NCBI GenBank assembly: GCA_043228905.1
Contig: JBHGNT010000009.1
Span: 8,928,001-8,992,000 of the forward strand
DNA from: Azolla caroliniana
Lineage: Eukaryota > Plantae > Polypodiophyta
Direction: 5' to 3'
DNA: 64,000 bases
Within the stretch, counting starts at the first letter, position 1, and each line of letters starts with the position of its first letter. Below the pieces are notes generated by a model, which was not told where the DNA came from, searched no databases, and was given only the letters and a program-made list of their open reading frames with translations. This document shows, piece after piece, positions 1 through 64,000 of the stretch. The position numbers and the translations under genes were made by a program.

Positions 1-385
1 AAATTCGACTGAGGAGATTTCCTTATACTCCTACTGTATGTGGACGACATGTTGATTGTCGGAAAGGACCATATCAAGATCTGAATGCTGAAGAAGGCTT
101 TAAGTAGGTCATTCTCAATGAAGGATATGGGTTCGGCAAAATAGATCTTGGGAATGCACATTCGCTAGGACTAGACAAAGAGGTTATTGTGGTTGTCACA
201 GGAGAAGGACGTTACAAAACTCCTCCAGAGATTCAACATGGAAAGCGCGAGACTGGTCTGCTCGACAGTCCCGACAACATCAAGATATCCGGGAGTCAAT
301 GTCCGACGACAAAGGCGGGGAAAGATGAGATGAGTAAGGTCTCGTATGCCTCAACAGTCAGAAGCCTAATGTACATGATGGTATG
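1..385 (+). mobile_element. Degenerate Ty1/copia (Tork/Tnt1-like) RT fragment, 5' part; continues at 6979
   Basis: Reads GDFLILLLYVDDMLIVG...SLMYMMVC with stops; interrupted at GTATG (381-385) by the gypsy element. Confidence 0.85.
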
Positions 386-1040
386 TGATGAGGAGAGATA
401 GTAGAGAAGAGAAGAGGAAGAGAAAAGAATACTTTAATATATTATTAGGAAAACAATACAATCTCATGGACTCTAAAATGAACAACCCCACCAAAGAACT
501 ACGTTAATCTTAATGACCCTAATCGATAATAGTAGTTTCTTTTTCTCTCTTTCTTCCCCTAAGATTCCTTTCACTTCATCTAGCCTTCTTATTCTTCCTC
601 CCTTAATTGCTAAGAATTCCTTCCTATTTATATGTTTTTAGTTGCGTTATTCTTGCTTTTTTCTTTTATTTTCTTTTATTACATATCCTCGAGTTTATGT
701 GAGACATTTTTTTATATTACTAGTTTAGCTTTGTCATCCCAAATTTGTTATACAAGAAATCTCTCTATGTCAGCTTTCTTACGAATCTTTTCTTTTGAAT
801 TTTGGATATGAGATGAGTAAGTTATGTCAAGCTTTTTTCTTTGCCCTGCTTTTTCTGCCTTTTTTTCTACGTCTTTTTTTCTGCTTTTTCTACTTTTGAA
901 AATCGCCTCTAACATAATATCCCTTCAATTTCCTTCGTCTTTTAACTCTTGAACCTTTCATATCGCGCTTTATTCTTATACACCTAAGCATCCAATGTAT
1001 TTGCCACGGTCTTTTCTTACGAGCAAAATTTGACTTCACA
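386..1040 (-). repeat. 3' LTR of Tat element
   Basis: TGATGAGG...GACTTCACA; direct repeat of 6077-6978. Confidence 0.9.
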
Positions 1041-1223
1041 TTTAGCCCCCCTCCTTGTGTGTTAAGCAAACCATTTATGGTGACCCTAAAAAAGAAAATG
1101 AAAAAATTCCTTCACCTTATGGTAGGCTATAGACAAAAACCCCGTTAAGCGGTGGGAAAAAAATTCACTCCTACATAAACAAAAATTTAAAACATGGCAA
1201 CGATATGAAAGGAGGATCATGAA

Positions 1224-4200
1224 TTAGTTGGGGAATATGCTTGGGGACAAATCCACTTCTTGAATATCCTTATTCATTATAGAAATGTAGGTAGGTCCAC
1301 GATTCACGTACTTCTTTAGGTGCCACCCATTCACACGTAGTTTATGAAGAGTCCCATCCAAGTTCTTGAGTTGATAACTTCCATTGTCAAAGCAATCATG
1401 CACCACAAAAGGTCCTTCCCAATGGTTGATCATCTTTCGTCCATTTATATTGTCAAAATGGTTGTCATAGTGAAGGACAAGAGACCCCTTTGAAAAAGAA
1501 TCTTTTCTTGACCTTTTATCATAATACTTCTTCCTCCTCCAAGCCTGTTGTATATAATGCTTCATTGCTTCCTCCCTTGAATATTGTAGAATATGGTTTT
1601 GTGACAACCTATCCATCATGAAGCATTCTTCATCATGTAGAGATGCTCTTAAAAGTCGATTGCTTTTAATTTGAAGTTCAATTGAAATAAAGCTTCTTGT
1701 CCATACACTAAGAAGAAAGGTGTAAAACCTGTGGATGACTTATATGATATACGATAGGCCCATAGAGCATCATCAAGGAACTTATCCCATGCTCTTATTC
1801 TATTTGTTACAAGTTTTTGAAGATTTTTAACCAAAATACCATTTACCTTTTCGACTACTCCATTAGCTTGAGGATAATAAGGAGTAGAATACCTATGTTT
1901 GATCTTTAACCTTTCTAATAAGCAAGCCAATACTTCACCACGAAAACTTGGACCATGATCAGATACAATCTCTAGCGGTACACCAAATCTCGTACAAATA
2001 TTATCGTAGAAGAATTGAGCCACATCCCTTGCTTTAATCGAGGATGTTACCGTTGCTTCTACCCACTTAGTCATGTAATCAATAGCTACCAATATGAACT
2101 CTTTACCACTTTGGGTTCTTGGAAGGGGACCCACCGCATCAATTCCCCATTTTTCAAAGGGAGCAAAAACCACAATAGGATGCAAAGGGCCCGCTTGAAG
2201 TCTTGCCTTTTGGCAAGCATCACACGACTTGCACCATTCATGTATATCTTTGTGGATAGAAGGCCATGTAAAACCTGTTAATAATTTTTTTCTCAAGATG
2301 ATATCATGAGAAAAATGCCCTCCACAAGCCATCTAATGCATCTTTTGTAAGATCTCCACAATTTCCTCCTTAATAGGCACTCGTCGTATAACAACATCTT
2401 TGTCTTTATGATATAAGTCCTTATCCACCATTATATATTGGGACACTCTCACCACCAATCGTTTTCTTTGTATAGGATAAAAACCTTTAGGAAAATCACC
2501 ACCATTAAGAAACTCACATACCTCCATAAGAGATGTCGCATCTTTACACTCTTCCAAGACGCATATTGTATCAAGTTTCAATTTCTTTAATTGATCTTGA
2601 GCAAGTGCATCAGCCTCTTTATTGTCCAAATGACTTACATGTTTTAGTTGAACTTTATGGAAACACTTAGTTAAAGTCAGTGCCTCAAAAAATGTATGTA
2701 AGCCATGTGTGTGCACGGTCTCTTCATTAGGGTCTTTAATAACGAAGCCTCCAACTGCCGAATGTGTCGCCTTACAAAAAGCTCCATCAAAGAACAATAT
2801 GAAAGCATCCTCCATATTTGGTTCATGAAGAGCTTCTCTTATCTTTGCCAATTCCTCCTCACAAAGGTTTTCTCTAAAAGTGAGAAGATCCGCCAACTCT
2901 GCACGCATGGTAGACTCAAGCTTAACCTCAAAATCATATTCAACTAATTGGAGCACCCATTTCATAATCCTAGCTGATACACTAACATATTGGAGAACAT
3001 ATGGTAGCAAGGGCATACCGGTGATGATTACAAAGTGTTGGGAAATTAGAAAACTCCTCAACATTTTGCATGCATAAATTAGGGTTAACATCCACTTCTC
3101 TATATCCATGAAAGTCTTTTCCACATCACTTATGGCTCTACTAATAAAGTGAATCGGATGCATAAGTTTATTATGAGGATCTTGTTGCATAAGAATAACA
3201 CCAATAGCATGAGAACTAACAAGAAGAGAAAGGAAGAAAGTGGAACTACTATTAGGAGGCTTAAGGATAGGAGCTTTGATAATAGATCCCTTATTTGTAT
3301 CAAAATTTTCATCTAGAAAAGGATTCCATACAAATACATTGGTACATAGGATGACTCTAAACGGATAAAGTACTTGGGCTAGCATATGGATAAACCTTTC
3401 AAAATAACGCACCTTTTGTACAAATGTTTCCAATGACTTAATATCGTTTGGGTAACGTAGAGTTTCCAGTGCCTTAATCTTTGATGGATCCATCTTGACT
3501 CCTTGAAGAGATACCATATGTCCAAGCATCACTACCTCTTTTTCACCAATGCGACACCTATATGCAAAACAACCCCAAGGAGTAATAAAAATTATTTTTC
3601 TTTGGTCTTCTTCGGCGATTCTTATTTGAAAATAACCAGAGTAACCATCGCAAACTGTGTATAGCTCATGCCCATCAATCTCATCCAAAATCTCATCTTG
3701 GAAAGGATGTGGAAAATGATCTTATTTTGTTGAAGCATTCAAGGGTTTGAAGTCGACACATACCCGCCACTTGCCATTCTTTTTTGGAACTACAACAACT
3801 AGTGACAGCCACTCAGAATCCTCCACGGGGTAAATGAAACCCGCTCTCAATAATGCTTTGACCTCCTTTAAAAGAGCTTCCTTTTGTACCATACCTAATC
3901 AGAGAAGCTTTTGAGCAACGAGTACTCTTCCTTCCTTTAAATTGATGTGATGCTTGATGACATCTACTCCTCTTATATGTGAATAGTCATTTATGAATAA
4001 TTTGGAAGCTTAGAAAGAAGAGAAATAAACCTTTGACACTCTTCTCCTTGGATATCTTTGGAAATCATCTTCTCTTTCTCCTCCAAGGTGATAATGCTTT
4101 CTTCTTCAATGCCTTCTCCTTCGTCCTTAGACGCCACATAGGATGTATTTTCCTCCCAATCCATCGAAGATTCCACACTTGATAAGCTTTCCCTTTCTTG

Positions 4201-5973
4201 CTCACTATTGTAGGAAGACGAGTCTTTCTCCTTTTCACCTTTAATTACTCGGTGTCGATGAATGTCGTAGAAGATGTTGAACCCCTCTGATGGTGATAAG
4301 GTCATGATATCATTACTCCAATCCTGGATTACATTTAACTCTTGCATCCAAGGTCTTCCTAATACTAAGGAAAAAGATGGCCCTTTAAGAGGTATGGCAT
4401 GAAAATCCATTCAATAACCACATCTTCTATAATTCCCAAACAAGGAACCAAACCTCCATCAGCTACAACTACTTTAGCCGAGGACTTCTTACACCACTAT
4501 CTACCACAGATATAAGGCTTACTCTTGCACCACTATCTACCAAGGCATCCTTAATTAAAAAACCGTTGATGGTTACCGGGATAGTTGGTTGAATATCCTT
4601 TTGATCTTTCACTTGCACAACTCTTGCATAATGTAACATCCTTACGCTCTTTCATATACTCAATAGGCGTTCCTACTCCTTTCGTAGCGATGGTCTACTA
4701 GAGATCGAACGGTGAAAGTTGGAGAAGTTGTGGCCAAGTGATGCGTGGTCTACTAGAGATTAGCTCTTGCTTCAGATCGAACGGTTCCACACCTTTCCCT
4801 ATCGACATTTCATCAATTTTAATCTTTCTTCGCGAATGTTTCTTTCTAGGTCCATCCTCCAAGTTAGTTTCCTTAGCCGTCTTCTTTTGTTGAGAGTTAC
4901 TAGTCTCTCCTTCCACTGCTATATTTTTTTGTGATTCCCTAGTTCTCTTTAGAGGTGCAATATCACATTCTTCATCGGTATCATACATAAAGTCAAGAAG
5001 ATTTACATTAGGGGGAATTGTTGGAATTTGAGTTGCGATGTTTTCCCCTCCTGCCACTTGTGTGTTGAGTTGGTTAATATTATTGTTTTGATTGCCTTGC
5101 AGTTGGTGCATGTCTCGACCCCAACCACCTTGTCTTCGGGAAGGACATTGTGTTGATATGTGCCCTCGACACCACTTGTGTAGCACACAACCACTCTTCT
5201 TTCCCGTGGAGAATCTTGAGTTGACTTACATTAAAATTCACTTGCATTTGTTAGATTTGTCCACTAACTTCATCCAAATGCCGATTTAATTGCTCTGAGA
5301 AATCCCCTTCTAATTTTGGTGGAATAGTTTCTTACATTATGGGGGTATTAGTTTAGGATGTTGTTGTTGGACATGTCATAAAAACATTAGGAAACACTTG
5401 TCTACCATGTAATATTGATGATTGATTAAGAATAGGGGATGCAATTAGATTACCTCCAATTGCCGCCACTGTCGAATCGGCTCCTGCTTGTAGAACCATG
5501 ATTTGTCTATTGTAAGCTTGACAAGTTTGCACGAGCGCTTGGAAAGTCATAGGATTCTTTAGATTTGCTTCCAACGCAAAGTGCAGACTTAATCCCGCTT
5601 TAAAGCGGTCCATCTTAAACTATTCATCCTCTGTACCCCCACGTAATCGAATCCATGTAGTCCAAAGGTCAATAAACTCCCTCTCGTAATCGTTATACTC
5701 CATTGTCGAGGACATCCGCAAACAAAAGAGTTCCTCCCACATTTCCGTTGCATTACGACGTCTAATATACTTTGCTTTAAATGGTTGCACCAATAGTTGG
5801 TAATTAACTTGTTGGTTAGTTTGCAAGGACTCATACCAATCCCTTATTCGTCCATAAAAAGTGGCCACCAATAGAGGCAACTTCAAATCTATCATCTTCC
5901 CTATTGATACTGTTGTGGCCAAGAATGCTCCCGCCGGCCAAGAATGCTTGGACCCCATCACCTGCAAAAGCAA
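1224..5973 (-). pseudogene. Fragmented gag-pol polyprotein of Tat element
   Basis: ORF pieces: 5620-5973 and 5353-5613 (gag), 4698-5186, 3991-4410 (PR end LGRPW), 2333-3688 (RT/RH/aRH), 1649-2332 (INT core), 1224-1619 (INT C-terminus WEGPF). Confidence 0.85.
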
Positions 5974-6076
5974 ATTGAAAAGCCATATTGGCTAAAAATA
6001 AGACTTTCCAATAATATAGAAATAATCCGCCTTCCCTCTGATACAAAAAGAATCGACCCTCCCTAGAGCGCCAAAA

Positions 6077-6978
6077 TGATGAGGAGTGATAGAACAATGA
6101 TAGAGAAGAGACGAGGAAGAGAAAAGAATACTTCAATATATTATTAGGAAAACAATACAATCTTCTTGGACTCTAAAAAGAACAACCCCACCAAAGAACT
6201 ACATTAATCTTAATGACCCTAATCGATAATAGTATTTTCTTCTTCTCTCTTTCTTCTACTAAGATTCCTTTCACTTCTTCTAGCCTTCTTATTGATCCTC
6301 CTTCCTTAATTGCTAAGAATACCTTCCTATTTATAGGTTTTTAGTTGCGTTATTCTTGCTTTTTTCTTGTATTTTCTTTCTTTACATATCCTCGAGTTTA
6401 TGTGAGTCATTTTTTTATATTACTAGTTTAGCTTTGTCATCCCAAATTTGTCATACAAGAAAGCTCTCTTTGTCAGCTTTCTTACGAATCTTTTCTTTTG
6501 AAATTTTCATTTCTTCTAGCCTTCTTATTCTTCCTCCTTCATTTATTGCTAAGAATACCTTCCTATTTATAGGTTTTTAGTTGCGTTATTCTTGCTTTTT
6601 TCTTGTATCTTCTTTTTTTTACATATCCTCGAGTTTATGTGAGTCATTTTTTTTATATTACTAATTTAGTTTTGTCATCCCAAATTTTTCATACAAGAAA
6701 TCTCTCTTTGTCAACTTTCTTACAAATATTTTCTTTTGAAATTTGGATATGAGATGAAGAAGTTATGAGCTTTTTTCTCTGTCCTGCTTTTTCTGCCTTT
6801 TTTCTACGTCTTTTTTTTTTGCTTTTTCTACTTTTAAAAAACGCCTCTAACTTAATATCCCTTCAAGTTCCTTTGTCTTTTAACTCTTGAACCTTTCATA
6901 TCGTGTTTTATTCTTATTCACCTTAGCATCCAATGTATTTTCCACGGTCTTTTCTTACGAGCAAAATTTGACTTCATA
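6077..6978 (-). repeat. 5' LTR of Tat element, with ~236-bp internal tandem duplication
   Basis: Matches 386-1040, but the block ~6271-6506 is repeated at ~6507-6743. Confidence 0.9.
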
Positions 6979-7645
6979 GTATGTACTAGGCTAGACATCG
7001 GATACGTAGTTGGAGTCGTCAGCCGGTATATGAGCAATCTTGGAAGAGAGCATTTGGATGTGGTGAAGTGGATACTCTGATACTTGAGAGGCACCTCGAG
7101 TGTCTGCCTCCGATTTGGCTCAGGTAACCCCACATTGGAAGGTTGATGTGAATACTCACCAATCCATGTCTGGATACATAATGACTTATGTAGGGGGAGC
7201 TGTCTCATGGCAATGGAGGTTGCAGAAGGTTGTGGTGTTGTCAACCACATAAGCTGAATACGTGGCTGGTGTCGAAGCTGGCAAGGAAATAATTTGGATG
7301 AAGGAGTTTATCGAAGAATTAGGGATTCGATAGGAGGAATTCCGACTCTACGGCAACAACCAAAGTGTTATCGACCTTGCGAAGAATGCTGCCTACCACT
7401 CGAGGACCAAACACATCCAGAGGAGATACCATTAGCTTCGAGAGTGAGTAGAAGAAAATGAGTTTTCTTTGATGAAGATCCACACAACGGAGAACGGATT
7501 GGATATGCTAACAAAGGTGTTGTCGATAGAGAAGCCGCTCACATGTTGACAAAGGGTCGTATTGACAAAGCACATATTGTTTGTAAATAGCCCATATTGT
7601 ATATGGAGTATAAGTATAAATATAGTTAAGGCAAGTAGTCAGGGT
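6979..7645 (+). mobile_element. Continuation of the copia RT-RNase H fragment plus probable LTR remnant
   Basis: CTRLDIGYVVGVVSRYMSN...AAYHSRTKHIQRRY; joins position 385 once the TSD is removed. Confidence 0.8.
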
Positions 7646-8462
7646 ATGGGGACCAACCCAAATGACAACATTTGGTGGTTGCCGATACTACGTGACATTC
7701 ATTGATGATTTCTCTAGGCACACCTAGATATTCCCAATGCGGTAGAAGAGTGAAGTGTTCTCGCACTTCCAAAAATTCAAAAACGAAGCCAAAAAGGCAA
7801 CGGTCAACATGTCTGATGCCTTCGATTGGAAGGAAACAAGGAGTATTTCTTAGATGCCTTCACAACATATCCTCGACAAGAAGGAATTTGGTGGGAGTTC
7901 ACTTGATGACACACACCTCAGTAGAGTAGAGTGGCCGAACAAAAGAATTGGCATATACTCGAGGTGGCAAGGGCAATGATGAATGAGAAACATCTGCTGA
8001 GATCATACTAGGTTGAAGCATTGAACACGACTGTCTATCTAATGAATCATTGCACAACATCTAGAGTACACTATGTCACCCCCCACGAGAAGTTCTATGG
8101 AAAGAAATCAGACCTATTCCACGTCAGGATATTTGGCTAGATTGCATACGTGCACATTCCCGACGAAAAGCGGCAAAAGCTAGATCCCAAGTTGAAGAAA
8201 TGTATCCTCATGGGGTACTCACTCGAATAAAAAGGGAATAAATGCTTCAACCCCTCTACCAAGAAGGTATGAGTGAGTAGGGATGTCATATTCAACGAGT
8301 CAACATCTTGGTACACAGTTGACCTAGCTCCATCTGATCCAATCGAAACCGATTTCGATGTAGAATTGAAGGAGGATGACCGACTAAGGCTCATGCCAGA
8401 GGAGAGTCCAATCTCAACCAAGCTGAGTGGACCGCAGGAGCCTCTAAATGACCAAATCACAT
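7646..8462 (+). mobile_element. Copia K integrase fragment (host of gypsy J)
   Basis: WGPTQMTTFGGCRYYVTFIDDFSR...SRDVIFNESTSWY; same family as the D integrase at 34330-35000. Confidence 0.8.
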
Positions 8463-9179
8463 TGTCGTGAAGGATTCCGGCCATAGAGAGAAACAGAGCC
8501 AAGAACACGCGAGTGGGTGTGTGCACCAATGCATATGAATAAAGTATTATGTACAAACATAATGTAAATAACATAGGACTAGTAAGTACTAGGTAGTAGG
8601 ATTTAATGAGGTACTTTAAAGTCCCACACGCATAGAAAGAAATCAAGGGGGGGGGGGGAGGGGATCTCTGACACCGATCACGATGTAAATGTCTCCCCTT
8701 GTGCTATAAAAGGGGAGGCTTGAGCCTACTTTACGGGGGGGACGAAAAAGGAGAACGAAGTGCTATCGGTTTGAGTGCCAAGCTCTCTCTCTCTCTCTCT
8801 CTCTGTTTGTGTTTTGTGTTGATTCAGGAAGAAGGTGAAGCCTCTGCTCGTGCAGGTAGCCCGTGAGCTCCCGACCAGAGGTTCATCATTCTGTGTGCAT
8901 TTATGGTGGATGTAATTCAAAGTCCCACAGTTGGCTGAGTCCGGTTGTAATCCTTTCGATCAATTATTTAATCTATTCGTCTTCATTTTGTTCGATTGCT
9001 CTATGTGTGTTGAGAACGCATCCCCATCCCATGACTGTTTGTCCCTCGCGTTTGGCCTGAGCCTTGTGTTGTGTGCTCACAGTTGTCATCTGGACGGGCT
9101 TCCTACTCCCTCTAGCTCCTTCGTTCGAGACCCCCGTGGTCCTACCCGTTTCAACATGTACCCGTAGAAAACCGCGACA
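8463..9179 (+). repeat. 5' LTR of gypsy J
   Basis: Inverted termini TGTCG/CGACA, TATAAAA near 8706, followed by PBS; 3' end resembles the LTRs of element I. Confidence 0.8.
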
Positions 9180-9183
9180 TCTT

Positions 9184-9201
9184 TGGTGAACCCGACGTGA
9201 A
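9184..9201 (+). promoter_or_regulatory. Primer-binding site complementary to tRNA-Trp 3' end
   Basis: TGGTGAACCCGACGTGAA is the reverse complement of the plant cytosolic tRNA-Trp 3' end as I recall it; identical copies at 30654-30671 and 40935-40952 (minus). Confidence 0.8.
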
Positions 9202-9664
9202 AGGGGCAGTAGGGGAGTCTGAAAATGAGGGGAAGTGAACTCGTTGAAGCGATGGTGGTGGTTGTCGACCGCTTGGTTAACGCTTGAGAGAGGACTAGTG
9301 GCCTCGATAGGGCCGTGGAAACAGTAGTCGGCATGGCATGGCAGGTTGATTCAACGGAAAGGACGTCAAAAACTACCTGGAGGCTTTCAAGGCTGAGACA
9401 TTGATGAGAGATGTTCTGGATGATAGACGGTTGTATGCGTTCCGATGGGTAGTTACGCCGAACATCCACGCAGAATTGCTCGAGATGCAGGCTACCTACC
9501 GAACTTGACAAGAGTTTGAGGAGCGGCTCCTCGAAAGATACAGTTTTGATAACTCGCTCCGCTTATTGAAGAAGGAACTAATGGAGTGGGTGGAGAGCCA
9601 TGGGAAGGGGAGGAACACATCGGTGCTCCTCCAAGAGTTCGAAAGACGATTCGCGTGGCTCTCA

Positions 9665-12600
9665 TGTTGGGAGACAGGTCCCTCCGGATGGGAAGGGAGA
9701 AGAACAGTGCCGACGAACAAACTCGGCTGAGGCCGACAGGCCGATGCCGAACCGGTATGAACCGGATGGGGAGTACCCGACTGCGGAGAACCGGATGTTG
9801 TAGGCCCGGTATGAACTGAATGGGGAGTACCCGACTACAGAGAGCCGGATGGGAGCCCATCGAAGCTACATTTGTAAATAGCCGAAAAGTCATATTAGTA
9901 TAAATATGACTTAGGGTAATCTTTTATGAGTGCGGTCGTTTTTTTGTTGTTGTTATTCTTCCTTGTTGGTGCAAGAAGAAGAGAGAGCGCGTAACTGTAC
10001 AGAGAGAGAGAGAGAGAGACGAGGTCGTTGCTTCTGTTGTAACCGCCGCCTGTGGCGAAGATCTGAGATCACTGAGGTTGTTGCCTCAGTGAACTCACTG
10101 TTGTATATTCCTACATAGTGACAGTTTGCAGCCTGTGGGCTGCCGTGGTTTTTCCCCTATTTTGGGGTTTTCCACGTAAACCTCCTGTGTACCCTTTCTC
10201 CCCTCTGTGTCGCGTTTCATTACTTGTTTTTCTGTGTATGAAAAGAATCTCGGTTGTGGCCGAGCGTCGGATATAAGGAACATCGAGTTCTCGTCAAGTG
10301 GTATCAGAGCGAAATCGACACAGAAAATGGACGAATCGTTTGGCGGCATGTTCAAGCTCACCGGCTCCAACTATTCAGTGTGGAAGTCGAAGATGAGGGA
10401 CATGCTCGTGGTTAAAGACCTCTGGCTGCCGGTTTAGTTCGGAGACAAGAGACCGGACAAAATCGACGCCGCGATATGGGAGGTGATGCACATGAAGACA
10501 ACGGCGTACATATGGTGCTTCATCGACATGAGCCTGTACAACAACTTCAATGAAGAGAGCAAGGCTCATGAGCTCTGGGAGAAGATCGGCATAATGTTCC
10601 AGAACAAAAATGCTGTCAATCAGGTGTCGGTATTCCGGAAGCTAGTAAGACTCCGGTACCAAGATGGCTCCAGCATGGCGGAGCATATGAATGCCTTCCA
10701 GGGGCTGATCCACCAGGCAACGTCATTGGAAGTACCTCTTGCTGATGAGGTCCTAGCGCTACTCCTGCTCGGTTCCCTCCCGGATAGCTGGGAGACGTTG
10801 GTTGTCACTTTGGGCAACGCCGGGCCGGAAGGAAAACGGTTATCCCTAGCAAGAGTAAAGTTGAGCTTGCTAGATGAGGAGGCTCGTCGGAAAGACAAAG
10901 ATACGAGCTCCGACTCTAAAGCGCTCCTTACTGAATCGGAACGCGGAAGACATAGAAACCGTAGTCCCCAGAAGCGGGAGAAGTCGGGGACACGGTCAAA
11001 GTCAAGGGGGAGGCCTACTTGTTTCTATTGCGGCAAGCCGGGACACTTCCAAAAGAACTGTCGGCATTTCCGAAAAGACAAGGAAACCGACGGTACCGAT
11101 TCGAAACAAACCCCGAACCGGAACGGTACAGACCGGAACGGTAAAGACCGGAGGGGGCCGGACCGGAAGGGAACGACGACAATTGCGGCAAGTGAAGAGG
11201 AGTTGATGCTCATCACCGAGGAGAGTGAGATAAACCATGCCGGCGACGAGATGACCTGGGTGGTAGACTCCGGAGCGTCGTTCCACCTTACCCCGGACCG
11301 GAAATGCTTCTCATCCTACTCAGCCGGTGATCATGGTTGTGTCCGGATGGGGAATGAAGGAACATGCCGAATTGTCGGCATAGGAGACGTGTGGCTGACA
11401 ACACCAACCGGATGCAAGTTGCTGTTGAAGGATGTCCGACACGTTCCGGAAGTTCGTCTGAACTTGATATCAGCTGGTCGGCTAGATGATGAAGGCTACA
11501 CGGGTAGCATCCGGAACGGTGTCATGAAGTTCAGCAAAGGGAGCCTGATTGTGGCTCGGGCCCGGAAGGTAAACACACTGTACCTGATGAATGCCCGGTT
11601 ATGTCCGGAAGAAGTGAACGTGGCTTCCGACACTGCCGGTGAGCTGTGGCACAAGAGGCTATGTCACATGAGTGAGAAGGGGATGAAGAGGCTTGGAGAC
11701 GACAACCTCATTCCAGTGAAGAACGTGCACTTAGAGAAGTGCACTGATTGTCTGGCCGGTAAGCAGAACCGGACCCCCTTCCGACCAAGGCCACCGATGA
11801 GACGTAATGCACTACTGGAGTTGGTGCATACGGATGTTTGTCAAGTAGACACGAAGTCACATGCCGGAGCGCAATACTTCATGACGTTCATAGATGACCA
11901 CAGCCGGAAGCTGTGGGCCACACCGCTGAAGACGAAGGATCAGGTGTTATCAGTCTTCAAAGAGCTCCATGCGAGGGTGGAAAGAGAAACCGGCCGGAAG
12001 CTGAAGGCGGTTCCTAGCAGATAACGGAGGAGAGTACCGGGGGCAGTTCGAGGAGTACTGCCGCTCGAAGGGAATCCGGCTCGAATTTACCGTGCCGAAG
12101 ACGCCGGAACTAAACGGACTGGCCGAGAGGATGAACCGGACCATAATGGAGAGGGTCCGGAGTATGCTAGCGCATGCAAAACTACCCAAGAAGTTTTGGG
12201 CTGAGGCACTGTTGACGGCGACATATGTGATAAACAGATCACCCTCAGTACCCTTGGACGGAGACACGCCACAGAGAGTATGGACCGGTAAGGAAGTGTT
12301 CTACCGGCATCTGAGGGTGTTCGGGTGTCTCGCGTACGTGCATGTAGCAAAGGACCGGAGAGGAAAGTTAGATCCAAAGACCCGACCATGCATATTCCTC
12401 GGTTACGGTGACGATGAGTTCGGCTACCGAGTGTGGGACCCGGTCGACAAGAAGGTATTCCGGAGTCGAGATATTATCTTCATGGAGGACAAGACGCTCG
12501 CCGACTGGGAGTCGGAGAAGAAGGTACTGAACTCCGAGTCGACCGGTAAGGATAGACTCTACAATGAGCAGACCCAACCGGCAAGAGACCGGTTAGCACT

Positions 12601-15033
12601 CGAGGAACCAGCCGGTTACGGTGAGGATACCGAACCAGCAGAAGAAGAAGTAGAGGAAGCTGAGACCGGAACCGGTCAAAACCCCGAATCGGATTCGGAT
12701 GAAGAGCAAATGGAGGAACCGGTTACCGAAGCCCGAAGACGTAGATATCCTCTCAGAGAGAGAAGGGCGCCCCGGAGATTTCTGGATGCAGAGCATGTCC
12801 TGCTGACCGATGAGGGGGAGCCGGAAAGCTTCGAAGAAGCGAAGGAAGACACCCACAGCCGAAAATGGTTAAGTGCCATGCGGGATGAGATGGATTCCCT
12901 GCATGAGAACCATACGTACGAATTGGTGGAGCTGCCGAAAGGAAAGCGGGAACTCCGAAACAAGTGGGTGTTCAAGTTGAAACCGGGAGATGCCGGCAAC
13001 CCCCCGAGATACAAAGCTAGGATCGTGGTGAAGGGGTTCCAGCAGAAGAAGGGCGTGGACTTCGACGAAATATTCGCCCCGGTAGTAAAGATGACCTCCA
13101 TCCGGACGGTGCTGAGTATAGCAGCAAGCATGGATCTCGAGGTAGAGCAGCTGGACGTGAAGACGACATTCCTCCACGGAGACCTCGAAGAGGAAATCTA
13201 CATGCAGCAACCGGAAGGATTTGTGGAGAAAGGGAAGGAGCACCTGGTATGCCGGTTGAAGAAGAGCCTGTACGGACTGAAGCAGGCTCCCCGGCAATGG
13301 TACCGGAAGTTCGACTCCTTCATGACCGATCAAGGGTACCATAAGACACAGGCCGATCACTGCGTGTTCGTGAAGAAGTTTGAAGGAGGGGACTTCCTGA
13401 TACTTCTCCTGTACGTGGATGACATGTTGATCGTCGGACGAGACCAAGGCAAAATACGGATGCTGAAGAAGGCTCTCAACCGGACCTTCTCAATGAAAGA
13501 CTTGGGTCCGGCAAGACAGATGTTGGGGATGCACATCATTCGGGACCGGTCAGTGAAGCAATTATGGCTGTCACAGGAGAAGTATGTGACAAAGGTGCTT
13601 CACCGGTTCAACATGTCAGATGCAAAACCGGTCGGATCGACACTTCCGGCAAACTGCAAGTTGTCCGGCAAGCGAAGCCCGAAGACAAAAGGAGAGAAGG
13701 CAGATATGATGAAGATTCCATATGCCTCTGCCGTCGGGAGCTTGATGTACGCAATGGTTTGTACCCGACCGGACATTTGATACGCAGTCGGAGTGGTGAG
13801 CCGGTTCATGAGTAATCCCGGCAAGGAGCATTGGAACGCAGTCAAATGGATACTCCGGTATTTGAAGGGCACTTCAAATATGTGTCTCCGATTCGGCTCC
13901 GGGAAACCTCAACTGGACGGTTTCACCGATTCGGACATGTCGGCTGATGTGGATACCAGCCGGTCTACATCCGGGTATGTGATGACATATGCAGGGGGAG
14001 CTGTTTTGTGGCAGTCGAGGCTGTAGAAGACGGTTGCACTGTCAACCATAGAGGCGGAGTACATGGCGGCTGTAGAAGCCGGCAAGGAAATATTATGGAT
14101 GAAGGACTTCATCGGAGAGCTCGGTATCCGGCAAGAGGAATACCGACTCTACTGCGACAGTCAAAGTGCCATCCACCTTGCTAAGAATGCGGTCTACCAT
14201 TCCAGGACGAAGCATATCCAGCGGAGGTATCACTGGATCCGGGAAAGGGTAGATGACCAGGAGTTCACACTGACGAAGATCCACACGGCCGAGAACGGGT
14301 CAGATATGCTGACCAAAGTGCTGACACCCGACAAGCTGGACGCATGCCGGAAGAGGATCGGGCTGGAAAGACACCCCATGCCGGAGTGAAGGGGGAGTTT
14401 GTTGGGAGACAGGTCCCTCCGGATGGGAAGGGAGAAGAACAGTGCCGACGAACAAACTCGGCTGAGGCCGACAGGCCGATGCCGAACCGGTATGAACCGG
14501 ATGGGGAGTACCCGACTGCGGAGAACCGGATGGTGTAGGCCCGGTATGAACCGAATGGGGAGTACCCGACTACAGAGAGCCGGATGGGAGCCCATCGAAG
14601 CTACATTTGTAAATAGCTGAAAAGTCGTATTAGTATAAATATGACTTAGGGCAATATTTTATGAGTGCGGTCATTTTTTTGTTGTTGTTATTCTTCCTTG
14701 TTGGTGCAAGAAGAAGAGAGAGCGCGTAACTGTACAGAGAGAGAGAGAGAGAGAGACGAGGTCGTTGCCTCTGTTGTAACCGCCGCCTGTGGCGAAGATC
14801 TGAGATCACTGAGGTCGTTGCCTCAGTGAACTCACTGTTGTATATTCCTACATAGTGACAGTTTGCAGCCTGTGGGCTGCCGTGGTTTTTCCCCTATTTT
14901 GGGGTTTTCCACGTAAACCTCCTGTGTACCCTTTCTCCCCTCTGTGTCGCGTTTCATTACTTGTTTTTCTGTGTATGAAAAGAATCTCGGTTGTGGCCGA
15001 GCGTCGGATATAAGGAACGTCGAGTTCTTGTCA
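9665..15033 (+). mobile_element. Full-length Ty1/copia element A (Tork/Tnt1-like)
   Basis: LTRs 9665-10296 and 14400-15033 (about 11 substitutions plus one GA indel by eye); TSD TCTCA; iMet PBS TGGTATCAGAGC 10299-10310; PPT GAAGGGGGAG 14388-14397. Confidence 0.96.
10327..14389 (+). pseudogene. Copia A gag-pol polyprotein, disrupted
   Basis: Start MDESFGG; zinc knuckle CFYCGKPGHFQKNC; PR WVVDSGAS; INT; RT YVDD; RH. Stops at 10435, 13778 and 14024; frameshift near 12015. Confidence 0.93.
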
Positions 15034-16348
15034 TCTCAGAGCTGGACCAGACCGTGCTCGACATGAGCAATGTCCTATTGTTTATCAAGTTGGTCGATCC
15101 ACTCAACCGAGCAAAGGTGTGTCTCCTATTGGAGACAGATGAAGGGCTCACGGCTGATTGGGCTGTGGTAAAGAGGGTATGTAGCCATTTTGACAAATGG
15201 TGAGAATGGAACGATGTGGCGTCATCGACGACCGGCCCGGGTGCTGGGAAGGAGCCAAAGGGACGTATTCCAGCACGAAAAAAAGAGACACGAAGGTGGC
15301 TTGAGTCGGGCATTGTTCCAACTGACGTGGTCAAGGGCCCATCCGGGGGCACAACTCTAGAGGAGTTGACAAAGATGGTGCGCGATCTCCAGATTGCGCA
15401 AGCTCGGAGAGATGGCGGGGGACAATCGTGTGACCGGAGGCCTCCAGTAGACCAACAATGCATGTGGTGCGATGTCGTCAACCACATCTGAAGAGAGTGC
15501 ACCGATTTTGCAAAAGCACTCAAGAACAATGTAGGGTACCTCTGGAACGGATGGGTACATGTGTGCGATACATGAAGGCCCCTCGAAGTGAATACCAGAC
15601 GAGGTGACATGAAGAGGATAATGGAGGAAGCCGTGGCCTGGAATGCTGGGGCCATCCACTACTCAGTGTTGGCAGGGATCCAAGTAGGCGAAGAGAAGGG
15701 CGACCCATCTGGAAGCAATACCGGATTTGTTGGGAATCAACGCTTCGATTCACCTTCACCACTCGGCCACAACCGAGTAAGCGCGAATCAATGGAGCAGA
15801 AAATAGGAACCACAAAGAGAAACAAAACGCGAACATACAGGGATTAACGTGGAAAACCCTAGACGGGAAAAACCACGGGAGTACAGGACTCCAAACCAAC
15901 ACTATACAGAGAAGTATACAATGGCGAGCTGCAAGGCGACGACCTTGAGCTCGCTGTCCTCGCCACAGGAGGCGGAAATACAAAGAGGCGTCGTCCTCTT
16001 CCTCTCTCACGCTCTATCTCTCTCTCTCTCTCACGGTTGCTCCCTCTTCACTCCTCTTGAGTGGAAAAACAGAAAAATGATTAGCAACAACAAAGCTGTT
16101 TGCCCTAAGTCATATTTATACATATATGACTTTGGGGCTATTTACAACTATAGCCTCAGGGGCCCATAGCGAACATATTCACGGATATGTCCCTGCATCC
16201 GGATCGCTCTCCGGGTACATTCGTCATCCGGCACCGAAGCCGGGGTCTTCAACATCCGGATCCGAAACCGAAACCGGGCTCGTCGGCTTTCATCTCCGAC
16301 ATCCGACCATCCCATCCGAAGGGATCATAATCCCAACAAACTCCCCCT

Positions 16349-17941
16349 TCACTTCGGCATGGGATGTCTTTCCAATCCGATCCTCTTCCGGCATGCTTCC
16401 AGCTTGTCGGGTGTGAGGACCTTGGTCAGCATATCCGATCCGTTCTCGTCCGTGTGGATCTTTGTCAGCACGAACTCCTTGTCTTCTATCCTTTCCCGGA
16501 TCCAGTGATATCTTCGTTGGATGTGCTTCGTCCGGGAGTGATAGGCCGCGTTCTTAGCAAGGTGGATTGCACTCTGACTGTCACAGTAGAGTCGGTACTC
16601 CTCCTGCCGGATACCGAGCTCTCTAATGAAGTCCTTCATCCATATTACTTCCTTGCCGGCTTCAACAGCCGCCATGTACTCCGCCTCCGTAGTTGACAGC
16701 GCAACCGTCTTCTGCAGTCTCGACTGCCATGAAACAGCTCCCCCTGCATACGTCATCACATACCCTGATGTGGACCGGCTGGTATCTGCATCAGCCGACA
16801 TATCCGAATCGGTAAAGCCGTCGAGTTCGGGCTTACCGGAGCCGAATCGGAGGCACACGTTTGCCGTGCCCTTCAGGTATCGGAGTATCCACTTGGCCGC
16901 GTTCCAATGCTCTTTGCCGGGATTGCTCATGTACCGGCTCACCACTCCGACTGCATATCCGATGTCCGGTCTCGTACACACCATGGCGTACATCAAGCTC
17001 CCGACGGCTGAGGCATACGGCACTTTCATCATATCCTCCTTTTCAGCCTTTGTCTTGGGACTTTGCTTGTTGGACAGCTTGCAGTTTGCCGGGAGGGTCG
17101 ATCCGACCGGTCTTGCTTCCGACATGTTGAACCGGTGAATCACCTTCGTCACGTACTTCTCCTGTGACAGCCACAACTGCTTCTTCTTCCGGTCCCGGAT
17201 GATGTGCATCCCTAGTATTTGCCTCGCCGGACCCAAGTCCTTCATTGAGAAGGTTCGGTGAAGAGCCTTCTTCAGCATCCGTATCTTGACCTGGTCCCGT
17301 CCGACGATCAACATGTCGTCCACGTACAGGAGGAGTATTAGGAAGTCTCCTCCTTCGAACTTCTTCACAAACACGCAATGGTCGGACTGCGTTTTGAGGT
17401 ACCCTTCGTCGGTCATGAAGGAGTCGAATTTCCGGTACCATTGCCGGGGAGCCTGTTTCAGTCCGTAAAGGCTCTTCTTCAACCGGCATACCAGGTGCTC
17501 CTTCCCTTTCTTCTCGAATCCTTCCGGTTGCTGCATGTAGATCTCTTCATCGAGGTCACCGTGAAGGAATGCCGTCTTCACGTCCATCTGTTCTACCTCG
17601 AGGTCCATGCTTGCCGCTATGCTCAGCACCGTCCGGATGGAGGTCATCTTCACTACCGGGGCAAATATCTCGTCGAAGTCGATGCCCTTCTTCTGCTGAA
17701 ACCCCTTCACCACGATCCTGGCTTTGTATCTCGGGGGGTTTCCGGCATCTCCCGGTTTCAGCTTGAACACCCACTTGTTTCGAAGTGCCCGCTTTCCTTT
17801 CGGCAACTCCACAAGTTCATATGTGTGGTTCTCATGCAGGGAATCCATCTCGTCCTGCATGGCACTCAACCACCTGCGGCTCTGGGTGTCGTGCTTTGCT
17901 TCTTCAAAGCTCTCCGGCTCCCCCTCGTCGGTTAGCAGCAC
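16349..17941 (-). CDS. Copia B reverse transcriptase-RNase H (530 aa), separated from the upstream ORF by a 1-bp frameshift
   Basis: KARIVVKG, LYGLKQAPRQW, YVDDML, FTDSD, RTKHIQRRYHWIRE; frameshift in the G5 run 17965-17969. Confidence 0.93.
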   Translation of the reverse strand: MLLTDEGEPESFEEAKHDTQSRRWLSAMQDEMDSLHENHTYELVELPKGKRALRNKWVFKLKPGDAGNPPRYKARIVVKGFQQKKGIDFDEIFAPVVKMTSIRTVLSIAASMDLEVEQMDVKTAFLHGDLDEEIYMQQPEGFEKKGKEHLVCRLKKSLYGLKQAPRQWYRKFDSFMTDEGYLKTQSDHCVFVKKFEGGDFLILLLYVDDMLIVGRDQVKIRMLKKALHRTFSMKDLGPARQILGMHIIRDRKKKQLWLSQEKYVTKVIHRFNMSEARPVGSTLPANCKLSNKQSPKTKAEKEDMMKVPYASAVGSLMYAMVCTRPDIGYAVGVVSRYMSNPGKEHWNAAKWILRYLKGTANVCLRFGSGKPELDGFTDSDMSADADTSRSTSGYVMTYAGGAVSWQSRLQKTVALSTTEAEYMAAVEAGKEVIWMKDFIRELGIRQEEYRLYCDSQSAIHLAKNAAYHSRTKHIQRRYHWIRERIEDKEFVLTKIHTDENGSDMLTKVLTPDKLEACRKRIGLERHPMPK

Positions 17942-20424
17942 GTGCTCTGGGTCTGGAAATCTCCGGGGGCCCTCCTCTCTCTTAGAGGATATCTCCGTTC
18001 GGGAGCTTCGGTAACCGGTTCTTCCGATTCTTCTTCTTCATCCGAATCCATTTCGGGATCGGGGCCGGTTCCGGTATCATTTTCATCTTCTTCGGCCGGT
18101 TCTGTTTCTTCACCGTCTTCGGCCGGATCCTCGAGTGCTAACCGGTCCCTTGCCGGTCGGGACTGCTCCTCATAAAGTTGATCCTCACCGGTTGACTTGG
18201 AGCTCTTCATCTTCTTCTCCGACTCCCAGTCGGCGAGTGTCTTGTTCTCCATGAAGATGATATCACGACTCCGGAATATCTTCTTGTCAACCGGGTCCCA
18301 TACTCGGTAGCCGAACTCGTCATCGCCGTAACCGAGGAATATGCATGGCCGGGTCTTTGGATCTAGCTTTCCTCTCCAGTCCTTTGCCACATGCACGTAT
18401 GCGAGACACCCGAACACCTTCAGATGCCGGTAGGACACTTCCTTACCGGTCCACACTTTCTGCGGCGTGTCTCCATCCAAAGGTACTGAGGGTGATCTGT
18501 TTATCACGTATGTCGCCGTCGACATTGCCTCAGCCCAAAACCCCTTGGGTAATTTCGCATGCGCCAGCATACTCCGGACCCTCTCCATTATGGTCCGGTT
18601 CATCCTCTCAGCCAGCCCGTTCAGTTCCGGCGTCTTCGGCACAGTAAACTCGAGTCGGATTCCCTTCGAGCGACAGTACTCCTGGAACTGCCCCCGGTAT
18701 TCCCCTCCGTTATCCGCTCGTATCGCTTTCAGCTTCTTGCCGGATTCCCTTTCCACTCTCGCGTGGAGTTCTTTGAAGACGCACAACACTTGGTCCTTTG
18801 TCTTCATCGGTGCCGTCCACAGTTTTCGGCTATGATCATCGATGAATGTTACGAAGTACTGGGCTCCGCCATGTGACTTCGTTTCTACCTGACACACATC
18901 AGTGTGCACCAACTCCAATGGTGCGCTACGTCTCGTCGGTGGCCTTGAGTGGAAGGAGGTTCGGTTCTGCTTACCGGCCAGGCAATCGGTGCACTTCTCC
19001 AGGTGCACATGCTTCACTGGGATAAGGTTGTCTTCTGCAAGCCTCTTCATCCCCTTCTCACTCATGTGGCACAGTCTTTTGTGCCACAACTCACCGGCAG
19101 TGTCGGCTGCCACATTCAGCTCTTCCGGACATAACCGGGCATTCATCAGGTACAGTGTGTTGTCTTTCCGGGCCCGAGCCACTATCAGGCTCCCCTTGCT
19201 GAACTTCATTACGCCGTTCCGGATGCTACCTGCGTAGCCTTCATCGTCTAGCCTCCCGGCCGAAATCAGGTTCAATCGAACCTCCGGAACGTGTCGGACA
19301 TCCTTCAGCAACATTTTGCATCCGGTCGGGGTTGTCAACCACACGTCTCCTATGCCGGCAATCCGGCACGTACCTTCATTTCCCATCCGAACACAGCCAT
19401 GCTCACCGGCTGTGTAGGATGAGAAGTATCTTCTCTCCGGGGTCAGGTGGAACGATGCTCCGGAATCGACCACCCAGGTCGTCTCATCGCCGGCAACGTT
19501 TAGTTCACCTTCTTCGGTGATGAGCATGATTTCTTCCTCACTTGCCGCGAGTGCCGTTGTTCCTTTCCGGTCCTGCCCTCGCCGATCCGAACCTCTCCGG
19601 TCTGTGGCTCCCCGGTATGCACCGTTTCTCTCCGGTGACTTCTTCGAATCGGTGTCGTCGGCTCCGTTGTCTTTTCGGTAATGCCGACAATTCTTTCGGA
19701 AGTGCCCCGGTTTCCCACAGTGGAAGCATGTGGGCCTTCCTCTTGACTGCGACCGGGTCCCCGACTTCTCCCGTCTTTGCGGACTCCGATTCCATTGTCT
19801 TCCCCGATCCGATTCGGTAAGCAGCGCCTTCGGGTCGGAGGCCGGTTCTTTATCTCTCCGACGCGCTTCTTCGTTCAAAATACTTGTCTTTACCGTTTGC
19901 AAGGACAAGTTATCTTCTGTGCAGGAGGTGCTGAGAGTCACCACCAAGTTCTCCCAGCTTTCCGGCAATGTACACATCAGGATGATGGCTTGCATTGCAT
20001 CCTCCAACGGGAACTTGATCGCCGCAAGCTGATTCACGAATCCCATGAACGTGCTTACGTGTTCCACCATACTCTCGCCGTCCCGGTACTTGAGATTCAC
20101 TATCTTCCTCATCAGGGAGGTCCGGTTCAACGCATTCTTCCTCTCATAGAGGCCCGACAGCTTCCGCCACATCTCATATGCGTTGGTGTCGTTCGCCACA
20201 TGTTGTAGAACGCTCACGTCGACGTATTGCCGAATGGTTGCAACGGCTTTCCGGTTCAGAAGCCTCCATTCCGACTCAAGTACCCCCTTCGGTATTTCCG
20301 ACCTGTCAATCGGTTCGTACAGGTCCCGAACAATCAGAAGATCCTCCATCTTGATCTTCCAGTCGGCGTAATTCTGCGCATTCAGCACCATCATCCCCGG
20401 CTGCCCGCTGCCGCCGCCTTCCAT
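17932..20424 (-). CDS. Copia B Gag-protease-integrase (830 aa)
   Basis: Open frame with UBN2-type gag, CFHCGKPGHFRKNC, WVVDSGAS, and HTDVC...DNGGEY...AERMNRT. Confidence 0.93.
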   Translation of the reverse strand: MEGGGSGQPGMMVLNAQNYADWKIKMEDLLIVRDLYEPIDRSEIPKGVLESEWRLLNRKAVATIRQYVDVSVLQHVANDTNAYEMWRKLSGLYERKNALNRTSLMRKIVNLKYRDGESMVEHVSTFMGFVNQLAAIKFPLEDAMQAIILMCTLPESWENLVVTLSTSCTEDNLSLQTVKTSILNEEARRRDKEPASDPKALLTESDRGRQWNRSPQRREKSGTRSQSRGRPTCFHCGKPGHFRKNCRHYRKDNGADDTDSKKSPERNGAYRGATDRRGSDRRGQDRKGTTALAASEEEIMLITEEGELNVAGDETTWVVDSGASFHLTPERRYFSSYTAGEHGCVRMGNEGTCRIAGIGDVWLTTPTGCKMLLKDVRHVPEVRLNLISAGRLDDEGYAGSIRNGVMKFSKGSLIVARARKDNTLYLMNARLCPEELNVAADTAGELWHKRLCHMSEKGMKRLAEDNLIPVKHVHLEKCTDCLAGKQNRTSFHSRPPTRRSAPLELVHTDVCQVETKSHGGAQYFVTFIDDHSRKLWTAPMKTKDQVLCVFKELHARVERESGKKLKAIRADNGGEYRGQFQEYCRSKGIRLEFTVPKTPELNGLAERMNRTIMERVRSMLAHAKLPKGFWAEAMSTATYVINRSPSVPLDGDTPQKVWTGKEVSYRHLKVFGCLAYVHVAKDWRGKLDPKTRPCIFLGYGDDEFGYRVWDPVDKKIFRSRDIIFMENKTLADWESEKKMKSSKSTGEDQLYEEQSRPARDRLALEDPAEDGEETEPAEEDENDTGTGPDPEMDSDEEEESEEPVTEAPERRYPLRERRAPGDFQTQSTCC

Positions 20425-22062
20425 TTTCTGCAGCAGTTCGCTCTGATACCAGTTTGTTGGGAATCAACGCTTCGATTCACCTTCACCACTCGGCCACAAC
20501 CGAGTAAGCGCGAATCAATGGAGCAGAAAATAGGAACCACAAAGAGAAACAAAACGCGAACACACAGGGATTAACGTGGAAAACCCTAGACGGGAAAAAC
20601 CACGGGAGTACAGGACTCCAAACCAACACTATACAGAGAAGTATACAATGGCGAGCTGCAAGGCGACGACCTTGAGCTCGCTGTCCTCGCCACAGGAGGC
20701 GGAAATACAAAGAGGCGTCGTCCTCTTCCTCTCTCACGCTCTATCTCTCTCTCTCTCTCACGGTTGCTCCCTCTTCACTCCTCTTGAGTGGAAAAACAGA
20801 AAAATGATTAGCAACAACAAAGCTGTTTGCCCTAAGTCATATTTATACATATATGACTTTGGGGCTATTTACAACTATAGCCTCAGGGGCCCATAGCGAA
20901 CATATTCACGGATATGTCCCTGCATCCGGATCGCTCTCCGGGTACATTCGTCATCCGGCACCGAAGCCGGGGTCTTCAACATCCGGATCCGAAACCGAAA
21001 CCGGGCTCGTCGGCTTTCATCTCCGACATCCGACCATCCCATCCGAAGGGATCATAATCCCAACATTTTGGCCGCTAGTACTGGAAGGCCTCTCGGGGAT
21101 GAGGTTACCAAAGGAAGAGGTGGACCAAGTGGAGAGGCGGATCCAAGAGTGCTCTGGATGGAACGATCCGGTGGAAGAGAAAACCGGTTTGCGGAAGCCA
21201 CGTGCCAAAACTACGAGGTCCTGGTAGAAGACTAGCAGGCCAGAAAATCCAATGGAGTCGAGCCTTCGAGCCATTATGAGACCCAGAGCAGTCCGAAGGG
21301 AAATGACGGAGGTTCGACCGGCTTGTAGGAGAGGGCGAAATTACCGAGCTTCCGGTTGAGCTCGGAGATAGAGAGAGCGATAGACTTGCGGAAGGTCTTG
21401 GAGGAACAAATCCTCGACATCAAGGTGGAACATTCATTAAGGGAGGTGCTAGGGATCGCAAAGAGGGAATTCCACGATTCTATTGTGGACCTGGTAAAGA
21501 GGAAGCGGCTCTCAACAGAGCCAGAGCCGGAGAAGTTGGTCGAAGTAAAGGCGGCCCACATCGAAGAGGTGGCGATGGAAGAGGAGTTCCCAGAGAACCA
21601 CTACATGAGCCCACACTGGGCCAGAGCGATGACGGAAACCACTGTCTGAATTGGGGATGTCAAGCAGCCAGTAGTGGCATTGATCGATCACGGATCGGAA
21701 ATCAATTTGATGTTGATGGGCTTCTACAAGAAGGGTACATGGCCGATCAACATGAAGCATGGGTGGAAGATATGCGTGGTGACCCACGTTACTGAAGAGC
21801 TTCATGGTGCGTGCCCGAATGTCCAAGTTAGGGTCGGGGATGTTGAGATCAACCAACACTTTTTCGTGCAGGAGACATCCTCGCATCCGTTGATACTCGG
21901 CGAACCTTACATTACGGTGGCTCGTATGAAGACCAAAGTGTTGGACAATGGTTCGGCGTACGCAAGGGTGAAGAGCTAGGACGGTAAGCACTCCATCCAA
22001 TTCCTGATGGTGAGGCTGAATCATGAACGAAACCGAGATTTTCTCAGCGGTGAGGGCCAAGG

Positions 22063-22132
22063 GGATTTTTAGAGAGGACTATCAAGGCGTGGGGCCGCGA
22101 TAGTCTGAACAACCGGAAGAATCCCCACACCT
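22063..22132 (+). promoter_or_regulatory. Putative -1 programmed ribosomal frameshift signal in gypsy J
   Basis: G GAT TTT directly before the gag-PR stop TAG; 6-nt spacer; stem 1 22076-22083/22099-22106; stem 2 22085-22094/22123-22132; the -1 frame joins pol across insertion D. Confidence 0.65.
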
Positions 22133-22464
22133 GTACCATAGGAAGGAGATTTTGGTCCTCCGTGTTGAGAATCAAACTCAACTTCCTATAGAAATAGGTT
22201 TCACACTAGCTCATGGACATGCCAGACTAGTTTTGTAAATAGTAGAAAGGGCCCTTGCCCTAGTTTAGTTGGTATTTAAACCAACCTTTTGTAACTTTGT
22301 TATTGTTGGAAGCAATACATAGTTTTCTCATCTTAAGACTCTCTCTCTCTCTCTCTCTCTGTCTATTTCTCATAAATGCTCATACACACACAGACACACA
22401 GAGTCCTACCGCTGTATACAATCACTCTCCTTTCTTTACATGGAATCAAAGCATGTGGTTTTCT

Positions 22465-25400
22465 TGTTGAGAGACAAGCTCAACATCGGCCGGATCGGCT
22501 GAAGAAGCCGAGGACCGGATCGGTTGGGACCGATCGGTTAGGCCGAGTGTGTAAACCGGGAGTTCGTTAGGAAGTGCGTAAACCGGGAGGTCGTTAGGAA
22601 AGATATTCCGTGAGGAATATATTTGGGAGTTAGTGTAGGAGCTCTTGATGAGCATTGAAGTACTGTCAGTACTTCGGTCAGTCCTTCTAGGACTTGTATA
22701 AAAGTGTTCACTGACCACGTCTTATGTACAGACTGAGTATTATTGTTGAACATATTTTTTTGTGTCTTCTCTCTCACTCTCTCTGTCTCTCCTGCGTATA
22801 CCGTGTAAGCACAAGCTCTCCATTGAACTTGAGTTTCCTTCCTTTTGTTCGGTCTTCATACCTGTTTCCGCACGCTGCTTTCTACATGGTATCAGAGCGC
22901 GAGGGTTGAGAACCTCTCTGAAGCCGACAGAGCTCGCTTCCAACAGAGAAGCTCGACATAACCAACTACGCGTCTTGGTCCTACAAGATGCACCAGTACC
23001 TGCTCGGGCACGGCTACTGGAGTTATGTCGAAGGAGCTAATGACGCGGCACCCGAATCGACACACTGAGACTTCCCGTCGTGGGAGCAATCGGCGAGCAG
23101 GGTATTGTACTGCTTCGAATAGTGTGTGGGCGAACAACTATTGAGCTATGTTCGGGATGCAAAGACGCCGAAGGGTGCGTGGGAAAATCTGAAGAAGATT
23201 TTCGCCGCGAGCACCACAGCCAGGAAGCTTTAGCTCCGACAGGAGTTGAGCAACCTACGACAACGCGACTTGTCGGTGGCGGACTATACCTCAAAGATCA
23301 AGGATATCTGCGACTCCCTCGCCTCCATAGAGGTGAACATGGAGGAGAGCGAGACGGTCCAGATCTGTCTCAGAGGTTTGGCGTTGAGCGTTCCGAACGA
23401 CTGTGTGTACTTGGGAGAATACGCCGTCCTTTTTCGACTTACAGTCGATGCTCCTGGTAGAGGAGAACCACGTGGGTGCGTCTACAAGCACGCACACCGA
23501 CAGCAGAATGTTGTACACGGAGGGAGATAGGCCCCGTGGATGTGGAGGACGAGGCGAGTTGGCACGCAATGGAGGCGGCCGACGAGATCAAGAAAGAAGG
23601 CACCGAAGTGATGCCGACAGCAACTCCGGACCCTCCGGAAACAGGGGGAGTCGAAGCGATGAGAACCAGCAAGGGAAGTCCATCGCGGAGTGCTGGTACT
23701 GTGGCAAGAAAGGCCACAAGGAAAGTGAGTGCTGGAAGAAGCGCGCCGATTTGGAGAGAACTGGTTCCGGGAACGGCTCCAGACATACCGACAAGGGAAA
23801 TCGGCAGCGATCGCACTACGCCGAAGACTCCGGGAGAGCCGGAGAAGGGACTACCTTCGTGACGAGACACGAAGCAAACTCAATGAAGCAGACCACCCCA
23901 AGATCGGACGAGGTGTGGTACGTAGACTCCGGCGCGTCAAACCACATGACGAGCCATAAGGAGTGGTTCTTGTACCTTGAAAAACCGATACAACCTGGAG
24001 TAGTCGCAATGGGGAGACGACATTCCGCATCCGATCGCGAATGTCGGAGAAGTTCCCCTTAGCCATGTCGGGCAGAAAGGGAAACTCATGAACGTGCTAC
24101 ATGTTCCGACAATCACGAAAAACTTGGTCTCGGTCGGACAGATCGTCGACCAAGGGATGGAGGTTTGGTTTACACACCTCGGGTGCTTCATTGAAGAAGA
24201 AGGCCGTGTGATTGTGCAAGGGCGCAGAGACGGGAGGATGTTCATCCTCGATTCCACTGACGGCGGCCGCACCGCAATGTTCGCAAAGGGACAAAAAGCC
24301 GAGTCGGACGTCGACTTGTGGCACAAGCGGATAGGCCACGTCAACTACTAGCGGCTTCAAGATCTGCAATCAAAACAGGTAGTGTTCGGATTGCCCAAAT
24401 TTAGTGGCCAAAAGGCACAAGTTTGTGAAGCCTGCCAGCTCGGGAAGCAACACCGACTTCCTTTCTCAAACGAGCGAAACAGGAGCCGGAACAAGCTCGA
24501 CCTTATACACTCCGATGTGTGGGGGCCGGCACAAAACGTTAGCCTTGGCGGGAGCCGATATTTTGTCTCCTTCATCGACGACCACACGCGGCACATGTGG
24601 ATCTACCTCATTGAGAGGAAGAGCAAAGTCTTCGACTGTTTCCGTGACCTCAAAGGGTGGAAACGGAAACGGGCCGAAAGATCAAGTGCCTGCGGTCGGA
24701 TGACGGGAAAGAGTACTTTCCGGTCAATTCAACGGTTACCTACAACAAATGGGAATTCGGCGCGAATTCAGTTGTAGATACACGCCGGAGCAGAACGGCG
24801 TGGCAGAGAGAAAGAATCGGTCGATTGTGGAAGCGACACGGGCACTGCTGGAGGAGAAGAGCTTGCCCAAGTTCTACTGGGCCGAGGCGGTATACATCCA
24901 AAACCGGATCAGAGACAAAGTGTTGGCGCACGAGCTATATTTCGGAACGAAGCCGAACTTGCGACACTTGAGGGTGTTCGGTAGCATTGCGTATGTGCAT
25001 GTACCGAAGGAGAAAAGGAGGAAGCTGGACGCAAAGGCTGAGAAATGCATCTTGGTCGGTTACTCGGACGAGCAGAAGGGTTATAAGTGCTATAACCCTC
25101 GCACCAAACAAGCGCGTGTCAGCCGCGATGTTGTGTTTGACGAGTCCGCGTCCTGGTACCTGCCCCCGACTACGAACCTCAACTCCAATCCGAGCTCTGA
25201 CGATGAGGTTAGTGAGGCCGAGATGCCTCCGGATGAGCCCGAAATCGAGACCCGCGAAGAGAGTCCGATTTCACTCCGGTTAAGTGGACCGATTGGACGA
25301 CTGAGTCGGTACGACCAGTCCGATGATGAGCCGGCGAGTAGTGGAGACTCGGCCGTGCATTCCCCGCACAGGAAGCCGAGGAGACGGCTTACGCGCAAAG

Positions 25401-28101
25401 AGAAAGGGAAGAAGAAAGTGTCGGATTCCGGCACGGAAAGGAACGAGTCAGACCGACGCGAGTCCGACTCCGAGGGAACCGGTGACAGGTCTTTAAAGGT
25501 GAAGGCCGCGTCGACTGAGAAGGCCTCGACATCGGCTAATGTGAGATTACGCCGATCTACCCGCCAGAAGAATCATGTTTTGCGGTTCGGATACAACGAG
25601 TACATGGCGCATCATTATGCGTACATGACCCGTGTAGCGGAAGTGCGTGAGCTGGAGAGCTACGCAGAAGCAGCGAAGGACGCGAATTGGCGCGCCGCGA
25701 TCGAGGAAGAGATGCACGCATTGGCGGAGAACGAGACCTGGGACCTGGTTGACGCACTGAAGGGTGTGAAGCCGATCGGGTGTAGATGGGTGTACAAAGT
25801 CAAGTACAACACCGATGGCTCGGTCAACCGGTACAAGGCTCGGTTGGTGGCAAAGGGCTACGCGCAGAAACACGGCATCGACTACGATGAGACGTTTGCG
25901 CCGGTCGCGAAAATGACGACTGTCCGTGTTTTGTTCGCAGTAGCTGCGGCGAAGGGGTGGCACTTACATCAGATGGATGTAACGAATGAATTCCTGCAAG
26001 GTGACCTTGAGGAACAGGTGTACATGGTACAGCCCCCCGGATTTCACTCTGGTACGAACTCCTCGGCAGTATGCCGACTGAAGAAGTCCCTTTACGGGCT
26101 GAAGCAAGCCCCGCGTGCTTGGAACGCGAAGATCATGCAACAACTGCGTCGGATGGGCTTCGTCACGTCAAAATCGGACTCTTCCCTGTTCATCCGGAAA
26201 GGTCGACTCGGACCGGTTAGTATTCTACTATATGTTGATGACTTGGTCATCATTGACGCCGACCTAGGTGAGATCGACCGCGTGAAGCTCCAGCTTGCGG
26301 CATCGTTCGAGATGAAGGATCTGGGGGACCTTCATTACTTCCTCAGGATCGAAGTGATCCGTACCCCCGAAGGCATATTGATCAACCAACGTCATTACGT
26401 GCTGGGTATGCTCTTCAAACTCGGGATGACCGACTGTAAGTCTGTCTCGACTCCTCTGGACAGAACCGTCAAGCTTCGTCCCGATACGGGAAAGGTATGC
26501 GACCCGAGGAGGTTCCGACAAATTGTCGGAAGCCTCATATACTTGACCATCACCCAACCCGACCTTAGTTATCCGGTCGGGGTGATCAGTCAGTTCATGG
26601 CGCGACCTACCGAGGAGCACCTTCAGTGTGCGCAACGCGTACTGCGGTACGTAAGTGGCACTAAGGACCGAGGACTGCTATATCGGACCGGTGCAGCTGC
26701 GTAGTTAGTCAGCTACACCGATGCTGATTGGGCTGGCAACGCCGCCGATCGCCGATCCACATCTGGATATGCGTTCTCCCTCGGGAGTGCCGCAATCGCG
26801 TGGAGCAGTAAGAAGCAGCTGACAGTTGCACTGTCGAGCACCGAAGCCGAGTACCGAGGAGCGGCTGTCGCGACATGCGAAGCCATATGGTTGAAGCGGC
26901 TACTTAAGGACCTGCGAGAGGAGGTGTCCGATCCAACGACGATCTACTACGACAACCTCAGCAGCATCCAACTCGCGAAGAACCCCGTCTTCCACGCACG
27001 GACCAAGCACATTGAGGTGCACTACCATTTCGTCCGTGAGCGTGTCCTTTTCGATGAAGTTGAACTTCAGTACGTTTCGACGGATCGGCAGATTGCCGAC
27101 ATCTCCACCAAGCCTCTTGGTCTGGACAAGTTGCGGCAATTCTCAAGTGCGCTCGTTTTGTGTCACCTTGACGTGCCGAACTGGATGGGGAGAACAGTCC
27201 CGAACGACCAAGCAAGGCAGCAGGAAAGGAGCGGACACCGTGACACCGAGTCTGTTGACAAGTTTGACTTCGGATCGGCTGAAGAAGCCGAGGGCGGATC
27301 CGCGGAAAAATCCGGAAGCGGACAGAAGGGGAGCAACCAAAGGAGAGAGCCAAAGCCAACCATGCATGGGGAAGATAACGCCATCGAGGGCGAGAAGACC
27401 GAAGATGAGTTGGAGACAGCCAACTCGGACGAGAGCGAAGACTGATCGGAGGTAGCCCAGTCAGTTCGGATGTTTGATTCAGACACACTGAATCAACCGA
27501 GGCCCAAGCGGAAGAAAAGGCAGTAGAAGAAGCGTCAACACCGCAACAACAGAAGAGCTGATGAGGGCCACATGAGCAGACAAGCCGACCGGAAGGGTCG
27601 AAGCGCGTGGAGTCGAACAGGTCGAGGAGCGCGAGCGAGGCGAGAAGCTAGGAGGAACCGGTGTTGTGAAGATCCCGAAGAGCCTCAAGTTGAGCTTGAG
27701 GGGGAGTGTTGAGAGACAAGCTCAACATCGGCCGGATCGGCTGAAGAAGCCGAGGACCAGATCGGTTGGGACCGATCGGTTAGGCCGAGTGCGTAAACCG
27801 AGAGGTCGTTAGGAAAGATATTCCGTGAGGAATATATTTGGGAGTTAGTGTAGGAGCTCTTGATGAGCATTGAAGTACTGTCAGTACTTCGGTCAGTCCT
27901 TCTAGGACTTGTATAAAAGTGTTCACTAACCACGTCTTATGTACAGACTGAGTATTATTGTTGAACATATTTTTTTGTGTCTTCTCTCTCACTCTCTCTG
28001 TCTCTCCTGTGTATACCGTGTAAGCACAAGCTCTCCTTTGAACCTGAGTTTCCTTCCTTCTGTTCGGTCTTCATACCTGCTTTCGCACGCTGCTTTCTAC
28101 A
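22465..28101 (+). mobile_element. Ty1/copia element E
   Basis: LTRs 22465-22886 and 27707-28101; TSD TTTCT; iMet PBS 22887-22898; PPT GAGGGGGAG 27698-27706. Confidence 0.95.
22945..27445 (+). pseudogene. Copia E gag-pol, frameshifted
   Basis: NYASWSYKMHQYLLGHG; CWYCGKKGHKESEC; WYVDSGASNHM; INT/RT ORF 24749-26704 with YVDD; [18 protein letters not shown]. Confidence 0.88.
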
Positions 28102-29749
28102 TTTCTGATCAAGACTAATCGACTGTGGTGTTCTATATACCGACGATCAACAGAACCGGTTCAGGAAACAGAGAAGAAATCATCATGAATACTCAGATGG
28201 GAAGCACTCTTCAGATGGAGAAGCTTTACAAGACAAACTTCACATCTTGGGAGTACAAGATGTATTAGTACCTTGTCGGACAAGGATACTAGAGCTATAT
28301 TGAAGGAGCTCACGAAACACAGCCCAACCCAACACACTCTGACTATCCTGTTTGGGAGCAAGCTGCAAGCCATGTGTTGTATTGCCTTGCATCATGCATA
28401 CATGATCACATGCTCGGCTATATTTGAGAGACGAAAACGCCGAAAGAAGCGTGGGGCAATCTCAAGAAGATCTTCGTGGCCAATATGGCTGCCCGCAAGC
28501 TCCAACTTAGTCAGGACTTGAATGCCATTCAACAAAGGGACATGTCAATCGGCAGCTACGCCTTGAAGATCAAGGAACTGTGTGATGCCCTCGGGTCGAT
28601 CAATGTTGGCATTGATGACGAGGAAATGGTGCACATATGCCTCAGAGGCTTGGCACCTCGATTCAGCGCAATAAGGTCCGTCGTCCTTGCAAGAGAGAAT
28701 CCTCCCACCTTTTTCAATCTCTAGTCAATGTTGTTGGTCGAGAAAATTACGCCCGACAAAGGAGCAACGCACCAAAGGGTCAGATGCTCTACTCCCAGTC
28801 GAATGATAGAAGAAATTTTGTTCGTGGAAATAGAGGTCAATTCGGACAAGGCCGTCACGGTCAGTAGACCCAAGAGCATAACTCCCACCAAGGGCAAGTG
28901 GACAGAAACAATCCCAGAGAGTTCGGCAGAAGGGGGAATCATCACGCTGGACCAAGCAATCGTGATAACCCAATCAAATGTGGATATTGCGGAAAACTCG
29001 GTCACTATGAAGAGGAGTGGCGAAAGAAGAAGCGAAGTCGGCTTCAACCATCCAACAACTCACGAACTACGCATCGAATTCCGACTACGAAAATTGTTGC
29101 GGGAGGTTTAGGAATTATGCATCAAATTCCGACTACGAAGATCATAGCGGAATGTTCATGATTAGGCACAAAGTGCAGTCAATGGCGACACAAGGTGAAA
29201 CAAGCACCACACCCTTAGAGAATGTATGGTTTGTTGACTCGGGAGCATCCAACCACATGGCGTCTCATGAACATCCCAGATATGTCTAGACAGGCGGTGA
29301 CACGACTCATCCAATACAGCATATCGGGAACGTCTTGTGCGGAAACGACGGGAAACAAACCTACCTCAAGAACGTGCTGCATGTTCCTACCATCATGAAA
29401 AACCTGGTTTCGATTGGCCAGATTGTTGAACAAGGAATGCAAGTATGATTCAACAATGATGGGTGCTTTATCGAAAGAGGTGATCGAGTCGTAGCTCACG
29501 GCCGTTGTGAAGGCCGTATGTTTGTCCTCAAATCGAACGAGGTAAAATCGGCCATGTTTGCAAAGGGCCTCAAAGTCGAAAACGACCTAAACTTGTGGCA
29601 CAAGAGAATTGGCTACATCAACCTCCAGAAGCTTCAGAACGTGCAATCGAAAGGAGTCATAATCGAACTCCCGAACTTTACCACGAAGGAGATTACGGGC
29701 GTATGCGAAGCGTGCCAGCTCGGAAAGCAATGCCGACATCCATTCCTAA

Positions 29750-32700
29750 TGTCATGATGTTTTTGACACATAGTGCGAAACCACCCTCAAAAGAGAGTAA
29801 AGTATTCCAAATAAACTAATATTGCAAAGTCAACTTTTGTAATAAATGATGAAAAGATAGTAAGGTAGAAGTGGTTTTTCAAAAGTAGATAAAAATAGAA
29901 AAAGTAAGAGAAAAAAAAAACACAAGGCGTGGAATTAAGGAGCAAGGTAGAGAAAAAAGCTCATAATTTCCTCATTCGATGTCCAAATTAGACAAGAAAA
30001 TATCCATAAGAAAGCTAACTCAAAGGGCTTTCCAAAAAAAACATGTATGTCTAATTTGGACTTAAAAAAATAAAATAATGATAGAAATAAAGCGCGATTC
30101 ATATAGACAAGCTTTTGTTTAGGAGAAAAATAAAGCAAGCCATAGAAACCCTATAAATAAGAGCTATTCTTAAGAAGAAGGGGGGAGATGGATAGGGATT
30201 TGAAGAAGAAAAGATTTATGTTTCCTCTGTCATACTCTTAACCCTAAAGGGGGATATAAAAAAATCATGTATCAAAATAAGTCCATTATATGGATGATTT
30301 AGTAATAAAAACTTTCTATGTTTCCTCTCTCATACTCTCTTAATTTAAGTTTTGCTTACGTATAGATATAATTTAGTGCTATTCATACTCTCTTACTCTA
30401 AGCGTTCTTACTCATAAGCAAAATTAATCATTATTCGATCTTGCATATTCCCTTACTCGAAGATTTGTCTATGCATTAATATAATTAAGTATTATTCAAT
30501 TTCTCATACTATCTTACTCTTATTTGAGGGAAATATCTCGTCTTAAAACTTAAAGTGCATAAATCCTTAAGCCCTAAATCCTTCTAGTCCAGAACCCCGG
30601 CGGTTCCGCCTCACGATCCGCACTAGCTGGCGGATTTTCACGACATAATAAAGTGGTGAACCCGACGTGAAGACAGGTGGCAAGGAGATGGAGAATCAAC
30701 AAGAGGCGATGAACACGATGATGATGATGTTCAAGCGGATGCTACAAGAACAACGAGCGATGTCGGAGATCAGGACGACAATAAAGTGGCTCGTACAACG
30801 AAATGGACAATTCAACGGAAAAGATGTGGCACACTATCTACGTGACTACAAAGCGGAGATGATGCGATGTGGGATACCAGAAGGATTGCAAGTGATATCC
30901 TTTAGTTGGGTGGCCACGGATGAGGTACAAGAGAGAATCCACAAGATATGACAACAAAACCCGACATGGGGGTCCTTTGAAGAAGCCTTACGAGAGCGAT
31001 ATGACTATGAGAGACCTAAGGGACGAGATCAACGCGAGTTTGACCAATGGGTGGCATCAACGAAGATCCACCAAAGCGTGACACAAGCATTCCTAGAGTT
31101 CAAGCATCATTTTGCTTGACTCTCAGAGCGGGAACAAAGATTGGTGGGGGAGGATAAAGCCCTAATGTTTGTAAGATCGATTGATCGGAACGAAAGGATG
31201 GACATCGGGATCGAACTCGACGATGATGACGGTGCAAATGGTCTTACCGAGGATTGGGTTGAAGTCAAAAGAGTATGCTGAAGACATGATAAGAGGAAGA
31301 TGAGAATCTCATCGGCTACAACATGGCCTATAAGGGATGATCGATTGAGGATGAATGATGTGTCCGAAACGGATAAGACCGATGACTTGAGAGTGGTGAA
31401 CACCACTTCAAGGGTGGAAGAAGGTTTTGGGATACGAGTGTCCGAAACATCTAGAGAGAAAGTGGTAAGCATAATCGATGCTTGCATGATCGAGGGAGAT
31501 AAAGAGTGTGAGGCGGATGTGATTGAGGAGGTAGCCACGAAAGCTGACATCGAGTCGGAGGTGGCTATGAATGAGTCAATGGCGGATGGCCTACGTGAGA
31601 CTTTCCCAACACTAATTCTAGAGATTTCGGCGGTTGTGTTCGAAAGGTAACGTGAGACCGAAGAGACGGAAGGTGGTGGAGAGAAAACAAAGGTCGACGT
31701 CGATGCATACGACAGAGAGATAGCCGAGAAGGTGGCTATGGGTGAAATGACGGGGGATGGAAATACCGAGGATTCCTACCCACTAATTCTAAAGACTTCG
31801 GCGGTTGTGTCCAAGAACCAATGTGAGACCAGAGAGACGGGAGATGGCGGCAAGGAAGGTAAAGTCGGAAGCCGGTTCGGATGGAAGATGATTCGTCCGA
31901 AATCCCAATCTAAACGAAAGTCGAACCAAGCAGAAGTGGATTCGGCCGAAATCCGATCGGTCGAGCCCGACCCGGATAGAAATCGTTCTAGTCGGAATCT
32001 GATCGAACGAGACCGATCCGGACAGAAGTTAATCCAGTCCAACTGGAAGTCAAACCGGTTGAATCCGGTGAACACGAGGAAAAGAAAGCTAACACAGACC
32101 AAAATTGATTGATTGAACCTAACTCGGAAGGGCCGACTCAGTCGACAACGATCAACCGAGTCTGATTCAGCCGAATACAAATCCAATCGGAAGTCAATCC
32201 AACCGAAAGCCGATCAGACAAGACTAATCCAGAAAAAGGTCAAGGTTGAACACAAGAAAGAGGCAAGGAAAAGACACTACCACGGATGACAAGGGCCAAG
32301 CGGATTTGAAGGGTGTTACTAACGATGAGATCTCAACAAAGAAGGAAGGCTCTAACGGGAAGAACGTAAACACTAACGTGAGATTGTATGATGAGAGAGA
32401 ACGAAGAATATGGTGGATCGGATGGCGACAATGGTTCGGGTGGAAAGAATGGATGTGCTCAAAATGGAGAGACAAAGTCGACATAGTGGGACAAACAAAG
32501 GATATTACGGATGAAGAATAATGAGCTCCGACAATTTTGGCACATACCGGAGGATGTGCGGGTTCGGAGGGGGCGAGTGTCGTAGTGTATTTCGTACACT
32601 ATGTGAAAAACGTATAAAATAACCGATTAAATAAATATGAAGAAAAAGAAAGAAATATCAAAATATATATTACATGCATAGGGCAAAATTAGAACCTTGT

Positions 32701-33356
32701 ACCTCCATGTTAATAATTTGAAGTCTTAACCACTACACTAACACATCAAGAGTATAAAGCAAATATCCCACATAGAAAGGTTATTTCATGCATATTTTCT
32801 AGGAAAAAGCTTTAGTTAGAAGAAAAACGCATGATAGAAAAAAGCGACACATGCACGTTTAGCGTGTATGAACACTATAGTCCATAAAAACGCATGAGGT
32901 TAGAAAAAGCATAATCACTTTTAGAAGAAGCATAATAGAGAAAACATATAATCTATAGTTAGAGAAAAAGCATGGATTGCTAAGACTCTCTCATCACTAT
33001 ATAAGGATGGGGAGCACAATGTAATAAGGGTGTGAAATCTTTTGGAAATTGGATATATTTCTAATAACATCAATTAATAAATTATATTCCTGGGATTCAC
33101 GAAATAAACTATACTCGTGGGATTCACGAGGTTTCTATATCTATCTCTTTCAATCCAAATTCATAATCTTATCTTAATATTGATTAATCTAATAAAATAC
33201 ATTATACTCGTGGGATTCATGAGGTTTTTATATCTCTTTCTTATAATCTATTCATATTCATAACTAGATTAGCTTCAAATTCTTCCTCCTCCTAGTCCAA
33301 AACCCCGGCGGTTCCCACCCGACTCACGCAACGATCTGGCGCCGAAAGGCATGACA
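29750..33356 (+). mobile_element. Non-autonomous gag-only gypsy element F (tRNA-Trp PBS) with discordant LTRs
   Basis: LTR-like 29750-30645 and 32578-33356; PBS 30654-30671; PPT ~32567-32577; gag remnant GQFNGKDVAHYLRDYKAEM; no PR/RT/INT seen; 4-bp TSD CTAA/CCGA. Confidence 0.8.
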
Positions 33357-33577
33357 CCGATAGAGCAGAATGTGAGCAAAGGGATCCTGGATGTCATACA
33401 TTCAGATGTATGGGGTCCGGCCTAGACAACCACACTCGGCGGATGCCGATATTACGTCACATTCATCAACGACTTCTCCAGGCACTCCTAGATCTACCCG
33501 ATGAGACAGAAGAGCGAATTGTTTGGACACTTCCACAGGTTCAAAGCTGAAGTCGAAAAAACTATGGGTCGGCACGT

Positions 33578-34327
33578 TATCACGGAAATCCGTGTATGCG
33601 TGTCAGATAGGACGGAACCATGGGGGTCTTCGACTAAGGAGTAAGAGGAGGGAGAGAAGCTTGGGAGTTCAACCGAGAAGGAAGAGAAAGATTAAGATTC
33701 AAGAGAATAAGATCTAAACAAGACAAGATACATTATAGAAAGGACCACACCAATTACAATTGTGGCCGTGTAGGCCGAATGTAAACCCTCTAGATGAAAC
33801 TCTAATCGGATAGGGGAAAAGAAGAAGAAGACGAATGAAACCCCTAAAACGAGATCCTAAAATCCAAATTTCCAAAACCCTAATGGCAACCCAAAGAAAC
33901 CCAAAAAGTGGAATCCCATAAAAAATGGCCCCTCACTCCCTTTTATAGTAGTAAGGGGTGAGGCACATTACATAAAGACGAGGTCAAACCCCCCTTCTTT
34001 AAATGGGGGAATATTTGGCCTTAATCTTAGGAGGAGAGATTGATGGAGCCTTAACTCCCTCTCCTCACACACACACACTATGCCCACTACTCACTACACC
34101 CGTACTTCATGTACTCTCCCTTTAGTCTACATGTGCATGTGCACATAAGTGCACATCACATTTACACTTTATGAATCTTCGTAGTGCACTTTTAACACCT
34201 TACATTTACCCTTCCTTTTTTACATTTGTTTCTTTTACAAATCTTCCAAGTGCATGTGCAATGTTGCACATCCCCATTTTATCCATCCCACTTGGTTTTC
34301 TCACCATGGCCGAAAATCCGCACAACA
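33578..34327 (-). repeat. Solo LTR H
   Basis: 750-bp insertion in the D integrase (GRH|IRCLR); minus-strand termini TGTTGTG...GTGATA; TATA on minus strand; 4-bp TSD ACGT/ACAT. Confidence 0.7.
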
Positions 34328-36436
34328 ACATACGCTGCCTTCGATTAGATGGAGGCAAAGAATATTTCTCGGATGAGTTTACAGCGTATCTCCAAAAGGA
34401 AGGAATTCAACGAGAATTTTCATGCCGTCACACACCTCAGTAAAACGGCGTAGCCGAGCGGAAGAACCGACACATAGTAGAGGTTGCACGGGAAATGATG
34501 AACGAGAAGAACCTGCCGAAATCATACTGGGCAGAAGCGGTGAACACGGTTGTATACCTCATGAACAGGTGCACAATCTCGGCAGTACACGATGCAACCC
34601 CCCAGGAGAAGTTTCTTGGTAAGAAGCCGAACTTATCACATGTTCGTATTTTCGGCTCAATCGCTTATGTGCATATTCTCGATGATACGCGACAAAAGCT
34701 CGGCCCGAAGTCGGAGAAATGTATCCTCGTGGGGTACTCACTCGAACAGAAGGGGTACAAATGTTACAATCCATCTACCCGAAAAGTTCGAACAAGTTGA
34801 GATGTTGTTTTCGACGAGTGCGCATCCTGGTACACACTAGAGCCAACTTCGACTCCGACTCCGACTATGACTCCACTTGACCCGGAATATGCCGAAATAG
34901 AGGCAGAAGCCGAAGATCGACTCACACGAATGTTCGAAGAAAGCCTGATTACGACAAGGCTTAGTGGGCCACAAGAACCTCTGAGTGATCAAAGCACTTC
35001 TCGGCCGAGTTGGAAGCTAGACAAAGGGAAATTTTCCATGCCAGAGTATGAAGACGATCACTTCGACAGCAACGAATCGACTCACTCCCTCGATAGTGAG
35101 TTCGAAGGCCTCAACATCCGGACAAATGGAGCGAAGAAAGCCTTAGTATCCATGAACAAAAAGGTACGCCGATCCACCCGAGAAAAGAACCCCCTCGTAA
35201 GCCATTACGGCTACGACGAGTACATGACGTATCATTACGCCTTTATAATGAAGGTAGCGTCAGTACGGGAGCCGAAAACTCTTTCCGAAGCCGTAAAGGA
35301 TCTGCGATGGGTCGGCATGATAAATGAAGAAATGCAAGACCTATGCAAAAATGAGACATGGGATCTCGTTCCTCACACTCCACACAAGAAAGCGATTGGT
35401 TGCCGATGGATTTACAAAGTGAAACACAATGCCGACGGCTCCATAAATCGCTTCAAAGCACGGCTTGTTGTGAAAGGATATGCACAAATGCACAGAGTTG
35501 ACTACGAAGAGACCTTTGCCCCAATGGCAAAGATGACAACTATGTGAACCGTGGTTGCAATCACAGCAGCAAAAGGATGGAACCTCCATCAAGAACGCCT
35601 TCCTCCAAGGGGAACTGGAGGAGGAAGGGTACATGATCCAACCACTTGGCTTTGAATCACACCATCATTCGAATGCGGTGTGCTGACTCAAGAAGCCCCT
35701 CTATGGCCTCAAACAAGCACCGCGTGCGTGGAATTCGAAGATCATGTAGTATCTTCATCAAATCGTATTTTGGATGTCAAAATCGAATAATTCTCTGTAC
35801 ATCCGAAACGAGTCGGATATCCCAATTGTCATCATCCTATACGTGGATGATTTGGTCATTGGAGGAAAGGATCTCGCCGAGATTAACAAGGTCAAATCAC
35901 GTCTCTCCGGTAGATTCGAAATGAAAGACCTGCACGAGCTCCATTATTTCTTAGGCATCGAAGTAATTAGGACACCAATCATGAAAATGATCTCACAATG
36001 ACACTACATCCTCAACTTACTTTACAAGTTCAGCATGACGGAGTGCAATCCTGTGTCCACCCCGCTTGACCATAATCTCAAACTTGATGTTGATTCCGGA
36101 ACAACCGAGTGCGAGCCAACTCAGTATCGCCAATTGATTAGCAGACTCATTTACCTAACCATTACGTGACTCGACCTCAGCTATTTGGTCGGCCTACTTA
36201 GCCAATTCATGTAGAATCCGTGAAACCTTCATCTTGATTACGCTAAGAGGGTACTTCAATGCGCCAATGGTACGATGGATTATGGCATTAGATACAGGTC
36301 AAATATGATAATTCAACTCGAAGGGTACACAGACGAGGTGTCGCGTTATTACGCGCGTGCGTGTAGAAGGGCAGGACCACGGGGGTCTCGGACGAGAGAG
36401 GAAAGGATGCCAAGAAGCCAAAACACGAGAGAGAGA

Positions 36437-36482
<46 letters not shown>

Positions 36483-36781
36483 ATGTGCGCGCTACACTGA
36501 CTCTTATGCACGAAAACAAAAGGGGTGGAAACACCCGACACTACCAGAGACGCGGATGCGCACAACCAAGCATATATATATATATATATATATTACAATG
36601 GAAGAGATACAACCTCAGCTTCGAGCCGGACCAAGGTAGGTTACAACATCAGTTTGCTGCCAAGCCGCCGATCGGGGAGCTCTCGGGCTTGTCGCGCCGA
36701 GCTGGGTCTTGCACAGGGGACCAACCAGAAGCAAACCCTAAACAGACACAAACTCTCTACCCACGTGACGACGAAGAAGAA

Positions 36782-36858
<77 letters not shown>

Positions 36859-37427
36859 AGAAGAAGAAAGAAACTACCTAACCCTAAACCTAACGGTATA
36901 CCCTCCAACACAAAATGGGCAACTCCTCTACAAGGGACCATCCCTTCCTTTTATAGAACAAGGAGAGGGATGCATTACAATGTGGGATAAATCCCGATTT
37001 ACATGGGATTCTTTGTCTTGACTTGACTCCCACTCGGCACCATAAAGGCACCCCTATTATTCACACATTTATACAAGGGTGAGTGCACATGATGCAGTCC
37101 GCCGATTCTCTCGATATTCTCTGATTCTGCCTAGGGACGGTTTTCTCCACGACATCTGCCCCCACCTAACCACACATCGATGGCCTAAACACTATCCCAT
37201 TCCCATGCTTGCTTTGGCCCTCGATGGCCACACGCACGTCTTTTGTTCCGCTTTCGGGTGTGCCCCTTTCCGGCTCAGCACACCGCTCCTTAACAGGGTG
37301 TCCCCGACAGCTCATTGGAAGATCACCCTTGCCGCATCCTGGCCTGCATAGCCTCCTTTCACGCAATGCCTTGTTTGGTCGGTGCCTCTGTTGTTGCCGC
37401 CTTTGTCCCCTTGCCGCCACCTTCCAT

Positions 37428-38250
37428 TACCCTCGGCCTCACGTTGCCCCGACTCGTTACCCTCGGTCTCACGTTACCCTCGGTCTCACGTTGCCCCGAA
37501 CAGCCGGGGTCTCCGGACAGGTGTGAAGGATCCTTCTTGGGCCTCCATCTTGTTGGGTCACCGACTCGTGTGCCAAGTGCGTCCGATCTTTGTCTTGCCA
37601 ACCCTACTGCTCGGGACTGTATCCGGTTCGTGGCCGCCTCACCGACCTCATACCTCCTTTCTGCTCTACCTTCATCGTCCGATCACGTTCTCCTGCCGTC
37701 ACCATCCTTTCCTATAAGACTCACGTCGGCTCTTGAGCCGACCACCAGATCGGTGTGAGAATCTCCATGGGACCTCCCCTTTTGGCGTCTCGGTTTCCCG
37801 CCTTGTCGCCGCCACCATTCTTCTCTCTAGATCTCACGCCGGCTCTCGTTGCCGGTTGCCGGAGTCTCGAGAACTAGTGTGTGTAAGGTCGTGGCAGCAC
37901 TGCTTGCCGTTTTCCCGACCTTTGCGTCGGCCTCTTCTGCTAGTCACGTTCACCTGCCAACACCGATCTCTCCTATAGGACTCACGCCGGCACTCGGGCC
38001 GACCGCCGGATCGGTGTGAGGATCTCTGCAGACCGCCATCCTGTAGTCACATTCACCTGCTGCCACCGATCTCTCCTATAGGACTCACCCGGCACTCGGG
38101 ACAACCACCGGATCGGTGTGAGGATCTCCGTGGACCGTGCCTTTTTCAGTCCCTTTTGCCTTCGTCCCCTCGCCGCCACCGTTTGCTACTCTAAGTCTCA
38201 GGCCGGCTCTTGGGCCGACCGCTAGAGTCTCTAGAACCGGTGTGAAGGAT
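37428..38250. repeat. Tandem repeats in the internal region of element I
   Basis: ~17-bp units TACCCTCGGTCTCACGT (37428-37495) and ~110-bp units containing CTCACGCCGGCACTCGGG...GGATCGGTGTGAGGATCTC (37716-38250). Confidence 0.75.
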
Positions 38251-39407
38251 CCTCCTCGGGCCTCCATCTTGTCTCTGACCCTTACCCCGGGTCGTCTTTG
38301 TCCGCAAGTCCATAGGGTGGCTCGCTCCACACCCTCCCCCGTGCTCTCGACGTACCGTGCTCCCGACCTCTTCGTAGGCCCGCTCTCTCCCCTCTCCCGG
38401 ATTGGTTATCCGGAAGTCCGCTCCGCCTAGTTCTCGTCTGGGACCACCAACCCTTTTAGTGGTGTCGGTGGAAAGCATCCGCTTTGTGATCAACCAAGCT
38501 CGCCTAGGCTTGATTCTCCAATGTCTGGAGTTTCGACTCTAGTGCCGACCTTGCCGGACTCGTTCTGAACCCTTGATCACCTTCCTTCCAATTCCCGACC
38601 TTCGCCCGGTTGGTCTTTCTCCCCATGTAAAAGAGGGCGGCTCGTTCCTCACCCTCTCCCGTATGGGCACCCTCATGCTGATTCTGGCCCCAGTCGAACA
38701 ATCCACGACTAGATCGTGCTCCAACCGAATCGGAGTGTCGCGCGGTACGGTCCCTAGTCGGGTCGTTTCTTGGTCTCTTCTTCGACCTTCTCGTGAGCTA
38801 TCTCCCATCCATCTTCGTTGGCATCGTGTCAGGACTCCTCGATACCGTCATCCATCTCCTCAGTCTCACATGGGTGTATGGGCCCGAACGCCGAGTTCTC
38901 CGGATTTGGTCCTGCAGGCTCTTGTTTGTTCCTTCCTCGTATCGTTTCACCGGTGATTCTCGGTCTCACGCAACCACCTTCCTCCTCTTGGGACTCACGT
39001 GGGCACTCGGGCCTGACTGCCATCGTCTCGAGAACAAGTGTGGGAAGATGCGAAGAATCGCCCGTTCGTTTTTCGCCCTTGTCCGTAGCCACCGACTCGT
39101 GGTCGGTGGTTGTCTTCTTACCGATCGCGCAAGCCCTGCCTGGGCCCGCTTCTCCAATGTCCGGGGTTTCGGGCTGACGTGCCCTAAACCGATGGTCCCA
39201 ATGTTCCGATTCTACGATCGATATCTCAGCCTCGTCCTCGGCCGTTCTATCTCCGCAAGTCGAGAGGGCGTTTTGTTTCGCATCCTCTCTCGTGGTACCG
39301 TGGTACCGATCTTCTGCCTTCTTGTGGGGCAAGTTCGTCTCCTCGGCCTCGACTCGCGGCCTTGATCTTTCCTCTTCCTCGAGCATCGCCTCGAGAGCTG
39401 CATACAT

Positions 39408-40247
39408 TGTTGTGCCTCTCGGCGCCGGATCGTTACATGAGTCGGGTGAGAACCGCTGGGGTTTTGGACTAGGAGAAAGGAGATCGTGAGATAGAGATTA
39501 ATTATGAGTAGATAGCAAAGAGAAAGATAAGAAACTCGTGAATCACACGAGTATACTATATTAATTGGTACTTAGGTTGTTAAGAAAGAAGTAGATGCAT
39601 AAATCGTGAATCCCACGAATAATTTTTATATTGATCAATACTTAATCCAAAAAAATAACCAAACCTTATACATCTTTCTCTCCTCCTTATATAAGGATGG
39701 AAGAGGCTAAGCATAGCTTCTTGCTTTTCTAAAGTGTTAATGCTCTCTAAATTTGCATGCTTTACTTTTCCCACTACAATTTCCTAAATTTAGCATTCAT
39801 GCCCGCTAGATGTGCATGCGTAATTTTATTAGTGTACATATAAATAAAGTTTTCACGCATTCTAAAAATGCATGACTTATCTTTTAATAAAGGTAGGTGA
39901 AAATAAAGGTTTTATAAGTATTTAATCTATATTTGAAACACTTAGAATAAGTTAGTATAATGGTAAGGCTGAAGTTTGTCTGCGTGGAGGTGCAGGGTTT
40001 GAATCCTACCCTATACACGTAACAGAAATTTTAATGTTTCTTTTATTTACAATTGTGTCTCTTCATCCCGTAAGAGACTCTCACCGGCCTTCTTCATCTG
40101 GCTCTTCCTTGCCGATTCCTCCTTGCCGGTTTACCGATTCCTCCTTGCCGGTTTGCCTTTTCATCCGGTTCTCACCGGGTATTTCATTCTCTATCCGGAT
40201 GGACAAATTGCAATTTCCACGTAGTGTGTAAATTACACACTACAACA
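39408..40247 (-). repeat. Solo LTR G (same type as the 3' LTR of F), nested in I
   Basis: Minus-strand termini TGTTGTAGTGT...GGCACAACA; shares CTAGTCCAAAACCCC.GCGGTTC and ACCCGACTCA with 33293-33356; flanks ACAT/ACGC. Confidence 0.8.
39945..40015 (+). other. tRNA-like segment (A-box/B-box) inside LTR G; homologue at 32679-32745 (minus) in the 3' LTR of F
   Basis: GTTAGTATAATGGTAAG...GGTTTGAATCC at tRNA-like spacing; F copy GTTAGTGTAGTGGTTAAG...GGTTCTAATTT. Confidence 0.5.
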
Positions 40248-41042
40248 ACGCCTCTGCAATCCTGGTCCCGAAGCCGAGCCTTAACGACTCTCTTTTCCGT
40301 TCGACCTCTTCCCATTGTGATGGCACGCCGTCGCGCACCTTCCCCTTAGCCTTCTCGGCTTGCTCATCATCTAGCCATTGGCACACCCTTCCGACCTTCG
40401 ACTAGTCCTTGGTGAGGCCATTCGCTCCGTCCTCGTCTTCGAGCTCAATCCTGATGGCCTCCCGTTCCGCTCGGTCGATCGACTTAACGAACAACAGGAC
40501 TTTGTTCGCCCCCACCAAACCTTGTTCCCACTCCGGAGCCAAGCAAGCCGTCGCTCGAACTCTCGGAACGCCTTCGTTGCGCCCCAGTGGGTCTTTCCCG
40601 ATGCTACCCACTGGTCGAAGCCACGTCGTCCCTGGTTCTTCTGCCGTCCCCAATATGCATGCATGAGCGCCTCTTCGAAGGCCTCCCACGAACTATGAGC
40701 TTCTCGGAGCTCCTTCACTTCCGCGTGCATACGGACGACGACGACCCGACAGAAGAACTCCAGCCTCAACGCCTCAACTACGTCTTGCTCCTCCATTTCC
40801 GCGTTGTAGGCTTCCAAGTAAAATAGGACTTTGTCCCCGTTGAAACGACCGACACTTTCGACCACTCACTCAACCGCTTCGACAAAAAGTTGCGCCAAGT
40901 CGTCTTCTTCCAGCTCCATTCTCCCTTGCCGCCCTTCACGTCGGGTTCACCAAATATGTCGCGTTATTATGCGCGTGCGTGTAGAAGGGAGGGACCACAT
41001 GGGGTTTCGGATGAGGGAGGAAAGGATGCCGAGAAGCCGAAA

Positions 41043-41077
<35 letters not shown>

Positions 41078-41174
41078 ATGTGCGCGCTACACTGACTCTT
41101 ATGCACGAAAACAAAAGGGGTGGAAACACCCGACACTACCAGAGACGTGGATGCACACAACCAAGCATATATAT

Positions 41175-41218
<44 letters not shown>

Positions 41219-42487
41219 CAATGGAAGAGATACAACCTCGGCTTCGAGCCGGACCAAGGTAGGTTACAACATCAGTCTGCTGCCAAGCCGCCGATCGGGG
41301 AGCTCTCGGGCTTGTCACGTCGAGCGGGGTCTTGCACAGGGGACCAAGCAGAAGCAAACCCTAAATAGACACGAACTCTCTACCCACGCGACGACGACGA
41401 CGACAACGAAGAAGAAGAAGAAGAAGAAAGAAACTACCTAAGGGTATACCCTCTAACACAAAATGGGCAACCCCTCTACAAGGGACCATCCCTTCCTTTT
41501 ATAGAACAAGGAGAGGGATGCGTTACAATGTGGGATAAATCCCGATTTACATGGGATTCTTTGTCTCGACTTGACTCCCACTCGGCGCCATAAAGGCACC
41601 CCTATTATTCACACATTTATACAAGGGCGAGTGCACACGATGCACTCTGCCGATTCTCCCGATATTCTCCAATTCCGTCTAGGGACGGTTTTCTCCACGA
41701 TAGCGGATTGGGCAAGTTATAAAGCGGATAGACGGTCAACATCAAGATTTCATCTTCTCCCTTGGCAACGGGGCAATCTCATGAAGTAGCAAGACACAAC
41801 CGACAGTCGCATTGTCGAGCACGAAGGCCAAATACAGGGGTGCGGTGGTTGCCGCGTGCGAACCCGTATGGCTCAAGCATATACTGAAGGATCTGGATGT
41901 ACCCATCAAGGATTCGATTCGTCTATGTTGCGACAACATGAAAAGTATCTACCTGACATGGAACCTCGTATTCCATGTGCGAATTAAGCATGTTGAAGTG
42001 CACTACCACTTCATCCGCGAACGCGTGTAGGCCGGAGATATAGACTTACACCACATCAACACGAATCTACAAGTAGCCGACATTTTCACGAAATCCCTGG
42101 GTTTCGACAAGTTACGGCAGTTCGTGTCAAACCTTGGCCTATCTATTGCCGACTAGCCCAGCATGAGGGGGAGTACAGAATAGTGAACCGATCGATTGAT
42201 CAAAGCCGAACAAGGAGTACACAACCGAAAAGCTGAACAATCAAAGTTCGACGCGTTCTGAAGACCGATCCGAAACAATTTTTCGATGTCCGTAAGTTGT
42301 GTTCGAAGGGGCGTGTTGAGAATCTAACTCAACTTCCCATAGAAATAGGTATCACACTAGCTCATGGACATGCCGGGCTAGTTTTGTAAATAGTAGAAAG
42401 GTCCCTTGCCCTAGTTTAGTTGGTATTTAAACCAACCTTTTGTAACTTTGTTACTGTTGGAAGTAATACATAGTTTTCTCATCTTAA

Positions 42488-42552
<65 letters not shown>

Positions 42553-45500
42553 GTGCTCATACACACACACACACATAGTCCTATCGCTGCATACAATCAC
42601 TCTCCTTTCTTTACACTCCGATTATAGAGGTTGTACCATAACCGGCATTGGTGGTTGGGAGAAGAAGTGAGTCGAAGGACATTTGAAGGCATGTGGCTCC
42701 TTGAACTTTGAAGACGAGATCAGCAGCGCCATGGAGGCGGTCTCATTTGACAACACTCTCAGGGAGATGGAGAGGTTGGCCAATGAGGGCCTACGCGAAA
42801 ATCGGATTATTCCGGTTGCTTCAATCGAAATGTACGAAGTCATCGCGGACTTCGGAAGGATGGTTGGGTCGAATCGGATGACCCTAGTATGCACGAAGTA
42901 CGAGACTGTGGACCGGAAGGTGAGACCAGTAGCGGCTCCCTTGCCAGAGGACAGCTAGGAGTGGATGAAAGGGGTCATAGCCTAGCCAAATTTATGAGAT
43001 TCGGCTGGCATAGGGTACCGGTTCACCGAGGAGACGCTACGGGAGCTCAAGATCGGTGGGGCTAGCTTCCTACTACCCGCGGAGGAAGACTGGTTTAGGA
43101 GGATGCTTGGAAGGCACAAGAAAGCCTTCACACTCTCTTAGGGGGGAGATCGGGTGCAATCCACCCGATGATCGTAGAGCCAATGGTGATCTTCACAATA
43201 CCGCATGTACCGTGGAATCTTAAGCCGGTTCCGGTGCCGATAGCTCACATCCCGAAGTTGATGGAGCTAATCAAGCAGAAGGTCAAGATGGGGATCCTCG
43301 AGCCGTCGAGCGCTCCATACTCGAATTGGTGGTTTACGGTACCAAAGACGAACGGCACGTTGTGCTTCATTAAGGACCTGCAGCCGGTCAACAAGGTGAC
43401 CATTCATAATGCAAGAATCGAGCCAACAATCGACAAGTTTGCAGAGGCCTTCGCCAGAAGGTCGATCTACTCGGTCAACGATTTATACTCGGGGTACGAC
43501 CAATTCCAACTAGACATAGAGAGTAAGGACATCGCGACGATGCGAACCCCTCTCTACTTAGTTCGGATGTGCACCCTGCCGCAAGGAGGGACCAATTCAG
43601 TGGTGCACATGGTGAACTCGATGAACAAGGTTTTGAGGGATTGCATCCCTGATATCACCATGTCGTTTCTGGATGACATCCCGATAAAGGGGTGTCCAGA
43701 GGACACGAAGGACGAGTCGATCGGGGTGGACGAAGGTTGGATGTTTGTCGTAGAACACATCTCCGACTGCGAGAAGATACTGCAGGGAGAAGTCGGCTTT
43801 CGGAAAACTGGAGATCCTGATGGTCGGGCACCTATGCGGACCATACAGTCAAAAATCGTCTACGATGAAGGTAGAAACCATCTTGGCAATGAAGGATGAG
43901 TGTAGGTCGGTCACGAAAGTCCGACGATTCCTGGGAGCATGCGCCTTCTACCACATTTGGATCCCTCACTACACGCACCTTGCCGAGCCACTCTATGGGT
44001 TGTTGAAGAAAGGTTGGAAGTTCGAATGTGGTGCAGAGCACATGGAGGTGGTCTGGAAACTAAAGGAGAGGTTGACGACAGCACCGGCTCTCCGGAAGGT
44101 GGTATACAAGGCGAATACTCCAGTTTACGTAACGGTGGATACGAGTGTGACTGGAATCGGGTGGGTGATTAATTAGGAAGACGAGGACAACACACGATTC
44201 CCAATCCGGTTTGGTATGAAGGTTAAACACGAACTCTAGGGTATCGTTTCGGAGGTTAAGGCCGATAAGGACTATTTGATTGGGGCGGAGGTAATCATCG
44301 AGATAGACTACTTGCCGATTCTCGACATGGTGTCCGGACATGGCGATGCTCAGGTGGATCACGTATGTAAAGTCCCTGAATCCGGAGATACGGCACATCT
44401 CTAGAAAGGATGACGCCATGGACGATATGCTTTCGAGAGCACGGTTTGAGAACAAGGACGGCATGGTGACCAAAGATGAAGAAGTCGGCGAGGACTTCTT
44501 CAAGTCGGCCCGTCTGAGGGCAAGAAAACAGGGCACTCCGGCCTTGAGCGAGTTTGACGAGACGGACAACGACGGGGAGTGGCTCCAAAATGGTAAATTC
44601 CTAAGCACGTTGAGGCCGGATGCGGCATGGACGAAAAACGAAGAGAGCCGGATCCGGAAGAAGGCTTACCGGTTCTTTTTACTGAATGGTAAGATATGGA
44701 AGCACCTAAAGAGACGTACCGGCACTCCACTCCGGGTGGTGGCAAAGAAGGAAGAGCAATCGATACTCGTTTCGGGGTTCCACGAGAGCCCCTGGTCCAA
44801 ACACGTTCGAGAAACTAAAGGAGAAGTATTGGTGGCCGGGGATGTATCGGGACGTGCACGATTTCGTAACGACATGTGAGAGTTGCCAAGTGCATTCCGG
44901 AGTCCGGCACTGAGATGAGTTACACCCGACCTACCCCCCAACCATTCACTTCAAGTGGATGGTCGATTTAGTGACGATGTCGATGGGTGTAGGACAGATG
45001 CGGTACCTGGAGCTCATGAGGGAAGATCTGACGAACCAAGTGGAAGGTTGAGCATTGATGAACAAGATGACCACATATGTATGCAAGTTCCTAATCAAGG
45101 ATATAATTTTCCGATACGGGTGTGTGGGTAAGATCATGGCCAACCGAGGGGAGCTGGATGCGCAAGAAGCTAAGGAACTGTTTGACCGATTAGGGATTAA
45201 GCTTTCCCTCCCCAAGACGTACAATCCGGAGGCCAATGGGAAATTCGAGCGTGGACATGGGTCGATCATGAAAGCATTGGTGTGAGCGTGTGACGGACGA
45301 GTCAGGAACTGGTTGAAACTACTTATGCGCTTTGGGCCGACCAAACTACGCACAGTTCGGTCACCGGATACATGCCGACCAAGCTTATGTTCAGACCTAC
45401 CGATGGCCGACATCTTCACAAAGGCCCTGGGCATCGACAAGTTACGGTAGTTCACGACGAACCTAGGTCTCTCGACCACCGACCAGCCCAACTGGAGGGG

Positions 45501-45938
45501 GAGTAAGGAACTGTCCGACACAACGTCAATCAAATAAGAATGATCATGGGGGTGAGCTGGCCATTCGAAGCCGAAGCCGGAGTCAACTCGAAGCTGACCC
45601 AAAGACCAATCCGAACCAACTATTCGGCGATCGGAAGTTGCATTTGAAGGGGCGTGTTGAGAATCAAACTCAACTTCCCTAGTGTGGGAACACACCTTAG
45701 TATACTCAAGTGTGTGAACACCCCACCTCCTAGTATAGTAACTAGTGTATCATAGAACCTTAAAGTTCTATGACACATATTTAGTAGATAGTTAAGTGTC
45801 CACCTCTTTTGCAAGTGGTGGTTGTAGTGAGAGAACATAGAGAGAAGGTGACTACATAAGCAACTTCTTCTCCCCTTTGTAACTGTTGGTTCTCTTATTC
45901 TCTTGTGAATACAATGTTCTTTTTTGTTGTATAACTCT

Positions 45939-45997
<59 letters not shown>

Positions 45998-45999
<2 letters not shown>

Positions 46000-48138
46000 G
46001 AAGTTACTCAACAATTTATCCAAACACAAGAGAAAGCACATGAATGTGCTAAATTTTGGGGAAATATAAAGGGGAAACGTGTTGAGAGTTATGGTGACTT
46101 AACTCTTCACGACTTGTCTATGCTTTATAAGAATTTATATGAGTTATCTCATGCCAGAAAGATGATGTGTTATGGTTCTCTTTCACATATGTCTCCCTTC
46201 TTTACAATTGAAGATATATGCATAGGACTTAAGAAATTGACCTCTCGAAAGGAAAGTGATCTTCAATGTATAAAGGCTGAAATGCTCAAATGGACGGGAA
46301 AGGAAGCACATGTATGGATAAGCGATATGTTTAATGATGCATTGCAACAAGGTATGTCGTACGATTGGACTACAAATTGGATCAAACCTTTACATAAAGG
46401 TGGAGATGTAAATAATGTAAACAATTATCGAACCATCATGGTTGGCTCATTAATGGCAAAACTGTTTGGATGTATAATGGAATCAAATATAAGTGTATGG
46501 GCTAAAAAAAATGGTAAGAGAGATTATGGACAAGCTCACTTTCGAAAACACCATAGCACCATTGATCACCTTGTCACCCTTCGAGTATTAATGGAGGAAA
46601 GTCGTCTTAGAGGTAAAGGTTTATATTGTTGTTTTGTAGACTTCAAGAAAGCTTTTGATATGGTACCTCGTGAGCATCTTTGGAGGCAAATGGAAGAACT
46701 TGAGGGGCCAAGTGAATATATGCTTGCAATTTCCCAAATTTATGAGAAGGTTATATGTTGTGTGCGCATGAGAGATAAACTTTCAGATTTTTTCAAAAGC
46801 ACTATTGGTGTTAAGCAAGGATGCCCACTCTCACCAACACTATTTGGTCTATGCATTGATGAATTGGAAGAAATGGTTACCAAGTTTGCAAAGGAAGAAT
46901 GTGTTGTCATTAGGAATGTTGTGATTATGCTTTTGCTATATGCAGATGATGTAGTGCTTTTTGCAAATACTTTAGGAGATGCACAAAAGCTTATGAAGGC
47001 ATTGGAAAAAATTTGCATGCATACTAAATTAAGCGTCAATAGCTCTAAAACAAAGATTATGCTTGTGAAGAGAAAAAAAAGAGATAAACCATGCATTATG
47101 TACAACAATGAACCACTTGAATGTGTGCAAAGCTTCAAATATCTTGGCCTTGAAGTTCCTTCAAATCATAGATGGAATGAATGTGCTACACGCCGCTTAG
47201 AGGCGGGTAAGCGAGCATACTATGCATTTGAGAACACATGTAATCTTGGATATATTAAGTGTTGGGTCCTCAAGAAATATCTTTTTGACACTTTGGTGAC
47301 ACTGGTTCTTCTCTATGGGATGTATAGGGCGGTAGCATCCTTAAATCTATGTGGAAAGAGTTTGAAAATGTCTTACACCCTCCTCCTTGAGACGGGATCG
47401 CTTCCCATTGAGATCATGGCCATGGAAAGGGTTGTTGAATACATGCTTAAGGTTCAAAAAAGTCCCTCACGTCATCTTCCTAGAATTGCATGGGAAGAAA
47501 ACAAAAAGATCCAAAAGGCACATAAAAGCAAAATTTTGTGTTCTAGTTGGATGCAAGATATAGAAAAATGGTTTGGTAGATGGGATGCAAGACACTTGCT
47601 TTATGATGCATCATTAGATTCCTCTGTAAATGAGGCATTTTTGCAATGCCAATGTATCATGACATGAGACAAATGTGGAGGCTCACGCTTCACACATTAT
47701 ACTACACATGTTGCACCTAACTACAAAACCATATTCTTTGCGGAATGGGAAATCGTACACATCGATACATGTTACAACCCATACCATTATCTCATTCGAA
47801 CCATTGCTTCCATGCGACTTAGCTCACATGCATTGTGATGTGAGACTGGACGTTGGGGCACAAGTGATGAGAGTGGTCGGCTATGCACACTTTGCCCTAA
47901 ACAAGTTCGCAAGTCTGAGTATCACACTTTGATACAATGCTCTGCCTTTGATCATATTCGATCATGCTTTCCACATCTCTTCGACCGAGCCCAATCCTTG
48001 CATGAGTTCCTCTCACAACCACAATGTGCACTCTTGATTGCAAAATTTATTGGTAAAGTTCTTGAACATTGAGAGTCACTACTCACTTTCACACGTACCA
48101 CGTGAAATGTAATATTTTTGGTCTCATAGGTCATATTT
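45998..48138 (+). mobile_element. 5'-truncated non-LTR retrotransposon (RTEX/RTE-like); its 3' tail resumes at 50882-50920 with (ATCT)n
   Basis: RT motifs NNYRTI, FVDFKKAFD, KQGCPLSPTLF, LLYADD; C-terminal ETGRW...RLCTLC...HTLIQC; starts directly after (CT)n 45941-45997. Confidence 0.88.
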
Positions 48139-50865
48139 TGTCCCCATAAAAATATCCTCCATTGGTATTAAATAAAGTGGCCAAAGGCAATATACAACAA
48201 AACAGTCTAGTATTACAAAAATTCAACATAATTAACTAACAAACTGTCGAACACTTGTGCAGCCAACAGTGGGCTCTTGAGACTACATTCCAAACCAAAA
48301 GTTCATCAACGAATTCTGAAGACCTATCCCGCATTCCATATTTCACATACATAGTGATATTTAGTTTTTCCCTCCAACATGTCCTTCTTCAGAATGTCAT
48401 CATAAATCTCTGTTCCTTTATTGATGGCTGTCCTGGTAATATAGGCCTTGAAGATACAATTGTATGTGATGTCATCCAATACGCATTGTGCAACTGGTCG
48501 AAGAAATCAAGAGTGTCTTCATTGCATCCATGTTGGAAGCAATCTTTGATGATCCTGAATCTATCATGATATTTTTGGCCTGTATGTTATCATCAAGATT
48601 CACTTCTTCAATATGCCCGGCATTGCCACCACTCTCAATCTTCAAATCGGTAAGCAGGTCAATATTCAGATTTGACATCTTAAACTGAATGCTTTCAAAC
48701 GTAGTTTCACTACCCAAAAGAGCTCCGTTCTCTTTATCATTTGACACCTCATCCACAGAAACATTATTTACCTTTCCAGAAGCGTTCTCTTTAAACTGTT
48801 TTACCATATGTGGCTGTTGTTGTTGAACTTAATACTTTGACTTTCTCTCTTGAAGAACCCCTCATGATTGCTTCAACCCCCACACCGTCGTCCCTCATCC
48901 TTTCAACATACTATTATGCTTCAATCCACACCACCATCTGTGGTTGCTATTGCTGAACTTGATACTCCTGATAAAAATGTACCAAAAAAACGAAGTAAAT
49001 GTAGAGTATTTCCTCACCCCTCATGATTGCTTCAGCCCCCACACCGTCATCACTCATCCTATCATCATACTATTATGCTTCAATCCACACCACCATCTGT
49101 GGCTAATGTTGCTGAATTGATACTCCTGATAAAAATGCACCAAAAAAACGAAGTAAATGTAGAGTATTTCCTCACCCCTCATGATTGCTTCAGCCCCCAC
49201 ACCGTCGTCACTCATCCTGTCATCATACTATTATGCTTCAATCCACACCACCATCTGTGGTTGTTGTTGCTAAACTTGATACTCCTGATAAAAATGCACC
49301 AAAAAAACGAAGTAAATGTAGAGTATTTCCTCACCCCTCATGATTGCTTCAGCCCCCACACCGTCGTCACTTATCCTGTCATCATACTATTATGCTTCAA
49401 TCCACACCACCATCTGTGGCTGTTGTTGCTGAACTTGATACTCCTGATAAAAATGCACCAAAAAAACAAAGTAAATCTAGAGTATTTCCTCACCCCTCAT
49501 GATTGCTTCAGCCCCCACACCATCGTCACTTATCCTGTCATCATACTATTATGCTTCAATCCACACCACCATCTGTGGCTGTTGTTGCTGAACTTGATAC
49601 TCCTGATAAAAATGCACCAAAAAAATCAAAGTAAATCTAGAGTATTTCCTCACCCCTCATGATTGCTTCAGCCCCCACACCGTCGTCGCTCATCTTGTCA
49701 TCATATTATTATGCTTCAATCCACATCAAAGTTTCCTCACCTACTCATGGTAGTCAGCTTCGGCCCCCCCACCATCTTCACTCATCCTTATCATAGATAA
49801 GAAATTCTTCATTCAGTCCACATCAACCATCCCGACGATTACCACCTAATATATAATGAGAAACCTAAAAACTTCTTTATTCAATCCACATAACAAAGAA
49901 AAGAGAAAAACAGTCTCCAAATCTGAAAATTAATGAAGACATAAGAAATTCTCCCTTTCACTCCCTAAATGCTTCATCCTTCATAAAAATCATCCATCCC
50001 TTCCATAGATTTTACAAAACTTAAGTTCATATGTAAAGAAAATATATTACATCCCAACTGTAAGAATGAAATAAGAATGGACTAGGCGGAGGAAACAACC
50101 ATCGTGGGGGCATGTAATTCCAACTATTTTCATGTGTCCCATCCAGCCATAGAGGTATTGGGCACCATATTTGACGAATTTTCCTTCTTTTCTTACATAC
50201 CTTTTCTGTTGTTCCTTTGATATTATCATACTCTCCCTTAACTGTGTGTATCAAGTTGTCCCAGAACATATTTATCATATCCACCACAGTATACTCGATT
50301 CCTTCATATTTCTTGATGCACGGACACTTCCACCATACCCATAAAGCATTAATCGAAACAATATTCCAAACCAAAGACCTTTTAAAATATTTAGCACCTT
50401 CAATGTTCGGGACAACCGCTTCAATTCTATTCTCCGATACATGCAATGCTTCTACACATCATTCCCCTTCATACATGGACACATGCACATCTAAAGACCC
50501 CCAAAAAACAGCTCCCCATGTAAAAATCGCTCCTTTATATTTACACGAAAACATCCTCAATATTCTTCCCCAATATTTTCAAGCTGCACTACAAGTCCAA
50601 AACAAATGTTTCAAAGTCTCCTCCTGTAATTGGCAACACACACTTTGACAATCAACAACTTGTCCTTTTAAATGAAAACCTACAGGTAACGCAAAATGAA
50701 GTAATAACCACTTAAATGAAATAGCTCTCCGTAGACATGGTAGAGCCCATAAACTCTTCCAATAAGCTGCCAAATATTGCGACGATATTGCACCTGACTC
50801 CCAATATTTTTGTGCAGCAGGAGGACTTACGCAATGCCGATGCAACAAGAAGCGTCTCCCATAAA
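48139..50865 (-). mobile_element. 5'-truncated L1-like LINE with long 3' region
   Basis: zf-RVT-like WLLLHFALPVG...CQSVCC...ETLKHLFWTC (50579-50848) and C-terminus 50027-50446; 16-bp TSD CTCATAGGTCATATTT at 48123-48138 and 50866-50881. Confidence 0.8.
48860..49725. repeat. ~159-bp minisatellite, about 5.5 copies
   Basis: CCTCATGATTGCTTCA recurs at about 48860, 49019, 49177, 49336, 49495 and 49656. Confidence 0.92.
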
Positions 50866-53620
50866 CTCATAGGTCATATTTGACCTCCGAAGACGATAAT
50901 ATAATCTATCTATCTATCTATTTATCTTACACACACATGCACACACCTCCGTTGCACATAATCACCCCTGATTCATTACACAGACAAACAAGATGATAGT
51001 TAGGTAAACACATAGAACGAAGATGGAGATAGGTAGAGAGAGAGAGAGAGAGATGTTATAGATCGGTGGAGCAGAGAGCCAAGACAAAATAGTTGAGGGA
51101 AGGAAAAACTTTGTTCATAAAAAGGGGAAAAACAAAAAAAACGATGGCTGCAATTTTCTGCTTGTATGTCGCTGAGGGATTTTTCTCTCACAGCCTATAT
51201 CTATAGAAGAAAAGCTAAGTAAAGAATAATAGCACCGGCCATTTTGGCCTTTTCACACTATGTACATATGTCCATGTACATATAACAATCTCCCATTAAA
51301 AGGCCGAAACTAAGAGTGCGAACAATAGAAGGTTGAACTATACATGCCTATACCTCCCACCTGATGGGCATGTTACATAAGGCACTAGGTGATCCCCATC
51401 AAGTGACAACAATGCCCTAATGCATCATGTGGTAAGGCCTTGGTCAATGCGTCTATAGCATTTTCTCGAGACACAACCTTCTCAAGGCTAATGCAACCAT
51501 TAGCTAAGCATTCATGAATGAAATGGTATCGCACTCCAATGTGCTTGGTCTTTGCATGATATACTGGGTTCTTAGCCAAAGCAATGGCACTTTGACTATC
51601 ACAAAACAATTTGGGTACATGTTGAGGTATACCCATGTCACTAGCTAATCGAGACAGCCAAATTGCTTCCTTACATGCCTCACTAGTTGCAACATATTTA
51701 GCCTTTGTTGTTGACAATGTGATACATTCTTAGAGATGGGATCTCCAAGCAATGGCGCCTCCCATAATTTGAAAAATGTACCATGAAGTAGATTTTCTAC
51801 TATCAGCACATCCAACATAATCTAAATCTGTGTATCCAATGATGGGCATGTTACACGTACTAAACTTTACATATGTAGGCGTTGGAGTGCTCAACGGCTT
51901 TGCATTCTCCATATTAAACCTCTTGAGTACTTTGGATATGTACTCAACCTGAGACAAGTAAATGCATCGTTTACTCCTATCACGAGTAATACGCATACCA
52001 AGAATATGTTTTGCGTCTCCCAAATCCTTCATGTCAAAAGTCTAACTCGAGTTTTTCTTCAACAAGGATAACTCATCCTTGTTTTTACCAACGATAAGCA
52101 TATCATCAACATAGAGTATCCATAGAACTCTCATCTGAACATTTTTTCGTATAAAGACAAGGATCCTCATTGCTTCTAGTGCACCCTTGAATCTTCATAA
52201 AAGCATCAAACTTTTGGTACCACAATCTTGGGGATTGCGTAAGCCTGTACAAGCTCTTCTTGAGTTTACATACTAAGTGTTCTTTGTCTAAGACTTCATA
52301 ACCTTCTGGTTGTTCCATATAGATCTCCTCATCAAGATCCCCATGCAAGAAAGTAGTCTTTACATCTATTTGGACTAATTCTAAGTCCTGATTCGCAGCC
52401 AATGCAAGCAACATACGCAATGTAGTCATCTTAACTATAGGAGAGAAAATTTCATCAAAGCCAACTCCTTGTTCTTGCTTGAAACCTTTTGCTACCAAGC
52501 GTGCTTTGTACTTTGGAGAAGTCTTATCAGATGTATATTTATACTTGTAGACCCACTTGCATGGTAATGCTTTCCTATCCTTTGGAAAAGATACTAAATC
52601 CCAAGTACCATTCTTATAAATACTATCCAATTCACTTTGCATGGCATGCTCCCAATTAGCATGATCACTAGCCAACATAGCTTCCTTATAACAAGAGGAT
52701 TCACCTGCATTTGTTAACATCACATAGTCCGTGAGCTTAGCAGGTGGCCTAGAGACACTAGTAGATCGTCTCACTAGTTGTTGTACCCGAGTCAGAATGT
52801 TCTTAGGTTGTACACATGTGTCATCATCTTGAACATCCTCATATGGCTGAACATATCTAGGATTGTCCGGCATAGGTGTGGGATTATTCTTTTGCACACT
52901 AATAGAGGGTGTAACATCTTGAAACACTACTTTCCTCACTTCCACTTCCTTAATTGGTTGCTTATGCATAATGTTTTCATTGAAAACAACATCACTACTT
53001 CTAACTGTAGTGCACATTTCAGGGTCCCATAAGCAATATTCAAACTGACCATCTATACCATAGCCAAGAAAAATACATTTTTTGCTTTTGAAATCTAGTT
53101 TCTGCTTTAACTGTTTTGGGACATGAACATATGCTTCACATCCAAACACTCGAAGATGATCATAGTAAGGGGTTTTTCAAGTCTACAGCTCATGTGCCAC
53201 TTTCAAGCCTTTGGCAATACTAGGTGTTAGATTAATCACATGAACAATAGTCCAAACTACTTCTGCCCAAAAACCTTGCGAAAGGTTTGCATGATGCAAC
53301 ATAGAAACAACTCTCTCCTGGATGATTCTATTCATCCTTTCAACATAGGAAGTGCCCCATGAGATAGACAACGTGCATAACAAAAAAACAGATTTCATCT
53401 CATCATCCATGGTCATCTTTTGGCTTGCAACTGAGACCATAATGCATCAAACTCATTTAGATGAGAAGCAACATTATCGGTGTCCTTCATGTGAAGGTCA
53501 TAGAGCTTTCTCATCCCAAACACTTTGTTTGCTGCAGTTTCCTTTTCATATTCGGTATTGCATAACTTTTTCCGAAGTTCTTCGGAATTTTTACTGTCTA
53601 AAACATTGAAATAAACACTA

Positions 53621-55131
<1,511 letters not shown>

Positions 55132-56094
55132 AGACATGGTCAAAGCATCAAGTTCCTCCCAATCATCATCATCCATGTCATCTGGATTTTTGGCTTTGCC
55201 GCCTAGAGGCCTCGTTTGCTTTCTTTGAACCAATACATCACGCATCTGATTCTTCCACAAAGCAAAATTAGATCCATCAAATTTGCGGATCTCAATATGA
55301 TCTTTTACCAAAATCGAATACTTCTTACATGAACTATTATGACCAACAGAAGTGCTACTAGATGCATCCAACGTTCCAGACTCCATGGGAGTGAACAACA
55401 ATATCAAACAACTGAGCACAAGAACTTATCAACTAAACATTAGAAGCAAGCAGCTAACCAACTTATTGCCCAAAAAAGCATTTCTCAAAATGATACCGAT
55501 GACTGCATATAACAAGCACCACTATGCATGCACCTTCCAAATATCAACTATAGTTGGCATCTGTTTCTAAAATCACAAGTTGTAGGCATCTGATATGCAT
55601 CCAATTTTATTCCAACTCTTTGCCGAATGTAGTGAGGTCTCCCACCACAACTTATTTCCTCTGACAAATATGTTGAACAAGCGTGAGAGTTTAAATAAGA
55701 GGAATACCTATGGATGGCAAGCTGTTTTTCTTCCTGTACAGGGAAAAACCCAAAAAATTGAAGATGCCCAACAGCAAATTGATGCTTCAACCGGGCGGCT
55801 CCAATCACCAACGTTACAGCTACAATTTCCCAAGCTCCCTATTGTGATCTCCCAAGATCTCTATTGTGATCTCCCAAGCTCTGATACCACTGTTATAGAT
55901 CAATGGAGCAGAGAGCCAAGACAAAATAGTTGAGGGAAGGAAAAACTTTGTTCATAAAAAGGGGAAAAACAGAAAAAGCGATGGCTGCCATTTTCTGCCA
56001 ATGTTGCAGGGGGGGGTTTTCTCATACACCTATAAAAGAAAAACTAAGTAAAGAATAAGAGCACTAACCATTTTGGCGTTTTCACATTATGTAC

Positions 56095-56137
<43 letters not shown>

Positions 56138-56143
<6 letters not shown>

Positions 56144-56249
56144 ATTATCATCTTCGGAGCTCAAATATGACCTATGAGACCAAAGAGGGAGAGAGATAGA
56201 TAGATTATATTATCGTCTTCGGAGCTCAAATATGACCTATGAGACCAAA
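56138..56249 (-). mobile_element. Two ~46-55-bp copies of the RTEX-like 3' tail within a (GA)n run
   Basis: Reverse complement TTGGTCTCATAGGTCATATTTGAGCTCCGAAGACGATAATATAATCT matches 48118-48138 plus 50882-50910. Confidence 0.85.
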
Positions 56250-56264
56250 GAGAGAGAGAGAGAG

Positions 56265-56299
<35 letters not shown>

Positions 56300-56374
56300 C
56301 TGCAAAAAACAAAGAACTCATTTTCAAAAAAAATTCACCTTACAATGTGTTCACAAAGCACTTTTCGGCTCATT

Positions 56375-57249
56375 TTAGCCACCATTCGTGTGCGCCTTTC
56401 TGCCTTTCCTCCCATGTCCACGGGGCCGATCTGCCTCCATGTACAACATCTCACCATCAAAGTACGTACTCCTCATGACACCTGCATGGTTCTCTTCGAC
56501 TAAAAACATCGATTGTAAGTCGAAGAAGGACGATGGCTTCTCTCTTGTGCAGATCGGTGTTCTGATTAGCTCATACCTCTGCACCAGACCACCAAGGCAG
56601 ATCTCCACCATTTCATCTTCATCCACCGTCACGTTGATGGACCCTAAGGCGTCGCAAATCTCCATGATCTTCGTGGTGTAGTCGGTCATCTTCAAATCCT
56701 TTTGTTCAATATTGTTGAGCTCCTACTAAAGCTGCAACTTGCAGGCCATGGTACTTGCGGCAAAAATCTTTTTCAAATTCTCCCAGGCCTCCTTTGGCAC
56801 CTTTGCATCTCGGATGTACCCCAACATCTGGTCATGCACATAGGACACAAGACAGTAAAGTACTCTACTTGTTGCTTGCTCCCAAACCGGAAAATCCTTT
56901 GTGTCGGCTTTGGTGCTACCTTGTTCGCTCCATCAATATAACTCCATACCCATTCCTGAGCAAGTATTGGTGCATCTTGTACTCCAAGATGCGTAATTAT
57001 TTCTATCCAACTTTTCTGTTTGTAGAGCGCTTCTGATGCCTTTGTCCATGTTCTTGTCTATTTCTTTCTAGAATTCGGTTGCTTGGTCTGTGTTGAAAAG
57101 TTGTGTCGGTTATAGAGGATTCTCCTAACCCTCACTCTCTGATACCATGAAAAAGGTTGTGAAAGGTTGCAAACAGACACAATCGGCTAAGCCAGACAAA
57201 CAATATGACAATTAGGTAAACACAAAGAACGGAGATGGAGATAGGTACA

Positions 57250-57300
<51 letters not shown>

Positions 57301-57592
57301 CAAACAACAAAGAATTATCTATCAAAAAGTTGTCAACTTACCTACAATGTGCTCATAGAGCACTTTTTATGCAAAGATACTGACACAAGTACAAGTGGTT
57401 CATTCATGAGCTTTGACAACTAATTTGCCTATATTATTCCTATAACTATACTAGGAAAACTAGGTCCTATTCGGCCGTACGGCCCCACATTCTAATGGCT
57501 TACAGTCGATTTGGCCCTATGGCCTTTCTAGCCTCTTCGGCCCTTTCGGCATCAAGCCGATCCAGCTTTTGGTTGAGCTTGACTTCTCAATA
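56375..57592 (-). mobile_element. Copia O: 5' LTR (57148-57592), iMet PBS (57137-57147) and gag N-terminus, truncated
   Basis: NYASWSTRCTN/YLLRNGY remnant; EICDALGSINVTVDEDEMVEICLGGL; LTR start resembles that of E. Confidence 0.82.
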
Positions 57593-58099
57593 GTGAGGAT
57601 TGGTAGGGGTTTAGGATTCGGATGTAGGTTTGGAGTTGGTGCCACTCAGGATAAATGCCTCAAACAGTCCTAAGCAACACTCATTTCATTAGTGGAATAT
57701 CTTTCCTAACTACCCCAACCCTAACACATCTTGTTCTATGCATGAAACGAGGATCGATTCATACATTTATCAAGCAAGTTAACTAGGAGACTTAATTTCT
57801 TTCTCCTTCTAAAGGCACGATAATCATAATATCTAGTTGGCTTTTGAGCATTCTCAACAAACATTTCTCATGCTTCGACATACCCATTAAATTGGACATG
57901 ATATGCAAATACAACAATGAATTCACACATAGGCTTGGAAGATCTCAAGATCCAAAAATGATGAATTGAAAATCAATCATGCTTTTCTTAACAACTCATG
58001 AATAGTTGTAACTGAGTCATGTGGGAATTAAAAATTTTAGAAGAGATTATATGATTTAATTGACCCACAAAACATTGAAATAGCTTGGTAATAACGCGT

Positions 58100-59340
58100 A
58101 AATGTGCATTATATACATTCGACCCAACATACTCCAAGTATCCTTATATTGAGCTAATTAAAATGTATAACCAAGTTCATCTCCCTTAATCGATTTCCAT
58201 AAATCCTATCATAACACCAACCGGAGTAAAATATCCAAACCAAACATGCTCAAAAGGAGGTGACCAATTAGAGAGAAAATTCCCTAAAGATAATTGAATT
58301 TCATCAAACATAGGTCTAAAACCCCTACATGGTAGCATCTAGTTGTGAATTATTAAGATAACAAACACAATTTCCCGAGAGTCTATCGTGGCAACTATAC
58401 CATTATCCAACTTAGCCCACTGTAATCGCGGTCTACTGGCAAACGATACACCCCTCTCATCAGAAAAAATAAAATTCCAAATCAAAGGTTGCCACAACAG
58501 TTCTTCAGTCGAAGATGGGCATCGATGAATAAAAAAACACTTATCAACATCCCACACTTAACAAATGCCAACCATAAAACCATCTATCGAACCATGTATC
58601 AGTCTCATCTTCAAATTTGACAAGAATGCCCATCTTAGAGATGGTTTCCAAAAACCCCCCGTAGATGGTTTAATATCAACCAATCAATTTAAAAGCAACT
58701 TTGACCATATACCTTGAGCAGGCAACATAGCCCTAACAACAAATTTTGCCAAAAGAGCCTTACATTGGTTGTCAGAGTCTGCCAACCCTAAACCACCATC
58801 AAAAAATTGTGTCGTAAGTGTCGACCAAGCTACCTTCGCACGAGCATCATTATTACTTCCTCCTATCCAAATAAAGTTTCGAACTAGTCGTGGAATCTGC
58901 AACAAACATGTAGATGCAATATACCACATCGATGAAAGGAGAACCTGATTAGCTATCATTACTCTGCCTACTAAAGGCAACTTTGTAGTGTCCCAAATCA
59001 ACAATTTTTTCCTACGTGATAACATTAGAGGAGCTAACAATCACTCTTTATGCATATTTATACCAACCTGACAGCCTAAGTAACGAACTGAAACTCTTTG
59101 AATCCAACAAAAAGACTCAGATGGTCTCCATGATGGCAACGGCCACATAGAAACCCAAAACCCCACTAATTTACACCAATTAACTTTTGCACTAGAGGCA
59201 GCACAAAATGTTTCCAATGCAGCCTGTGCTTTACACAAATTACCTTCTTCGGCACGCATGTATAGTTTTGTATCATCTGCAAACTCCACATCCAAAATCA
59301 TCTTGTTAGAGATCGGTGCGACCAGCCCTTGGATCCCAGC
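58100..59340 (-). mobile_element. L1-like LINE ORF2 fragment (RT C-terminal half)
   Basis: VEFADDT, RYLGCQVG, LPLVGRVMIANQVLLSSMWY, AKVAWSTL...GGLGL; left boundary approximate. Confidence 0.8.
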
Positions 59341-59345
59341 CCTTG

Positions 59346-62300
59346 CAAGCTTCCGACGGCAGAGGCATATGGTATCTTTATCATATCCGTCTTCTCCACC
59401 TTTGTCCTCAGACTTTGTTTTCCAAATAGTTTGCAGTTTGCCGAAAGTGTCGATCCAACCGGCTTCGCCTCCGACATGTTGAACTGTTGAAGCACCTTTG
59501 TCACGTACTTCTCTTGTGACAACCACAACAGCTTCTTCGACTTGTCCCGGATTATGTGCATTCCCAATATCTATCTTGTCGGATCCAAGTCTTTCATTGA
59601 GAAGGTCTGATTCACAGCTTCTTCGGCATCTGAATCTTGCCTTGGTCTCGTCCGACGATCAACATATCATCCACATATAGGAGTATCAAGAAATCTCCTC
59701 CATCAAATTTCTTCATAAACACGCAGTGATCGGCCGGCATCTTGTGGTACCCTTGGTCGGTCATGAAGGAGTCGAACTTTTGGTACCATTGCCGGGGGGC
59801 TTGCTTCAATCCGTATAAGCTCTTCTTCAGCCGACACACCAGGTGCTCCTTCCCTTTCTTCTCAAATCCTTCCGGTTGATGCATGTAGATCTCTTCTTCA
59901 AGGTCGCCATGTAGGAATGACGTCGTGACGTCCAGTTGCTCTACCTTGAGGTCCATGCTTGCCGCTATGCTCAATATCATCCGGATGGATGTCATCTTTA
60001 CTACTGGGGCAAAGATCTCATCAAAGTCCACTTCTTTCTTCTACTGGAAGTCCTTCACCACGATTCGGGCCTTATACCTTGGTGGATTTCCAGCATCTCC
60101 CGATTTCAACTTGTACACCCACTTGTTCCGGAGTGCTATCATTCCTTTCGGCAACTCTGTTAGTTCATATGTGTGGTTCTCATGCAGGGAATCCATCTCA
60201 TCCTCCATGGCACTCAACCACCTGCGGTTGTGGGTGTCTCTCTTTGCTCTTCGAAGCTTTCCGGCTCCCCCTCATTGGTTAGCAACACATGCACTGCATC
60301 CGGAAATCTTCGGGGGGCTCTTCTCTCTCGAAGAGGATATCTCCATCCTTGGTTTCTGACTGTCGATTCCTCCATTTGTTTCTCAACCGAATCCGATTCG
60401 GGATCTTGTCCGGTTCCAGTGTCTTCTTCTTCTTCTTCTTCTTCTTCTTCTTCTTCTTCTTCTTCTTCTTCTTCTTCGGTTGGTTCGGTTTCTTGTTTGT
60501 ATCTGTACGGTTCTTCGAGTGTCATCCGGTTACCGGTTTCCAACCAGGTATATCCTTGTGTCCTCAAGCCGGTTTTCATTGGATGATCCGGAGTTCATCA
60601 CCTTCGTCTCCGACTCCCAGTCGGCAATGGTCCTGTCTTCCATGAAGACTATGTCTTGACTTCGGAACACCTTCTTGTCGACCAGATCACACACCCAGTA
60701 ACCGAACTCATCATCGCCGTATCCAAGAAATATGCATGGCCAAGACATCGGATCCAGCTTTGCTCTCTTGTCCTTCGCCACCTACACGTAAGTGAGACAT
60801 CTAAAGACCTTTAGATGCCGGTAAGACACATCCTTACTAGTCCATACTCTTTGCGGTGTGTCTCCATTCAAGGGTATTGAGGGTGATCAATTTATCAATG
60901 CCTCAGCCCCAAAACTTCTTGGGTAACTTGGCATGTGCGAGCATGCTCCGGACTCTCTCCATCACGGTCTGGTTCATCCGTTCAGCCAGCCTGTTTAGTT
61001 CTAGCGTCTTCAGCACGGTAAATTCAAGCTGGATTCCCTTCGACTGGCAGTACTCCTCGAACTGCCCCCGGTATTCTCCTCCGTTGTCCACTCGAACCGC
61101 CTTCAGCTTCTGGCCGGTTTCTCTTTCCACTCTCGCGTGGAGCTCCTTGAAGACGGATAACACTTGATCCTTCGTCTTCAGTGGTGAAACCCATAGCTTC
61201 CAGTTGTGGTCATCTATGAACGTCACGAAGTACTGCGCTCCGGCATGTGACTTCGTGTCCACTTGACACACATCGATATGCACCAACTCCTGTGGTGCAT
61301 TCCGTCTCATCGGTGGTCTTGACCAAAAGGAGGTTCAGTTTTGCTTGTCGATCAAGCAATCGGTGCACTTCTCAAGATGCACGTCTTTCACCTCCGGAAT
61401 GATGTTGTCTTCGGCAAGTCTTCTCATCCCCTTCTGGTTCATGTGACACGGTCTCTATGCCACAGCTCACCGGCAGTGTCGGATGCTACGTTCACGTCTT
61501 CTCGGCATATCCATGCATTCATCAGGTACAGGGCGTTGACCTTCTGGGCTCGAGCCACTATTAGGCTCCCTTTGCAAAACTTCATGACTCCATTCCGGAT
61601 GCTACCCATGTAGCCTTCATCATCTAGCCGATCGGCTGATATCAAGTTCAGTCGAACCTCCGGAACGTGTCGGACATCCTTCAGCAGCAACTTGCATCCG
61701 GTTGATGTCGTCAACAACACATCTCCAATGCCGATAATTCGGCATGTACCTTTATTCCCCATCTAGACACAACCATGATCATCGGTTGTGTAGGATGAGA
61801 AGCATTTCTGATCCGGTGTCACGTAGAACGACGCTCCAGAATCGACAACCCACGTTGTCTCATCACCGACAAGGTTTAACTCATTCTCCTCGGTAATGAG
61901 CATCAGTTCCTCTTCACTTGTCGCGATTGCCGACATTCCTTTCTGATCCGGGCCTCTCCGGTCCGAACCGTTTCGGTCCGAACTCTTCTTCGAATCGGTA
62001 GTGCCGGTTTCTTTCTCTTTCCGAAAATGCCAACAGTTCTTCTGGAAGTGCCCCAGCTTCCCACAATAAAAGCAAGTAGGCCTCCCCCTTGACTTCGACC
62101 TTGTCCCAGTTTTGGGGACTCCGATACCGGCCTCTTCCCCAGTCGTGGTCATCTTCCATGACCAAGGCCTTTGGATCGGTTCCGAACTCTTGGTCCTTTC
62201 AGCGAGCTTCTTCATCTAGCAAGCTTGATTTTACCCTTGCTAGGGACAATTGTTTTCCTTCCGGCCCGACGTTGCCCAATGTGACAACTAGCGTCTCCCA

Positions 62301-63344
62301 ACTATCCGGGAGGGAACCGAGCATGAGTAATGCGAGTACCTCATCGGCGAGAGGTACTTCCAACGACATGGCTTGATGTATCAACCCCTAGAAGGCATTC
62401 ATGTGCACCGCCATACTGGAGCCGTCTTGGTATCGGATCCTCACTAGCTTCCGGAATACCGAAACCCGATTAACAACATTCTTGTTCTAGAACATGATGT
62501 CGATCTTCTCCCAGAGTTCATGAGCCTTACTTTCTTCATTGAAGTTGTTGTACAGGCTCATGTCAATGAAGCACCGGATGTATGTCCTCGTCTTCATGTG
62601 CATCACCTCCCACACTGTGGTGTCGATCTTATCCGGTCTCTTGTCCCTGAACTGAACCGGCAACCAAAGATCTTTAACCACCAACATATCCCTCATCTTC
62701 AACTTCCACACTGAGTAGTTGGAGCCGGTGAGCTTGAACATGCCGCCGAACAATTCTTCCATTTCCTGTGTTGTTCACTCTGATACCAGTTTGACGAGAA
62801 TAGCGCGGAATATTGCTCGGCCACAACTAAGTCTTGAATCACTTCGATGAGAATGAAACACAGAAATGGGAATAGAGATGAATACAAAGGAGAGTACATA
62901 GGATGTTTACATGGAAAACCCTGAATGGGAAAAAACCACGGGAGTCCACAGACTCCAACTATCACTATATGAGAACAATACAATCAGAGGCTCGGAGGCA
63001 ACTACCTTGAGCTTTGTATCTTCGCTAGGCGGCGGTTACAACAGAGTATCGCTCTATATCTCACTCTTTCTCTGTACAGCAGTTATACACATACAACAAT
63101 ATGACAACAAATCAACACTCATCACACATAAAGCGATTGCCCTAAGTCATATTTATACTTATATGAACTTAGGGCTATTTACAAATATAGCCTCAAAAGG
63201 CTTATTCAGAACATATTTACAAATATGTCTTCTCTTCTGGTTCTCACCAGGTCCATCCGATCCGGTTTCTGGATCTCTTCCAGTTCTCACCGGGTCCTCT
63301 TCATTCATAACCGGATCCCATCCGGAGGGACCGATTTCCCAACA
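59346..63344 (-). mobile_element. Copia N (A family), degenerate, 3' end lost
   Basis: 5' LTR 62792-63344; PBS 62778-62788; gag MEELFGGMFKLTGSNY from 62762; ends in RT at KIPYASAVGSL; (TTC)n expansion 60422-60477. Confidence 0.9.
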
Positions 63345-64000
63345 AGAACAAACATGTAGATGCAATATACCACATCGATGAAAGGAGAACCTGATTAGCT
63401 ATCATTACTCTGCCTACTAAAGGCAACTTTGTAGTGTCCCAAATCAACAATTTTTTCCTACGTGATAACATTAGAGGAGCTAACAATCACTCTTTATGCA
63501 TATTTATACCAACCTGACAGCCTAAGTAACGAACTGAAACTCCTTGAATCCAACAAAAAGACTCAGATGGTCTCCATGATGGCAACGGCCACATAGAAAC
63601 CCAAAACCCCACTGATTTACACCAATTAACTTTTGCACTAGAGGCAGCACAAAATGTTTCCAATGCAGCCTATGCTTTACACAAATTACCTTCTTCGGCG
63701 TGCATGTATAGTGTTGTATCATCTGCAAACTCCACATCCAAAATCATCTTATTAGAGATCGGTGCGACCAACCCTTGGATCCCAGCACCTATTGAATTTA
63801 AATATGTAGAAAATACCTTCGTAACAATAAAAAAAAGGGGGGTTAACTAACACCCTTGGCTAATAGATCATGACATTTGAAATCTTCATCCTCTACCTCC
63901 TGCTACTAAGATAGAACTATAAGCTAATCTATAAAAAGTTTCCACTGCAATAATCCAACCTTTTAGAAACCCTAATCTTCTCATCGTCTCTTCTAAAAAG
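63345..64000 (-). mobile_element. L1-like LINE RT fragment running off the window end
   Basis: RQGC...PFFIVT, GIQGLVAPIS, EFADDT; 63347-63786 duplicates 58901-59340. Confidence 0.82.

What the first reader, a model, noticed from the sequence alone, without database searches (positions are those of the whole stretch)
8459..41706. Trp-primed gypsy group makes 4-bp TSDs that all reconstruct to N-CG-N: possible CpG-targeted integration
Seen TSD pairs: F CTAA/CCGA (29746-49, 33357-60); H ACGT/ACAT (33574-77, 34328-31); I GAGG/GCGG (36335-38, 41703-06); G ACAT/ACGC (39404-07, 40248-51). J has only its left flank, ACAT. For F, H and I the host copia reading frame is restored with exactly 4 duplicated bases. 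In each pair one copy has CG at positions 2-3, and most mismatches are C>T or G>A changes. Copia A, D, E, M and the Tat element have ordinary 5-bp TSDs. Inference: the integrase prefers CpG-centred, possibly methylated, sites and so is steered into other transposons. Only four pairs, none perfect, and H is assigned to the group by TSD alone.
Basis: partly seen in the sequence, partly recalled or inferred. Interest (0 to 1): 0.72.

Follow-up and report, generated by a model that had tools for sequence, protein, structure and literature searches.

The report
Fern retrotransposons that insert at CG
A large group of jumping genes in this fern genome inserts almost only at CG pairs and duplicates four bases; this habit is already published for the moss Phygy retrotransposons, to which the group likely belongs, and whether its integrase also senses DNA methylation is untested.

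Summary
All four window pairs are as stated, and uninterrupted paralogues of each host show exactly a 4-bp overlap. Of 80 Trp-primed loci sampled, 23 had a perfect 4-bp duplication; all 23 were N-CG-N and none was 5 bp. Genome-wide, 5,988 of 8,171 LTR starts not preceded by the purine tract follow CGN (73%; background CpG 2.2%). An empty allele in a public run confirms one site. Neumann et al. 2019 list Phygy as 4 bp (NCGN), tRNA-Trp, no extra domain, and these elements match that. Not found in my searches: a fern host, a sharper V-CG-B motif, back-to-back insertions into duplicated targets, and element F as a two-family hybrid joined at the primer site. Methylation sensing is untested. The bias toward repeats (20 of 23) does not differ significantly from Met-primed controls (11 of 16, p=0.23). 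The scan noted NCGN duplications before, in a probable fungal genome.

The parts
8459..8462 (+). J left flank ACAT (likely a decayed CG target; no right partner)
8463..9179 (+). J 5' LTR (TGTCGTGAAG...CGCGACA)
9184..9201 (+). J primer binding site, tRNA-Trp type
   Evidence: tRNA identity from the finding and from recall
9222..22160 (+). J gag-protease, broken and split by insertions at 9665-15033 and 15728-21065
   Evidence: tblastn and blastn
42617..45392 (+). J pol (RT-RNase H-integrase), degenerate, truncated inside the integrase; no 3' LTR
   Evidence: groups with the Trp-primed copies in the RT tree
29746..29749 (+). F left TSD CTAA (two transitions from CCGA)
29750..30645 (+). F 5' LTR, from family 'F5'
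30654..30671 (+). F primer binding site; the family switch maps here
30672..32577 (+). F internal region (gag remnant, no pol match, purine tract at its end), from the G-like family
32578..33356 (+). F 3' LTR, G-like family
33357..33360 (+). F right TSD CCGA
33574..34331 (-). H solo LTR 33578-34327 with TSD ACGT/ACAT; its family carries the Trp PBS elsewhere
36335..41706 (-). I, element without a pol match, 36339-41702 (5' LTR 40957-41702, PBS 40935-40952, 3' LTR 36339-37154, LTRs 94% identical), TSD GAGG/GCGG
39404..40251 (-). G solo LTR 39408-40247 nested in I, TSD ACAT/ACGC

Best explanation
These are tRNA-Trp-primed, chromodomain-free Ty3/gypsy retrotransposons of a fern, likely of the Phygy lineage, that insert into N-CG-N sites with a 4-bp duplication, likely because their integrase reads the CG sequence itself. 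Shown: the 4-bp stagger; the central CG; avoidance of T before and A after the CG (V-CG-B); decay of the duplications at methylatable cytosines. Inferred: a 4-bp stagger needs a sharp bend at the central step, which favours flexible pyrimidine-purine steps as in retroviral intasomes (PMC4422553, abstract), and base contacts by the integrase narrow this choice to CG. Inferred: nesting follows from CpG being concentrated in young transposons, plus survival or chromatin bias shared with other elements. Each insertion duplicates its own target, so later copies can land directly next to earlier ones.
For: 23 of 23 perfect TSDs among 35 automatic calls from 80 loci are N-CG-N, and 0 are 5 bp. Two more found by hand are GCGC and CCGG. 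Met-primed control: 18 of 25 resolved have perfect 5-bp TSDs; after dropping 2 duplicated loci, 2 of 16 contain CG. Genome-wide 5,988 of 8,171. T first in 1 of 64 (34% expected, p 1e-10), A last in 2 of 64 (35.5% expected, p 6e-10). Empty allele in run X3 lacks the element plus one 4-bp copy. Pol is RT-RH-INT with no chromodomain, aRH or other extra Pfam family at E<=0.01. Gag-protease homologues with DUF4100 occur in Physcomitrium patens, Riccia and Adiantum. Phygy row of Neumann's Additional file 5. CG-centred 4-bp targets also occur in Ginger1 and in the Drosophila ZAM group, CGCG; that flies largely lack CpG methylation is recalled.
Against: No REXdb Phygy domain sequences were available (Additional files 1 and 3 were too large to read), so the clade is not tested against reference members. 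Full-length copies are 6.9-8.1 kb, at or below the Phygy range of 7.7-10.0 kb. No integrase residue was tied to the CG preference. Insertion flanks are richer in CpG and repeats than random CpG sites (p 0.006 and 1e-4), which sequence preference alone does not explain. 45 of 80 loci were unresolved, and the sample comes from one 11-Mb stretch of one contig.
Confidence: 0.75

Rival explanations
1. The integrase prefers methylated CpG and so homes to silenced transposon DNA without a chromodomain.
For: 20 of 23 young insertions have repeat DNA on both flanks, against 183 of 400 random CpGs. Flank CpG is 5.5% against 3.8%. Elements decay at CG and CHG. A 1992 paper on CpG methylation affecting retroviral integration in vitro appears in the reference list of PMC5408687 (title only).
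Against: Met-primed controls show a similar repeat bias (11 of 16, p=0.23 against the Trp group). One young copy sits in single-copy AT-rich DNA (its methylation is unknown). No reader domain was found. The repeat library was built largely from these elements' own neighbourhoods, which inflates the contrast. No methylome was available.
Confidence: 0.13
2. A host factor that binds CpG or heterochromatin tethers the integration complex, and the CG motif comes from the tether.
For: Regional bias toward CpG-rich repeats beyond CpG availability.
Against: The CG sits exactly at the centre of the cut in 23 of 23 cases, with a symmetric V..B preference and little signal further out. That pattern points to the intasome itself; tethers usually give regional, not single-base, placement (own knowledge).
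Confidence: 0.07
3. The elements are TatI, the other plant lineage with tRNA-Trp priming and a 4-bp TSD, or an unnamed sister lineage rather than Phygy.
For: TatI is listed as 4 bp (100%) and tRNA-Trp (75%). No reference-based tree was possible.
Against: TatI requires an aRH domain between protease and RT; none was detected in two copies, and by eye the ordinary RNase H keeps its acidic catalytic residues. NCGN is reported only for Phygy. The positive control for aRH detection was weak (E=0.004 in the window's broken Tat-like element).
Confidence: 0.08

Closest known systems
Phygy, non-chromovirus Ty3/gypsy (Neumann et al. 2019, PMC6317226; passages and Additional file 5 read)
   Same: 4-bp TSD with NCGN, tRNA-Trp PBS, no chromodomain or aRH, polyprotein filling most of the internal region. 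Phygy nested in other elements is noted in P. patens (PMC6911290, passages).
   Different: Described there as specific to P. patens; annotated since in the liverwort Apopellia (PMC12885004, passages). Here the host is a fern, copies are slightly shorter, there are many LTR families, and the motif resolves to V-CG-B.
TatI (same paper)
   Same: 4-bp TSD, tRNA-Trp.
   Different: Has aRH in 100% of members and no NCGN preference is reported; no aRH was found here.
Ginger1 DNA transposons (PMC2836005, passages)
   Same: Gypsy-type integrase; 4-bp TSD CCGG (75%) or CCGT/ACGG (24%).
   Different: Cut-and-paste DNA transposons of animals with a narrower motif; here ACGT is the commonest target.
Drosophila errantivirus subgroups gypsy, ZAM, Idefix (PMC5408687, passages)
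   Same: LTR elements with sequence-specific palindromic targets, one of them CGCG.
   Different: Insect lineage with different motifs.
Prototype foamy virus intasome (PMC4422553, abstract; closest solved integrase, E 4e-20)
   Same: Preference for a flexible pyrimidine-purine step at the centre of the site, stronger for short TSDs.
   Different: Weak preference for any such step, not near-strict CG.

Membership tests
Phygy | 4-bp TSD | tested here: met
   23 perfect 4-bp, 0 perfect 5-bp among 35 calls; paralogue overlaps; empty allele
Phygy | NCGN target | tested here: met
   23 of 23; 5,988 of 8,171 genome-wide
Phygy | tRNA-Trp PBS | tested here: met
   5,561 exact 17-mers; the group was selected by this PBS; match to tRNA-Trp is recalled, not looked up
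Phygy | Gypsy order RT-RH-INT with no chromodomain and no aRH | tested here: met
   Pfam on two copies
Phygy | Size 7.7-10.0 kb, coding region filling the internal part | tested here: inconclusive
   Full-length copies are 6.9-8.1 kb; two ORFs fill the internal region
Phygy | Clusters with reference Phygy RT/RH/INT in a tree (the primary definition) | not testable with these tools
   Reference sequences unreadable. Indirect only: P. patens gag-protease homologues at 33-41% identity; one clade with Riccia proteins, far from the genome's other gypsy RTs (quick tree)
TatI | [quoted passage not shown] | tested here: not met
   No RVT_3 or RNase_H hit at E<=0.01; positive control weak
Chromoviruses (Tcn1, Galadriel) | Chromodomain; self-priming or tRNA-Met | tested here: not met

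The most novel reading that the evidence does not exclude
The integrase of this lineage is itself a methyl-CpG reader. It cuts around methylated V-CG-B sites and so steers a chromodomain-free retrotransposon into already silenced DNA in mosses, liverworts and ferns, turning the host's silencing mark into its address.
Probability: 0.13. Interest if true: 0.75.

Novelty: new member of a known kind. Interest (0 to 1): 0.27.

Why it matters
Plant LTR retrotransposons rarely choose a target sequence; Phygy was the one exception in Neumann's survey, mentioned in one sentence and one table cell. This genome offers thousands of sites, recently mobile polymorphic copies and a refined motif, so integrase sequence readout and any methylation dependence can be tested with a methylome. 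It also extends the trait from a moss to a vascular plant. Annotation tools that assume 5-bp duplications would miss these elements.

Tried and rejected
Chance or misplaced boundaries: rejected. Preference for inserting into its own group (6 of 23 against 5 of 400): not claimed, because I shifted 5 of the 40 background stretches away from loci already fetched, which removes Trp elements from the background. A second empty-allele test (L083) showed no bridging contig among the rows listed; the host there is repetitive. No methylome: none of the 14 runs listed has a library description, and all laid runs were contigs. Naming the unnamed pol homologues to find a moss reference failed, and the ESM Atlas gave only generic gypsy clusters. 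A search for more hybrids like F among 12 unresolved loci with a downstream LTR found none with a matching TSD. ACG-specific methylation by moss DNMT3b (PMC6453930, passages) was considered as a link to the ACGT preference; it allows no test here. The careful tree did not finish; only the quick tree was seen. One intasome paper was not held. Literature searches: 'NCGN' with 'target site duplication' gave only Neumann 2019; 'fern genome' with 'Phygy' gave 0; searches listed nothing on fern Phygy targets. Subscription papers and Repbase were not searched.

Full report
Observation. To test the duplication length independently, I aligned the left and right host flanks of each insertion to uninterrupted paralogues among the fetched loci. 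Every usable alignment gave a 4-bp overlap: F 3 of 3, H 4 of 4, I 3 of 3, G 23 of 23 (some G rows overlap). H's LTR family carries the Trp primer site in 5 of 29 other fetched copies, so H belongs to the group. J is the outermost element: its gag is split by later insertions, its pol lies at 42617-45392, and it ends inside the integrase.

Genome-wide test. The 523-Mb genome holds 5,561 exact primer-site 17-mers. I fetched 80 of the first 84 on contig C1. The script paired LTRs at 35 loci and left 45 unresolved; 3 of the 35 were mis-called. Of the remaining 32, 23 have a perfect 4-bp TSD and all 23 are N-CG-N; none has a 5-bp TSD. Of the 9 imperfect pairs, 8 keep CG in one copy and 4 differ by one CG transition. 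Perfect pairs fall with age: 14 of 17 at 99% or more LTR identity, 8 of 10 at 97-99%, 1 of 5 below. As a control I fetched 40 of the first 44 Met-primed loci (presumed copia; domains not checked): 25 resolved, 18 perfect 5-bp, 0 perfect 4-bp, and 2 of 16 non-duplicate TSDs contain CG. Pattern counts agree: 11,714 LTR starts TGTCGTGAAGAW, 3,543 after the purine tract, and 5,988 of the other 8,171 (73%) after CGN, against 2.2% CpG in 400 kb of background. One contig of run X3 spans a young insertion site and lacks the element plus one 4-bp copy, a direct empty allele.

Motif. Among 64 CG-centred 5' flanks, T precedes the CG once (34% expected) and A follows it twice (35.5% expected), so the target is V-CG-B with ACGT commonest. 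In the genome-wide listing, 4 of the first 100 rows end in A (hand count). Element F's CCGA is one of the rare types.

What the elements are. Full-length copies of 6.9-8.1 kb have two ORFs: gag-protease with a DUF4100 match, and RT-RNase H-integrase with no chromodomain or aRH hit. Named pol relatives are from the liverwort Riccia (63-69% among the best hits). Gag-protease relatives include P. patens, Riccia and Adiantum proteins. In a quick RT tree the Trp-primed copies, J and the Riccia proteins form one clade far from the genome's other gypsy RTs. A host Ca-ATPase has fern proteins as its best named matches, so the host is a fern; this rests on one gene. Neumann et al. 2019 state that Phygy elements prefer NCGN (passage) and list them as 4 bp (100%, NCGN), tRNA-Trp 81%, no extra domain (Additional file 5). 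TatI shares the primer and TSD length but needs aRH. Membership in Phygy is likely but untested against reference sequences, because Additional files 1 and 3 could not be read; they may also hold the V-CG-B detail.

Mechanism. Shown: stagger, motif, and decay after insertion; transitions between paired LTRs run at 0.047 (CG), 0.048 (CHG) and 0.012 (CHH) per site. Inferred: retroviral intasomes favour a flexible pyrimidine-purine step at the centre, more strongly for short TSDs, and add base contacts (PMC4422553, abstract); a near-strict CG would need such contacts. Ginger1 and the Drosophila ZAM group show that gypsy-type integrases can choose CG-centred targets.

Steering and methylation. Both flanks are repetitive for 20 of 23 Trp insertions, 183 of 400 random CpGs, 96 of 400 random positions and 11 of 16 Met insertions. 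CG targeting therefore roughly doubles the chance of landing in a repeat. The remaining excess does not differ significantly from the Met group (p=0.23, small samples). The library came largely from these elements' neighbourhoods, and 5 of 40 background stretches were shifted off fetched loci, so the contrasts are inflated. One young copy lies in single-copy DNA of 35% GC. Methylation of targets before insertion was not measured.

Side results. Of 116 genome matches for an LTR-like end close to an LTR start, 100 were listed. By hand, 41 rows (37 distinct junctions) have a 4-nt spacer, against 5, 13, 6 and 8 for spacers of 5-8 nt; the 26 rows with 3 nt are expected because A is the commonest first target base. 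Five of 6 fetched 4-nt junctions have an identifiable LTR on the upstream side. Insertion into a previous copy's duplicated target is the likely cause; double insertions are known in other systems (listing). F carries a 5' LTR of one family and the body and 3' LTR of another, switching exactly at the shared primer site, yet sits in one 4-bp duplicated site. Plus-strand transfer between two co-packaged genomes is my preferred reading; tandem insertion followed by recombination is the rival.

Verdict. Real, strong and largely known: a fern member of the Phygy-type CG-targeting gypsy lineage. The fern host, the refined motif and the large testable set of sites add modest interest. Absence from print rests only.

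Noticed in passing
window 29750-33356: Element F has LTRs of two different families, with the switch exactly at the shared tRNA-Trp primer site, in a single 4-bp duplicated target; possibly intermolecular plus-strand transfer.
   Followed up: partly
G000, e.g. L151, L159, L162, L164, L168: LTR - 4 nt - LTR junctions (head-to-tail and head-to-head): 37 distinct among 100 listed rows, mostly N-CG-N spacers.
   Followed up: partly
L076:707-8008 and L072:1994-9293: Very young copies (99.7-100% LTR identity) with non-matching flanks: L076 has a 36-bp host duplication, and L072's two ends join different N-CG-N sites of a copia host. Possibly uncoupled joining of the two ends.
   Followed up: partly
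window 8463-45392: One Trp-primed element (J) is the base of a nest at least four levels deep; it ends inside its integrase, where a copia 3' end follows near 45393.
   Followed up: partly
window 386-6978: Tat-like gypsy on the minus strand with a weak aRH hit and internally duplicated LTR segments; TSD probably GTATG.
   Followed up: no
window 48857-49728: Tandem array of about 159-bp units.
   Followed up: no
L135, L136, L137 (G000:C1:7.70-7.76 Mb): The same Met-primed insertion (TSD TATTC, same flanks) occurs three times about 21 kb apart: a local segmental triplication.
   Followed up: no
L038:284-1909: Runs X3, X6 and X7 carry extra letters at 1216/1217 (32 nt in X3) that the assembly lacks.
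   Followed up: no

Follow-up and report, generated by a model that had tools for sequence, protein, structure and literature searches.

How is the pol region of a retroelement translated when it lies out of frame with the gag-protease region preceding it? This question is raised by a stretch of 64,000 nucleotides of the Azolla caroliniana genome (the whole of which is hereafter called the window), in which a frame for Gag and protease (gag-PR) ends with G GAT TTT TAG, while the sequence encoding reverse transcriptase (RT), RNase H (RH) and integrase (IN) follows in the -1 frame. The preliminary description of this DNA proposed -1 ribosomal frameshifting at a slippery heptamer followed by an H-type pseudoknot. 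Sequence comparison leads us to regard the junction of the gag-protease and RT-RNaseH-integrase ORFs in this Phygy-type lineage as, with high probability, a programmed -1 frameshift signal, which is shared lineage-wide and most likely functional in intact relatives.

The letters of the window agree with the proposed end of the gag-PR frame at 22063-22072 and with the proposed stem 1, which starts six nt past the heptamer and comprises 8 bp including one G-U pair (Table 1). The proposed ten-position stem 2, formed by AGGCGTGGGG (22085-22094) and CCCCACACCT (22123-22132), pairs at 9 of 10 positions in the window, but its outer AGG/CCT pairs are not kept in the relatives, and a 10-bp stem 2 was therefore rejected as a feature of the lineage. 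A third hairpin in loop 2 (CCGG...CCGG), seen in the subfamily of the window copy, is absent from distant families. From 22054 onward the -1 frame stays open until a large insertion at 22163, beyond which its phase agrees with the pol piece that contains YETVDRKVRPV; both the CTCCG flanks of the insertion and the pol phase beyond 42620 bear out the continuation into pol that had been claimed. We scanned blindly for H-type pseudoknots 5-9 nt past the heptamer, with scores reached by no more than 3 of 60 shuffles as the criterion, and the top score in the window was equalled by 0 of 60 dinucleotide shuffles. Nested minimum free energy (MFE) folding did not rise above shuffles for the window signal (z of -0.95) or a young copy (-0.71), and thus stability alone provides no evidence; stem 1 is present in the MFE structure of the window. 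No match to Rfam was found over 21950-22200 at E values up to 5, nor did a PDB sequence search yield any. The pattern made of the heptamer, the stop and the 5' arm of stem 1 occurs 3,609 times in the 523-Mb genome versus 2 times for a reversed control.

Table 1. Positions in the window of the pieces of the host element, the putative shift site and the predicted pseudoknot.
Feature	Position	Strand	Basis or remark
Primer binding site, complementary to the tRNA-Trp 3' end	9184..9200	+	matches tRNA-Trp(CCA) genes of the same genome
gag piece 1, interrupted by an insertion at ~9665-15033	9176..9667	+	tblastn with Gag-PR of an intact copy as query
gag piece 2, interrupted by an insertion at ~15718-21065	15033..15689	+	tblastn
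gag C-terminal part and protease, TAG at the end, decayed	21066..22072	+	tblastn and letters
Protease active-site region ALIDHGSEINL, D-H-G replacing D-[ST]-G	21677..21709	+	homologous domain of an intact copy is modelled as a retropepsin fold
Slippery heptamer G GAT TTT	22063..22069	+	letters; form kept in 29/29 families
Stop codon of the gag-PR frame, TAG	22070..22072	+	letters
Predicted pseudoknot stem 1, 5' arm GGACTATC	22076..22083	+	pseudoknot scan, covariation
Predicted stem 2, 5' arm, conserved core GTGGGG	22089..22094	+	pseudoknot scan, arm permutation
Predicted pseudoknot stem 1, 3' arm GATAGTCT	22099..22106	+	pseudoknot scan, covariation
Predicted stem 2, 3' arm, conserved core CCCCAC	22123..22128	+	pseudoknot scan, arm permutation
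Younger nested insertion with TG...CA ends, outside the signal	22163..42615	+	CTCCG flanks at 22158-22162 and 42616-42620
pol	42621..45392	+	tblastn and letters

The host of the signal is a dead Ty3/gypsy copy interrupted by three nested insertions, the largest of which (22163-42615) carries LTR-like repeats at 22161-22371 and 42312-42522 that are 95% alike. The claim of a single stop in the continued frame is true only locally: the last gag-PR piece contains four premature stops between 21161 and 22069 (at 21233, 21326, 21647 and 21977), and the pol side contains five within its first 520 nt and several frame breaks within pol. The subfamily nearest to the window copy is old and indel-ridden, with pol in the -1 frame in 13 of 24 copies and none intact. 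The signal in the window thus survives in good condition as a remnant of the one found in intact relatives and, since one dead copy proves nothing, we build the case on those relatives. Further fragments of the same lineage's gag, one of which carries its own tRNA-Trp primer site, are nested in the large insertion at 30654-31299 (plus strand) and 40369-40850 (minus strand); a covariance model of the signal detected no remaining junction signal in these fragments and no second copy of the signal in the window. Besides, a young minus-strand LTR element with 99.5% identical LTRs lies in the host gag (15718-21065) and has a relative of ~80% likeness at 58901-63790, and a tandem array of about six 159-nt units sharing 92-99% identity occupies 48825-49728.

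What the element is can be read from its relatives. An intact young copy possesses ORFs of 726 and 1172 codons that overlap by 37 nt and together fill the interior. Pfam detected RVT_1, RT_RNaseH, Integrase_H2C2 and rve, in this order, in the second ORF of one intact pol, in which neither a chromodomain nor a second RNase H family was found, and nothing but DUF4100 in the first ORF of an intact relative. The C-terminal 159 residues encoded by the first ORF gave weak aspartyl-protease matches below the cut-off, and the structural model of these residues (mean pLDDT of 79) matched Ddi1 and retroviral proteases with a best E value of 1.8e-6; we therefore place the ORF boundary after protease. Proteases of this type usually carry the motif D-[ST]-G. 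D-H-G-S-E is found in its place across the lineage (window 21677-21709, L061 and homologues), and yet the domain is modelled as a retropepsin. The LTR pairs of full-length relatives have TG...CA ends. Among 11 such relatives, the ends were resolvable in five (those of the window copy itself were not), and all five are flanked by 4-bp NCGN target duplications (ACGG twice and GCGT three times). The tRNA-Trp primer-site motif has 5,561 exact matches in the genome, and the lineage is therefore a major genome component. Three of three scanned loci that share the 3' end of the primer site are tRNA-Trp(CCA) genes of the same genome. The tRNA-Trp-like 3' ends, which have 65 matches overall, include tandem clusters at C8:17.80-17.82 Mb (~1.2-kb spacing), C16:4.99-5.11 Mb and C5:10.11 Mb. 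Proteins of the moss Physcomitrium patens are among the closest named Gag-PR homologues (best 120 of 224 matches). Scans of viral contigs detected no relative. Altogether, the host is a Ty3/gypsy element with Phygy hallmarks, and its link to moss Phygy is supported by the NCGN duplications and the tRNA-Trp primer site. A link to fungal Ylt1-like elements may exist.

The preliminary description had left the -1 offset to be checked in other copies of the family. We examined 199 loci, of which 197 contained protease; in 121, both flanks of the junction were open. Pol occupied the -1 frame in 103 of these 121 intact loci and in the +1/-2 frame in 18, and none had gag-PR and pol in one frame; the offset expected from the window thus prevails in the lineage but is not uniform. 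The five in-frame offsets that we encountered were all in broken copies. By source of the copies, the -1 offset was recovered in 25 of 27 copies with both parts chosen by the RT protein alone (20 of 20 intact ones), in 28 of 30 chosen by a distant Gag-PR and in 60 of 64 from metagenome contigs. As a single assembly series, resembling the same or a near host, accounts for 76 of the 80 metagenome loci, the breadth at the DNA level beyond the host consists of L134, L135, L138 and L144, plus the protein ends described below. Three pairs of loci are duplicates (L191 and L184, L197 and L182, L201 and L183), and L172, scored as +1, is a deletion across the junction. Clustering of protease DNA with a cut-off of 88% yielded 29 families, with L059 representing its family in place of L034, which has a deletion in the pseudoknot. 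Over the 100 codons past the site, the pol frame of these families contains no stop versus 6.9 and 9.3 in the other two frames, its openness being partly a criterion of selection, and the linker so encoded has a median amino-acid identity of 28%.

These frames bear on two explanations that need no frameshifting. The offset might be decay or chance in a dead copy, as the heavy decay of the window copy and its nearest subfamily would allow; yet young copies with 99.7-99.8% identical LTRs share both the offset and the signal, and not one of the 121 intact loci is in frame, so that we assign this reading a negligible probability. We also rejected readthrough of the stop codon: an in-frame pol never occurs among the intact loci, and the lineage employs each of the three stop codons (TAG in 13, TAA in 10 and TGA in 6 of the 29 families).

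The junction itself is conserved. The protease end carries G G[A/G/T]T TT[T/C] in all 29 divergent families (22 GGATTTT, 2 GGATTTC, 2 GGGTTTT, 2 GGTTTTT and 1 GGTTTTC), and the heptamer, whose conservation was also to be checked, is thus kept throughout. It is of the X XXY YYZ type and in phase, with G GAT TTT being a tolerated G_GA variant. The first G of the heptamer is the third base of a codon and was found in 29 of 29 families versus 12.0 expected, across 11 amino acids; only three of the 29 are forced by Met or Trp, and the families, being related to each other, do not represent 29 independent trials. Asp in the heptamer is encoded by GAT in 24 of 24 cases against a background of 0.65. 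The stop follows the heptamer immediately in 21 families, after 3 nt in three and after 15 nt in five. In the last group (L115, L135, L138, L141 and L144), two members of which carry a perfect G GGT TTT, the Gag-PR stop lies at the end of the 5' arm of stem 1, and therefore it cannot act as an A-site pause in these five families.

The same ends are seen in proteins. We considered the best 120 among 224 homologues of Gag-PR and excluded 27 named gene models from the count; among the remaining 93, 65 end with DF, three with GF and three with NF, while 18 end five residues past DF or GF and four otherwise. Matching ends among the named models were found in a moss (Physcomitrium patens; P0124, P0164, P0190 and P0234), a liverwort (Riccia sorocarpa; P0191 and P0205) and a fern (Adiantum nelumboides; P0175 and P0215). 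The remaining 19 named models end differently, which is what a gene finder would be expected to produce by bridging the junction or cutting it short. Several R. sorocarpa models (P0021-P0027 and others) join protease to RT in 1,600-2,000 residues; they probably use predicted introns across the frameshift, and may hide the signal. As for more distant homologues, 70 representatives were hand-picked from 136 listed: 18 end with [DGN]F and 16 within six residues of it, some of these being at 37-45% identity, and 36 end otherwise. One distant relative, P0104 (44% identity over protease), has a single ORF from protease to RT with D-F kept at the junction position, possibly representing a loss or the ancestral state of the frameshift. 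Judging from P0104 and the 36 differing ends, not every member at the edge of the family has this arrangement.

Both predicted stems are kept through base changes, in line with what the preliminary description would have covariation show. Of 30 sequences, 28 have a pseudoknot scoring above shuffles, the exceptions being L105 and L125, which did no better than the controls. Stem 1 aligns without gaps, with 87.7% of the cells paired over 10 pairs and double-sided changes at 8 pairs, and 0 of 500 shuffles matched either its pairing or its covariation score, while partners slid along the alignment paired in 23-44%. Along a tree based on protease DNA only, 226 of the 232 cells of the stem 1 core are paired, with nine coincident changes of both arms, and 478 of 40,320 column pairings reach the observed level in the tree-aware test (p of about 0.012). 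We thus regard the predicted stem 1 as well supported. Stem 2 has a conserved core of about 5-8 bp, which differs in sequence among families (GTGGGG/CCCCAC, GGGACA/TGTCCC, GCAGGGA/TCCTTGC, GCGGGA/TCTCGC and ATGAGGGT/ACCCTCAT), and lies within a narrow distance in 29 of 30 sequences. The own arms of stem 2 score 15.8 versus 13.9 for permuted arms, with 0 of 20,000 permutations (which ignore kinship) being as high. On the other hand, the arms are rich in G-runs and C-runs, the own 3' arm is the best of all in only 7 of 30 sequences, and the test for a single codon phase of the stem 2 register failed (16/12/2). The predicted stem 2 is moderately supported.

We propose that the H-type pseudoknot would confront the ribosome at its entry channel for mRNA when GAU occupies the P site and UUU the A site, and that it would stimulate tandem -1 slippage on G_GAU_UUU. 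The majority of ribosomes would terminate and release Gag-PR, while a minority would slip back one base, read ...D-F-L-E-R-T... and produce Gag-PR-RT-RH-IN. Capsid and protease would consequently be made in excess over the replication enzymes. G_GAU_UUU, which re-pairs poorly in the P site, may be inefficient. The spacer of six nt is within the 5-9 nt usual for frameshift signals (PMC5009743).

Other ways of joining or separating the two ORFs can be envisaged. An intron between protease and RT, spliced in some transcripts, would turn the motif into a signal for splicing or RNA handling, and Ogre elements do splice at the same domain boundary (PMC6317226). The stops in all frames and the conserved splice sites of an Ogre-type spliced junction were not found here: the two ORFs overlap rather than lying apart with stops between them, no stop interrupts the pol frame from the heptamer on while the other frames are closed, and no GT position within 90 nt upstream is common to more than 13 of the 29 families. 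The 110 polyA reads that cover the -1 junction of a young copy, shallowly and on both strands, come from runs not clearly of this organism and are of 80-99% likeness; no joint was seen among them (no read was found at the +1/-2 junction), but they are too sparse and too divergent to be decisive. We consider such an intron very improbable. The same reads, shallow as they are, contain no indel at the site, which is pertinent to the idea that the ORFs are fused in RNA by a base added when transcription or reverse transcription slips on the T run. Although most families have a run of five T and indels of reverse transcriptase at slippery motifs have been reported, the run is only 4-5 T long and interrupted in the TTC families, and the 5' GG is conserved in spite of lying outside it; this route seems extremely remote. 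Lastly, pol might be translated separately through reinitiation, internal entry or a subgenomic RNA, with the pseudoknot serving that process, packaging or dimerisation. Structured RNA may indeed have other uses, and each of the 29 families has an ATG past the stop and ahead of the first conserved pol motif, but it lies anywhere from codon 0 to codon 108 past the stop with no conserved position, and separate translation leaves the fixed heptamer, the fixed spacer and the fixed -1 phase unexplained. We therefore judge it improbable, and retain -1 frameshifting as the preferred reading.

A sister family has pol in the +1/-2 frame. Two of its members, L112 and L124, are metagenome contigs with long intact ORFs, and the L112 type is present in the genome of the window itself (L175-L207), where 24 of 30 loci, representing 27 distinct places, have the +1/-2 offset. 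The motif of this type has 95 exact genome matches versus 0 for the control. Three loci (L205-L207) are young, with 99.8-100% identical LTRs and ORFs of 739 and 1164-1181 codons. The site of the sister family reads CAG GTT TTT (G/T)AC TAG; AGGTTTTTGACTAG is present in 25 of the 27 distinct loci and the TAC variant in one, and the -1 frame hits TGA immediately in 25 of 27. The homologous stem 1 begins 5 nt past the heptamer versus 6 in the -1 families. The pol tree unites the L112 and L124 types in one branch (99/99) among the -1 families, and the protease tree shows them as sisters, both trees being rooted at the midpoint only. The pol tree contains long branches of members with broken frames (L094, L115 and L129), and L032, L114 and L140 were left out of it.

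In the arterivirus PRRSV, the -2/-1 site reads GG_GUU_UUU and is followed immediately by a UGA in the -1 frame (PMC4937337). Shorter spacers favour -2 shifts in wheat germ (PMC4937337), and in U6A reporters with pseudoknots the optimal spacer for -2 is 1-2 nt shorter than that for -1 (PMC3458567). Given the PRRSV-like site and the shorter spacer, we read the sister family as likely using a -2 shift, with a +1 shift into the same frame being the alternative. The argument from the spacer is blurred by several -1 families, in which an added C-G pair can lengthen stem 1 and leave a spacer of 5 nt. We somewhat favor the view that the lineage, which belongs to non-seed plants, shifts frame past protease by means of one conserved pseudoknot, and that a young, still-amplifying branch switched from -1 to -2 through AG GUU UUU and a one-base-shorter spacer while keeping the same pseudoknot. 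If true, a nuclear genome would here harbour a natural -2 frameshift driven by RNA structure and convergent on the arterivirus -2 site, and the switch would fit a spacer rule so far known from engineered reporters. The likeness to the arterivirus nsp2TF site extends to AG GTT TTT, the product ORF in +1/-2 and the -1 TGA behind in most copies. However, the arterivirus site acts without RNA structure and depends on nsp1beta together with PCBP at the C-rich CCCANCUCC located ~10 nt downstream (PMC4937337), whereas the sister family has a covarying predicted pseudoknot 5 nt downstream in place of a C-rich motif; its signal may work like the arterivirus type but is not of that type. With one pseudoknot common to both, the -1 and +1/-2 families constitute a natural pair, in which spacer length and shift-site letters can be tested against the direction of slippage on plant ribosomes.

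As to known lineages, Phygy is listed as specific to P. patens with a length of 7.66-9.97 kb, and its ORF organisation is given as not determined in the classification of Neumann et al. 2019, whose per-element table may hold calls for single elements (PMC6317226). The elements described here are like Phygy in the 4-bp NCGN duplication, the tRNA-Trp primer site, the compact GAG-PROT-RT-RH-INT without chromodomain and the P. patens homologues. They differ from the listing in that homologues also occur in a liverwort and a fern, in that three of five measured elements (7.3-7.9 kb) are slightly shorter, and in that GAG-PROT overlaps RT-RH-INT, a layout listed for no lineage in the table of that classification (PMC6317226). 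Our search of the full-text literature, largely confined to freely available papers, found no frameshift signal reported for Phygy or for gypsy elements of mosses, liverworts or ferns. For annotation, this means that intact elements of the lineage look frameshift-broken.

The proposed signal resembles those known from gag-pol and pro-pol of retroviruses (e.g., HTLV-1 pro-pol) and those of animal and fungal Ty3/gypsy elements in the heptamer, the spacer of 5-9 nt, the H-type pseudoknot and the minority fusion of enzymes. Unlike retroviral frameshifts, Gag and protease are in one ORF, the sole shift comes after protease, the host is a plant, and the heptamer is an imperfect G_GA form with the stop directly behind in 21 of 29 families. 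Umbraviruses and dianthoviruses, such as pea enation mosaic virus RNA2, share G_GAU_UUU itself, the close stop and plant ribosomes, and the viral use of the heptamer cited in the preliminary description agrees with G_GA starting the shift sites of both groups (PMC5009743). Their stem-loop, however, has its partner kilobases away, while both stems here lie within about 65 nt (PMC5009743).

Plant elements are mostly single-ORF or spliced according to Oberlin et al. 2017 (PMC5580714) and a 2025 review (PMC12786077), and a 2016 review, citing a 2003 survey, mentions two plant split-frame types only, both +1 (PMC5009743). Overlapping frames are known in the plant elements Tcn1, Selgy and SIRE, where they precede protease (PMC6317226). 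The arrangement had been claimed as unusual for plants; this does not apply to the split after protease as such, which is known from Ogre and Retand (PMC6317226), but does apply to the route through overlapping frames and a pseudoknot. The lineage shares with Ogre and Retand a plant non-chromovirus gypsy polyprotein cut after protease, but Ogre has been shown to use splicing and Retand has an in-frame stop, whereas the frames overlap here (PMC6317226). A plant lineage numerous enough to give 3,609 matching sites in a 523-Mb genome appears to carry a compact, phylogenetically supported -1 signal, which would be a third way to cut the polyprotein after protease, beside the intron of Ogre and the stop of Retand.
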